Shown here one piece after another: positions 1-64,000 of a DNA stretch of 64,000 nucleotides (position 1 is its first letter; each line of letters opens with the position of its first letter). Location of the stretch: positions 927,868-991,867 of the forward strand of contig ML992507.1 of assembly GCA_010093995.1 (NCBI GenBank), given 5' to 3'. The position numbers and the translations under genes were made by a program. This DNA is from Elsinoe ampelina. Its lineage: Eukaryota. The notes under the pieces are model-generated. The model made no database searches. It saw only the letters and a program-made list of their open reading frames with translations, and had not been told where the DNA came from.

Positions 1-93
1 CGTAGGAAGGAAGAATAGTTACGAAGATGACACGTAAAAAAAAATGAGGTGTGCGCGACTTGTGGGCGTGCGCGACTCGTGGGCGCGCGACGT
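1..93 (-). mobile_element. 5' terminus (TIR plus subterminal region) of a Fot1/pogo-like transposon, copy A1; continues off the left edge
   Basis: Identical to 809-901. Ends ...GCGCGCGACGT followed by TA (94-95), and abuts internal transposase sequence of copy A2. Confidence 0.85.
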
Positions 94-95
94 TA

Positions 96-901
96 TATAT
101 AACGAGGGGGGGTAGCGCGTCTCCTGAGGCTCGAATACACTCTAGAATTGATATCCACTCCTGTCGGCCGACGACGCGTTTTCTAGCTTTCTTTCGATGA
201 CGGCTAGGATCCGAACTAACTACTACCTGCGTCGATTGAGTTGAACCGACGCTAGCGCCTACCTCGTCGAGGTTATAGACGTCTGAAGGAGGGTAGTTGT
301 ATTTTTCAAACAAGTCGGATAACGCATTAAAGAACGGCGCAATAGCCTCGTAAGTTCCAGCTTTAAACCGTAAGGACTCTAGTTGACGGGATTGACGCGT
401 CTTGATCTCCGGATGACGTTTATATAGTCGCCGTAACCACGTCTTTCCAATAGGGTGTAATAGAGCAAAGGGAAGTTCGTTGTCCAATATACGTGCTCGG
501 TGTTGAATTATCTCGATAACAAGCTCACGGATAAAGCAAGGCGTTGCAGGTGTTCCAAGGCTATCGAGCTAAAGGATATAGCCTACAAGCGTTTGTTCTT
601 CGGCCGGAGATAGTAACTGCTTTAGTAGATTACGTGTAGTACGTGATTGTCGGCTGTAAAGCCTATCTCGAAGCGTAGACGGCGGAATCTGAAACGCGTC
701 AGCAGCTTGTCGAATCGAGTTGTAAGTATTGTTCCGATAGCCTCGGAGAGCAGCTTCGATATCTGCTTCAGAATACATATAAAACAGCTCGAAAAATGAT
801 GTTTGTCACGTAGGAAGGAAGAATAGTTACGAAGATGACACGTAAAAAAAAATGAGGTGTGCGCGACTTGTGGGCGTGCGCGACTCGTGGGCGCGCGACG
901 T
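96..901 (-). mobile_element. 5' half of a Fot1/pogo-like transposon, copy A2, with a RIP-inactivated transposase interrupted at TA 94-95 by copy A1
   Basis: Terminus ACGT|TA at 898-903. TIR has the internal repeat CCCACRAGTCGCGCAC. ORF 778->569 (MYSEADIEAAL...SIRQAADAFQIPPSTLRDRL) resembles a psq/CENP-B HTH; downstream YNLDEVG motif with in-frame stops. Confidence 0.9.
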
Positions 902-1436
902 TACCGGGCACGATCCACAGCTGTCGTGACAGTCATGGCTATCACCATCATGTTCGCTCGCAATGACCACAGTCCAACTCGATTCAGAGCATCGATGCAG
1001 CGTCTGCTGTCATGCTCTAGGTCGTTCACATTGGAAAGTGCATTCATTTGCGGATCGGTCTAGAAAGCATGTGTGGAAAAGGCTATGCACAACTCCTGCA
1101 TGATCTCATTCAACTTGCAAGGCGGAACTATTTGACACGATCGTCATCTTGGCCAGCAGCGTTCAGCCGACGGTAGGTTTCAAGATGGCACGAATGGACT
1201 GCAGGAACTTGGGACCGCTTATAACATTAACTTAGGAACAAGGCGAAGTCAACCTCGTGCATGTGTTAAGAGGAGGCATAACGTTATGAATCCAGATGTA
1301 TTGCATGCAGGGAGGGGCCATGTCCTGACGACAGTAGTAAACGAACGTGAGGTGTGAGGTGCGCAACACACTCGGTGGAGGGAGGAAAGGAGGCAGCAAT
1401 GAGAAGCAAATGAAGCGCGCAGACGGGTGATTGACA

Positions 1437-1459
1437 TAAGTTAACTTAAGTTAACGTTA
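1437..1459. repeat. Stack of putative transposon excision footprints, TA-AGT-TA-ACT-TA-AGT-TA-ACGT-TA
   Basis: TAAGTTAACTTAAGTTAACGTTA parses entirely into TA plus remnants of the ACGT termini. Related motifs at 1228-1234, 1279-1286, 1631-1642, 5376-5382 and 5485-5496. Confidence 0.6.
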
Positions 1460-3038
1460 GGGTGGAAAAAAAAAACGATGGTTAGAAAACGAGATCGTAG
1501 CCACATCAGAGAGCACTGCATCCGGTTCCGAGCATGGACATTCATGTTTAGAAATTAACCTACGAGCTAAGGTGATCATGATAGACAGCTCGTAAAGACA
1601 GATCACGAATATTATCATCCTTGCGATCGGTAAGTTAACTTAACGTCATCCACCGGGAGTTCGCGCACCCCTGAAGTTCGCGCACGTAATTCAGCATCAA
1701 CGAGGTAACTTCTTCAATTGCTCTACCAAATTAAGCTAATTCGTCACTAGAATCAGACTCCATAGGCTCTGGCTCTTCTTCTTCCTCTTCCTCGGGTGTA
1801 TCTTCCGGCGTAAGCGATTTCTTACGCTTTTTTCGCTTCTTCTTCTTTATTGCTTCTTTAGCTTTACGAAGGATATCGATCGTTTCTTGCTCACTAAAGA
1901 CGAAACGGCCTTCGATAGCAACGCGCTTACCACTTTTCTTACGCTTACGCGTCTCGAGAAGCTGTCGCTGTTGTTTAATTTCGCACCGTAACAACGTAAG
2001 AGCTATAGTTGTCGATTCTAAGCGTAACGTCATTCTCGAGATATATCGCTTAACTAGCAATTCGATGTCTATGACAGCTATACGCGCGTTGAGATTACGG
2101 TTGACCAGATGCAATAGTGCGCCGGATTGTGGCTCTAACCGCAAGACGTTTTTGTTAGATAGGACCTGTTCTGCCGGAGTAACTAATCAATTACGTAATT
2201 CGTGTAGCAAATTGGCAAGTACCGTAATAGGGCTTATCGGATAGATACCGGAGTGTTCGAAGCTAGATTTGATGTTCCTTGCGGTTAAAGTACACTCTTG
2301 TACACGCGCGTAAGATTCGGCCCACTATACACGGTGTATTTAGCCAGAGTCGAGACATTAGAGATTATCGATCTCTATTGTAAGAGCTGTCTTTAACGGC
2401 GAAAAACAAGATACATCGAGGAGCTAAAGGATATACAACGCGTAACTTAAGGTAGAAAGACAACAAGGTCAATATCGTGCTTGAAACAGAAGAAGGTAAA
2501 TACGGCTATAACGTGCAAGCTATGGCTGTCTAAAATAAGGAGGCGTCGACGGCCGTTAATGTTACGTGTTTTAGGCTTAGTTAAAGATAGTCGTAAGCTA
2601 CTCGTAACTATATATGTCGCTTGTCCAGCCTTTATTCGACGTTAAGAAACGCCATCCGGCCGGCTACGGATCTGGAATCTACCGCGTTGTAAGGTATTTA
2701 GCCTTATAGATGACAAGGGGGGGGTAGAGCGTCTCCGGAGGCTCGTACATACTCGAGGATTAATATCTACTCTTGTCGGCCAACAACGCGTTTTCTAGCC
2801 TTCTTTCGACGATGGTTGTTTTCCATACTAACTACTACCCGTGTCGATTAAGTTAAACCGACACTAGCGCCTACCTCGTCGAGGTTATAGACGTCAGAAG
2901 GTAGATAGTTATGTTGTTCGAATAGGTCGGATAACACGTCGAAGAACGGCGTAATAGCCTCGTACGTTCCAGCTTTAAAGCGTGACGACTCTAGCTGGCG
3001 CGTATAAAGGCTTTGAAGCTGCGGATGACGTTGACGTA

Positions 3039-4900
3039 ACGTCATTCCCCTACGATCCGGTCACCCCCACAATCCGGCTACAGCCCTATAAATTTCACGC
3101 GTTATCTTCGTGACTATTCTTCCTTCTTACGTGACAAACATCACAATTTGAATTATTCTATCATGTATACTGAAGCTGACGTTCAGGCCGCTATCTATAG
3201 CTATTAACACGACAAATACGACTCAATTCGAAAGGCTGCCGACGTGTTTAAAATCCCGTACTCTACGCTTCAAGGTCGATTACAAGGATAACAATCGCGT
3301 GTCGAGAACAATATATCGAGCCAATTGCTTACTCCGGCCGAAGAAGACACACTTATAGCCTATAGCGTTCAGCTCGATAGCCTCGGAACACCTGCAACTC
3401 CCGCGTTATTCCATCAATTAGCAATTGAGATAATCCGTCACCGGGCACGAGTATCCGACAACAACCTTCCTACATCTTTAGAGCGGCCTATTGGAAAGAA
3501 CTAGCTATCACAACTACGTAAACGTCATCCGCAGCTTCAAAGTCTCTACACACGCCAGCTAGAGTCGTCACGGCTTAAAGCTAGAACATACGAGGCTGTT
3601 GCGCCGTTCTTTGACGCGTTATCTAGCCTATTCGAACAACACAACTATCCACCAACTGACGTCTATAACCTCGACAAGGTAGGTTATACAGTTAGAACAA
3701 CGCAGTTGACACGTGTACTAGTTAGTACTAAAAACAACCACCGCCGAAAGAAGGCTAGAAAACGCGTTGTTGGCCGACAAGAGTAGATATTAATCCTCGA
3801 GTGTGTATAAGCCTCCGGAGACGCCCTCCCCCCCCTCGTTATCTATAAGGCTAAATACCTTACAACGCGGTGGATTCCGGACCCGTGGCCGGCTAGATAG
3901 CGATTCTTAACATCGAATAAAGGCTGGACAAGTGACGCGCATAGATTTGAGTAGTTATCGACGGTGTTTAAGCCTGAAACACGTGATGTCGACGGCCGTT
4001 GACGCCTCCTTATTCTAGACGGCTACAGCTCGCACGTTATAGCCGCATTTGCCTTCTTCTGTTTCGAGCATAATATCGACCTTGTTGTGTTTCCGCCTTA
4101 CGCATCGCACATCCTCTAACTGCTCGACGTAGCCTGTTTTTCACCGTTAAAAACAGCCCTTACGAAAGAGATCGATAATCTGTTTCGCCTCGATCCAGGC
4201 TAAGTATACTATGTATAGTGGGCCGAATTCTACGCGCGTGCACGAGAGTGTACTCTAACCGCAAGGAACATTAAATCTGGCTTCGAATACTCTAGTATCT
4301 ATCCGATAAGCCCTATTATAGTGCTTGCTAATTTGCTACACAAATCACGTGATTAATTAGTTACTCCGGCAGAACAGGTCCTATCTAACGAAAATGTCTT
4401 ATAGTTAGAGCTACCTTCTAGCGCACTATTATATACAGTCAACCGTAATCTGAACGCGCGTATAGCCGTCGCAAACATCGAATTGCCAGTTAAGCAATAT
4501 ATCTCGAGAATGACGTCACGTTTAGAATTGACAACTATAGCTCTTACGTTATTACGGCGCGAAATTAAACAATAGCGATAGCTTCTCGAGACGCGTAAGT
4601 GTAAGAAAAGTGGTAAGTACGTCGCTGTCGAAGGCCGTTTCGTCTTTAGTAAGCTAGAGACAATCGATATCCTTTGTAAGGCCGAAGTAGCCTTAAAGAA
4701 GAAGAAGGGCAAAAAGCGTAAAAAATCGCTTACACCGTTAACTTCACCGGAGGAGTCTAAAGAGGAACAGCCATTGTCTATACTGTCGAATTCTGAGGAC
4801 GAACTAGCCTGATTTCATAGAGCAATTAATCAATTTACCTCGTTGATGCCTTTTTATATGACTGGATCGTGGGAGTGACCGGATCGTGGGGGAATGACGT
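3039..4900 (+). mobile_element. Full-length Fot1/pogo-like transposon C (1862 bp), nested in element B in the opposite orientation
   Basis: Imperfect ~40-bp TIRs starting ACGTCATTCCCC at 3039 and ending GGGGAATGACGT at 4900, with transition-only mismatches; TA TSD at 3037-3038 and 4901-4902. Confidence 0.95.
3163..4812 (+). pseudogene. DDE transposase of element C (span of ~550 codons), RIP-inactivated
   Basis: ATGTATACTGAAGCT start at 3163, TGA at 4810-4812. Pogo motifs LILDGYSSH and LLDVACFSPLK. W/Q codons converted to TAG/TAA. Confidence 0.9.
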
Positions 4901-5550
4901 TAGTTATAATAGCTAGTTCTTACTAATAGGCCGCGTTAACGACGTAGGAAGGTTATTGTCGGATAGACGTGCTCGGTAACGAATAATCTTAATTACTAAT
5001 TGATGGATCAACGTAGGTGTCGCAGGTGTCCCGAGGTTATCGAGCTGTGTTACGTAGGCTATAAGCGTCTGTTCTTCAGCCGGAGTAAGTAATTGGCCTT
5101 ATACGTGCGAGTCGGTATAGGATTGTCGTCCTTATAATCGATTTCGAAGCGTAGAGGCCGGAATATTAAACGCGTTAGCAGCCTTTCGAATTAAGTCGTA
5201 TTCGTCGTGTCGATAGGCGTAGATAGCCGCCTAAAGATCAGCTTCAGTATACATAAAGAAACAGCTTAAAAAATGATGTTTGTCACGTAAGAAGGAAGGA
5301 TAGTCACGAAGATTACGCGTTTATATAGGGCCGTGCGCGAACTTCAGGGGTGCGCGAACTCCCGGTGGATGACGTTAAGTTAAAGGAAGCACGAGAGGGG
5401 AAAGACGACATTCGGAAGCGGCAGAAGAATGGACAGAAGAAATAGATTCAGATCAACCCGACTTCAGCTGGCATCGAAAGATCATAACTTAAGTTAAGAC
5501 ATCGGACTGATGCAAGAGACGATAGTTATCCGGACCTGCTCGACCGCAGC

Positions 5551-6279
5551 CTAGCCACCGCCTGACAGGGTGTACACAAGTCCAGCCACTGCATAGAAAG
5601 CCACATTGCCAACGGTGTAGGCATCCTTAACACCAAGCCGCCTGTCATCCCTGAAGCGGATATACATGATCATCAAAACCACGATAGCCGCGAGCTCCTC
5701 TTCCCGAGACACGTCGCCCAGCCAATGAAAGGTGTCGGCCTCCTTCCCGGGTCTGCTGAACGAGCACACTTCAGGACCATGGCCATCAGGTCCGATAGGG
5801 TTGATATCCTTCAAGATCCAGTCGCCTTTGAATTTGTGCTTGGGGTCGCCAAAGTGCCACTTGAGATGTCGGCCGCCGTACTCCGGCGGCAACTTGAATG
5901 AGCAGGTCCCAAAGTTCTGAGCCTTCTCGAGCTCTGAAGCCCACTTGAAGCCTTCGACTCTATGGTCTGCGTAGCAAAAGCGTTCTTGAACGGGTCCTAT
6001 GGTCATCTTGCTGCTTATGATGATGGGGTCCGTCTTGGCTGGACCGTCATGGAGGAAGAGACTTGGTCGGACGTTCACAGTCTTGAAATCCAGAAGCATG
6101 TTCTTGCCGTCATCGTATTCCAAAGTGGTATGAGACGAGAACTTCTTGATGTGTAGGTCCAATGGCTTGTATCGGATTGGCTGGTAGCTTGGTGGTGGTG
6201 CGACGTCCTCGCTGCCGTAAGGTGGTAGGACGGTCGAGGCGATCGATTTGGTGTCGTCGAGTGGTGTTTCGTTGTTCAT
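5551..6279 (-). CDS. Hypothetical protein (242 aa) with N-terminal PPPSY motif and hydrophobic C-terminal segments
   Basis: Uninterrupted ORF with coding-like codon usage; no family recognised. Confidence 0.7.
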   Translation of the reverse strand: MNNETPLDDTKSIASTVLPPYGSEDVAPPPSYQPIRYKPLDLHIKKFSSHTTLEYDDGKNMLLDFKTVNVRPSLFLHDGPAKTDPIIISSKMTIGPVQERFCYADHRVEGFKWASELEKAQNFGTCSFKLPPEYGGRHLKWHFGDPKHKFKGDWILKDINPIGPDGHGPEVCSFSRPGKEADTFHWLGDVSREEELAAIVVLMIMYIRFRDDRRLGVKDAYTVGNVAFYAVAGLVYTLSGGG

Positions 6280-8232
6280 GGTGAAATGTCTTGGAGATGA
6301 AATGATGATGGGACAATTGGTCGACTTACATGTTCCTTATATGCCGTGTTGTATTTCGATGCCTGAATACTTACCTACATCGTGTTTTGTTCTATCTAAT
6401 AAGAGACATGCATGTGAAGTTGAGAGGCGCAGATCGAGACGTCCTGATGATCTCAGGGCTGAGCGGGCTATTTTCGGTCTCCCCCACCGGTTGTCGGCAG
6501 ACGATCGGCACAGGGATCTAAGCGAGCCAACGAGAGCGACATTTTCCCAGGGCAGTGCGCAGGCAAGAGCTTTCCGACCTCTCACCACATCTGTCGTATA
6601 TCAGGCCGGCAGCGTCGCTGCTACAGCTTTCGTTTGCGCCTGACTCCACTAGATGGCATGGCCTTGTCGCCACCAAGTAAAGATGTCGATCTCGTTTCGA
6701 CCACGCAAGAGCGGCCAATTGGCGCATATTTCCATAACTCTACAGAGCACCTGACTTGTTTATGGGAGTCCCAGGACTGGGAGCTACCGCCTTGAGGAAT
6801 TCGCAATCAGACCATTACATTTGGTCTCACCGGTCGTCGCCACCGACGCCACGAAATCTGGTCAGCACTCCACATTTGCGAAATAATACTGCTGCTATTG
6901 GCGAGCCGACGGACGTTATCCATGCCTAGCCACGACCATGACTTGGACATTCTCCTCTCGCCACCGCTTTTGAGGTACAATGATGACAGCCACGCCCCGC
7001 GAAGGCGGCGAGCATTATGCCGAGCTGGACATGTCGTGCTGTAAAACGATCCCACGGCCTGTCAGTTGCAAGTGTACCATCCTAGCACAGATTATGGTGC
7101 CTGAGATTTGAGCAGGTCTCGCGGGCCTCGGTTGCTCGTTGGGTTTGACGACAATTTGTACGAGGCTCGTCGACTGTTCCCTGCTCCCCGCTTCTGGATG
7201 TACACCGACAGGTAGTGGGAAGCCTGGCAGCATGCCTGTTCTGTAGAGATCAACAACCTCTCGACTCTTCGCCGAATGCAGGCCATCGTTTTTGTAGAAG
7301 TCGTGGCATTCTTGCTCTGGACAGTGGAGACAGCTGACAGTATGATCCAGATGTCTGATAGACCGCGATGTCATGGTTACGCACCGGAAGAGACCACTCT
7401 GCAATTGCTTGACTTGACCATTACCCCACTGATGGCCTCAATGGAACGTGAGCCATCATCTTCTTCCCATGTCAAAAGAATGCTCTCTGGTTCGGCTCAG
7501 TCTGTGGCGGTGGAGATATTGCCAAGACGCCAAGGCGACGGCGCCGAATCTTGACCGATGCTTCCTGGATTCTTCTCGCGGCTTGTCGCGTCGATCGTTG
7601 TTTCGCATCATCCCCGCTGCTGAAACTCGGGGTGCCAACAAGCCTGCACGATGCCGTGGACCACAATGTGCCGAGGTCGACAATTGCTTGAGATGCAAGA
7701 TAGATTACAGGACCAATAGAGAGACGGCCATTGTAATATCACATCTGACCGACATATTTCAGGATGCAGGCGGGATCACGTTGACAGGCCGCAACAACCT
7801 CCAAGAACACGTCGTACCTGGCATACCTCGGCGCCTCGGCCAGACTCCTTCTTTTCACCACTACATCCCCGCGGTTTCGAATACTGCAGAGGTCCGGACT
7901 GCATCTGTTAGCTGCACTCCTGCGTGGCATGTTGCATTCATCACTGGTTCCCGCAAGCCTTCCTCCAATTACGGATCTGGTCCAATGATAGATCGGTCAT
8001 TATGCACCTCCATGGTACTCACATGATACAACCTGACCGAGTAGATTGCTTCGTGGGTCGACACATCAACGGGCATGCATTCCACACGTCTCAAGGGTGC
8101 TATACACAATCGTGGACCGGATCCAGACCGAGGCTTCGGACTTGACACTGTCAACGGTAGGTATAAGACAGCCCATCTGCCAGTGAGTTCAACTCTCCAT
8201 CACCCTCATCTTGGTACAGCGAAACCTTCATC

Positions 8233-9190
8233 ATGCGTGTCTCATCTTTCCTCTATGCTGCCATTGCAGTGACACCCGCACTCTCTCTTCCTCAATTCGC
8301 TGAGCTGCTCCCACGCCAGTCCACCGGCGGCTCCATTGAAGGATGGCAGGCACCTGGCCCAAGTGATGGTCAGTCATCACTCTTACAATGTCGATAGCAT
8401 GCTGACTTAAGCAAGCACGCGGACCTTGCCCCGGCATGAACACCCTTGCCAACCACGGATACCTCCCCCGAAATGGCCGACTCATCACTCTCGCCCGCCT
8501 CACCGCCGCCATGAAGGAAGGCTACAACATCAACAGCGGTGACGCCCGTCTGCTCTTTTCACAAGCCGTCCGCACCAACCCAGCCTACCCGCGTTCGCGA
8601 GACACATTCGACCTCGACACACTCGGCCGCGAGGGTGTGTTGGAGCACGACATCTCGCTCTCCCGCTCAGACCGCTTCTTCGCCAATCCACTTCCCTTCA
8701 ACGCTACAGTCTGGGCAGAGACCTTCTCCTACTTCAAGACAGACATGATTACGGTTGAACAGCTTGCCGAGGCCCGCCAGGCCCGTCTGAAGACCAGCAT
8801 CAGGACCAACCCGAATCACGAGCTGACTTCACTTGGTGACGGCTTCTCATGGGGAGAGTGTGCTTCTTTCTTTGAGATCATGGCTGATGGCACCACTGGG
8901 ACTGTTGATAAGAAGTATATTGATTACTGGTTCCGTAAGTCTCTCCACTTTGATGAATTACTGGACAGCTCTGACTGACCCTCCCAGGGAACGAGCGTCT
9001 CCCCACCGCTATCGGGTGGAAGCGCCGCACGACCGAGATGCAGGGCTCTGAGCGCACTCGCTACACCCGTTTGCTCCAGGAAGCCGGTGCCAAGTACGCT
9101 CCACAGACATCTGGCGATAGCACACGCCCAGAAGGCTCTCTCGGTGGCTTGTTCAGCAGGTCAGACGAAGGGTTCAGGTTCACTCACTAG
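8233..9190 (+). CDS. Secreted heme-thiolate peroxidase / short-type unspecific peroxygenase (chloroperoxidase family), 3 exons
   Basis: Signal peptide MRVSSFLYAAIAVTPALS; RGPCPGMNTLANHG (PCP heme ligand) and EHDISLSRSD motifs; introns ~8369-8415 and ~8935-8987; TATAA at 8162. Confidence 0.9.
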
Positions 9191-9332
9191 ATACTGGCCT
9201 GCAGGCAGGAAGTGTACATAGCCCAGCAGATCTCCTTGACTAACTTCTTCATACGCTACTTTGGCGCAGCATCAATCCATTCTCATCACCTCCTATCCTC
9301 CCTATCCATCGTTCACCCACCCACCCCACCCC

Positions 9333-10661
9333 TCAAGCCGGCCCAACCCCATCAAAGAAAACCTCATCCAACAAACTCAACATCCTCCTCTGCCCCACCC
9401 ACTGCTCCTGCGCCGCCGGCCTAATCTGCCCAGGCGGCAACACGAACCCAAAACTCCCCGTATCCCTCAACTCAATGGTATAACTCCAATCCGCCTCCCC
9501 GACGGCGTAAACATAATCCCTACTCCCCCCTGTCGTCGGGTACAAGACGGGACACGCGGGGCCGTACGTGAACGTCACGCCGTTCACGCCTCTGATCGCC
9601 GTGGAGGTCAACGCCGCCATGTTCGTCAACTCGCCCGCCTCTTCGGGGATGACGGTGCAGTTGTACCCGTACGGAAACATGATGTATTGCCCGTACGAGT
9701 GCCAGTCGATGAAGAGTTTGATGCCGACTGTGTCGCGGAGGTTGTTGACGAAAGCGACGAGGCCTTGCGATTCGGGTCCGTCGGAGGGGGTCTCGCCGCG
9801 GTACGTCTGGTCGCAGGGTTCCGGGGAGGCGCCGGCGGGGTTGCCGTCCCATTGGAAGGGCCATTGGCGGTTGATGTCGCGGCCGAAGCAGGTCGAGTTT
9901 TGGCCGCCGGGCTGGCGGTTTTTGCGCCAGAGGCGTTCGGTGGTTTGGGTGTAGACGAAGCCTGGAAGGGGGGATTAGTGGGGGATGGCGAGGGAGGGAG
10001 CGGGGAGCGTACCGTCGGGGTTCACGAAGGGGAGGATGTAGAAGTCGTAGCGGTTGAGGAGGGTGCGGACGAGAGTGTCGTTGGATTTGTAGCCGTTGAT
10101 GAGTTGGAGGGTGAGGTATTCCACGACCATGTTTGAAATCCATTCGCGGGCGTGGACGGTGCCGTGCCAGAGGACGGCGGGCTTGCCGGGACCGCTGTCG
10201 CCCCAGAGGTGGAGGCCGAAGATGTCGCGGCCTTCGTAGGAGGTGCCGGAGGAGATCTTCTCGGAGTTGGGGAAGGATGCCTGGAGGTCGTCCCAGTAGG
10301 CTTGATGATCGGCGTAAGGGTGGTAGCTGTCGAACCAAGATAGGTCGTCTACCTGGCGCTTGTAGACGTTCTTCACCTCAGATTCGGCGGTGATGGAATC
10401 TCCGAGGTTCTCATGCATACACTCATAGTCGAGTCCGAGCTTCTTGAACTTGGATAGCTCTGCAGGAGACACGGCAATGTCGAGATGCTCGGCTTCTTCA
10501 GCCCAGTCGTCGAAGGAGATGGCAGAAAGCTTGTCGTGGAGCTTCTCCAAGTCATCTTGTGCCTTGACACGCAGGACCTGCCATCCGTCGTAGGAGAGCT
10601 TACTGGCTGCTGCGCCGGAAGCGAGCGCCGTGATCAGTAGACCAGCGCCAAAGAACTTCAT
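9333..10661 (-). CDS. Secreted zinc metallocarboxypeptidase, M14A (carboxypeptidase A-like), 2 exons
   Basis: Signal peptide, propeptide ending KR, HAREWIS, NPDG, DWHSYGQ and TIELRD motifs; intron ~9962-10010. Confidence 0.93.
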
Positions 10662-11305
10662 TGTGAGATGCAGAAAAAGAACTTACTCTGAGTTGAGAAG
10701 CACGAGAACTTGACCTACATTCCCTCTTTGCCCCTCTTTGTGACTTCACTGTAGGCATTAGGAAGATCTATGCGATTTGTACTGCAACTGGCAGGTCTGC
10801 TGTGGGTGACCTTCCCAATCGACACTGGCAGGCCATGGCATTTCTTGCGTCGGGCCACGTTTACCCGCAGATAACGATTGATTGATGATAGTGGGCGCGA
10901 GAGCACCATAATCTGCAAGTCACGGTGGAAGAAGGTAGAGGGAGCATGAGAAGCAAGATGAAGAGCGACAGATGTTTGAAAGGGATGTGGAAGGACATCA
11001 AGGTAGGAGTCGTTTCATGGCGTGATCTGCATGCCGAGGCTCCGAAGTCTCTGGCACGTGACTAGCAGACCAGACCTCCTTTGTCTTCTGCACATGGACT
11101 AATACCGGCCGTCCAATAGCTGTGGTAGTGTGTATGTCAAGCCTCAAGATCATATGCGACCAACACGGGCATATGATCTGTTCTAAGAACCGACACCACA
11201 TGAATCCTTCCTTTCCCCCAAACATGACCTTCCCAGAAGCATAATCGACTTCGCTTTCGAATACATTCGCCATATCCCTTAGACGAGCAACCTTCATACT
11301 GCCCC

Positions 11306-12169
11306 TTAGGTTATACTGCTGAACACTTCCACATACATGTCCGTCCATTCTTGCTCCCACCCATGCAAACCCCTCGTCGGCTCCCACCCCAGCTCCCTCG
11401 CTCGATCTGCCTTCACCCGTTGGTCAGCCGCCAACGACTCTATCATATCCTCCGGATAGTCCGTCCCATCAGCCCACTGTCTTTACAGAAACACTCCTCA
11501 CCTCCTTGATTTGCAACTTCCCACACCTCACCCCAGCCTCCGCCAGCCTCCCAGCCCACTCCTTCCCCGTCAGCTCCAACACCTCAGCACAGAACCAGCC
11601 CCTCTCGCCAGACGCCGGGCCATTCCCCTCAAGCACCCTCTCAAGCAATAGCGCGAACAAATCTGCAGCATCCTTGCCATCCATGCCCGCACCTCTTCCC
11701 GCCCCATCACCAAGATAACTCCAATACCCCTTTCCCACACAATACCCCACCAGCCCCAGCATCATCCCATTCACCTTCACCACCCCCGTCCCAAACCCGA
11801 GAATCTCCGGCAACATAACAACACACGTCCTCAACCCCGTCCGCTTCCCCGTTTCAACGACCACCACATCCGTCTTCCGCTGTGCATTACCCCACACCTC
11901 CTCCCTCTCCTCGAGCAACGCATACCCACCTCCCTATGCGAATACACGCTCGTGTCCACGACCCTTTGCTGATGGGGCGATGGCTGACGTCGCTGGTCCC
12001 GCGGAGGTGAATGAATGTAGTAGAAGTGGTCGTCGTGGGTGGCATCGCGGGTGGTGATGGAGAGGGAGAGGGCGCGGAGATTTGCTGGTTGGTATTGTAG
12101 ATGGAGTTGTGAAAGGTTTTTACCGGTCCTGAGGGAGGGGGGGGGGGGGGGGGGGTGGCGACTTACCAT
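11306..12169 (-). pseudogene. Degenerate NAD-dependent epimerase/dehydratase-like (extended SDR) relic
   Basis: ATG|GTAAGT at 12169 with upstream TATATA. Fragments in different frames: QRKTDVVVVETG...PEILGFGTG, YLGDG...DAADLFALLL, and RVKADRARELGWEP. No N-terminal Rossmann motif seen. Confidence 0.6.
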
Positions 12170-12473
12170 GGCGATCTTCCTCACGTTATATATACCGGCG
12201 CAGTATTTCATAGCATAACATAGACATACAATTACCGGACCTCTGTCATCGAACCACGTTCACAGGTCAAGTATCGCTACGGACCAGACCAAGAGGACTA
12301 TGTCTGGGAGACAAAGTTTGAAGTCGGAGACTTTTGCGGAGAGAGTTGCTCCGGCAGGGTCAGGGGGGACGAACGCAACTATGCAAGAAATGATCAAAAA
12401 GTGCTTGTATCCGAGTTATGCTCCGTGAGTTCTGGTTCCCCACGGACATGATTGTGCGTGTCCCGTGTTTGTC

Positions 12474-14144
12474 CTATGCACCTGTCAAACCGTTGTCCGC
12501 GCACGTGAAGGCTCCACCGAAGTTTGCCACTCTGTAGCCCTGAATGATGCTGTCCACTGTAGCCTGTCTCTTTATCAGCACCTCCACGTCGAACCAGAGA
12601 CAACTTGCTTACATATGTTCCGACAGTCAAGAACAGCACGCCGACTACGATGAGAGCAATGTTCACCGTGATGCCGAGCCAGCCTCTGTATCCACGATTT
12701 TTCCAGAAACCAGGACCATCCCTTGCCCTCCTAAGTCTGATGTAAGCCCAGCCCCAGAAGATAAAGCCAAAGAAGCTGTCGAAAAGACTGCTCATCAAGC
12801 TGAGCAGGTCCGAGAAGAAGGGAATAACTTCAGCGATGATGAATGCAACGACCCATGTGCAGCCAAGGATGCCAGCCCAGGCCGCCCAACCGACAACGGT
12901 GTGGTTTCCCATGTGACGAGTGCCCTGGAAGATAGAGTTGAAGATGAAGCGACTGCTGACGCTGGCATACAAGACACCCAGGAAGATAATGGTCGGGATC
13001 ATGAAGCTAAAGCTGACTTTCTGGTAGAGCTCGTTGCCAATGCTGCCGAAAGCTGGAGAGGTTACGTAGTTGCTGCCTACGTAGGCATAAGTGACGCTGC
13101 CTACGATGCTGAAGACCAGGATTTCGGCAATGGTGACGACCCAGAGAGCCTTGGGAAAGTCTCTAGGCTCTTTCATTTCGGCAATGAAGGAGGGAATCGT
13201 GATCTGACCGATGAAAGTATAGCTGATGTTCAGGAATGCGTTCATGCCTGCTACGAACGTGGTTCCTGCAGGAGGCCAGGCGGAGACAAGAGGCTCGCCG
13301 TGCTGGGGATAGTTGGCGGGATGGTCCTCTACAGCCGCAAAGACGGTCGCCAGAAGGACGGAGATGAACGTGAACAGTGCGGAAAATGCGGCCAAGAAAG
13401 ACAGCGCCGAGAAAGTCCGTGGCAGGGAGGAAGCCCAGGAGATGACTGCTACGATGGCTGAGAAACCGATTGTGCAGACCGAGTGATTCGTCATGGTGTT
13501 CAAGTACTTGGCTCCCGTCAAGCAATGGAATCCTTGAATGAAGGTATTGTTCAACAAGAAGATTGTCATGGTGAAGTAGCGACCCCACTTGTTGCCGAAG
13601 AGGATCTCAGCGACATCGACCACGTCTTTACACTCTGGATGGCGCAGGCACATTTCCCAAATGGTGAGTGATGTGTAGGCGACCGAGAGTGCGATGACCA
13701 GGGTCAAGATTAGTCCAGGGACGAGTCCAAGTGTGGCGTAAGAATAAGGAAAGGACATGATGGCCAAGCAAATGTACTCCGAGAAAAGCAAGGCAGCGGT
13801 CTGATAGACCCGTCAGTAGGATTCTGTAATGGAGGCAACGGCTCTTCACCAACCTTTTGCCAGGAGCAAGTCCTGTACTGGATGGCATTTCCTTCCTCGG
13901 ATTCCTTCTGTCGCTGTATGTCGTACTCTGGGGCAGCAACATCAGGGTCGGTAGTGCCCTCGCCTGTGATTGACTTTCTCTTTGCTAGAGCAAGCCTGCT
14001 CATCGTCTTGTGGGCCGGAACACCACCTCCACTCTCGGAATCGTCAGGGTTGGTCAAGTTGGGAGATGTCTTTTCGTTGGATGTAGGAAAAGATGGTTCC
14101 CGCTCAGGTTTGGCGGAACCACTGAAAATATTCTTCAACGCCAT
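12474..14144 (-). CDS. Neutral amino-acid permease (AAAP/Aa_trans family, Mtr-like), 3 exons
   Basis: YRTCSWQK...LFSEYICLAIMSFP, SFIAEMKEPRDFPKAL and IPFFSDLLSL motifs; many TM helices; last exon ends GGAFTCADNGLTGA*. Confidence 0.9.
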
Positions 14145-15183
14145 TTGACCAGACGGATGCTCCTGAGGAGCGAGAGGTAGTGTTCGGGTTTACGAGCGCT
14201 AAGTGCTAACAGCATTAATCTGTTGTCAGATGGATACTGGTGACCAGAAAGGGTGAGGGGGAGCGAGACCCAGACAGCAAGATACGCAGCCGGCCGAAGA
14301 GTTGGATGAAGGAATAACAAGAGAAAAGAGGCAGAAGATATTGTACCCAGCCTGCAAAACTCGGACGAGCAAGATCGAACGTCAGGACACACCGAGGATC
14401 AACGACGATCCGGGGACAAGCCTTGAGCAAGCATGACAAGATGGCTGTCCTGTGGCATGGCGGGAGCTTGGTTGAGCTTAGACACAACCTTAGCGGGCGG
14501 CATCGTGAGTTGCAGAAGTTCATTGTGAGATATGATTGATCGAACGGTTCAGAGTTGGGAAGACGGGAGCTCCTTGACGTAAGGATCTGCGTTTAAGCTG
14601 ACGGCCTATCCGTCGAAGGTGGACCAAGGGACCAACTTTGATCTCTTGCGGCTTTATTCCTGTGACGTGCGCAGGATATTTGCATGATCCGCCCGATACC
14701 GATTGACGGAGTACATCCCTGGAAGATGCGTCGGCATGGGAAAGATGGGTCTTGGCTAATGATAGGACTGAATTTTCGAGAACAGCAAGTAAAAATTCGA
14801 AACAGGGCGATAGCTACCATTGATCTTTCTGGATCTTCTGCATATTTGCCATATAATTCAAAGAAGGTTCGATACAACGCCAGATCAGATTATGCCAGAA
14901 GCATCGTAGAGCGATGAATCGTGATTGTGCATGTAGAAAACACGTGACGAATCTACACTCGCGGGGTGAAGTGATGCGGCTCCGGACGTCGGAGGTCCGA
15001 GCTCCCATCACATCCCCGACTCCGCGATTGATTGATTGATTGATTGCCAGACAGACACAGGCACAACCCAGCACACCGCACACAAGGCAAATACACCCAT
15101 CGAAGCCTCACTCGAGTTCCACTCCCCATCCTACACGTCGAACCATGCTCACAACCACCATCCCGCCATAAAAGCCCACCTCC

Positions 15184-16008
15184 ATGGCGCCCTCACCCAC
15201 ATCCACGCGTTCTCCCGAATCACCCGCACCTCCCTCCACCCCATCCCCGACAGAAGTCATCATCCACGTCTACGACCTCCTGCCCGTACGTCCTCTCCCT
15301 CCACCGCCCTACCCCCCTCCCTGCTCTCCCCACTAACCCCTCCAGCCCTCCCGCCTCTCCTCCCTCCTCTGGCTCCTCTCCTGCCCCCTCGTGCACACCT
15401 CCCTCCACCTCCCCCCGTCCCCCCACGAACTCGCTTTCGGCGGCCACCCCCACCCTCACCTCACCGGCGTCTACACCTCCCCCGTCCTCCAACCCCCTCC
15501 CGGCGCCACCCACCGCACGACCCTGCACCTCGGCCAGACCCACCTCCAACCCTGGGAACTCGCCTCCCTGATCGAAGAAGCGGCCGCCGCGTTCAAGGGG
15601 ACGGAATACAACCTCCTCACGCGGAATTGCAACCATTTCACGGACCACGTCGCGCGGCGGCTCACGGGCCGGGGCCTGCCCGGGTGGTGTAACAGGGCGG
15701 CGGCGGTGGGGTTGGCGCTGCCGTGTTTGGTGCCCGGGGAGTGGGTGAGGGTGCCTGTTGCGGAGGTGGAGGTGGGGACGGATGGGGAGGGGGAGGGGGA
15801 GGGAGTGGATGAGAATACTGCGATGTTGGTCGAGGGGCAGAGGGGAGGGGAGAGGGGGAGGAGGAAGAGTTTGGCTACTGTGTCGACGGGGTTGAGTAGG
15901 GAGGGGACCCCGCCTGTGCGGGTGGTGAGTTTGAGGGATGCGGAGGGGAGGGAGTTGCCTGTTGCGGAGAGGGCGCCGGTGCCGGGAGTGGTGAGGAGGG
16001 TGACCTAG
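15184..16008 (+). CDS. PPPDE/DeSI-family deubiquitinating/desumoylating peptidase, 2 exons
   Basis: VIIHVYDL, catalytic HTS and YNLLTRNCNHF motifs; intron ~15286-15345. Confidence 0.88.
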
Positions 16009-16146
16009 GAGGGGGGAAGGGAAGGGGATTAATGAGTTATGCTTGGATATGGATACCCTTTTTGCGAGACAAGCCAGGGATGTAAGGCTGGTAACGATTT
16101 GGTTTTCATATGAGCGTCGTTTAGATACGTGATATACCCTTCTATG

Positions 16147-18393
16147 CTAATGCTTGGCCACCACACCCGCGGAATCTGCGTCCGCCATGATCTTCTTCTT
16201 GTATTGGTCTACCGTTCCTTCGAAATGCGTGACTGTTCCGTTGTCGCAGACCCACAGACTGGTGCACACGTTCTTGAGCATGGTCACATCGTGACTGACC
16301 ATCAGCACACCGCCGCCAAAGTTCTGCAAGGCGGTCGACAGAGCGTCCATGGCTTCGATATCAAGATGATTACTAGGTTCGTCGAGAACCAGGATGTGAG
16401 GATTGGTGAGAGACAGACAGGCAAAAGCCACACGGGACTTCTGACCTCCAGATAGCAGAGCCATCTTTTGAAGACCAGTCATGCCTGTGATACCAAACGC
16501 TCCCAAGTGACGGCGGTATTCTTCGTCAGTCCTGCCAGGGTATTTGGTTGCCATGAAGCCAACAGCGCTCTGCGTCAGGTCAAGAGCATCGACGTGATGC
16601 TGGGCGAAGAACCCAATGCGGAGACGAGGGTTCTGCGAAATCAGACCAGATGTTGGCGATAAAGCTCCAATGAGAAGTTTGAGAGCTGTCGTTTTACCTG
16701 CTCCGTTGGGACCGACAATACCAATACGAGAGTCGAGCTGGACGTCAAGGTCAACGCCCTTAAGAAGTGGCTTGTCAGGCGTGTAGCCAAAGGAGACGTT
16801 GGTCATCTGGATGATCGGAGGCGATAGCTTCTCGACATCGGGGAACTTGAAGTGGACAGTGTACTCGCTCTCCGGTGCTTCCAGAACAGGCATCTTCTCC
16901 AGTTTCTTGATACGTGATTGAGCTTCGGACGACTTGGCTGCGTTGTACCGGAACTTGTCAATGAAGGCCTGCAAATGTGCTCGCTGCACCATCTGGTTCT
17001 CATACTCGCGCTTGGCAGTCTTTCGCCTCTCCTCCTTTGTGGCATAGAATGAGTTGAAGTTGGCACCCTTATAGTAGTCGAGACGTTCCGAGTGTTGGTG
17101 AATGATATCTGTAGCCACTTCGTCGAGGAATGCTCTGTCGTGAGATACGACAAGAACAGTACTGGGATAGCCTTGAAGATAATTTGACAAGAAAGTGATC
17201 GAGGGAACGTCCAACATGTTTGACGGTTCGTCGAGAAGCAGCAGATCTGGCTCGCAGAAAAGAGCTCGCGCAAGAGCGAGTCGCATTCTCCAACCTCCTG
17301 AAAATGTCTTTGTCGCATACTGCTGTCTTTCAGGGGAGAACCCAAGACCTGCCAAAATGCTCGCAGCACGAGACTCTGCCTTGTCAGACTCCATCTCCGA
17401 CAGCTTCCCTTGAATATCGCCAAGAGTAATGTCAAGACCCTCACGTTGATGGTCTAGCTTCGCTGCGTCACCAGAAGTGTCTGCCAGTGATGATCTCTGT
17501 GCATCCAGCTCGGCAAGTTCTCTAGTGATCTTCTCCTGCTCTTGCAGCAAGTGCTTTCTCCAGACGTCGGCATCGAGGACGGCTTGGATAGCTGGCGTGT
17601 CATCTCCACTGATTTCTTGCTCCACGTGAAGAATGGAAATGTGTGTTGGAATGGCAACTTCTCTTCGACTGAGAGCACGAAGCAAGGTAGATTTACCAAT
17701 ACCGTTCTGACCGACCAGACCGTATCTTCGGCTATACGCGAGGGTCAAGTTGGTATCGCTGAGAATGCGTTTGCCACCAATCGAGATATCAATGCCATCG
17801 ACCTTGATGTCCTTACTCTTGGACGCAGAATCCGACCCAAGCTGAAGAGGATTGACAGCCATGAAGAACTCTTCATACGACTGCTGCTCATCCGTCGTAT
17901 CAAGCAGCCTTGATGTTTCGTATTCGACATTCTTGAATTCCTTCCTGTCCTGTTTGGCTCGCAATTTTCGCTCGGCCTTTTCGAGCTTCTTCTTGTCGAC
18001 TCTCGATTCTACCTTCCTAGCATTGGCAGATTCCAGATCAACATTACCCCCAGCCAGACCAAGCGTGGTTGAGACATTCCTCTGAGATCCTACCTGAATG
18101 GTCTGGTCCAGCTTCCTGGCCGAGGGTGCCTGCTGACGGTGCCCACCGTCGACTCCATTCGCGGCGCTGAGACGATCAACGAACTTGGTGACCAGATTTT
18201 GGACAGTCACCTCATTGCTGGTTGAAAGATCACCAGACGCAGACAGGAGTAGGGCAGTTATGGTAGCTGCGGCCTCGGCCAATGGGTCACCCTCTGCGCT
18301 ATATGTCTGTGATGCATGGTTGAGATACCCTGCGGCATACTCGGACACCACGGGGTCGATGTTCGGGATCTGGGTTCTGATTTCGGCCTCCAT
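16147..18393 (-). CDS. GCN20: ABC-F ATPase, positive regulator of Gcn2 (ABCF3 ortholog)
   Basis: 748-aa single-exon ORF; two ABC domains (GQNGIGKST, FSGGWRMR, GPNGAGKT, LSGGQKSR); no TM segments; linker FIDKFRYNAAKSSEAQSRIKKL. Confidence 0.93.
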   Translation of the reverse strand: MEAEIRTQIPNIDPVVSEYAAGYLNHASQTYSAEGDPLAEAAATITALLLSASGDLSTSNEVTVQNLVTKFVDRLSAANGVDGGHRQQAPSARKLDQTIQVGSQRNVSTTLGLAGGNVDLESANARKVESRVDKKKLEKAERKLRAKQDRKEFKNVEYETSRLLDTTDEQQSYEEFFMAVNPLQLGSDSASKSKDIKVDGIDISIGGKRILSDTNLTLAYSRRYGLVGQNGIGKSTLLRALSRREVAIPTHISILHVEQEISGDDTPAIQAVLDADVWRKHLLQEQEKITRELAELDAQRSSLADTSGDAAKLDHQREGLDITLGDIQGKLSEMESDKAESRAASILAGLGFSPERQQYATKTFSGGWRMRLALARALFCEPDLLLLDEPSNMLDVPSITFLSNYLQGYPSTVLVVSHDRAFLDEVATDIIHQHSERLDYYKGANFNSFYATKEERRKTAKREYENQMVQRAHLQAFIDKFRYNAAKSSEAQSRIKKLEKMPVLEAPESEYTVHFKFPDVEKLSPPIIQMTNVSFGYTPDKPLLKGVDLDVQLDSRIGIVGPNGAGKTTALKLLIGALSPTSGLISQNPRLRIGFFAQHHVDALDLTQSAVGFMATKYPGRTDEEYRRHLGAFGITGMTGLQKMALLSGGQKSRVAFACLSLTNPHILVLDEPSNHLDIEAMDALSTALQNFGGGVLMVSHDVTMLKNVCTSLWVCDNGTVTHFEGTVDQYKKKIMADADSAGVVAKH

Positions 18394-21300
18394 GACTGGC
18401 AGCTGACCGGGACAGACGCCGTGTCAGATGCAGTGTGAGATGGGTTACAAGACCCGCCAAGTCCGATGCAAGCTATGGTACTGTAGTATCGGAATATTCG
18501 CAAAAAATGGGCCGAAGGTACTAATGCAAGCCACAGGCAAGGTTGGTCGTCGAAACAAGAAGAAAGGACCTGAAGTGGGTGGGATTTGCCACGTTTGGCT
18601 TGTGCGTTTCTATTTTCTTTCAATAGGTCGGTGTGCAAACCTGGTACACGATCAAGCCCTGAGAGAGCTTGCGACAGGGTTCGCAGGTGAGGGGTCGTTT
18701 GAGATGCAGCCTGAACCGAGAAAGACGTGGCAAGACGTGGGAGGCGAGTGGCTCGGGGAGGAATCAGTAGGATCGATTCCAGAACAGAGGTCGAAGAAAG
18801 ATGAACATGTCCCTGACCAATCACAGCGATCCATGCAAAATGAATTTTGACGAGCAATTTCACCCTCGCAAGACAATAATGCAGTCTTTCAACTCACACC
18901 ACACGTGCATTAATGCCAGCATCGTTCCATGCGCATCGTCATCTCCACACAATTTGTCAAGCACGTGCTACATGATATCCCAGTGTTCCCCGTGTCAGTC
19001 GACAGCAAAAAGGATCTCGATTTCATCTCGTTTGCATTCAAGGCCAAGGAGAATATGAGCCGAACAGGCAGGCCGAATATCTCCAAGCGAGTTCAGACAA
19101 TTCTCCAGCTATTTGATTGAGCTTTTGATCCTGCACATACCCGTCCGGGCATGGCATGATGGCATGGGCCTGCGCGGCCTGAGGTGACCACGGGCTGCTT
19201 TGAGCCGCTGGAGACACCGGATACGATCGCCTTACCATGTCCCAACATTGTGAAAGACGCCCTTACTCCGCGATTTCAGCCACAAACGACACAGTCTCCG
19301 CTTTCCTCTTTTACGCTCAGCGCCGTCTCGTAAATCGTCAAGGATGTTTCTCGGGGATCCAGGATGGTCTACCTAGTCCTTGCTTCCGACTTGTCTCCCG
19401 CGTACCGACGTTGGTGGGATATCTGTGGCTCCAGATAGCAGATATCACCTCGACCGTTGAGGAAAAAGTGCCACCCACGTGCATATCACAATGACATGGA
19501 TGAGGTAGCCGACATTCGTGAGATATTAACCAAACTCCTGAGAATCCCTGTCAGAGACAATCTATCATCCTCCCGTTATGGAGTTACCCCTCGTACCACA
19601 GCCTGTAAAGTACCTGACACTGACAGGAAAGCCCAACCCTTCTTCCTTCGAGGTACGAGGGAACAGTATGCTCCACGATGACGGGCCGGTAAGGGAGCTA
19701 TGGCCCTTCGGATGGTTGCAAGGCAATGAAATGCCATAGTTTTAGCATGCCAGGTCGGACAGGTCGGCAAGTTGCAACCAACAACCCCTCTGCTCTCTCT
19801 CAGCTCACCACAGACCACCAAAAAACTTTGTCAAGATGTCGTGAGCCGCGGCCTTGACACCCCTCTCTTGGATCAATTTCACGTCAGACAGATAGTGCGG
19901 CTGCGTTGTCCCTCTTCGGCCTCGCGGGGTCTTTTGATCGACGACTAAGGGCTTACGCGACTCACAATAAACGCAGCGATCAACGAATTCAAGAGTTCGT
20001 CCATGACTTGGGATTGTTCATTTTTGGCATCGCTTGACCGGGACGTGTGGGGTTTATCTGGAGCTGATCCTGTGGACCTGCAGCTGACAGCGTCATCTCT
20101 TGACGGTGAGGAGAATCATGCATGTATCCATGTACGACCAGACAACCGGATGAATTTTTGGAGAAATCGACGTCCGCATGCATAATGCTACATCAAGCTC
20201 AATGCAGCAGGACGGAAGGATTGCCAGCTCAGAGATCTGCTGCGAGACGCATAACGTGCAGCAAAGCAGGGAACAGGATCCTGGAGAGAGAGAGAAGAAG
20301 GCACGCTCGGACCTTTCGCCCTCCTGCAGGTCGTGACACGCCTTAACCGCATTTCCGGGCCTCGAGGCGAATTGGCAGCATGAGCAGGCATCGCCTGGCA
20401 GTGGGCCGCCCACCAAGCCAAGGTTTCACTACCGGAGCAGCTAGCCAGCATCTGCATAACACAACCACGAATCACAACGCACACACGGCCTTCCCACGAT
20501 ACACGATGAGGTTATCCTGCGGCCAAAAAAGACAGATGCATGTCTCCATCGCGGCTCCTCTCCGTCCCTCGCGCGCGCGCAAGGCTGGTCGGTGGTCGAT
20601 AGTCGTGTGTGTCATTTTCTGTATTGGGGACAATGTCAGACCGGGGTAGACAGGCATGAGTCCAGGCCGACGATATCTGTCAAAAAAAAAAAATGCTTGG
20701 ACTTTTTTTATTTTCTCTAATTGTTGACAAACGGGAATGAGGTTGGACGTGAGTATGACGAGTAGGCAGCTCATGCACGAGACCAGTTCGGGCGGCGCAA
20801 GACTGTTTTATATAGACAAAGCGGTATGCAAGGCCAGGAGGAGAATATCAACAAAATGTCGCAGGGAGTAGCACCCGAACAAGATCGAAGCGATAACCTT
20901 TTGGCGAGTAACTTACCGAGCTACCAACACTCCGCTCAGGTACACGGCAGAGGCGAAGAGCGAGCGACTGCTGAGTAAAATGAATGGAGAAAGGCGAGAT
21001 TTGCACGTCACTTGTCAATATCCGGTACGCCTGTTGTGGAACTGCTCAGCACGCGCCTCGTCCAATGTTTACCGGCATTCTTGCTTTGATTGAGCTTGCC
21101 CATTTCCCGCTTTGATACCATCCGTGACTGAGCCATTCGGCCTTGTGGCTTTGGAAGCGTACCTTGCACCGCTTGTTCATCCTACCCAATCAGTCCTCGC
21201 CTGTCCCGAAAGTGACCCCAAAGCGTCCACAAAGCGTCCAAGGCGTCTGCTGTCCCACTGTTCCACCCTCTCACACATTCCGACACTGGGAGCACCACCA

Positions 21301-22005
21301 AGCACCTCACTTTTTTCTTCGAACCGTTGTTCATCTCGAATTGGGCGGATCCGCATCTTTCTCACCAAGCGGAACCTTGTCCCGGCTCTGCTGTGGTGAA
21401 AGCGCTTGGACGGCTCGTGAAGCTTTACTCAATTTCCCATACCTCTCCCACACGCCTTGCCCTCTCACGACTTGTTCTCACCCGATCTCACATGGACAAT
21501 TCTCCGGCGACTCTTACAGCATAATGAGCATGCGTCAGACGGGCATTGCCACGACTTTGACGCATGACAGAGCTGCTACTTGCTGCTCCGAGGGACGGCG
21601 GCTGTGAGGAATATCAAGAAGCATGAAAACAGTGCCCACGGTACGTGAATAACCCTCCCCTGCTCTTGTTTTCTATATCGAGACTGTCGCCGCTGCCGCC
21701 ATCGAATTTACCGATCTGAAATCGCATGCGAATACAAAACACCTGGACCACAATCCCTCCTCGAGTCTTCTCAGCTGGCTTATCCCGGACCCTGGAATTC
21801 ACGACTCAAAACACAAAACAACACAGGTGGTTCCCAATCAATAGTCTATATGCTGACAACCATATAGATTGTGGCCTCGAGTTCAGCTGTGGCCGCATCC
21901 GCCCTTGGGCTCGTCTTCGTTCGTCAAGAACCTCACCTTGACTCACGCAGAAAACAATTCTCCAAGCAACAGACACAACGAAGCAGTTCGGCTCCATTGC
22001 TGGAC

Positions 22006-25000
22006 ATGACAACTACTGCTACCTATACCTCTCCTGTTGAGACGCTCGGCTCGCCACATTCGTTCACATTCTCCCCTCCAGTGCCGTTCGTCTCGTCAGC
22101 AAGGCAATCTCTTCGTCCAGCCAGCCGCTCAAGTCAACATTCACCATATTATGGAGATTTAGGCATGGATACCGCAAGGAGGCCACTGAAGAGAGATTTA
22201 CAAGCGAGAGAAGGAGCAGGCATGAGCATGGACTCGACCAAATTGGGACAAGAGGCCGAAGAAGCGCCTGCAGCTTCTCAGGTTACACAAGCGTCATGGT
22301 TGAAACGACTATCGACATTCTCGTCCGACCAGGGTAGTCTTCCCTCAAGTCCTCGTCCTCCTTCGACTGCAGTTTCACAATCCAACGGATCAGTCGCCTT
22401 CTCGAATGCAGGCTCAACAACGCCAATGTTCCCTTCATTTGCACCACAACCGGTTCCACCAAACAAGCTGGTCAAGAGATCGTCTTCAATTAGGAGTACA
22501 AAGGCAAGCTCGAGGATACCCATTCCCAACTTCAAACGACCAGCGACTAGCCATGAAAGGGACGCGACACTACAGGAGCTTCATCGTCGGCCGTCTACCA
22601 CAGCCTCGAGTGTCATGCGTATGGAGTCTCCACAACCAGAACCAACAGAAGTTTCGTGGAAGAGCTATTTCACTCCAAAGGTCACAATCGCGTCTCTGCA
22701 AACTACATCGCGTCGTAATTCAACCAGCATCCCTAATCCGATCAAACGCATTACACCGGACCGAAAGTATCATCCAGTACTTATCTCTGGTCACGAAATA
22801 ATCAAGCCGGCATCAGTCGATATCGAGCAGAATGAGAGTCAAGACTCTCTACCCGTCTTCAGCAAGACCAGAGGTAGCATGAGAGCTTCGAAAAGGTTCT
22901 TCTCAGCACCACTCCCACAGCGTCCATCGACAGCATCATCAAACGCATCCTTCTCGCCTGCACACCTTCGCCCTGACGATGCACGCACCGCCTCGTCAGC
23001 TGGTGATGCTTCGAAAAGGAGCAGTCAGCTGTCACAGGGTCAAAGCGAACCAGCCAGGAGCAGCCCGCTGCTGTCAGTCAACAGGCGGTCTTTCTCTCCT
23101 GCAGGCCTCATCCCAACAGAACTGCCAAAGTGGAAACGCCCATCTAAGAGAAATGCCGACCCGAAAAGTCGACGCAAGGGCAATCGAAGCGCTTCTGGTC
23201 CAGACGCAGCGATGATCAATGCACCACCGGCTGCGGTCGAGACTGAAAGACCAGCGAAACGACGTGACATTTCTGGTCTATCTCGTCGCTCGTCCGTACA
23301 GTCCCGCGATGGTCCCATCAATTCCCCAAAACTACCACTGCACGAAACGCAGGCGAACAGGTCGGCATCTGGTCAAACCAAGACGCTCCAAGCCTTCGCG
23401 AATGAGGACATTTCGTACCAGCGGAACTCATGGGCTGAGAATAGCTTACCACAACAGGTCTATCAAGCAAGCTCACCACAACAGGTCTACCAAGTAAGCT
23501 CACCAGCTGCTGGATCGACCAAATCTCGACCATCTCGCCAATCTGCAGCAATGTCCGAATTTGCTTCGACCTTTGCTGGATCCGATTCGGACGCAAGGTA
23601 TCCCGACGACGATGGTTTCGAATCGCCGAATGATACCTTGTTCGATTCTGTAAGAACTCGAGCTACTAGCGCGAGCTCCACTGGCTTCAAAGGACCCCGA
23701 ATCGAGACCATCTTTGACGAGTCTCGAGCAATTCCTGAAGGTAGTCCTTCCTCCACGGACCATCTCTTCCAGCAGTCCAAATTTTCCAGTGGCTTCGATC
23801 GTCCAAGACACAGTGTGATTGAAGAGGAGGAGAGTGTATCAACACCAGTCAGGTCACATCACAACGGATCCATCAAGCAATCTCCGGAAACCTTTCGACT
23901 TGGGTCGTCCCCACCTCACCTGCTCAACTCATCACCGCCTGAGGTTCCTTCGATCTTCCGACGTCATCCATCTGGCGAAGTTGGACTTGGTCTCGAGGAA
24001 GATGGTATGTGGGACTTTGGAGATGATGAAGGACTGCCTACTTGGCCACTCAATGGGAATCAGCCCACGAATGGCTCAGCATTTAGCGGTCCCATGCTTC
24101 ACCCTAATCTCAAGACTACTGGACTTCAACTCGCTTCCGTTAACAACTTCTCTGAACCCCTGAACGATGCTCGCAGCAACATCTTCGATTGGTCAGAGCA
24201 ACACCTGAACGAGAAAAGCCCTGCTGGGCGGTCTCCACCTCGTCCACGAACAGTCCACGGCAAGAAGGACGCCGAAAACAGAGGCAGTAGATCTGTCGGT
24301 CGCCGCGCCCCAAGCGCTCTCCATATCCGCAGCCAAAGTGTTCCAGTCGCCCCCGAAGTTGACGGAAAGCGCTCTCAAGTCGTCACCAACAAGTTTGGTA
24401 CTTGGGGAGTTGGTAGCAAAGGCGTGACTGAAGACTGGAACGAGGACTTTGATTTTGAAGAGGAGCCAGTTCCACCAGTTCCTGCTGTGTACGAGAAGGA
24501 AATCAAGCAGCGTGAAGTCAGCTCAAGTAGTGGCATGCATGTCCCAAAGGCTATCCAGCAGCAGCAACAGAACGTCCTGGCGAACATCAATCTTCTCCGG
24601 GATTGGGGACTGCTCATCGAAGAGCTGAAAGAGCTGCGTGGTAAAGCAATCAATCTCGGATTGATCGATGACTTCAAGGATGCGACCTGGCACGAAGTGG
24701 ACGCGATGATCGACCTGGCTGATCAAGAGTCGAATGATCACACCTTGGCCCCTCGTCAATCCCCTCCGTCGTCACCCACGTTCGACTACAGCGCCTTTGA
24801 TGAGCCAGCACCATCGATGCCGATTCGAAGCTCGCCACGACCACCGCCCAAAATGCACGCTGAAGCTATTTTCGAGTCGCCAACACCTTCTCCTGTCCGC
24901 AAACCACTCGACCAACCCGACCTACCAAGCCCGCGCCGTCCTAGGAAAGACTCCGAGGCAGTTGCGAGATCAGTCATTGAAGCTCTCCAGCAACGCAGGA

Positions 25001-25335
25001 ATATCTCCGACCCGACAGGCAACAGTACTGCGGCAAATAAGAAGGTACCATTCGATACTGCCACACTCAAGAGGATTGTCCCATACGTTCAAGAGATGAG
25101 AGACAAGGTCAAAAGATCTATCAGAGATGCCGAAGACCTCTACAACAGTCCAAGACTCATGGAAGATGCAGTAGATCCTTCCTTCAGCCGCATGTTCCAC
25201 GATCCACCAGAATCCCCAACAATGCATCGCAGCAGGAAGAGATCCAACAATGAGCACATCTCTCCAGACAGCAACGCATCACGAAGCCCACATGATGAGC
25301 TATCTCGCCGCATGGAGCTCATGACCATGGGTTGA
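22006..25335 (+). CDS. Large Ser/Pro/Arg-rich, mostly disordered hypothetical protein (~1110 aa)
   Basis: 3.4-kb open frame, first ATG at 22006; motif-like islands IFDWSE, KFGTWGVGSKGVTEDWNEDFDF and KKVPFDTATLKRIV. Confidence 0.85.
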   Translation: MTTTATYTSPVETLGSPHSFTFSPPVPFVSSARQSLRPASRSSQHSPYYGDLGMDTARRPLKRDLQAREGAGMSMDSTKLGQEAEEAPAASQVTQASWLKRLSTFSSDQGSLPSSPRPPSTAVSQSNGSVAFSNAGSTTPMFPSFAPQPVPPNKLVKRSSSIRSTKASSRIPIPNFKRPATSHERDATLQELHRRPSTTASSVMRMESPQPEPTEVSWKSYFTPKVTIASLQTTSRRNSTSIPNPIKRITPDRKYHPVLISGHEIIKPASVDIEQNESQDSLPVFSKTRGSMRASKRFFSAPLPQRPSTASSNASFSPAHLRPDDARTASSAGDASKRSSQLSQGQSEPARSSPLLSVNRRSFSPAGLIPTELPKWKRPSKRNADPKSRRKGNRSASGPDAAMINAPPAAVETERPAKRRDISGLSRRSSVQSRDGPINSPKLPLHETQANRSASGQTKTLQAFANEDISYQRNSWAENSLPQQVYQASSPQQVYQVSSPAAGSTKSRPSRQSAAMSEFASTFAGSDSDARYPDDDGFESPNDTLFDSVRTRATSASSTGFKGPRIETIFDESRAIPEGSPSSTDHLFQQSKFSSGFDRPRHSVIEEEESVSTPVRSHHNGSIKQSPETFRLGSSPPHLLNSSPPEVPSIFRRHPSGEVGLGLEEDGMWDFGDDEGLPTWPLNGNQPTNGSAFSGPMLHPNLKTTGLQLASVNNFSEPLNDARSNIFDWSEQHLNEKSPAGRSPPRPRTVHGKKDAENRGSRSVGRRAPSALHIRSQSVPVAPEVDGKRSQVVTNKFGTWGVGSKGVTEDWNEDFDFEEEPVPPVPAVYEKEIKQREVSSSSGMHVPKAIQQQQQNVLANINLLRDWGLLIEELKELRGKAINLGLIDDFKDATWHEVDAMIDLADQESNDHTLAPRQSPPSSPTFDYSAFDEPAPSMPIRSSPRPPPKMHAEAIFESPTPSPVRKPLDQPDLPSPRRPRKDSEAVARSVIEALQQRRNISDPTGNSTAANKKVPFDTATLKRIVPYVQEMRDKVKRSIRDAEDLYNSPRLMEDAVDPSFSRMFHDPPESPTMHRSRKRSNNEHISPDSNASRSPHDELSRRMELMTMG

Positions 25336-26108
25336 GAACGAGCAACGCCGAAACGACCATGGCCGCATCGATACAGGCCATTATAATGTACTTTTACAAA
25401 AATGCCGAGCAACAAAAGAGCCGGCATACTTTGCGCTACACAGAGCAAGACGTCACATCGTCTCGCCGGAGGCAGATTGTCCAGGTTGAGCTTTCAAGGC
25501 TCGACCACGTCCCTTTTCTTCATACCGTTCGACCAAAAATTGCGATGCATCATAGCAGGCGAAGAGCATGAGCATTTGATGTTTTATTGACTTTACGTTT
25601 TTTGTTTCTGTTTTCAGCGGTCAGGTATGACGGACCTAGAGAGAAGGACTGGGTCATTAGTCGTGAAGACGACATGGACGTCAAGGATGCCACTGCCGCC
25701 GGTCAAAAGAGGGTTTAGAAGGAACCACGGTGGTTCAGGGCAGATTGATGACCAAGTAGAACTGATAGGCAAGGAGGAATGTAATCATAGCCGGCCTGAA
25801 GATTCGCGAGACTCTGGGCCGAAATTTAAACACAATGTGCCCTCTTGTGTGATTACAGTGATCTTTTGCTTGCCCTGTGCAAATTGACCAAAAGACGTTT
25901 TGAACCATGTCGTGAACTGCTGGTCCTCTCTCGCACCGTGAACATGAGGGGGAGACCAAGAGGAGCTTGAATCCCACGATGAAGCTTCCCGCGACGTCAT
26001 TTGTTGACCTTCTTCTTTGAGACTTCGACACCTATCCCACTTTTCGTTTCTCAATTGATCTTTTGTTTTTCACACAATTAGTCGTGCGATTGATTTCGAC
26101 CACCCAGC

Positions 26109-26961
26109 ATGTCCATCGCCAGCGTCAAAGGTCTCATAGACCTCTCCCAGCCCGCTCTATGGCGTCCGTCTGCCCTGCCCAACCCCAATCCCCAAAACTA
26201 AACCCTCCCAGTCTCAGCAGCTAGCATCGTCTTCAACCCAACCTTCTGGAAGTAAGTCCCCCCCCTATCCTCCCCCTCCTTCTCCCACTAACACGCCCAG
26301 CACCGCCGCCCGCTCAGGTAACCCTCTCCCCCCCCTTCCTTCCCTCCCTTTCCCCTTCCCACCCTAACCCTCCCTCCCTCCCGCAGAATACCGCCACAAA
26401 ACCATCACCCGCCTCGCCGGCGGCAACTCCCTGTACGGCTGCTACCTCCTGGCCATCACCATCTTCACCCTCGGCATCGTGCGCGACCTCATCTACGAAC
26501 GCGCGCTCCGCACCCAACCCACCTCCCCCTACCTCGTCGGGCCCCTCGCCAAAACCGTCGCGCTGGCCCTCCTCGCGGGGGGCAACACGCTAGTCCTCTC
26601 CTCCATGTGGGCGCTGGGCGTCACGGGGACGTATCTGGGTGACTATTTCGGGATCCTCATGGAGGAGATGGTGACTGGGTTTCCGTTCAGTGTGACGGGG
26701 AGTCCGATGTATTATGGCTCCACGATGAGTTTCCTGGGGACGGCGGTGTGGTTTGGGAAGCCGGCTGGGGTGGCGCTGACCGTGTTGGTTTGGGTCGTGT
26801 ATGAGGTTGCATTGAGGTTTGAGGACCCGTTTACCGGGATGATTTATGAGAGGAGGGAGAGGGAGAGGGGGGCTGGGGCCGTGCCGAAGGGGGGTAGGAT
26901 GGAGCCCAAGGGGGGAAAGACGGAGCCGAGGGGGGGAAAGGTCGGGCCGAAGGAGTTGTAG
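26109..26961 (+). CDS. OPI3: Phosphatidyl-N-methylethanolamine N-methyltransferase, 4 exons
   Basis: FNPTFWNTAARSEY (reconstructed across introns 26164-26211, 26252-26300, 26318-26386), LGVTGTYLGDYFGILM, PMYYGSTMSFLG and FEDPFTGMIY. Confidence 0.93.
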
Positions 26962-27810
26962 GGGAGGGTGGTGCAGGGGTGAAGGGGTGAGGAAGATGGG
27001 AATGATTTGAGGGTCGGTAAGCTGGGGGACGGTCGAGGCTGAGTGAGCTCAAAATGAGGAGGAGGGCAAGAGAAGAGAGTACGGAGAGCCAGACAGGTTT
27101 GGGCACACAAAAAGGGGACAGGCAGAAAAGGAAGACTGCATGGAGCAGACAAAATAGTGACTGTCAACTATGCGACTCGAGCGTTTATGTCCTTGTTGTA
27201 TATACAGAGATACCACCTCGTTTTGACATGAATGGCACAGATATAGATATTTATACATTCGCTCCAGCTCATAGAGATTCCGCTTGACACTAAAGACCTC
27301 TCGGCCATATTGAAGGTTGCCGACTCAGTAAGCTACCGCATTCATCTGTAGCTTCTGCTTGGCCCTATAGGCCACGTTGACGGCTCCGGTCTGGCTCCAT
27401 GGCAAGTAATGCAGCGCACGAGTGCATGCGTCTTCTTGCCTCCGAGACTATTGACGCCGCAGCACTATCCATCGAGACAGGTCCGGGACAGGCCCAGAAG
27501 GCATGCCTCGTGGAACGGCTCCAAGGAGACGGGAAAGCATCATGTTACTGTGGCTCATACGCACGAGCAGCAGCTATGCATGAGGGCTTGAGCGTTCATC
27601 CCAGCGGATTCTTCCCACCTTTTGGCCATGTCGTCCACTGGGCTACTGTTCTGGCTTCGCTCTTGCTCTGAGAGAGGTCTCTGCGTAATCCATGAAGCGG
27701 TCCGCCTGCAAGAACTTGCTGTCCGCAGTGTCCTGGCTATGGACGTTGTACCATGCGGGACGTTCAAATCTCGAACTCTGCACAGTTATTGGATCATGAG
27801 TCTTGCTCGA

Positions 27811-28299
27811 TCATCCCTGATCCCCAAGATCCCTTTCGTGCTGTTCCTCCTCGCGATCATTTTGCTCGTCGTGCTCTTTGGGCTCGTCTGATGATGACGC
27901 CGACTGTGATGGATCTTTTGAAATACCCACATAGATATTCAGTGTCTTTCCAAGCTCCTGTACCATCGCATCCACATCCCTCTTCACCTTCGGCCTTGTG
28001 ACCCGGACAGCTCGCCTCGTCATGCTGCCGGGCTTCCAATAAGCCTCTTGGCTCCAGTATTGAACGAGGTTGCGCAAAAGCCGATGCTCGTAGCCATTCT
28101 CTGCTGCTGCCCCGCGAAGTAATTCCAGAGTGCGGTCGAGCTTGACCTGGTCTAGGGATGCTTCCGTGGAGGAACGGAAGCTGTGTCGAAGCCGATAGAG
28201 GAGGACATAGCGAGCCGGTTTGGCGAAGCAGACTGCATGAAGGGAGAACCGCAGAAGATGACGGTAGGCGTGGATGACTTCTTGACTGGCGCCGGGCAT
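27811..28299 (-). CDS. DUF1763 / LYR-like small protein (IRC19-like)
   Basis: VIHAYRHLLR...AVCFAKPARY...LRHSFR and RTLELL...EHRLLRNL pattern; C-terminus uncertain. Confidence 0.7.
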   Translation of the reverse strand: MPGASQEVIHAYRHLLRFSLHAVCFAKPARYVLLYRLRHSFRSSTEASLDQVKLDRTLELLRGAAAENGYEHRLLRNLVQYWSQEAYWKPGSMTRRAVRVTRPKVKRDVDAMVQELGKTLNIYVGISKDPSQSASSSDEPKEHDEQNDREEEQHERDLGDQG

Positions 28300-28885
28300 G
28301 ATGTGTGGTGTCACATGGTTGGTGGTGCTTGCGCGCGGTAGAGACAGGAGCTCTGCATGTCGAAATGTACGGTTGTCCAAATGAGTCGTTGCATCACGCG
28401 CCTCGGCACTTGCCGAGTCATGACGGTCCAGCCAGTTTTTGCTTTGCCGCCACTGACAATTTCTACCTCCCTCCATCCACATCAACACCATCAAAAGATA
28501 TCGACATCTGCCCGACTACCAGTCTAGACGGTTGTCAATACCATCAGACGTGTGACTGGCAGTGTTGTATTCAAGAACTTGTCCCTGCGGTAGGTGGGCG
28601 ACCCGCGACGGGGCCCGAACGTGTTTTTCCCTTCGCAACCCCATCTTACGCCTGTCGTCACGGGGTTCAACTTGACCTGTCGCCAGTCTTTATTGCGTCA
28701 GCTAAAACGCTTGACAAACAGTGTCAAGACGAGGGGTCCGAAAATTCGAGGGACGACTTGTGCGAGTGGCGAACAAGGTTTGTCATCGAGCAAGTCGAAA
28801 TTGTCGCACGCATACCCAACTGCAGCGACTCTTGCCGTTCGTTATGACTGTGTCCTCTTAAGATCCTCTTTGTGAAGATATCAAG

Positions 28886-31466
28886 ATGGCGCGTATCCGG
28901 GCAGCATCGGCCGAGAACGTCGTCAGTGCAGTTGCGAGGCGGCATAAAGGGCAAGACAAGAACAGTCTTCATGACAACATCCGTAACAATACTGCGAGGA
29001 AGACAAAATCCAAGACCAAATATCCGGTAGGCGTGAGTCCTTCTCGCATCACTAACTATCGTTGACGACATGGTAGAAATCGAATCCAGAAAAGCCTCCA
29101 CCCGGATACTCCTTCCTAGTCGTCGGCTATCCCGATGTTGCGGAGAGGTGCAGAGTCATATCGTCGGAGAGAGGTGTCGACTTTCGACAAATATCAGCAG
29201 TAGGCCCCCTTTGTTCTCCCGCAAATACATGCAAGGCCCCAAGAGTCCTGCGCAACAAATGTACCACATCAGTAGCTAATCATCCGCAGAACCCGAAGGA
29301 TGTCGGTCAACGCGGCCGCCATTCAAACATTGCGAAACACCTACACCGCTTAGGTTACCATATTCGGACCGACATATTCGACGAAGCAGTTGAGGAGCTC
29401 GGTTATCGAATTGATGACGATGGCCGCAAGCTTGTCAAAGTCGAGGTCGCACAAGGCATGGAAGATTATGAGCGGATCGCCAAAAAATTTGGTGTCGACA
29501 TCAAAGAAGAAAACGCCCGGAAAGCCGCCAAAGAAGACGCGAGAAAAGTCCAAGCGACGATCAAAGAGTTGTTCCCATTCATTCCAGAAGATGAGGCTGA
29601 AGTCATCTTTAGTAGAGCTTGGCAAAAGGTAAGCGACCAGTGACAAGCTTACTCAATCAACATATACTGACTCGTTTATAGGGCAGCCAGAACGTCGGTC
29701 GAGCTAGGACTATGGACCTCGGCCGCAAAGTACAACTTGCTGTTGCCGCTCATATTCGCCACGAGCACACAGCTTACGACAGTCTGCTCAACGCAAGAGT
29801 ACCATGGTTGGAATGCAGAAAGGCTGTCGAAGCCGACTGTCTTCGCAAGATCATCGAGTGGAGAGGCGACGATCCGGAAGCTCTACTCGGTGAAGCGTAT
29901 CAAGGCGTTCTGGAGGATACGTTAATCATGACGGAGGACGAAACTCCCGCCGAGCGATCAGAGCCCGACCGCTATGCTGACAACGAAGACTCAACAGACG
30001 ACTCTATTATCATCGAAAACAATCCTGCTGCTGCTGTTGCTGAAATCGAGCAACCGCCAACTGCTTACGAAAGTGGTACTGACTTCTACCAGCCGCACAT
30101 AGTTCCAAGAAGATCCATGGACGAAGGCAAACGCAGAAGTGCATTCCTGGCAAAGTACCAGCAAGCTCGATCCCAAACACCGCAGTATCAGAAGCAGCCA
30201 AATGCATACAACGACCAGAACGATTACGCGCCATCACATCGACCCCATCCTCAGATTCAGAGTCCGGTGTACACAAGTAATTTCCTCCTAATCATTTTCG
30301 TTGCCTTTACTTACATTCCAGGTCACGCACGACAAACATATCATCAACACACAGCAACCAACCCGCCATACAGTCCGGCATACGCTCCTCCACAACCTGT
30401 TCCTGCTTATCATCAACCACACTACTCTCAGCCGACAATGGCTATGCCGCCACCGCCACCGTCGCATGACGTTGAAAGGCCAGAACCACCTCCCTCGTAT
30501 GCATCATCGTCGATCCCCTATCACCCGCCCGCTCCCCTACCGCTCCCGGTGCAAGATCTCCCTCCACAGCTCTTTTTTGACGAGAATAACAGACCGACGT
30601 TGTTGGAACCTGCAACACACGAGCTATTGCCTTTGTCGACGGAATCGGCGAAGATGTCACAGCGATCTAGATCAACAGTGCCAAGCTACTCTGCGCCAGC
30701 ACATATCCCGCAACCACCGAGCTACCAATCTGCTCTACCTATTGCGCAAAACGTGAGTCGAGCATGCCAGAATTTGCTTGACGCTCTGACTGACAATTGG
30801 AAACAGCACAACTACGACGACGATGATGACGCATATGAACCTCCTTCCGCTGCGAGATCGCAGCAGTACGAGTCCCACGGCAGGGCAGGTCTTTCCGAAG
30901 CCTCTCCGTACGCCCATAATCCGACGCTCGAGGATGATGGCTTCACCGTGATCAAGGCGACAAAGAAGCTTAGCCGTAAGGGCAGAGCCAGGCAGAAAGC
31001 GCTCGAGAAGCAAGCACGAATGCAGAGGAAAGCCGAGATCCTATACGAGGATGCTGAAGAGGATGAATATGACCCAGCACAAGCATTGGTGCGTGTGAGT
31101 GACCGCGCATCACTCCGCCCACTCCCATCAGTCGAGCACCACGCACAGCAACCGCAGTACTACGTCCCTCCTCCACCGCCACCAGCCCCACGTCAGCCGG
31201 TCCCGAGCACTCCTCTCTACGACAGGCCAACGCCGCTACCGCATCATGGGGCACCTGCTCTGATCCAGCCAAGCCAACGCGTGCAGTATCACCCTCCACC
31301 TCCGCCACTTGTACCGATGCTGCAATTTGCGCCAGCACCTCCGGTGTACCAGCATCCTGTGCAGCATTATCAGTATGCTCCACATCCGCCACCGCTGCCG
31401 CCGCCACCGCCGCAGTACTATCACCAGCCTGTGCCCGGCTACGATCATGCGTACTATCAGCGTTGA
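28886..31466 (+). CDS. DUF2293 domain protein with long Pro/Gln/Tyr-rich C-terminus, multi-exon
   Basis: PPPGYSF, IKELFPFIP and VQLAVAAHIRHEHTAYDSLL motifs in successive exons; internal exon structure approximate. Confidence 0.8.
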
Positions 31467-31540
31467 TCAGCACGTCTGATGTCCCGGCTGTACTAGTCCC
31501 TAGGGCCATCCACGGCACGACCAAGCGATGATGCAGCGTA

Positions 31541-31700
31541 GACGGCAAAAGGCGAGCCTGTACAAAAGGAAAGGCGGCAAAAGGCGAGCTTGTACAAAAG
31601 GGAATATGGCAGAAGGCGAGCTTGTACAAAAGGAAAGATGGTAAAAGGCGAGTTAGTACAAACGGAAAGACGGCAAAAGGCGAGCTTGTACAAAAGGAAA
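31541..31700. repeat. Minisatellite, 5 x 32 bp (consensus GACGGCAAAAGGCGAGCTTGTACAAAAGGAAA)
   Basis: Units start at 31541, 31573, 31605, 31637 and 31669; substitutions only, no spacers. Confidence 0.95.
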
Positions 31701-31857
31701 AAGCAATCAAACAAAAGTGCCATCACAGAGGAGCTGCCACGATAGACAGCTCCATTCCGTGGCCAAATGAGCAGCCACAGATCGGCTGCCGAAGTAAACA
31801 GCTTCAATAGTCGCCAAATCACCATTAAACCAACTTCTGTACAAATGCTCAAGTGAT

Positions 31858-33042
31858 CTACGCCTCCTTCCCCGCGACCCCGTTCTCCCTGCCCCACTTC
31901 CACACCCTCCCGTCCAAATCCGGCCCCATGAACAACCACACCACCGCCACAATCCACCCCAGCACCGTGTCCAGCACCACATTCCCCCTCTGACTGCCCC
32001 CCATCATCCCCACCCTCATCACATTCCCCAACCACTGCGTCGTCACCATAAACCCCCCTCTCTCCAACCCCCTCACCGCAGCAGCCGCCACCTCCTCGCC
32101 CGTCTGCTTCGGATCGCCCTCCTCGAGCAAATGCGTGACGGGATGCTTGACGCGGTTCTCCTGCTCGTACCCAGGACTCGTGATGGTGCCAGGGAAGACG
32201 ACGTGGATGTTGACGTCACGATCGGGGGCGCCTTGGGAATTCGGCCCGCGGCGCGCGGCGTTGTACAGCTGGACTTCGTTGCGGAGGACGTCGGCGAGGT
32301 TGCGGAGGGCGGCTTTGGCCGGGGAGTAAGGTGCGTAACCCGCCAGGCCGACGAAGGCGCCGACGGAGGAGGTGAAGATTATGTGCCTCGGGGGAGAGGT
32401 GAGGGTGGGGCGGGGGAGCGTGGGGCGCAGGAAGAGGTCCAGTGCGGCGTGGGCGAGGTACAGGTGGGAGAGGTAGTTGAGGTCGAGTTGGGAGCGGAGG
32501 GTGGAGATGGGGGTTTGGGTCAGGAGGGTGGGGTGGGCGCTGCCCGCGTTGGACCAGATGATGTCAGGTGGGAGGGAGTTGTTCCAGGTGGTGGTTTCGG
32601 AGAGGAGGAGGGGGGCGGTGGTGGGGTCGGAGACGTCGGCGGAGATGGAGTGGAAGCGTTGGGTGGGGGATTTGGCGTGGGACTGGGGAGGTATCAGAGG
32701 TGTAGCAAGGAGGGGAAGAGGGGGCGACTCACGGAGATCTCTTGGAGGGCGGAGGCGAGCTTATCCTTGTTGCGGGCGACGATGACTATGTTTGCCCCTT
32801 TTTGGGCGAGGATCTTGCCGAGACCAAGTCCCATACCTTGAGAGCCGCCTGTGAGTAGCACAGTCTGAAGTTATGTTAGCAGCTATCCTTTTGAAAGAGA
32901 GTGAACGACCTGCCTTGCCCTCGAGGGGAAACTGGTTCTTGCTTGGAAACACACCCATCACGTCGAGAGCTACGTAGAAGAAAACAGCTAGTAGAGCAGC
33001 CAGAGAAGTCAAGACATAAGCATTGACAGAGATCGGTATCAT
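31858..33042 (-). CDS. TSC10: 3-ketodihydrosphingosine reductase (SDR), 3 exons
   Basis: N-terminal TM anchor, TGGSQGMG, GYAPYSPAKAALRNLAD (YxxxK), FPGTITSPGYEQEN and a C-terminal membrane segment. Confidence 0.88.
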
Positions 33043-33260
33043 GTTATCACCTTAGAGGACTCACCATCCTCCGAATACAATTATGTATTGTCGCGAAATT
33101 AAATGTAAGACCGGACGCCTACTTCACGTGGATTTAGGCCGACCAAATTGATGCCAAGATTTCGATCAGCGTCCCGCGAGTCATGGTCTTCAAGAAATTT
33201 TGACCGCAAAACTGCGGAGCAGAAGTTACCTCCGAATCTCGACAAACACAGCCCACGACC

Positions 33261-35219
33261 ATGGCGAAAAAGCGAAAGGCGCCTGGCTCCTCCAAGCGCA
33301 AGGACTTCCCCGAGGAGAACTTCAACAAAAGAGTCAGACTCAACGTCGACTCGTACGAGGATGTGGCGGGGTCAGACGATGAGTTCCATATCGGCCGGGA
33401 CAAGGTCCTGCTAGACGAGGATCCCAGGCAGAAGAGGTCGCGGAAGGTAGCAGAAGAAGGTACCCGTCACTTCCCTGACAGATGAAATCAAGCACTCGAC
33501 TGACCTGCCGCAGAGGAATTCCTCGAAGATTCGGGTGAGGAAGTACTGGGCTACTCAGACGAGGACGAAGCGGACGATCTCGATGCAGAGGACTACGATG
33601 ATGCTCCGCTTACGAAAGGCGGTCCAAAGAGGAAGATTCGGTCTGACGACGAGGATGAGGACGTGGATGAGGAGGACGAGCTGAACGAGTGGGGTACTTC
33701 CAAGCAAGACTATTATGGAGCGGACGAGATGGAAACTGAGCAGGACGCACTGGATGAAGAAGCCGAAGCAAAGCGATTACAACAGAAGCAGCTTGAGAGT
33801 CTCACGGCCGCGGATTATGGATTTGACGAGGACGAGTGGACAGGCGAGACGCAGAAGGACAAGCAGAAGTCGCAGAAGAAGAGCAAGACGGTTACTGAAG
33901 TGCTGCCCCAGCTCAAGGTCTCCGAGGACATGGGACCAGCAGAGCGATTGAAGCTCTTGAAATCGAGATATCCGGAGTTTGAGCCACTAAGTAAGGAGTT
34001 TCTGGACCTGCAGGGCGAGCTGGACAGCATTCAGACATCAAGAAAGGAAAGCAGATCGCAGGACAAGCGTCGGCAGCAAAAGTACCACGATGGACCTGCG
34101 AGTCCTTTGGAGATCAAGGAGCGCGCTGCATCTGCCTACCTTGCGACCTTGGCCATGTATTTTGCGCTGCTCTCCAGCAGTACATCTGAGAACGGTACGA
34201 TAGCGACGTCAGCGACTGTACTTCGCGAGCACCCAGTCATGGAAAGTATTCTCTCAACGCGGTCGCTCTGGCAGAAGGTGAAGGACTTACCAGATGACGA
34301 GTCGGATTGGGAATCGGAAGCAGACGAGGCCACGAACGGTGCAGAGACAGAAGCTGTCGAGGTCAAGGCACCTCGCGATCGTAAGCGTAAGACCCGAGCG
34401 CAGCGCAATGCTCTGGCCGCGCAGCGGGCAGCCGAGGCCGTACACGCAGAACGTATGGCTGCTGCAGAGGCAGATCTCGCCGACCTTGACGACTTGCTCG
34501 TTCGAAAGCCACGTAAGACCACCAGAGCCATCAAGACAAACGGAGTCTTGAAGGACGACTCAGACATCGGAGAAACACAACTCACGGAAAAGGAGCTAGC
34601 AGACAAGGCAGCAAAGCGAAAGTCCCTCCGCTTCTACACCTCCCAAATCGCCCAAAAGAGCAACAAGCGCGGCGCAGCCGGCCGCTCCGCCGGCGGCGAC
34701 GACGACATTCCCTACCGCGAACGACTCCGCGACCGCCAAGCGCGCCTCATGGCCGAAGCCGCCAATAAAGCCCGCAAGCACAACCCCTCTGCCGACCTAG
34801 GCGGCGAAAGCGGTAGCGAAGACGAAGCGCAAGCCGCTGCCCTCCGCGCCTCGACCACTGACGACGACTACTACCAACTTATCAGCAACAAGAAATCCGC
34901 CGCCAAATCCGAGAAAGAGTCCCTGGCCGCGGCGAAGAAGGACGCCATCCTCAACGGCGGCAGAGTGGTGGAGCAAGAAGAAATCGGCCCCGACGGGAAA
35001 CGCAAGATCAGTTACGCGATTGAGAAGAACAAAGGATTGACGCCGCATCGGAAGAAGGATGTGCGGAATCCGCGGGTGAAGAAGAGGAAGAAGTATGATG
35101 AGAAGAAGAAGAAATTGGCGACCATGAGGCCGGTGTATAAGGGCGGGGAAGGGAGGGGGGGATATGGTGGGGAGTTGAGCGGGATCAAGAGTAATCTTGT
35201 GAAGAGTAGGAAGTTGTAG
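33261..35219 (+). CDS. SAS10: U3 snoRNP / SSU processome subunit Sas10/Utp3, 2 exons
   Basis: WGTSKQDYYG, KSLRFYTSQI and the C-terminal Sas10 domain NKGLTPHRKKDVRNPRVKKRKKY...GYGGELSGIK; intron ~33460-33513. Confidence 0.93.
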
Positions 35220-36057
35220 ACCTGCCTTGCTTCTGGATTGGGGAGATGTGGATGCAGATGCTGCAGCATCCGAATTGAGACGTGGTCCCTGCCTCTCGTC
35301 TTCCACCTTTTCCCCGTTCGCGATGTCGTGCATACGTGGGCAGCCGACGGGACGCATGACACTCCCGCTTGTGTTTTGCTTACCGGGTGTACCGGCGCAT
35401 CCAGGTCCATCAAGGTCTGAGATGCAGCACGTGAGGTGCGCCAGCCTCATTTCCCTTTGTTGCTTGCGTAGGAGCGACGTTGGCCCTGCTCTGCCCTGCG
35501 CTGCCTTTCTTGTCTTGGTTGGCGTGGGGGTGGCATGGGGCCTATCCGTGGTCCGGTTCAGGGTCTATCAGGTGCAACGGGTCTGAAACCTGGGGATTGG
35601 GAACCAATGGGACGTGGGCAGCCCAGGGTACAGCGGTGGGTAATTGTACGACTGGAACGTGCATGAGGGGGGTTTATTGATGCAGGCAGTGTGATGGGGA
35701 AGGTTTGTGATGCTGTGTGTAGTCATGGTGGAGTTTACGAGGTGGGAACGAGAGTGGGCGGGCTTTTCGGGAGGTGGAATGATGGGCTGTGGCTTTCGGC
35801 AGGGGTCTTGTTTGCCCAGGAAATGGTCACGAGCTACTGTACCCGATAGGGCCGTGGAAATAAAGGTACGCTCGTACGTTGGATTGAGGCAACTGTGATT
35901 CCTGCGGTACTGGCCTTGTCTCTGAGAACGAGAGCTTGTTCGGTCGTGAACATCCCACGCAAGCGGATAGAAGTACGGAGTGTTCTCCTCATCCCCTCAT
36001 CTTTCTCTGTCCTTGGTGAATCTCATTCTGCTGCTTCTTGGGTAAGGAAGTGCTGTC

Positions 36058-36912
36058 ATGATGGAGTCTCAAAATGTGCCTTCGCCTCTTTTCCTTATCT
36101 CGAATGCCTTTGCATTGCTGAGGAGCTATTCTCAAGTTTTCTTCTTGGTCTCCATGTTCGGTCTCCTTGTCGCTGTTGTGTGGCTGACCTACCTTGACTA
36201 TCATGCTTTTCTAGCACTTGGTCCTGGAGGAACACCTTCGACAGTGGCTGGATACTCGAAGCTCAAACTATTGTCGCTCTTTCGACTGCGAGATCCTCTT
36301 CAAGCACCTCGAATCCCAGCATCGCTGCCCGACCAGTCTGGATACCTATCAAATCGAACTTTACCGCACCGCGTGGGCCCAAGACCGACCATTTCTGGAC
36401 TCGCTCCTCAACGTCAGGTCGACTCGTTCGCAACTGCAAAGTCATGTGAACAAATCACCGCTGCCATTGAAGATCTGTCGAGGACAACGACTGATCTGGA
36501 GATTACATTGTCACCATTCGAAAAGCACAGCGACGCACTGGTGGCCACAAAACCAATCCACAATCGAAAGCGAGGCGGAGAAGTCTGTCACGTCCATCCT
36601 TCAGACGGCTCCTTGCATCTCACCTTGCACCCAGCAGATGTAGCCCTATGCATCGAACGAGGCTGGGGAGAACGACATCCTTTGGCTCGTGGAGGATGGA
36701 TGAGACGTTTCGTACCGGAGACGTTTGTTATGGTCTATGCTCCAAGGACAAGTCTAGAAGTGCAGACAGTGATGGACATTGTCAAAGCAGGAGTCTGGTG
36801 GGTCGGAGGAGAAAAGATCCTTGAAGAACAGCAAGAGCGGGAGCAGAAGAGCGGGTCTGGCGTCCTGTGCATGGTGGAATGCGTGAAGGAAGCTCAGCAG
36901 GTCGAAAAGTGA
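36058..36912 (+). CDS. Luciferase-domain (fungal Luz/DUF5519-like) protein with N-terminal membrane anchor
   Basis: DYHAFLALGPGGTP, LPHRVGPRPTISG.APQRQ, EVCHVHPSDGSLHLTL, GWGERHPL and MVYAPR motifs; start codon uncertain. Confidence 0.78.
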   Translation: MMESQNVPSPLFLISNAFALLRSYSQVFFLVSMFGLLVAVVWLTYLDYHAFLALGPGGTPSTVAGYSKLKLLSLFRLRDPLQAPRIPASLPDQSGYLSNRTLPHRVGPRPTISGLAPQRQVDSFATAKSCEQITAAIEDLSRTTTDLEITLSPFEKHSDALVATKPIHNRKRGGEVCHVHPSDGSLHLTLHPADVALCIERGWGERHPLARGGWMRRFVPETFVMVYAPRTSLEVQTVMDIVKAGVWWVGGEKILEEQQEREQKSGSGVLCMVECVKEAQQVEK

Positions 36913-37289
36913 CGGAAAGGAAGCTGTAGAGTGACGTTGGTCGCGAGCGTGGGGGTCGTGCATAACAAGCGGGGACGAGCTAACCGTTTTGGGACCGGGT
37001 AGCTGGGCGGATGTGCCTTGCCGGCGTTGACGCGGCTGATCAGACCTGATGATCGGCGTCTTGTGGCATGTGAACCTTTGACGGATTTTCGGGCTTCTCT
37101 TTCACTATTCACACTCATAGCAAGGCGTAGGCAGCATTTTCACACGCAACAGAAGGGCGTCTCTCACATCAATCCAACCATGTAGTCCATCAACCACGAC
37201 GATCATTTCACCTTTTACGAAGTGGCTTCTCTAGAATCAGTAGGTCTGCAGAAAGCAGTTCACAGGCAAGATGAGTTCCTTCCATTGCA

Positions 37290-38219
37290 ATGAGGTCTGG
37301 AGGCTCAATCAGATCCATGACGCTGACGGATCTTTCCTGTCATCAAGGGGAAGGGTTTACATTGTTCCATCCCAGCAAAGCAATCGTTGAAAAGCTCACC
37401 AACTTGCGTCTGCACTACTCTGGAGTAAGAACGAAGTCATGGCACGATTACGACCGAGCGCAGGAGACGATCCAGCAGATAGGCAATTGCTGGTTGAGAC
37501 CTTGTCAGTCAGCACTCACTTCTTTAACGCTGATGAGCGGCACGGCATGGCCTGAATTCATGCACCACTGGAGTGCCTCAGCTCCTCCCTTGCCCAACCT
37601 CAAATACCTGGCTCTGTCCAATTATTTCATCATAGAAGACCATGCCATGGACTGGATAATCTCCTGCAAGAAACTCAATACACTGATACTCCGCGGATGC
37701 TCGATCGTAGCCTTCAAACATGCTTATGTATCCGTTCAGCCTTCAGATATTTTGGCGGGGTCTCTTGTCCCGATGAGCGTGGTCGAAAGATGGGTACATT
37801 ATCCCCAGAACTGGTCCTACTTCTTTAATCGGATCCGAGACAAACTGCTTGAGCTACAGGACTTCCGTTTCGGCAGCCATAAAGGATTGCTCTCACCTCC
37901 TCCAAGTGAAAAGCTCGGGGGCCCGCCATGGTCGAGCGATGGGCCAGATACTGCCGAGCCTGCAGTCATGTCTTCCATGGAAGAGGATGTACCGCCACGA
38001 TTGATGTGGTATGGATGCTACAGCATGATTTACGGCACTTTGATGAGCTGGGAGGAAGCCGAGGAAAGGTCCAACTTCATGCCTTCGCAAAGTCTCAGCG
38101 ACATCAGCGAGGAGTTCCGAGGGCGTAATACAGCAAGCTTGGTGGCCATTATGGAGAAGGTGGAAGGGCAGCGAAGGAAAGCACAAGCGTCGAAGAGAGT
38201 CACAGGCCTTGATCGATAA
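37290..38219 (+). CDS. LRR-like paralog of the adjacent F-box protein, lacking the N-terminal F-box (possibly truncated)
   Basis: 309-aa ORF colinear with 38702-40060 (WLRPCQSALTSLTL vs WLPLCSQQLTSLTL; HAMDWIISCKKL vs HAFDWVLRCKRL). Confidence 0.6.
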   Translation: MRSGGSIRSMTLTDLSCHQGEGFTLFHPSKAIVEKLTNLRLHYSGVRTKSWHDYDRAQETIQQIGNCWLRPCQSALTSLTLMSGTAWPEFMHHWSASAPPLPNLKYLALSNYFIIEDHAMDWIISCKKLNTLILRGCSIVAFKHAYVSVQPSDILAGSLVPMSVVERWVHYPQNWSYFFNRIRDKLLELQDFRFGSHKGLLSPPPSEKLGGPPWSSDGPDTAEPAVMSSMEEDVPPRLMWYGCYSMIYGTLMSWEEAEERSNFMPSQSLSDISEEFRGRNTASLVAIMEKVEGQRRKAQASKRVTGLDR

Positions 38220-38602
38220 GACGCAGGCGTCTGCGTAGCGACTTGCTTCGCGACACTGGTGTTCGTGTGACGACTGCGTCAAGCGCCGGATCGACCAGCT
38301 GGGTGTTGCTGGCAACGCATCACTAGACAATCTAGTTCTTGAAGGGACGATTTCAGTGCAAAGTGTAGCCTATGGTATCCAGAATTACGGGCGAGATCAA
38401 GATGGTGGTTGGCCGTCGAATCTGATCACATGACTCCTTCTTCATGCCATCCAGTTTTCCCCACTCTTCGCCATCCTTCATATCTTCACACCTCGCCTCA
38501 GTTGCATGCCCGCCCAGTTGTTTCACACCATCATCCCCACCGAGATTAGCGCCCTCTTGAGTTGGTCGAAACGGCCATTCTCAACCCATTGTAATAATTC
38601 GA

Positions 38603-40060
38603 ATGGCTCAGATCCCGACCTCGACAGCGAGTCTTGGGCAATAACCCATCAACAACGATAGCAAACCATCTCTAAGCATCACCCCTCCAGAAATACTGCT
38701 AATGATCCTTGATTATCTTGCGAATGCCGACCTCAAAGCTGTGCGACTCACATGCCATGTTCTGATCCAAGTGTCGTCGTCGGCGCTCTACAAGGTCGTG
38801 AATCTATGCCCAAGCAAGCGATCGTTACAAGCCTGGTCGCAACTCATTCAACACGAACAACTTCGATTCTGTCCCAGGCTTATTGAAATCTACACCAAAG
38901 AAGGTGAGACCGGAGGTCTAGACAAACGTCCATGGGTCGATGCCGTCACGCAGCAGCTCCCGCAACTACAGAGCCTCCAGTCAGTCAAATTCCATCTCAG
39001 TGTACTCTGTCGAACACCAAATACCTTTGGCGGTCTTATCGAAAATGAGGATCTGCAAGTCCGGCGTCAATTGCTCAACGCCCTAAGTTCTGGACTGACG
39101 ACATTCGCCCAAGCGTACGGACGCTCCATCGAAAATGTCACACTTTTCAATCCCCGAGACGCTTCGTTGGGTGCAAGGCCTGCAAAATCTAGCAAGGATC
39201 TCAGAGACTTGAATCATGAAGCTTTCAGCAAAGTCCTCTCCCAACTTCAATCGCTCCATTTGTTCGTCCTCTCAGATCAAGATACCTACGACGGACCATT
39301 CTATTTGGAACGTGAATCGTTCCCGCTTGACCTGGCGAAGAAATGGCTTCCACTCTGTTCACAGCAACTGACGTCTCTCACCTTGTGCTTCGATGCACCC
39401 TGGGGAGCTCTAGATTGTTCTTTCGACGCAGACGGCTTAGAGTTGCCCCTGCTGACGTCGTTGACGCTGGGATCCTATACTGTAGACTGCGAACATGCGT
39501 TCGACTGGGTCCTCAGGTGTAAGCGATTGCGCAACTTGTCACTGTACGCGTGTAGCATCGTCGTTCTACTCATGGAATCCATTTATCACAGTAGACCTGA
39601 GAGCTTCCCGCGACGCCTAATTGGACGCATGAGCTCCGAATTTCAATGGTTCGAGTATCAAGTACGATGGTATCACCTCTTTGACAAGATCGCGGCAGCA
39701 CTACCAGACCTCCACGATTTCGACTTCTACGACAATTTTGAGAACGAGTTCTTCTATGATCATCTCCATCGGAAGACTCGCATGAGTTCAGATCGGTATC
39801 TGGTTTTTGACTGGAACTTTAGGCTCGACCTGGATCTGAACTTGTATGAGGATCTCGGATGTGACACGGAAGAGATCTCACCATTATTGACAGATGCGAG
39901 CCCACGGAGTGTGCATGAGAAGACTGGTGCAGACGACTCTCGAGCCTTGAAAGGGCTGCTCAGAGCTTGCTCTAGCAGGGGCGGGCTTCAAAGGTCACTC
40001 AAGGTGGAGATGGTAGAGATCCGGGATGGTTCGTTGTCACCCATGTGGGTCGAGACATGA
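38603..40060 (+). pseudogene. F-box/LRR-like gene with an in-frame TAA at codon 14 (alternatively a CDS from 38702)
   Basis: ATG 38603 is in frame with ORF 38702-40060; TAA at 38642-38644. The F-box-like motif SLSITPPEILLMILDYL.NADLKAVRLTC straddles the second ATG. Confidence 0.6.
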
Positions 40061-40111
40061 CCAGCTTGACTCGATATTCGCCCTGCTGCGAAGCTTGGAT
40101 GCAGCCACATC

Positions 40112-41258
40112 TTGATCAGGTATCATGGTCAAGCACATGCCATTTCCTATGCTCATCCAGGCTTCACACCGATCACCAATTGTCGAGATCTGCGGGAAGG
40201 ACGACTCAACGACAACGGCAATCCAATGTATGCGTTTGAACGACCCCACCTTGGACTTGTCTACGATGCTCCGAAACTTCCATCTTCTCTCTTCGTATGG
40301 CATGAGGCGCAAGTGGCTTTTGTCTTTTGCAATTCAAACATGGAGTCCAGGAGACCTGTGATCCAGAAGTCAGGAGCAGATCCACAGATCACTATCAGCA
40401 GAGACCAAGTGACCATTGAACCAAATTTGAATTGTACAAGAAGTAAAGAGCTGATGGTCCTGGTCGAATTGCTTAGAAATGTACAACGACAGATGGCCAG
40501 CTTCTTGCAAGCCAGTAGGATCCTCCTTTGCATTGGTAGACCGGTTCCAAGCCACTGAATATGTGAGACTGACATACCCAGGGCCAGAAATGTGTCGACC
40601 AGGACGTCTCGTCCAGCGACCGCTTTCCGTACACTAGAGAGCTCTATCAGATGGGCGCGAGGTACGTTGGCATGAAGCGCCGCATCCGTGCCGCTCATGA
40701 TGCATTCGAATATGTCCAGACCCATCCATACTTTACCAAAGACCAGTCGGGCCCGTTGCGAGGCATACTGCAGCTGGAACTTGGTGCGGACAGTAAGCTT
40801 GGTGTAGGCTTCGGACGGATCTTGAATAGTCTAGAGGACTTTGACAAAGAGACGCAGCTGCTCACCTCCATGGTACATCGTCATCTCATCGATTTGAGGA
40901 CGGAGATAGCTGACCGATATGCAGGTCTTCAGCTTGAGCAGCTTGGGAGAAAGCCGCAATGTTGTCGAGACCACGAATAGTTCCAGGCTGGTCGCTGCTC
41001 GCACTGTTTGCCCTACCCCCGGCATTGGCAGCAGCAGTGTTTGGCATGGACATATCCGAGATCACTGGCGATGCCCGACATCCTCGAGCTTGGATCACGG
41101 TCGTGTTCGGCATTGGCCTCTTCATACTGTTCTGGATCGGACACAGAGTTTGGCAACGCCTTCGGAGGATCAACAGGTTGTGGATAGCGCAGCGTCATGG
41201 TCATCGAGTGCGTGGAGCTGGATTTCGAACAGCTGAGGACGGTATGGATATCTTTTAG
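40112..41258 (+). pseudogene. Fragmented gene with a CorA-like two-TM C-terminus
   Basis: QLEQL / ESRNVVETTNSSRL / SLLALFALPPALAAAVFGMD...WITVVFGIGL lie in three successive frames near 40930-41000; GMD replaces the GMN signature. Confidence 0.5.
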
Positions 41259-41793
41259 GGGTAGCTGAAAATTACCTGAATCATCCTTTGTCAATATTCG
41301 ACGGCTGGATGAAGTGTTCGTCGATGTCGTATGAACCTGCTCAACCCTGTTGCACGGAACGAGAGTGCTCCAATGATGGTTCCAGTTTCTCCTGCGCTGG
41401 TTGTGCTCCATCGGTGCCGTGACAAAGTCATCATGGGCAGTCCGGAGTAACCAGCGGTGACGCGCGCAGGACGGACATTCCGCAACCTGGTCATGTCACT
41501 GACCTCGAAATACCGGGAAAATATCCGAATGACCCACAAAGCGTAGCAAGCAGGCAGCTGAATCGTGTTGATATTGAGAGGTTCAGAAGAAGATGAACTC
41601 TCAACCCCACCACAACCCCTGTCCATCCCCAGCTTCAGGCCAAGTGTGAACCACGTCACTGCTGAGCTCATCACTCTCGATCAACCATCAACCATCAACC
41701 ACCATCCATGTGTAAAACCACACCCTCCCCTCCCCTCCTCCATCTCTCCCCGCACTTCCCATCCTCATCCGACCCCCTCATTCCATTCCGACC

Positions 41794-43386
41794 ATGTCTC
41801 AACCCACGACGCCACTCCCCCCCTCCCCGGACATGTCCACCCACAACTCCCTCGTCACCACCCTCTCCCACCAAATCCAGCACTTCCACACCCACCGCAT
41901 CCCCTTCAGATGCTACCACGGCACCACCACCTCGACCCGCAAAGTCGTCTACACCCGCGAAACCTCCATCGACCTCTCGGCCTTGACCACCATCCTCTCC
42001 ATCTCCCCCACCACCCTCCTCGCCACCGTCGAACCCAACGTCTCCATGGCGTCTCTCGTGCGCGCCACCCTCCCCCTTGGCCTCGTGCCCGCTGTGGTCC
42101 CCGAGTTCACCACCATAACCGTCGGGGGATGTTTCGCCGGCACGGGCGGGGAGAGCAGCAGTTTTCGTCACGGGGTGTTTGACGACACGGTGGTGGGGGT
42201 GGAGATGGTGTTGGGGGATGGGGAGGTGGTGCGTGCGTCGCGCGCCGAGAGGGAGGATTTGTGGCGGGGTGCCGCGGGGAGTTATGGGAGTCTGGGGGTG
42301 GTGACGTTGTTGGAGATTAGGTTGGTGCGGGCGGAGAGGTTTGTGGAGGTGGAGTATGTGCCTGTTCGAGGCGCGGAGGGGGCGGTGGAGGTGATGAGGG
42401 GCGTGGAGGGGAGGGCGGAGGTGGGGTTTTTGGATGGGATTTTGTTCGGGGAGGGGAGGGGGGTGGTGATGCTTGGGAGGTGGGAAGGGGGGAGGGAGGG
42501 GGAGGAGGGGGTGAGGTTTACGAGGAGAGGGGATGAGTGGTTTTATATGCATGCTGAGAAGGTGATGGGGAGATTGTTGAAGGAGGAGAAGGGAAAAGTG
42601 GCGAGGGATAGTATGTCGACGGTCGGTGAGGGGGAGAAAAGGATGTTGACGACACACAAGGAGTTGATTCCGACTTATGATTATCTGTTCCGGTATGACA
42701 GGGCTTGTTTCTGGATGGGTCAGCACGCACTGGACTACTTTTACGTTCACAACATTCGCTTCTCGAGGTGGTTGGGCGACTCGCTGTTACGGCCTGCGAA
42801 GATGATGCATGCCGGACAGAAAGCAGGTCTGATGAATCAGTATGTTGTGCAAGATATCAGCGTCCCCTACCAGCATGTCGATGAGTTTGTTTCATACATC
42901 CAGAAAGAGATTGGCATCTACCCGCTCTGGTTATGCCCCTTGCTTCTGAAGCACGAGTGGCCCCTCAAGCCGAACGACACGAGCATACCGGAGCGCATCA
43001 TGAATATCGGCATGTGGGGACCAGGAAGCAAAAAGCTACCCAAGTTTGTACAGCAAAACCGAGATCTGGAAGAAAAGACGAGGCAACTCCATGGACTCAA
43101 ATGTCTTTATGCTCAAGCTTTCTATACGGAAGAGGAGTTCTGGAAGGTGTACGATAAAGAGAGGTACGACACGTTGCGGCGCAAGTACAAAGCCGAGACA
43201 TTACCTACTGTATATGACAAGGTGTGCAAGAGCTCAGCTGTAGATGAGATGGAAAAGAGAAGGAAAAGTTCAATCGAAAGAGCAAAGGGTGTGGTCAAGG
43301 ACTTTTGGATCTGTCGAGGCTTATATGGCGCGGCCAGCTCGATACTAGGTGGCGATTATCTGATGAAGAAGGCGAAGGCTACATGA
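41794..43386 (+). CDS. FAD-binding (PCMH-type) oxidoreductase, delta24-sterol reductase (DHCR24/DWF1)-like
   Basis: VEPNVSM, VVPEFTTITVGG.FAGTGGESSSFRHGVF, GSYGSLGVVT, YLFRYDR, PLWLCP and KCLYAQAFY motifs. Confidence 0.88.
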   Translation: MSQPTTPLPPSPDMSTHNSLVTTLSHQIQHFHTHRIPFRCYHGTTTSTRKVVYTRETSIDLSALTTILSISPTTLLATVEPNVSMASLVRATLPLGLVPAVVPEFTTITVGGCFAGTGGESSSFRHGVFDDTVVGVEMVLGDGEVVRASRAEREDLWRGAAGSYGSLGVVTLLEIRLVRAERFVEVEYVPVRGAEGAVEVMRGVEGRAEVGFLDGILFGEGRGVVMLGRWEGGREGEEGVRFTRRGDEWFYMHAEKVMGRLLKEEKGKVARDSMSTVGEGEKRMLTTHKELIPTYDYLFRYDRACFWMGQHALDYFYVHNIRFSRWLGDSLLRPAKMMHAGQKAGLMNQYVVQDISVPYQHVDEFVSYIQKEIGIYPLWLCPLLLKHEWPLKPNDTSIPERIMNIGMWGPGSKKLPKFVQQNRDLEEKTRQLHGLKCLYAQAFYTEEEFWKVYDKERYDTLRRKYKAETLPTVYDKVCKSSAVDEMEKRRKSSIERAKGVVKDFWICRGLYGAASSILGGDYLMKKAKAT

Positions 43387-43605
43387 TCTGACGATGTATA
43401 TATGATCTCGCGACGTGGACACGGTCCGCTATGTATAACAAGGTATACTGGAAACCTACAGATGCATTTGACTTCGTCGTGTGTGAGCTGGATGCCTGAA
43501 ATGGGTTAGTGCTTACTGGTGGTCTTTGCTGGGTATCTCAGCCTGGTGTCAATATATGAATGAGAATGCCAGTGTGGGTAATTCCTAGTACTAAGCATTG
43601 CTCAA

Positions 43606-44416
43606 ATGGCCCGCGCAGACAAATTTCGACAGCTGTTCGAAGACGAAGAGGTGCTGTACGGTCCACTTACAACGCATGATGGTGCGTTCATGGTCGAGAT
43701 CGTCAAGCCCAGCAAGGTGAGAGATGCCAGGTAAGAACAGCAGTATTTATTCATGCCTGCTGAATTGACATGTCCAGCACGTTACTCCGAGCTACGTACA
43801 AAGCTGGTCATCCAGAGAATGTGAAAGGGAAAGCCGCCCACCACGTCAGTGCCAACATTGGGACGAGCCTCGAATTCGCTGACATGATCGTAGGCGCCAC
43901 CCCTTCACATCCATATGAAGCAGTCTGAGACGTTCACCGTGCTCTCTGGCAAGATAGGACTCACCCATGGGTACGACTTGAATGACACTGTGGTTTCGGC
44001 CTCGGATGAACCTTTCGTGGTGAAACCTTGGGTGCCACATCGACCATGGCCGGTACCTGACTGCGAAGACGACACTGTGATCTTGATGGCGGCGAGTCCT
44101 GAAGATGTACCGAATCCGATGGATGGGAGGTTCTTCCGCGACATCTTCATGTACGCTGGCGACTGTTATGCTGGCAAGGCGAAGTTCGATCCACTTCAGG
44201 TGTTGCTTATGCAGTACGTTTTTCCCTTATGGTAAAGAGATATTCAGCTGATGATATAGACACGTGACTGACTCGGCGCCTGTCATGTTCCCAACAGCAA
44301 CTTTCTTAGGCCCATTGAGATGGTGGTTGCCACTGAAACTCCAGGCGTTTGCGGCCTGGGTCGCCACTTGCATGGGTTACAGTGCACGGATAGAAAAGTA
44401 TGACAAGCTCAACTGA
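43606..44416 (+). CDS. Cupin-fold (RmlC-like) protein, ~4 exons
   Basis: PPLHIHMKQSETFTVLSG and VKPWVPHRPW metal-binding motifs; plausible introns near 43731, 43845 and 44213. Confidence 0.72.
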
Positions 44417-45070
44417 TCTGTACCGAAGAGACGACGCCGTGATGAGCATCTTGCACGGCAATTTCTGCAGAAATGGAGAGATGAGAGATGAAGAGATGAG
44501 AGATGTTCCAGCTCGAGTCCGCGGCGTTGCCGATTGGATCTGACCATGGGGCATCACAGCCTTGGCAAGATTGAGTTTTGAGTAGCATTTTAGATCATCA
44601 ACACATTTTTTTCGACTCTATTCAGATTCACTGTTTATCTGCTATATAGAATTGTTTCGTCTGACCACACCACCCTTGTTCAGCTCCACTATAATCATCG
44701 CGTCACACCAACACGGCTTGCGAGACATTTACCAGGCCGGAGCCCAGAAACGTGGCGCATATTTCTGAGGTGGAGGTGACGACGATCGCCAGGACCGGCA
44801 AAGTCTAAATATCTTTGGCGGGGGACATGTCCGTCTCGTCCTTGGTCCAACCAGCATCTTTGCTTGACAGGATGCAACAGGATACAACACCGCTGATCAT
44901 GCCGCTTCTCTCCAGGTGAGCTCATGCATAAAGGTAGCGGCTCGTCCGCCGCCATGGCTTTGGGCCGTGTTTGTTCTTCCTCTTCTTTGCATCCCTTGCG
45001 CTCTCACAACCCCTCACCTGACAGCAGCCCTCGGAACAGCGCAGATAACGACTCGAGGCCTCTCCTCAAC

Positions 45071-46828
45071 ATGTCCCACGAGCCAAAATCCGTCGATTCG
45101 GGCTCTCCCAAGGCACCTCCCCCAGGAGACCTGTTCCAGGATCCAGAACTCGAAGGCAAGACTCTCTACGAGAAGAAATGCGTCCTTATCAATCGCGAGA
45201 TTGACTCCAACGGCATGGCCAGGTACCAATGGTACATCTGGTTCCTCTGCGGATTCGGCTACTTCATCGATCTCCTTTGGGCTCAGGCATTTGGTCTCGT
45301 GCTGGGACCCCTGCGGCAAGAGCTTGGATTCGGAGGTGATCAATCGGGCAATATCTCCGCCTCTTTCTCCGCTGGGCTCACGGCCGGCGCTTTCGTTTGG
45401 GGTGTCTTGGTTGATATCGTCGGTCGGTACTCTGGGATATCAGGCAGCCATGTCATACTCAGGACAGCAGACTTACTATCGTACAGGTCGCCAATGGTCG
45501 TTTAACCTCACCTGCCTGATTTCCGCAGCCTTCGGACTTGGGCTTGGAGGGACAAACTCGTACAATGCCTTCCTCATTGTGACCGCATTTGTCGGTTTCG
45601 GTATCGGAGGCAACATTCCGATCGATACTACGATTTGCCTGGAGTTCATTCCGCAAGTAAGTTCAGGAGTCTCCTCCTCTCCCTGACCCCCTCTAACCCG
45701 CACCAGAATCGTCGATTCTTGCTAGCCCTCTTATCCATCTTCCAACCGATCGGCGTGGTAATCTGCAGCGCCTTTGCATACGCATACATTCCCACCTACT
45801 CTTGCACCCCGAACTTCAGCGAGAGCGATCCGCTTCCGTCATGCAACCTCGATCCGAATGTGCCGTGCTGCGCGCGAGCAGACAATATGGGTTGGAGATA
45901 CCTGATGTTCACACTCGGCGCATTGACTTTGGCCGTCTTCTTCCTACGATTCGTCGTTTTCCGCTTCAAGGAGTCGCCCAAGTTCCTCGTCTACCGAGGA
46001 CGAGACGAGGAGGCCATCGGAGTCATGCAATACATTGCCAAGTTCAACAAGCGCGACTGCACTGTGTCGATCGAGCATTTTGAAGCCCTTACCTCGGACC
46101 ACAACTCTCTGAACTCCGGCACCGAGCTCCTCGGCACAGGAGCCAAACAACTCCAACTCTCCTTCGCCTCCAAACTCAAGCTCGAGTTCGCCCGTTACGG
46201 CCTCCTCTTCAAGGGCTGGCCCATGACCCGCCTCACCATCCTTGTCTGGCTCACCTACATCTGCGACTATTGGGGTTTCACCCTGGCAGGCACCTATCTC
46301 CCCGTCGTCCTCGCCATCAAGAACGGCGCCATCGACGTCCCTCTCCGCCAAACTTACCGCTCTTACGTCTACATCTACCTCCCCGGCATCATCGGCGTTG
46401 TCGGCGGCGCAATGATGTACCGTGTCCCTGCTTTCGGTCGAAAATGGACAATGGTCATTGCTTCAGGTCTCATGGGGGCCAGCATCTTCATCTACTCGAC
46501 CGTCAACGACGAGGCGTCCAACATCGGCCTGAATGTGATGGAGTACTTTTTCCAATCCATGTTCAACGCCGTGCTGTACGGCTGGACACCAGAGGTATTC
46601 CCTGCTCCTGTGCGCGGTACCGCTTGCGGCGTGGCGAGTTTCTGGGGGAGGCTGTTCGGCATCATCGCTCCTCTCACCGCGCAGAGTCTGATACCCACTG
46701 CTGGATTGGCGGCCGGCGACCAGAGTATCAATAGGATTCTGTACCTGGCTGGTGGGATCACGCTGGGATGCGTGCTGACCACGAGTCTGCTGCCGAATAA
46801 CAAGAGGTTGGCGCAGCAGAGTATGTAG
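45071..46828 (+). CDS. MFS transporter (SV2/niacin-transporter-like), 3 exons
   Basis: LCGFGYFIDL, LVDIVGR, GIGGNIPID, GWRY, ESPKFL and WTPEVFPAPVRGTACG motifs. Confidence 0.9.
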
Positions 46829-47009
46829 GACCGTCTCAATGGGTCAAACGACACAGCATGGTCAGATAGCGTATATACCCTCAGCATCAACGAACGAATG
46901 GTCATTACAGCGTGGTTCTTCATGCGACGTCGCTCTATGCAAAGATTTCTACGTCTCCTTCTTCTGTCCCATTATGCACAACCCAACATGCCCTTCCTCA
47001 CGTCTACCA

Positions 47010-49607
47010 TCACGACGCAGACAACGCCAGACACGCGTCCACCGCCATCCCAACCCTACCTTCCTTCATCCGGACAACATCACTGATAACATCCTTGTCC
47101 AAGTCAGGGAACATACCCTGCAAAGTCCTGATCCAGTCAGCACATACTCCCCCACCCCTGTGTCACTGGCTCTGTGAAAGTAATACTAACTCGACAACAA
47201 CCCTATGCTCCTCACTCCTTATCCGCGTCGCCTCCGCCTCAGCCACACTAGCCTGCCGAATCGCCTCCTCGTGCTCCCTCCCCCCCGGTCCAGCAGGTAC
47301 ACCCAGCAACTGCCCCGCGCCCTCTTGACTCCGCCTCCCCGCCTCCCCTCGCTGAGACCGCGTTCGACTCCCGCCAAACATACGCAGGACTTCGCTGTCT
47401 TCCCTCGCGCCCTGGCCCTGCTGGCTCTGCGCCCCAGGGAACCCAGGCCGCGTCGGACTCCGCTGGGCCCCTCCTGGCCTAGGCGGCTGCGGCGGCGGCG
47501 TTTCGTCGCTGAACATCCTCCCGATGCCGCTGAGGGGTTTCTGGATCGTGCGCAGCAGGCCGGACGCGAGATCGTCCGCCGCTGATGACGAGGAGGTGGT
47601 GGTGTCCTGCGATGAGCCGAGGCGGCGGGAGGAGGTGCGGCGCGGGGAGGCGCGTTCGGCGTCCATGCTGTTTCGTGGGGTGACTTCGGGGCGGGAAGGG
47701 GCGGATTTTTCGGAGAGGTGGGGGAGGAGAGGGGAGGTGTCTGGTGCGGTACTGGAGGAGGCTGGCGGGAGGGGAGGGATGGTGTTGGGGTCCAGGGAGG
47801 TGCGGGTCTCGTATTCTTCTGCTTTGTGGCCTTCGGCGATTGCGGAGACGGCGGCTTCGACGTTGGCTTCGAAGTCTTCGTTGGAGATGGTGAGGTTGGT
47901 GCGGTCGAGGTTTTCGACAAAGGAGATGACGCCCATGAGCGAGGAGATGTAGTAGCCTGCTTCGCCGCCGAGTTTGTCTTGGTTGCGGAAGCGGAGGATG
48001 TATTGGACGTTGCTGACGAGGTGGGTGGGGTTGGCTTTGAGGACGGTGTAGATGAGGAGGGGGACGAAAGAGTCGGCGGATTGGTCGGTTTTGTTGTTCT
48101 TGAGGAAGCCGAAGATGACTTTGCAGCAGTTGAGGATTTGGATGACTTTGTCGCGTGGTGCTCGGTAGGAGTTGATCTTGAGGAGTTCTTGTTGAGCGAG
48201 GGAGAGGAATTTCCGACCTTTGTCGCCGACCGAAGGGATATCGAGATGTTCTTCTTTGATCCAGCCATATATGCGAATCTTCTGAGCGATCACATCATCT
48301 CGTTCCACGTCTTCCTGATGCTGACCTCTCCGACCAGGACCGCTCGTCGACGCGGCATTCGCCCTTGCTCGGCGGGTGCGAGCGCTCGAGATACTCTCGA
48401 CTGGAGGTATTGCAGGCGAGAATGTTTGCGAGTACAGTCGATTCATGACGAGCTTCTCCATGCCTTCTCGGGCATTGTCAAACTCGGCGTCCGAGACTGT
48501 TCGCCACACATCGCACTGCGACATCTTCTTCGAGATAAATTCCAGGAAATCGGAGATGATCTTGACTTGCTCGTGGACCTGCCATTGCTTCTTCCCAAAC
48601 TCATTCAAGAAGGATCGCAAGAAGCGAGCTACTGGGTCTGCTGTCCGATGTCGAAGCTGCTCGAGGAATCTGTGAAAGTCGAATGGGAGTGCTGGCTCTG
48701 GGTCTGGTGAGGGTGGAGGCGGTTGAAAGACGGAGTTGCCCCCTGGACTCTGCGGGGGCAAGGCATCCGGTTTCTCTGATGCTGGAGGGGGTGGAGGGGG
48801 CAGACCTTCCGTGATCGACGGCGGCCGAGCCTTGGAAGCATTGAAGTTGTAGCTGTCCCGCGAAGCAGGCCTTCGTAATGAAGGTGATTTGGGCGACCCT
48901 TGCGACTCCGGTTCCAGGCTGGACCCACGAGGTGGAAAGAAGACAGGCGAGGCTATCTCCATTCGCGGCGACAGAATCTCCTCTTTCCCGAGACCTTTCC
49001 CATCCTCTCCAAATTGGTCCATTATGCTCTGAATCTCGGACCGACTCTCGTTGTCGCTCTGATGTTGATCCACTACAGAGTCGTCCTCAGGAGGGTGCTT
49101 CTCGTCGTATTCCTGGTACTCTGGTTGCTTCCCTGCTGCTACGCTTTGGAGTCCAGCATCCTTTGGAGGCGGCGCTGGTGGAGGCGGGGAACTGATACGA
49201 GGTTTGTCTCGGATCGAGAGCGACAGAGGCTCCCTCGTAGGTTTACTTGCCATGTCCTTGACAGAGTCACTTCCGCTTTGTGCTCCAGCTATTGCGAGAT
49301 TGCCGCCATCGGGTGTTGACGCTTGTGTAGCCTCTCCTGCTTCTGCATCCTGCTTCTCCGGCTCTACCAGTTCCTGGGCTTCAGCGCCAGATCCTTCAGC
49401 GAAAGGATTATCCTGTGTTGGTTTCGGATATTCTCCCCCCGTCGAAGTATTGGCAACCGCTCCAGCATCTTTCGTAACATCGTCTGGGAGACTCGTACTA
49501 TCCAGAGGTTGTTTGCCGGAGCTGGTCGCTTTGTCGTCCCTCATCTGCGCTGCTTGCTGGTGCGTGCTGCCTCCCGCGCCTGCATCTTGCGCATCCGTAG
49601 TTGACAT
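47010..49607 (-). CDS. VPS9: Rab5/Vps21 guanine nucleotide exchange factor with C-terminal CUE domain
   Basis: EGMEKLVMNRLY, YRAPRDK, SADSFVPLLIY, GGEAGYY; terminal exon GMFPDLDKDVI...AVDACLAL*. Confidence 0.93.
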
Positions 49608-50057
49608 AGACTCATGTGTCGTCAGTCTCGAGTTGGTAGTTGGTGGTATGTGGAAGCATAGGAATACACCGCCTTGCCCAATCTGATCGCTTCCGTTGGC
49701 GGCGCTAATACCGGCAAGTCGTGTAATAATCCGCCCCGCGACTCGTGCATTAATGACCGGGGACTTTGTTATGCAGGCATCTGTTTCATCTCACGTGTTG
49801 GATCCGATCAGGTTCGCGGCCTTGCGGCTCAAAATGTCGAAGCTCCACCCGACGGGATCCTGTCGATTTTGGACCAATTGGAGACCGCCACACATTTCCC
49901 GCAATTAATGCGCCCTTCACGGCTCCAGAGCTCTCATCCTTTCTCATGCAAGGTCATGCTAGCCAACTTCTCCTTTCCCGGCCATTGTGAGATAAAGACA
50001 GGTTGCATCCCGCCTGCGACAGCATGAAACCATTGTCAGAAGCTTCCTGGACCACTA

Positions 50058-51933
50058 ATGTGCGGCATATACCTGAGCCTTGATCGGACTTGTGATCAAA
50101 TTCCGAGCAATCACATTCAGGATCTGCTACAACATCGAGGTCCGGATAGTGTCACTCAGCTGCGATTCGAACTGAAGCCGCGGAGGGCGGTACCAGAAGA
50201 CCGCAATGACTTTCCGGTGACCGACCGTGGCTCTGAGGACCTGAGCCAGCCCACCTCAACAACACATGTTTCTTGTGTAGGATCTGTTCTTTCCCTGAGG
50301 GGCGATCGAGTCACCAAGCAGCCAGTGCTACAGGATCCCCACTTCAGCCCTTCGACTTCCTCGTTCCTGTGTTGGAATGGCGAGGCCTGGTCCTTTGCCA
50401 GCACGCCTATTAGAGGCAGCGATACCGCTCACGTCTTTGATCTCTTGTCGTACATCTGTGAGACTTCCAGCAATGCGGGCGACTCGGATCCAGAAGTCGC
50501 TATCAGTGAAGCATTATCGTCATATGCGGGCCCATACGCCTTTGCCTTCTTTGATCATCATTATCAGCGCATATACTGCGGTCGAGACTTTCTCGGCAGG
50601 AGATCTCTGATGACCTGTCAGACTCCGACAGGCATACTTATTAGCAGCATACCCGATGAGAACGGAGACTGGATGGAGATTGAGGCAGATGGCGTCTACT
50701 GGCTTGACTTGAAGCAGCAAGGCGCTTTTCGCTTCGAGAAGGAACCGTACCAGATCGTGCAGAGCAGTAGACGGTCCTCCCGATCTATCGTAAGCTGTTC
50801 TATTTCCATTTGAACTGCTTTCTAAACTTTCTCCAGTCTCCTTGCGAGCTCCAACTTGAGCGACAGCTGCTAGATAGTCCCGAAGAAACAATTACCTCAC
50901 TGGGCAAGGCTGATCCGGTCGATTGCCTCCACCACCTCTTGCACAGTGCTCTCAAGTCAAGGCTACTCACGATACCTACCCTGACGCCGCTTCGGCCGCC
51001 GCAAGCAGATACGCAACGAGCAAAGATTGCTGTGCTGTTTTCAGGGGGAATCGACTGTACTGTACTGGCACGACTCGCACATACAATCCTATACCCAGAC
51101 GAGCCCATCGATCTCATCAACGTAGCGTTCGAGAACCCTCGAGTACATCACCAAAGCAAAGCCATCGGTCAATCGCCCTACGAGCAGTGTCCGGATCGGA
51201 AAACTGCAGCCACCTCCCTGCGAGAACTGAGGTCGAGCTGCCCAGAACGAAACTTCAGGCTGCTCAAAGTCAACGTACCCTACACTGAGTTTCTCAAACA
51301 TCGTCCCAAGGTCATTGCTCTCATCAAGCCCCACAACACAGAAATGGACTTGAGCATAGCAGCAGCCCTGTACTTTGCAGCGAGGGGAATCGGAGTGCTT
51401 GAAGATGATTCTTTGTACGAGACTAGTGCAAGGGTCTTGCTCTCGGGTTTGGGTGCCGACGAGCTTTTCGCTGGCTATACGAGACATGCCACGGCATATT
51501 CCAGAGGTGGCTTAAAAGCACTCGAAGATGAGCTGGCTCTGGACATATCTCGCCTTGGAAAGCGTAATCTAGGGCGGGATGATCGGGTCATCTCGCACTG
51601 GGCTAAAGAGGCGCGATATCCCTTCTTGGATGAAAGTCTGGTCAAGTGGGCTCTGTCGGCTACGCTCTTCGAGAAATGCGGTTTCGGCAATACCAAACTT
51701 CCCACGGACAACGACGGTACATCTCTTGACCCGGCAAAAATGATCATTCGTCGTCTAGCTATGAAATTGGGTATGCCTGGTGTTGCTCAGGAGAAGAAAA
51801 GAGCTGTCAGTGTTGTCATGCCAAGATCATACAAAGACTGACCATGATTCAGATTCAATTTGGTGCTCGGACTGCGAAAATGGATGTCAAGAAGACGAAA
51901 GGAACGCAAGTGCTGACTGTGATGGCGCACTGA
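50058..51933 (+). CDS. Asparagine synthetase domain-containing protein (ASNSD1/YML096W-like), 3 exons
   Basis: MCGI, RGPD, WNGE, GRDFLGRRSL, LFSGGIDC, SGLGADELFAGY, RNLGRDDR and KKRA|IQFGARTAKM. Confidence 0.9.
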
Positions 51934-53288
51934 ACGAGCAGAAGACCTAGGTACGTGAAAGTCGCACATTTCATGTTTCCAATACACCCCACATGATGAC
52001 TGAAGCGGACTCCGGTCTGCAATCAGATACTGTTGAGAGTCGACTTGCAGTGATGAGGAGTCCATGGGTATCTGCCTATTGAACACTCTCCCTGACTTGT
52101 CAATAGACTCGATGATTGCTTAAAAGGCAAGTCTGATGGGCTCGCTGTTATCATCTCGGTATATGGTGTTGTTGCCTATTTATCTGACTTGCTCACAGAC
52201 AATACCTGTTGTCACGAATAAGAGTATTCCTCTCACGACTACCAAAGCTTCAGTAGTCAATGTATGTGCCCAAACTTGAATCCATGAAACTGATCCTTCC
52301 TGTACTACTCCTTCGTGAAGCATCTCCTCCCTTACATGCACCAAACAAGCACCCGCCGTACACACCCTCCCCCGTCCTTCCTCCTTCCGCCGCCCCACCC
52401 CGCTTCACCAACGACATCGACATCAACCACTACCTCCACGCCACCACCCTCTCCTTCGCACCCCAGTACAAATTCCCTTCGACTCCCGCCCTTAGCCTCC
52501 CCTGCCACCGCATGACCTTCGCCAAACCCACCAACACTCCTATGTCCGGCCTCATGGTCACCAACGACGATCTAATCCGAGGCAGGCGGGCACAACGGCC
52601 TCCACGGGCGGTAGGACTTTTTCATCGCTACTGCACGGGCGGACTCGGCTATCAGCATGGTAGCGGGGATAGTCCAGGTGTCAGGGGGCGTATCTTCTTA
52701 TGATTACCAAGGCAGATTTTGTGTGAGGGGGATGGGGTTTACATGCTGAATCTGGGTTCGGATGGGCGCTTGGTCGGCATTTGGCCATTTTGGTGGGGTT
52801 GGTATGGGTTCCAAGAGGGGCGAGACGGAGTGGGGTTCTGCGGTGGGGTGGGTGGTGGTTTGCTCGGAAGGGGATGGAGTGGGTATGGGAGGGGAGGTGT
52901 AGGTGAACATTTGGGTAGGCTTGTTGAGTGGGTTTCTCTTTGCCTCTTGGTGCTGGTGATATGAGGTCGACTCCATGCCGGCAGTCTGCATTTGTGCGCA
53001 CTCGACCTCTGTCTCGGAGCGCGGTCAGAAAGTCGCGGTCGAAAAACCAAGATTTCAAGGAAGATGGCAGTATTCGTATCCTTGATCTTGCTGCATTCGT
53101 ACGCTCCCATGCGGCTATAAACGGGTTCTTCCTGCCCTCTTGACAAGCATACGCGGTTATTGCGAGCTTCATGGCGGTCTGCTTCCCGAATGTGACTGAA
53201 AATTCTAGACCTTGACACCGATTTGGATCCTACATGTTGAATATTCCTCCCCTGCCGACTTCCCCTGCCTTACCTCGCCTTGCCCGAT

Positions 53289-54717
53289 CTAAGCAGGACT
53301 CGCCCCTCCCTTCCAATACTTGCTCGGCAAAAACGGCATCTTGCTCACCACCGCCTTCCTCACCTTCCCTCTCACCTTGACACCCACCTCTGTTCCCGCC
53401 TTATGCAGTCCATTCTTGATATACCCCATGGCGATGTTCTTCCCCAGACTCGGACTCGGGCATCCACTCGTGATCGTCCCGATCTTCGTGCCATCCGCGT
53501 TGACGATCTCCGCGCCTTCTCTGGCCGGTGCACCCTCCACGATGAGACCGACTCGCCGCCGCTCTACCCCTGCGCCTCCTTTGCTAGCGGGCGTGAGTTG
53601 TGGGATGATCGTCTCGGCGCCGTTGAAGTTGGCTTGTTCGCGTCGGGATTTGCCTATGATCCAGCTCAGTCCGGCTTCGACGGGGGTGGTGGTGTCATCG
53701 AGGTCGTGGCCGTAGAGACACATGCCGGCTTCGAGGCGGAGGGAATCGCGGGCTCCCAGACCGGCAAGGCGGATCTTATCGGGTCCTGCTTTGGACAAGA
53801 GGAGAGAGGTGAATTCTTCGGTTTGGTGCGGTGGGATGGAGATTTCGAAGCCGTCTTCGCCCGTGTAGCCGCCTCGACTGGCGAGGAGGGGTTCTGAGGG
53901 GCCGGAGGGGAGGTTGACGGTGATATAGTGGGAGGCGCCAAAGTAGAAGGATTGCAGGTCAAGGGAGGAGGGGTCAGCGAGGATGCTTGACAGAATGGAG
54001 GCGGAGAGGGGTCCTTGGAGCGCTACGAGGCCTTGGTCTTTGAGGGGAGTGATGGTGACGGACGGCTTTCCTGAGGAGTTCCACGATGAGAGGGCAGACG
54101 ACAGAAATGCCCAGTCCTTTTCGCGGCAGCCGGCGTTGGTGACCACGTAGAACTTCTCAGGGGTGAGACGGGTGACGACGGTATCATCCACAATGCCGCC
54201 CGTCTTCGGATGTAGGAGAGCGGACAGCGTTGATTGATGCGGTGGAAGTGTGGAAAGAGAAGAAGGAGTGAATGATTCCAGAAATTCAGTGACTCCTGGA
54301 CCTTCGACATGATATTGTACCCTATGGTTATTAGTCAAGAACTACGAGAAGTTCGGCATTGGCTTACATATGGCTCACGTCAAATATGCTTGCCTTTTCT
54401 CTAGTCCACTTGTGCGATTCGCCCACACTGAGATCGCTGTACTGTACCGGCATTTCGTACCCTCCGAATGGTACCATCTTCGCTCCATGCTTGATGTGCA
54501 GATCGTACAATCCCGTCCGTCCGAGTGCTTTGCTGGGGAGCTCAACATCTGCTCGCTGAATAGCAGTCGTGTGAAAGGTGCTTCGAGTAGCTACAGTCAG
54601 AAGTGGAATTGCTTGCTTGTAGTTGTGCACGCCAGATCGTGGGAGGCGAGATGCTTGCCGGCCGGCAACGACTCCCAGCACTTGGTGAGCCCGCCTCGGA
54701 ACCAATCTGGTCGCCAT
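53289..54717 (-). CDS. GCV1: Mitochondrial aminomethyltransferase, glycine cleavage T protein, 2 exons
   Basis: Arg-rich presequence; [49 protein letters not shown]. Confidence 0.95.
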
Positions 54718-55089
54718 GTTCGAGCTATTTCCCTGTCGTCGTAGGATTCCTCCAATGGCAATTCCAGACGTGTTACCTACTCGTGACACTTGTGACCGAC
54801 AGTATATAGCAAAAACTCCAAATTCGACCTAAAAATAATCACTGAATGATATCGGAGAATTACCTCTTTATTAGCCCTCGGGGTTCAACAGAGGATAGGC
54901 TCGGAGTTGGTTCCCTTTTCTGGCAGCTCTAACCCGCCCGTAGCAAGGCGAGCGAATGCGGCGGCGGCAGAATCTCGGTCCGTGGTGACGACAGTGGATG
55001 AGGCCAGCCCAGCTCCGACTTCAATGATTGAGCTTGATACAGCCTGACATAATTGACCACTTCCGATTCCCTCCCTTCGCATCTCCAGC

Positions 55090-56367
55090 ATGTCGAAGCA
55101 GGCGTACTTTCTCGTATCTCTGCCGACGAGTATATCACCTTCAGATAACAAGGATGAAGCGCTCACCGCTCTGCGATCAACAGTGACGACGGACCTGGGG
55201 ACGACCGTGCCATTCACGATACCTAGCTTCAAGGTCGGGACACTGGATGGGCTAGTACAACAGGCGGATGAGTTGCAGAAGCTGGAGCAGAATTGTCATG
55301 CTGTGGTGACCAAGGTCGCGGATGCGCTACGGGGTCTCCTCGAGGGGGACGAGGACAAGATTGCAGAGCAGAAGAACGTAAATGATCGTATGGCAGCCTC
55401 GTGCGGGTAACAGCATTGTGATCTGACAATTTGATGCAGGACCTGTCGACACCTACCTCTCCAACTTCCAATGGAACAAAGTCAAGTACCGAGCAGACAA
55501 GCCAATTAAAGAACTCATGGGCAGCCTGGAGAAGGAAATCTCAAGCGTCGACAATGATATCAAGTCCAAATTCAACCAGTACAATTCCACCAAGACTGCA
55601 CTGGCGACTGCGCAAAGGAATCAAACAGGCAATCTATCGCAAAAGTCGTTAACATCAGTGGTCAATCCGGAGAGGCTGCTAGGCCCAGATGACTCGGAGT
55701 ACCTCCAGCAAATCCTCATTGCCGTACCAAATCAAGGTGTAAAGGACTATCTCAAGAGCTACGAGGGATTGGTTGAGCATTGGGTCGTGCCACGCTCATC
55801 GACCGAACTAGCCAAGGACGAAGAGTTTACGCTCTTCGCGGTGACAGTGTTCAAGAAGCATGCGCAAGAATTCATCCACAAGTGTAGAGAAAAGCGGTGG
55901 ATACCAAGAGACTGGAAGTTCAAGGAGGGTGGCAGGGCAGAGGAGCAGGCTGAGGCAGACAAGTTGACTGGCGATGAACGGAGGGTATGGGGAGAAGCAC
56001 TGCGATTAGGGCGGACAGGCTACAGCGATGCGGTAATGGCGTGGATACATGTACTTGTGTTGCGGGTGTTTGTCGAGACGGTGCTGCGGTATGGATTACC
56101 GTTGAGCTTTGTATGCGGTCTGGTCAAGGTGCGTGTGGTCTGCCCGCTCTTCACAAACATGACTAACAGTGTGCTTAGACAACACCAAAGCTGGCTTCTA
56201 AAGCAAAAGCTAAGCTCGACGACAACTTCTCACATCTCGCCGGCAACGCGTTTGGTCGAGACAAGAAAGGTCGGGTAGTCAAAGACGACCTCGGCGACGC
56301 ACAAACCATGGCTCACGGCACAGAAGACTACAAGGCCTACGTCTTCTACCAATTCGAGATAGCATAG
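55090..56367 (+). CDS. VMA5: V-type H+-ATPase V1 subunit C, 3 exons
   Basis: IPSFKVGTLD, FQWNKVKY, DSEYL, VVPRSS and LRVFVETVLRYGLP; ends YVFYQFEIA*. Confidence 0.93.
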
Positions 56368-56462
56368 ATCAAAAAGCTTTTTGTGCATATGAGAGAAGAA
56401 GCTGGTCTATACCCCATGTACAGGGCGAAATCATTCCCATCATGTCTTCATCTTCCCCGTTC

Positions 56463-57132
56463 CTATCCCTGCTTCAAATATCCCTTACTCTCCAAATACT
56501 TCACAATCTGCACCACCGCCTCCTCCACACTCGTCTTTGCCGAATCAATCACCACCTCCGCCTTGTCAGGCGCCTCATACGGCGCACTAATCCCCGTAAA
56601 ATCCTTAATCTCCCCGGCCCTCGCCTTCTTATACAACCCCTTGGGATCCCTCTTCTCCGCCTCCTCAACCGAAATCTCCACGTAAACCTCCACAAACGGC
56701 AGGGCCGAATCCGCCGTGTTCCCTGAGCTCTCGTGCAGCTTCCTCGCCTGCTCGCGATCCGCCCGGTACGGCGAGATGAACGACGTCAAAGCAATGGTGG
56801 AGCTGTCGGCGAAGAGTTTCGCGACCTCGGCGATGCGGCGGATGTTTTCGTTGCGGTCTCTCTCCGAGAAGCCGAGGTCTTTGTTGAGGCCGAAGCGCAC
56901 GTTGTCGCCGTCCAGGCGGTAGGAAGCGAGCCCGAGGTGCAGGAGGTGTTGCTCGAGGGCCGTGGCGATGGTGGATTTGCCGGAGGCGGAAAGGCCGGTG
57001 AACCAGATTGTGAGGCCTTGTTGTTTGCGGAGGGAGTTGCGCTCGGTGCGGGAGAGGCCCGGGTGCCAGGTGATGTTGCTGGGAGGGGTTAGGGGGGTAG
57101 ATGGAGAGGGAGGGGGGGTTTTACGTGGCCAT
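56463..57132 (-). CDS. MET14: Adenylylsulfate (APS) kinase, with an 8-nt first coding exon
   Basis: ATGGCCAC|GT...CAG|CAACATCACCTGG gives [46 protein letters not shown]. Confidence 0.95.
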
Positions 57133-57272
57133 GTTGGGTGGGGTAGGAGGTCAACTGATTTGTGAAAGGACAGGCGCTGCGGAGGGAAGTCTTGTTTGAG
57201 CGATTGGTTCACAAGACAAGTGGAAAGTGAAGATGGAGAGAGTGTTGATTTTTGCTGAGGTCAATGGCAGAC

Positions 57273-57282
57273 ATTGCGCAAT
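57273..57282. promoter_or_regulatory. bZIP-type palindrome ATTGCGCAAT in the MET14/HEM25 divergent promoter (candidate CYS-3/MetR site)
   Basis: Perfect 10-bp palindrome ~140 bp upstream of the MET14 ATG; the factor assignment is an inference. Confidence 0.35.
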
Positions 57283-57701
57283 TGCGGGGCACTTTTTTCG
57301 GGAATGTGTTGACCCCTGATCTCTGCAGCTGCTCCCACATCTATCTGCTGTACATGGTCGCGTGCTAGAGTACCTACTGGTGCTTGCTTTTGAGCATACG
57401 AGGCTTTGAGATAGAGTAGAGCGTTGGTCTTGCATGAGAGGAAACGAATTCGACCAGATATGTTTGTTTGGCGTGGTTGAAGTAGAGGGTATGTATCATA
57501 CCAGATCTGACATGTGAGAAAACGTGGGCAGAGCCGCACCGAGCTTCTCCAGACGTCATGACCGAAAGTTTCACGGCGGAAAGCTTCGGGGACCTGGCTC
57601 TTTCAGATTCATTCGTTTCTTAGCATCCTCAGATGAGTAGAGTCTAATCATGTCAACATCTTCTTCCACGGCATGATAGATCGTTGCGGCTTATCACTGT
57701 C

Positions 57702-58708
57702 ATGTCAGATGGCGTTCCAAGGAGGAAGGCCAAGTCTGGTAGGTTTGTCGTCAACTGCGGTATGTTAATCTGACACCTTCAAAAGCATTTCATTTCCTAG
57801 CGGGTCTCTCTTCGGGCGTGACCTCTGCTTTTCTTCTTCAGCCAGCAGATCTTCTCAAGACTCGAGTACAACAATCGCAAGCTTCCTCTTTGACCCTCGC
57901 GTTAAGGGAAATCCTCAATGGACCACATCCGATAAAGTCGCTCTGGCGAGGCACTACTCCCAGCGTAATACGGACAGGAGCTGGAAGCGCATTATACTTT
58001 GGCATGCTCAACCAGATGCGGACTTATGCTGCGCTCACGTCGGCTGCACAAAAGGGCGGAAGCTCGACCTCGGCACTACCGAAGTTGTCAAACACAGCGA
58101 ACCTGATTTCAGGGGCACTGGCAAGAGCATCAGCGGGCTTTATACTGTCGCCTGTGACCGTATTGAAGGTCAGGTATGAATCTTCGTTCTATCAGTACAC
58201 ATCACTGCTCGGCGCAGCGAAAGACACATTGGCAAAGGATGGACTCAAGGGCTTCTTCGCTGGATTTGGCGCCACGGCAGTCAGAGATGCTCCGTACGCC
58301 GGTCTCTACGTCCTCTTCTACGAGCAATCAAAGGCCAGGCTCTCTGCAATATCTGTCAGGCAAGACTTGACGGTCTCCGAGTCAGCCACAATTCGAGAGA
58401 GCGGATCCAGACCCTCAGTTGCAGCGCCGGGCATTAACTTTGCGTCTGGTGTAGTTGCAGCAGTCGGCGCGACTGCTATCACAAATCCTTTCGATGCCAT
58501 CAAGACTCGACTGCAATTGATGCCGTCTCGCTACGGCAACATGGTGCAAGCGGCCAAGCTTATGTTGTCCGAGGAAGGTATGGCGAGCATGTTTGATGGC
58601 TTGGCGTTGAGGATGGTTAGGAAAGGCTTGAGTAGTGCTCTTGCATGGACTGTTTATGAGGAGTTGATTAGAAGGGCAGAGGATCGATTGGCGACGACAC
58701 CAGCATGA
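57702..58708 (+). CDS. HEM25: Mitochondrial carrier, SLC25A38/Hem25 glycine transporter, 2 exons
   Basis: Three PxD/TxxKxR repeats; [47 protein letters not shown]. Confidence 0.88.
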
Positions 58709-59170
58709 TACCCCCTCCACTCATGTATTTGTGCGTATGTAAAATGTACACAATCTCAAGCAGATCGGCTGTAGAACAGTCCAGGTCCTGACTCGACAAT
58801 GCATGTCACATCCAAACCAAAACTCTGTTTGATGTAGCTCCCTCCATCGTGGCTAGCTCCGATGCCGCTTGCTTTGAGGAGATGAACCCCGCCATGTTCC
58901 CCAGACTTCCATCCATCCTTCACTCAAGCCTCCCACCTCATGACGTCGCTCACGTGTAGATCTCGCAGATGCCATCTAATATGCAAGATCCGCCCGCATT
59001 CACATGGTAATCGAAGTGCCGCCTCGTCATAGCCCCAATGAATAGCTCAGGTCTGGCCAACATTTCTTCTCTGCCTCCTTCCTTCTCTCACTCACCTCTA
59101 CACTCATCCCCCGTCCCATACCACACTCCCCTCCAACCTCACCCACCAAACCCTCCCACCACCAGCCACC

Positions 59171-60447
59171 ATGCCTCCCCCTTCCGCCACCCCCCACGAC
59201 CTCAACTGCCTCACCATCACCGAACTCGAACACCTCGCCGCCGAACGCATGGACAAACAAACCCGCGATTACTACAACGAAGGCGCCGACTCGGGCTCCA
59301 CCCTCCGCGAAAACATGTCCGCCTACGCCAAATACCGCATCCGGCCCCGGATCCTCCGCGACGTATCCCGCATCTCCACCACCGTCCCAGTCCTCGGCCA
59401 AACCAACAGCGTCCCCCTCGGCGTCGCGCCCACAGCCATGCAATGCCTCGCGCACGAAGACGGGGAACTCGCCACCGCGCGCGCCTGCCGCGACCGCAAC
59501 GTCATCATGGGCCTGAGCTCCTTCGCGACACAAACCCTCGAGGACGTGGCGCGGGAGAACGGCGACAACGCGCACGTGCTGCAGCTGTATCTGTTCGAGG
59601 AGAGGGAGCATAGTCGGAAACTGATACGGCGCGCGAGGAAGGCGGGGTACAAAGCCGTGTTTCTCACGGTTGATACGCCGATGCTCGGGAGGAGGAATTT
59701 GGAGATCAGGAACCAGTTCAAACTGCCTGGACATTTCAAGGTGGCGAATTTCGCGGACGAGGAGGAGGGGGAGTTCATGGGGGAGGAGAAGGGGGTCAGG
59801 GCCAATGAGGGGCGCAAGAGGGAGAGGAGGGCGAGTGAGGCCGGGTATACGGAGGGGGAGGAGAGGGTTTTGCCTCAGGGTCAGATTACGTTTCATACCC
59901 ACGCGCCGAATCCGACGTTGTGTTGGGAGAGGGATATTGAGTGGTTGAAGAAGGAGTGTGGTGGGGAGATGAAGGTTTTTGTCAAGGGGGTGGCGACGGC
60001 GGAGGATGCCTTGTTGGCGGTGCATCATGGCGTGGATGGGATTGTGGTGTCGAACCATGGGGGGAGACAGCTGAGTGAGTTCCTTACCCATTTGTCGTCC
60101 GAGAAGCGGTACTGACAAGCTTAGATGGCGCACTTGCTACCATTGATGCTCTTCCGGAGATTGTCTCTGCCGTGCAGGGCAAAATACCTGTGCATGTTGA
60201 CGGCGGCATCAGACACGGTACAGATATCTTCAAGGCACTCGCGCTGGGCGCGGACTTTGTCTGGATTGGACGACCAGTGCTTTGGGGTTTGGCGTACAAG
60301 GGACAAGCAGGAGTCGATCTCTGCCTACGGCTGCTCAGCGACGAGTTCCGGCTATGCATGGCACTCGCTGGCGTCACGAACGTCAAGGACATTTCCAAGG
60401 ACTACTTGGTCAAATTGGATGCGTCAGGCTTTGTCAGTAAGCTCTAG
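59171..60447 (+). CDS. Peroxisomal FMN-dependent (S)-2-hydroxy-acid oxidase (glycolate oxidase/HAO family), 2 exons
   Basis: [43 protein letters not shown]-terminal SKL (PTS1); no cytochrome b5 domain. Confidence 0.92.
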
Positions 60448-60592
60448 TCGACAGATCAAGGTCAAACAGGACTTTAGACAAGAGATGGAATGCGAGGCAT
60501 AGATATTTTACATGTGTGTGAGACCTGTTTACTATTTATGGGGTATCATATGATGGTCGTGTTGTGAGTATGTGTCAATGTGTTGATGAATG

Positions 60593-61672
60593 TCATGAAA
60601 TCTTCTTCGCAGATCCGTTCTGGTGTTTCGAGTATTGTTCCTTTTTGACGATGACCGGTAACGAGGTCAACTTGCTTGGCCAGATGACTTCGAACTCATC
60701 TTGTCGGCCATTCAGGCAGTGTCGGAGCCAGATGCCCCATGTGATGTAGAAGTATGCTCCGGTACCTGTCATCAAGTGCCTGGGCAGTGTCAGTATAGTA
60801 TAACCACAGTGGGGAATTGTGAACTCACCACCAGCCATGCCCTTCCAGCAGAATGCCCCAAGGCAAACCGACAGCATGCCTCCACTTTCTCAGAGTCGAG
60901 CAGTATTCATTATCGATTGTCCAGAGTCCGAAGCCACCCAGAAATATGGTCAAACCAAACGCGATCATTGTCCACATAGTTCCAAGGATCTCCTTGTCTC
61001 TTTTCTCCTGTCTAAGACGCTCTTTCTCTGGTAGAGCTGCCCTATTGTCTACTTGCTCTTCATTTGGGAAAACTCCACCTTGCTTCCTTAAAGATGGCCG
61101 GATGTTGATCTCCATGATGTACATAGACCGGAAGAGTACGATCGCTGTGAGGAGAGCGTACATGTTCTGGTGAAATGCTGGATCCTGCAAGTAATGATAA
61201 TAACCAGTGATGAAAGCAGCCAATGCCACAAGGAAGATGCCGAGCAGAAGCGGTATCGGAGCCTTCTTCTTGTGAGAGAATGTAGCGAAGAACATGAGGC
61301 ATGTCGTGTAGATCATGGACAGCTCATCCACCAGTTGCATTGGGTACTTCAAGGTTGAGTGGAAGAGGAAGCTGCCCGTGCCGACCAGGAAATAGCCAAT
61401 GAAGGTGACCAAGAATATTCTATCATGTCCATTCTTGATGCAACTGTAACACCCCTTGAATGCCAAATACTGGAAGAGCAGGTTGGTAAGCGTATTGACA
61501 ATCTCGGCTGAGTAGACCGTGGCATAGTAGTCCTAACTCTGTCAGACTCCATTCGTGATGCCTCGAACACTCCAATGCTCACCTCTTCACACCAGTTCAA
61601 TGTGCTAGTCACAGGCTCCCAATACCCTTTCTTGCCCGGTGGGTATGGTATGGATGGCAGCCATGCAGGCAT
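60593..61672 (-). CDS. Alkaline ceramidase (YPC1/YDC1 family), 3 exons
   Basis: GYWEPVTSTLNWCEE|DY, GSFLFHSTLKYPMQLVDELSM, LEGHGWW|HLMTG. Confidence 0.93.
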
Positions 61673-62041
61673 GATCGACAGGCTTCGGATAGCCGCGGTC
61701 TTTGCGGCTTCTGACTGGTGGGACCTGACAGCTGTGCTGAGCTGGGCTGACGTGAAGGAGGGTAGCTCTTAAGAGCGCTGAGGCATCTGTCAAGGCAGCA
61801 GCATACCAGACGACGGAATAGCAATCGGAAATTTCGGAGATGTGGAAGAAGAGCTCGGAGTGAGGTTTAGGACAGCAGAGTTGAAGGCCATGCCGCGTCC
61901 ACGAACAGAAAAGTGGGAAGCTACGTCACTTTAGGACATCGGATGTTCGGGACGGACGCCTAGTTGCATATCGGCTTCTAGGGCATGTGATTTCGACCTC
62001 AAGTTCTCTGAATCCCCGCTTGAGAGGTCTCATTGATAGTC

Positions 62042-62517
62042 ATGTCGATCCCAAATAATGAGGCGCTCCAGAAGGTAGGCAAATGTTGTGCTCTGAACGG
62101 CAAATGCACTGACGTGCACTCAGCTCCTCATTGAGATCGAGCAAAAAGCTAGCTTCGCGCAGCAGCAAATGGTCATTGTCAAATCGCAGATTGATGCCTC
62201 GAAACGGGAAATCCGGATGATCGATTTGATGAACAAGGAGATCGATTCGCTACCTGGAGATGCAAAGCTTTATGAAGGCGTTGGGAAGATGTGAGTCTCG
62301 GCATATCTGGCGGCAAATGGTGTTCTGGGACGCCACCTGACCATATCAAAGGTTCGTCGCCAGCCCGACTGCTGATGTGAACACACGTCTGGTTAAGGAG
62401 AAGAAGGATCTTAACGCCAAGCTGGATAATCTGGATAAGAAGTACACCTTCCTGGAGACAACATATAAGAACAGTCAGGAGCATCTCGACAAGGTCTTTA
62501 AGAATGGAGGCAGATGA
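62042..62517 (+). CDS. PFD1: Prefoldin subunit 1, 3 exons
   Basis: MSIPNNEALQK|LLIEIE...YEGVGKM|FV...FLETTYKNS; coiled-coil/hairpin/coiled-coil layout. Confidence 0.85.
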
Positions 62518-62806
62518 AGGAGCGCCCGCGAATGCAACGACATAGCGCCGAGGCAGTAGAGTTACAGACGAACGTCAAGCCCATTAGGCTGTTAATGGCA
62601 ACCTAGCGAGCCGGCACCCAAATGAGCAGCCTCTCAACAGAGCCACAGTCATACGCCAAGAACCTTCGCTGTTCTCTTTGAGGATTCTCAATCCGGCCTG
62701 GCGACACACTGGCCAACAGAGCTCGATGCAATCTTCAAAGGACCACGATGTCGGGTCAATGCAAGGGTGGAGATATCATTCCCGCCCAATATGTACAAAA
62801 CACTGC

Positions 62807-63662
62807 CTACCAAATCCCAAACCACTTCTTCACCTTCTTCCTCTCCCCTCCAAAATCCACATACTCCTTCTCCCCCTCACCCCTCCCCTCTCCCTCCGCG
62901 GCCCCCAGCAGCGCCTCCCCACCCTCCCTCCCCCTCGCCTCCTCCGCCTCCGCCAACGTCTCCCCCTTCTTCTCCGCCCTATACGTCCAACCTCCCAACC
63001 CAGGCTCATCATCAATCCCATGCGCCTTCCTAAACTCGCTCCTCTTCCTCACATCATCCACTTTCGCCTCTCTCTTCGCGATCGTCTGCTCCGTGATGAA
63101 ATCCGTATGCATTTGGTAGACCTCCAACCAGCGACCCAGGAAGCGGAAGGGGTGGGAGAAGAAGAAGTTGTTCGGCGGGAGTTGGTCCCGATAGGGCGTT
63201 GTGTGGAGGAAGTTGGTGAGGATGGTGAAGAAAGCGAGGGAGACGAGGACGGCCTGGGGACGTTAGCTGGAGGCTTTAAGGGGGAGAAGGGGAGGGGAAG
63301 GGACGCACGAGGGTTATGCCTGTGTGGAGTGCTCTTGAAGTTAGGAATTTGTGCATGAAGGAGCCTTCGGGTGGCATCATGTGCGGGTATTGCTTGGTCT
63401 TTTGCACTTCGCGCTCTTTTCGTGATAGGGGCGGGCCTGGATACGCGGGTTTGGCAGTGCGTAGTCGGGCTGGGTGCGAGGGTGGGCGGAACTTGTCTGG
63501 TTGTTCGAGCACACGGGCTTTGATGGGCTTGACTGTAGATGCCGCGCGAGATGGCTGGCGGAAAATGGTACTATTGCGCAAAGGCAATCGGCGGAGGGTG
63601 AGCATCCTTTCGGCTGCTAAGGACTGGCGGGCCAGTGCCAGCGAAGTCTGTAGAGTTGACAT
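62807..63662 (-). CDS. Conserved hypothetical protein, probably mitochondrial membrane, 2 exons
   Basis: Arg-rich presequence, LEQPDKFRPPSHPAR, YPHMMPPEGSFMH, one TM segment, DDVRKRSEFRKAHG, KKWFGIW end; start could be 63605. Confidence 0.75.
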
Positions 63663-64000
63663 GTTTGGTTGTCAAATGGAGGAGAGAGCGGATGTCGTGG
63701 AGGGGAAATTTTTGGGACAGCTTCGGCTTTGCCTTCAGTATCGCAGGACTATTCGCTTTTCAATCGAGTGTTCCTCAAAACACGACATCATTACAGGATT
63801 CTACTGACACAGAGGCTGGCATTGAGATTGTTTCTGACAGGAGACATTGTTTTAACAGCTGGAACATCTACATCCCGCGAGTCACCTGCGATGGCGCAAC
63901 CATAAGGTGGAACTGAGCACATCCCATCCACCACAAATACCAACATGCCAGCTCCATTGCGGTCAAAACCGCTTTCAAAATCACTCTTTCCAACAGCCGT

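What the first reader, a model, noticed from the sequence alone, without database searches (positions are those of the whole stretch)
9290..63310. About 13 bipolar C-rich to G-rich skew islands that ignore gene orientation
Seen: ~1-kb islands where the + strand is strongly C-rich for several hundred bp, passes a CpG-rich pivot, then is strongly G-rich. Approximate pivots: 9.65, 11.96, 15.65, 26.58, 32.25, 34.95, 42.13, 47.5, 52.6, 53.6, 56.8, 59.55 and 63.14 kb, with a weaker one at ~46.55. Polarity is always C then G, in + genes (DeSI, OPI3, SAS10, DHCR24-like, HAO), in - genes (carboxypeptidase, TSC10, VPS9, GCV1, MET14), in introns and UTRs, and in relic DNA. Neighbouring genes such as GCN20, ASNSD1 and HEM25 show none. 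Established: a negative-to-positive GC-skew jump marks bidirectional replication origins. Inference: each pivot is a fixed site of a bidirectional strand-asymmetric mutational process (replication initiation, break resection/repair or recombination hotspot), and the arms carry outward-facing G4-prone tracts. Spacing of ~1-10 kb is denser than usual for fungal origins, so the cause is open.
Basis: partly seen in the sequence, partly recalled or inferred. Interest (0 to 1): 0.8.

Follow-up and report, generated by a model that had tools for sequence, protein, structure and literature searches.

The report
Gene-end-anchored C-to-G skew islands
The striking C-rich-then-G-rich islands are real, but they sit at fixed distances from gene ends and look like an extreme, Elsinoë-specific form of a known but unexplained skew pattern of fungal genes, not replication origins.

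Summary
Observation confirmed. The window (Elsinoë, about 99% identical to E. ampelina on one exon) holds 12 strong islands of about 1 kb. In each, the + strand is C-rich (skew about -0.5 to -0.65) and then G-rich (+0.45 to +0.7), with GC of 0.57-0.67. No true opposite-polarity island exists.

The skew is a nucleotide-level effect. It is as strong at 4-fold sites, and it is present at 2-fold sites, in an intron and in UTRs.

"Ignores gene orientation" carries no information, because a C-then-G unit is its own reverse complement. Aligned on stop codons, 19 of 22 genes have a G-rich coding strand over the last 200 nt, preceded by a C-rich stretch. Of 10 interpretable pivots, 7 lie 266-360 nt before the stop (P about 1e-5) and one lies at about 460 nt. 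The other two lie about 330-370 nt after the ATG.

This matches the pattern McLean & Tirosh described in 2011 (coding strand C-biased at 5', G-biased at 3', cause unknown). Here it is hugely amplified, GC-enriched and compact. It is conserved within Elsinoë, absent from outgroups, and it is reshaping proteins.

Best reading: a transcription-unit-anchored, strand-asymmetric mutation bias of the single-stranded-DNA or R-loop type. The mechanism is inferred, not shown. Replication origins are very unlikely. Recombination hotspots are not excluded.

The parts
9222..10116 (.). Island 1, pivot about 9644, in the 3' part of the --strand M14 carboxypeptidase gene. The pivot is 311 nt before the stop.
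   Evidence: HMM segments C 9222-9530 and G 9930-10116. Pfam Peptidase_M14. 4-fold skew -0.44 / +0.69. The roughly 52-nt intron is almost G-free on the coding strand.
11190..12158 (.). Island 2, pivot about 11964. It overlaps a weak ubiquitin-conjugating-enzyme-like ORF on the + strand. The gene model is unresolved.
   Evidence: HMM segments C 11190-11969 and G 11971-12158. UQ_con hit with E=0.0045 on 11719-12054 +.
15062..16052 (.). Island 3, pivot about 15648. It spans the whole short +-strand PPPDE/DeSI gene. The pivot is 360 nt before the stop.
   Evidence: HMM segments. Pfam Peptidase_C97. 4-fold skew -0.64 / +0.70.
26008..27145 (.). Island 4, pivot about 26604. It spans the short +-strand PEMT (OPI3-like) gene and its UTRs. 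The pivot is 357 nt before the stop.
   Evidence: HMM segments. Pfam PEMT. The 3' UTR part has skew +0.62.
31814..32759 (.). Island 5, pivot about 32124, in a --strand short-chain dehydrogenase (TSC10-like) gene. The pivot is 266 nt before the stop.
   Evidence: HMM segments. Pfam adh_short. 4-fold skew -0.76 / +0.61.
34600..35260 (.). Weak island, pivot about 34950, at the 3' end of the +-strand Sas10 gene, about 269 nt before the stop.
   Evidence: Arm skews -0.18 / +0.33. G segment 35050-35260. Stop-aligned profile.
41598..42648 (.). Island 6 (the strongest), pivot about 42120, at the 5' end of the +-strand FAD-binding (delta24-sterol-reductase-like) gene. The C-arm covers the 5' UTR and the first 326 nt of CDS.
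   Evidence: HMM segments with skew -0.62 / +0.72. ATG at 41794. Orthologs.
46949..48207 (.). Island 7, pivot about 47474, in the 3' part of the --strand VPS9 gene. The true stop is at about 47010, after a short 3' intron, so the pivot is about 464 nt before the stop.
   Evidence: HMM segments. Pfam VPS9. tblastn of an ortholog reaches 47013. Ortholog composition.
52269..52932 (.). Island 8, pivot about 52578. No conserved ORF was identified and the gene assignment is unresolved.
   Evidence: HMM segments. No Pfam hit at E <= 0.1. Low-complexity translations.
53246..54065 (.). Island 9, pivot about 53579, in the 3' part of the --strand glycine-cleavage T-protein gene. The pivot is 290 nt before the stop.
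   Evidence: HMM segments. Pfam GCV_T. 99.4% identity to the E. ampelina protein.
56432..57267 (.). Island 10, pivot about 56764. It spans the --strand APS-kinase (MET14-like) gene. The pivot is 301 nt before the stop.
   Evidence: HMM segments. Pfam APS_kinase. 4-fold skew -0.78 / +0.55.
58887..60079 (.). Island 11, pivot about 59539, at the 5' end of the +-strand FMN-dependent dehydrogenase gene, about 368 nt after the probable ATG.
   Evidence: HMM segments. Pfam FMN_dh. ATG-aligned profile.
62777..63716 (.). Island 12, pivot about 63137, in a two-exon --strand gene of unknown family (63276-63671 and 62807-63262). The pivot is 330 nt before the stop.
   Evidence: HMM segments. ORF translations. 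Codon-usage scores +16.9 and +13.0.

Best explanation
The islands are the local, greatly amplified form of a skew pattern anchored to transcription units. On the coding strand, about 500 nt of C-rich sequence switches to about 500 nt of G-rich sequence. The outer edge of one arm abuts a transcript end. In most cases this is the G-arm, which covers the last 270-460 nt of the CDS and 30-180 nt of 3' UTR. In two genes it is the C-arm, which runs from the 5' UTR to about +330-370 of the CDS.

A C-then-G unit is its own reverse complement, so it reads the same on the + strand for genes of either orientation.

The driver acts on DNA, not on protein. On the strand that leaves the pivot 5'->3', A->G, C->T and C->G are favoured, so G comes to occupy about 70% of free sites. 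This is the signature expected from damage to a strand held single-stranded (deamination of A and C, plus abasic-site bypass that inserts C opposite).

My inference is that this strand is the displaced non-template strand of transcription in termination or pausing zones. These would be sense R-loops on the G-arm and antisense or read-through R-loops on the C-arm, possibly self-reinforcing because G-rich RNA stabilises R-loops.

Shown: the anchoring, the nucleotide-level nature, the substitution preferences, the lineage specificity and the effect on proteins. Inferred: the involvement of transcription, R-loops and repair.
For: - Stop-aligned coding-strand skew of 22 Pfam-supported genes: positive in 19 of 22 at -200..-100 and in 19 of 22 at -100..0, and negative in 18 of 22 at -700..-600. 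Pooled values run from -0.26 to +0.33, with the switch near -350.
- Pivot-to-stop distance is 266-360 nt in 7 of 10 interpretable islands (P=1e-5) and 250-470 nt in 8 of 10 (P=5e-5).
- Isolated skew segments also obey the rule. G segments sit at the 3' ends of the + genes Sas10, luciferase-domain, V-ATPase C and Mito_carr, and a C segment sits at the F-box 5' UTR.
- The skew persists at 4-fold sites, -0.44..-0.78 in left arms and +0.45..+0.81 in right arms, in an intron and in UTRs.
- Site classes. On the G-rich coding strand, R2 sites are G 0.94 and Y2 sites are C 0.32. On the C-rich coding strand, Y2 sites are C 0.91 and R2 sites are G 0.22. Background is 0.60 for both. At 4-fold sites G is 0.70 or C is 0.75.
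- The same polarity, involvement of 4-fold sites and UTRs, an amino-acid effect and a near-flat A/T profile are described for unicellular fungi by McLean & Tirosh 2011 (PMC3315797; Results and Discussion read). C>G near the TSS in plants and fungi is described by Fujimori 2005 (PMC555766; abstract).
- A weak version is seen in 51 orthologous genes from other fungi: -0.21 at about 900 nt rising to +0.34 near the 3' end.
- In human, 3' GC skew in closely packed genes coincides with R-loops and termination (Ginno 2013, PMC3787257; abstract).
- No homology or shared motif exists among the islands.
Against: - No expression, TSS, poly(A) or R-loop data could be obtained. Read laying gave nothing and no whole genome is held.
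- Two strong islands (FAD4, FMN_dh) are 5'-located. Islands 11964 and 52578 have no secure gene model.
- In long genes the C-arm lies next to the G-arm, not at the 5' end as in the published tripartite pattern.
- A simple model in which the non-template strand is mutated in proportion to transcription flux predicts the opposite arrangement if the antisense RNA comes from neighbour read-through. An extra assumption is needed, namely that R-loops form only in the distal, G-rich part of each RNA.
- Many genes have only weak skew, and what selects the strong ones is unknown.
- McLean & Tirosh found only very weak correlation with expression in C. albicans (R about 0.07-0.10). They also report skew negatively correlated with GC content, whereas these islands are GC-rich.
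- GC enrichment and faster protein evolution in the arms would also fit biased gene conversion.
- Only one 64-kb window was examined.
Confidence: 0.6

Rival explanations
1. Each pivot is an evolutionarily stable meiotic double-strand-break or gene-conversion hotspot. Heteroduplex on the left carries the broken chromatid's + strand and on the right its - strand. If G.T and G.G mismatches are repaired towards the donor more efficiently than A.C and C.C, the observed bipolar skew and local GC rise would accumulate.
For: - There is a local GC3 peak: GC at 4-fold sites is about 0.85 against 0.51 in the background.
- Protein divergence in the arms is about 1.9x faster within the Elsinoë clade.
- Island positions are conserved within the genus.
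- My derivation from the known mismatch-repair hierarchy (recalled knowledge, not a tool result) gives the right polarity.
- Exonic hotspots exist in another Dothideomycete (PMC5844332; passages).
Against: - Pivots track stop or start codons at fixed distances, which is not expected for breaks that in fungi map mainly to nucleosome-free promoters (recalled).
- Strand-symmetric GC-biased conversion is contradicted at 2-fold sites, where one class moves towards A/T: C 0.32 and G 0.22 against 0.60 in the background.
- Damage to resected single strands predicts the opposite polarity (my reasoning).
- In Zymoseptoria, gBGC is 'extremely weak or absent' (section heading and passage).
- The heteroduplex model predicts A >= T on the G-rich strand, but T >= A is seen.
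Confidence: 0.15
2. The composition is selected at the DNA or RNA level rather than produced by mutation bias. Candidates are G-rich 3' ends acting as R-loop or G4 terminators in a very compact genome, C-avoidance or CTP economy along transcripts (the adaptive idea of McLean & Tirosh), or a long C-arm/G-arm RNA duplex.
For: - G4 motifs are concentrated in the arms.
- Tail-to-tail genes here have inter-stop gaps of only 139-392 nt, so efficient termination matters.
- The predicted folds pair the two arms massively: 134-278 cross-arm pairs out of 237-287.
- The adaptive hypothesis is in print.
Against: - Hundreds of synonymous, intronic and UTR sites per island would all need to be under selection.
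- The arms override protein constraint, with implied skew at codon positions 1-2 and faster divergence.
- The cross-arm pairing is largely compositional. Arm-wise shuffles give similar energies, with z from +0.3 to -4.2 in 6 islands.
- Many equally compact neighbours lack strong islands.
Confidence: 0.12
3. Each pivot is a bidirectional replication origin. The negative-to-positive skew jump reflects leading/lagging-strand mutational asymmetry.
For: - The sign of the jump (C-rich then G-rich on the + strand) is that of origin jumps (established knowledge, recalled).
- The substitution preferences on the G-rich strand (A->G, C->T) resemble single-strand exposure of the lagging-strand template.
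Against: - The skew returns to about 0 within about 500 bp on each side instead of persisting across a replicon.
- There are 12 islands in about 55 kb, one per about 4.6 kb.
- Pivots lie inside coding exons at fixed distances from stop or start codons.
- Isolated single arms sit at gene ends.
- AT skew is weak relative to GC skew.
Confidence: 0.03

Closest known systems
[quoted passage not shown]
   Same: - The coding strand is C-biased upstream and G-biased at the 3' end.
- The G-bias is strongest around the stop codon and extends into UTRs.
- The pattern is present at 4-fold sites and shifts amino-acid usage.
- A/T show little positional effect.
- The cause is unresolved.
   Different: - Here the amplitude is extreme, with arm skews of about +-0.4-0.7, and a single base occupies 70-75% of 4-fold sites.
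- The unit is a compact C500/G500 pair with locally raised GC. They report skew negatively correlated with GC content.
- Only a subset of genes is strongly affected.
- In long genes the C-arm adjoins the G-arm rather than sitting at the 5' end.
- Two islands sit at 5' ends.
- The organism is a filamentous Dothideomycete, and the amplification is specific to the Elsinoë clade.
[quoted passage not shown] 2005, PMC555766; abstract read)
   Same: The 5' UTR and the start of the CDS are C-rich on the coding strand. Pooled skew is -0.28 just upstream of the ATG, and the effect is strong in FAD4 and FMN_dh.
   Different: That skew is a narrow peak at the TSS. Here the C-arm is about 500 nt long and is followed at once by a G-arm. 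Most islands are anchored at 3' ends, not at TSSs.
Terminal GC skew and R-loops at 3' ends of closely spaced human genes (Ginno et al. 2013, PMC3787257; abstract read)
   Same: The coding (non-template) strand is G-rich at the 3' ends of tightly packed genes. The tracts are G4- and R-loop-prone.
   Different: - R-loops are untested here.
- The G-arm lies mostly inside the CDS, upstream of the stop.
- It is preceded by an equally strong C-arm.
- The 5' skew has the opposite sign to that of human CpG-island promoters.
Replication-origin skew jumps (bacterial origins; mammalian skew 'N-domains'; recalled, not read here)
   Same: The sign of the jump, and a G+T-enriched strand leaving the switch point.
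   Different: The scale is about 1 kb rather than tens to hundreds of kb. The skew decays to zero, the islands are too dense, and they are anchored to gene ends.

Membership tests
Gene-anchored opposite GC skews of fungal genes (McLean & Tirosh 2011) | The coding strand is G-biased at the 3' end, around the stop codon, and relatively C-biased upstream. | tested here: met
   19 of 22 genes are positive in each of the last two 100-nt bins before the stop, and 18 of 22 are negative at -700..-600.
Gene-anchored opposite GC skews of fungal genes (McLean & Tirosh 2011) | The skew extends beyond the CDS into UTRs or promoters and is present at 4-fold degenerate sites. | tested here: met
   UTR parts are -0.57..-0.70 at 5' and +0.50..+0.91 at 3'. 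4-fold sites are -0.44..-0.78 and +0.45..+0.81.
Gene-anchored opposite GC skews of fungal genes (McLean & Tirosh 2011) | The skew shifts amino-acid usage along the protein. | tested here: met
   Implied skew at codon positions 1-2 in FAD4 is -0.54/-0.25, then +0.50..+0.62. Outgroups are near 0 or negative at residues 217-270. The VPS9 C-terminal delta is +0.25..+0.44 in the clade against 0.02+-0.15 elsewhere.
Gene-anchored opposite GC skews of fungal genes (McLean & Tirosh 2011) | The layout is tripartite: C-bias at the 5' end, an intermediate middle, and G-bias at the 3' end. | tested here: inconclusive
   Short genes fit. In the long genes VPS9, GCV_T and M14 the C-arm adjoins the G-arm and the 5' end is unskewed. 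FAD4 and FMN_dh carry both arms near the 5' end.
Replication-origin skew jump | The skew of each sign persists across the replicon arms (many kb) and does not depend on gene structure. | tested here: not met
   Arms are about 200-780 bp long and then return to about 0. Pivots are tied to stop or start codons.
Replication-origin skew jump | Initiation of DNA synthesis at the switch point. | not testable with these tools
   No nascent-strand, OK-seq or ORC/MCM data were available.
GC-biased gene-conversion hotspot | A strand-symmetric advantage of G/C over A/T alleles. | tested here: not met
   At 2-fold sites one class rises (0.91-0.94) while the complementary class falls below background (0.22-0.32 against 0.60).
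GC-biased gene-conversion hotspot | Coincidence with elevated recombination. | not testable with these tools
   No recombination or polymorphism data were available. Read laying gave nothing.
R-loop-forming GC-skew regions (Ginno 2012/2013) | A G-rich non-template strand at the gene's 3' end in closely arranged genes. | tested here: met
   G-arms lie on the coding strand at 3' ends. Tail-to-tail inter-stop gaps are 139-392 nt.
R-loop-forming GC-skew regions (Ginno 2012/2013) | RNA:DNA hybrids detected on the skewed region. | not testable with these tools
   No DRIP data were available.
Repeat or mobile-element family | Sequence homology between copies. | tested here: not met
   All-against-all blastn of the 12 islands gave only short low-complexity matches, plus the overlap of two adjacent extraction windows.

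The most novel reading that the evidence does not exclude
In the Elsinoë lineage, overlapping sense and antisense (or neighbour read-through) transcription at the ends of tightly packed genes has set off a self-reinforcing loop. G-rich RNA stabilises R-loops. The displaced strand then suffers deamination and abasic-site bypass that add more G. Two back-to-back R-loop zones therefore run away to about 70% single-base occupancy of free sites, stay fixed in position for the life of the genus, and drag protein sequences with them. If so, these islands are a sequence-only fossil record of where R-loops form. They would also give a tractable system for solving the unexplained gene-end skew of fungi.
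Probability: 0.25. Interest if true: 0.7.

Novelty: new variant of a known kind. Interest (0 to 1): 0.5.

Why it matters
The cause of the opposite 5'/3' GC skews of fungal genes was left unresolved by the paper that described them in 2011. In most species the effect is weak and visible only in averages. In this Elsinoë window it is so strong that single genes show it unambiguously. It has sharp pivots, fixed arm lengths, and a readable set of preferred substitutions (A->G, C->T and C->G on one strand).

That makes the question testable in three ways: with comparative genomics of sequenced Elsinoë species, with strand-specific RNA and R-loop maps, and with polymorphism data that separate mutation bias from biased fixation.

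There are also practical consequences:
- The process measurably reshapes conserved enzymes. The arms evolve about 1.9x faster, and amino-acid composition shifts towards P/T/S/H/L and then G/V/E/R/W.
- The islands open spurious ORFs in several frames, which is a hazard for gene prediction and for codon-usage or selection analyses in these plant pathogens.

Tried and rejected
- **Whole genome.** None is held, so nothing beyond this window could be tested.
- **Sequencing runs.** 14 were listed with no RNA holder on record. Read laying returned nothing. There is therefore no expression, splice, TSS/poly(A) or polymorphism evidence.
- **Repeat or mobile-element idea.** Rejected.
- **Shared pivot motif.** None was seen in the +-80-nt printouts or by blastn. 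No formal motif search was run.
- **Edge-walking to delimit arms.** Too noisy, so it was replaced by the HMM.
- **'Left border' idea.** I considered that pivots lie about 300 nt to the right of each gene's left border whatever its orientation. I dropped this once stop alignment showed 3' anchoring in both orientations and two 5'-anchored + genes.
- **Selected RNA hairpin between arms.** The pairing is mostly compositional.
- **Protein-level proxy for GCV_T.** Nearly uninformative, because the skew there is synonymous.
- **Association of strong 3' islands with tail-to-tail gene pairs.** All 6 with a known neighbour fit, but by my hand count the hypergeometric P is about 0.11, which is not significant.
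- **Pfam at E <= 0.1 on 53 ORFs under the three unassigned islands.** This gave one weak UQ_con hit, and a Prefoldin exon outside the islands.
- **Codon-usage model.** Only weakly discriminating.
- **Earlier-findings look-ups.** Nothing relevant.
- **Literature searches.** The searches were 'Elsinoe'+'GC skew' (1 irrelevant hit); 'Elsinoe ampelina'+'genome'; the citing search for the 2011 paper (4 papers); and 'GC skew'/'convergent genes'/'R-loop'/'termination'/'fungal'. None found a description of such islands in filamentous fungi.
- **Not seen.** The supplementary figures of McLean & Tirosh were not viewed.

Full report
**Observation.** The window is 53% GC with near-normal CpG (observed/expected 0.91). 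Sliding skew and a two-arm scan show 12 sites where the + strand goes from strongly C-rich to strongly G-rich within a few tens of bases. Skews over 400 bp are -0.34 to -0.63 on the left and +0.28 to +0.70 on the right.

At delta >= 0.8 there are 10 C->G switches and no G->C switch. The G->C calls at lower thresholds are island edges. The 34.95-kb pivot is weak and the 46.55-kb one marginal.

A 3-state HMM finds all 12 pairs and only 2 close G->C juxtapositions. Shuffles give 0 to 3.3 pairs with no polarity.

Pooled on pivots, C rises from 0.26 to 0.49 and G falls to 0.12 in the left arm, and the right arm is the mirror image. GC is 0.60-0.65 and AT skew stays small. G4 motifs sit almost only in the arms and face outward. 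The islands share no sequence and no motif, so they are not copies of an element.

**Organism.** The proteins encoded here are closest to Elsinoë. A glycine-cleavage T-protein exon is 99.4% identical to E. ampelina. Other genes are 90-95% identical to E. batatas and 81-90% to E. fawcettii.

**Level at which the skew acts.** The skew is as strong or stronger at third and 4-fold sites, -0.44..-0.78 on the left and +0.45..+0.81 on the right. It fills a roughly 52-nt intron and the UTR parts of the arms.

Two-fold sites add detail:
- Where the coding strand is the G-rich one, A/G sites are 94% G but C/T sites are only 32% C.
- Where the coding strand is the C-rich one, C/T sites are 91% C and A/G sites only 22% G.
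- Background is 60% for both classes.
- At 4-fold sites one base takes 70-75%.

So on the strand that leaves the pivot 5'->3', A->G, C->T and C->G are all favoured. A strand-symmetric GC-biased process cannot do this.

**Symmetry.** A C-rich-then-G-rich unit is its own reverse complement. Finding the same polarity in + and - genes therefore says nothing about independence from genes. It is what a rule written on the coding strand would give.

**Anchoring.** I aligned the coding-strand skew of all 22 Pfam-supported genes on their stop codons. Nineteen of 22 are G-rich in each of the last two 100-nt bins, and 18 of 22 are C-rich at -700..-600. The pooled curve runs from -0.26 to +0.33 and crosses zero near -350.

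Two gene models then needed correction. In VPS9 a short 3' intron precedes a CUE-domain exon. Island 63137 lies in a two-exon --strand gene. After these corrections, 7 of 10 interpretable pivots lie 266-360 nt before the stop (P=1e-5 under uniform placement) and 8 of 10 lie within 250-470 nt (P=5e-5).

The two exceptions, FAD4 and FMN_dh, have their pivots 326 and 368 nt after the ATG, with the C-arm starting about 200-280 nt upstream in the 5' UTR. Isolated HMM segments follow the same rule. G segments sit at the 3' ends of four + genes and a C segment sits in a 5' UTR. Islands 11964 (weak UBC-like hit) and 52578 (no gene found) remain unassigned.

**Known context.** McLean & Tirosh 2011 (Results and Discussion read) reported that in most unicellular fungi the coding strand is C-biased at the 5' end and G-biased at the 3' end. 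In their data the pattern is strongest around the stop codon, reaches into UTRs, is present at 4-fold sites, affects amino-acid usage and shows nearly flat A/T. They left the cause open between mutational regimes of transcription and CTP-avoidance. Fujimori 2005 (abstract) described C>G at plant and fungal TSSs. Ginno 2013 (abstract) linked 3' GC skew of closely spaced human genes to R-loops and termination. My searches found no description of such islands in filamentous fungi or in Elsinoë.

**What is unusual here.**
- *Amplitude and form.* In 79 fungal-type metagenome loci totalling 914 kb, the same HMM finds 3.4 C->G and 2.7 G->C close pairs per 64 kb. This window has 12 and 2.
- *Comparison with orthologs.* In 51 orthologs of the FAD4 gene, the pooled skew shows only the weak generic pattern. 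The window's values at +400..+800 (0.65-0.89) exceed the maximum of all 51.
- *Lineage distribution.* The FAD4 island is visible in the implied codon-position-1/2 skew of all five Elsinoë/Sphaceloma orthologs and not in six outgroups. The VPS9 3' island is seen in the window's own protein and its three closest clade orthologs (delta +0.25..+0.44), but not in Myriangium (+0.04) or in 110 other orthologs (0.02+-0.15). Rows shorter than 650 aa were dropped before that count. For the tightly constrained GCV_T the proxy is nearly blind.
- *Effect on proteins.* Relative to outgroup divergence, the FAD4 arms diverge about 1.9x faster within the clade than the rest of the protein (0.61-0.62 against 0.33).

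**Mechanism (inferred).** Joint gain of G from A and of T from C on one strand is the classic outcome of hydrolytic deamination of single-stranded DNA. Bypass of abasic sites by insertion of C, the fungal 'C rule', would add N->G. Both statements are recalled knowledge, not tool results.

The affected strand has its 5' end at the pivot. Exposure of that strand fits three situations: the non-template strand of transcription moving away from the pivot, the lagging-strand template of forks leaving the pivot, or the strand that is *not* exposed by resection of a break at the pivot.

Given the anchoring to gene ends, I favour transcription. That means sense R-loops or pausing on the 3' G-arm, and antisense or neighbour read-through R-loops on the C-arm, possibly self-reinforcing.

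Several weaknesses remain. A simple flux model gives the wrong order of arms unless R-loops are confined to the distal, G-rich part of each RNA. The 5'-located islands need a separate account. No RNA or R-loop data were obtainable.

**Rivals.**
- *A stable recombination hotspot with mismatch-type-dependent heteroduplex repair.* It can also give the right polarity and explains the GC rise and faster evolution. It does not explain the fixed distance to stop codons, it is contradicted in its strand-symmetric form by the 2-fold sites, and it has no support from Zymoseptoria, where gBGC is extremely weak or absent.
- *Selection on terminator, G4 or RNA structure.* This is possible but would need selection at hundreds of silent sites. 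The arm-to-arm pairing is largely compositional.
- *Replication origins.* These are very unlikely given the 500-bp decay, the 4.6-kb spacing and the gene anchoring.

**Verdict.** The process is a strand-asymmetric, nucleotide-level one at stable positions. However, the sites are gene-end-anchored rather than free-standing, and they belong to a known, unexplained fungal pattern, of which this is an extreme, lineage-specific variant. All of this rests on one 64-kb window.

Noticed in passing
window 8978-9333, 16008-16147, 31466-31858, 46828-47010, 56278-56463, about 62600-62807: Tail-to-tail gene pairs have inter-stop gaps of only about 140-390 nt. In each of six such pairs exactly one partner carries a strong 3' island (M14, PPPDE, adh_short, VPS9, APS kinase, and the unknown gene at 62807-63671). 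All 6 strong 3' islands with a known downstream neighbour are in convergent pairs, but by my hand count this is not significant (P about 0.11).
   Followed up: partly
window 47010-47166: VPS9 has a short 3' intron followed by a final exon encoding a CUE-like C-terminus. The long ORF's stop at 47166 is therefore not the gene's stop (ortholog tblastn reaches 47013).
   Followed up: yes
window 11719-12054 (+): An ORF with a weak ubiquitin-conjugating-enzyme match (E=0.0045) has a P/T/S-rich translation that looks eroded by the C-bias. It could be a heavily skewed small gene or a decaying one.
   Followed up: partly
window 9200-10400, 15000-16150, 41560-42790, 47160-48300, 59010-60140, 62580-63810: Inside the islands, stop codons are so depleted that 3-6 long ORFs (100-370 aa) are open in several frames on both strands. 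This is a hazard for ORF-based gene calling.
   Followed up: no
window 1-8400: The first roughly 8 kb are lower in GC (0.41-0.50 up to about 5.4 kb). They have no Pfam-supported ORF of 115 aa or more at E <= 1e-4 and no skew island. The best codon-usage score is for 5554-6336 (-).
   Followed up: no
L058 (metagenome locus, 21 kb, GC 0.56): This unrelated fungal-type contig has many skewed segments (18, with 5 C->G and 4 G->C close pairs). Strong local skews therefore occur elsewhere, but without the one-sided polarity seen here.
   Followed up: no
window 62097-62291 (+): A Prefoldin_2 exon (E=2.9e-6) marks a small + gene just upstream of island 12, convergent with the unknown --strand gene.
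   Followed up: no
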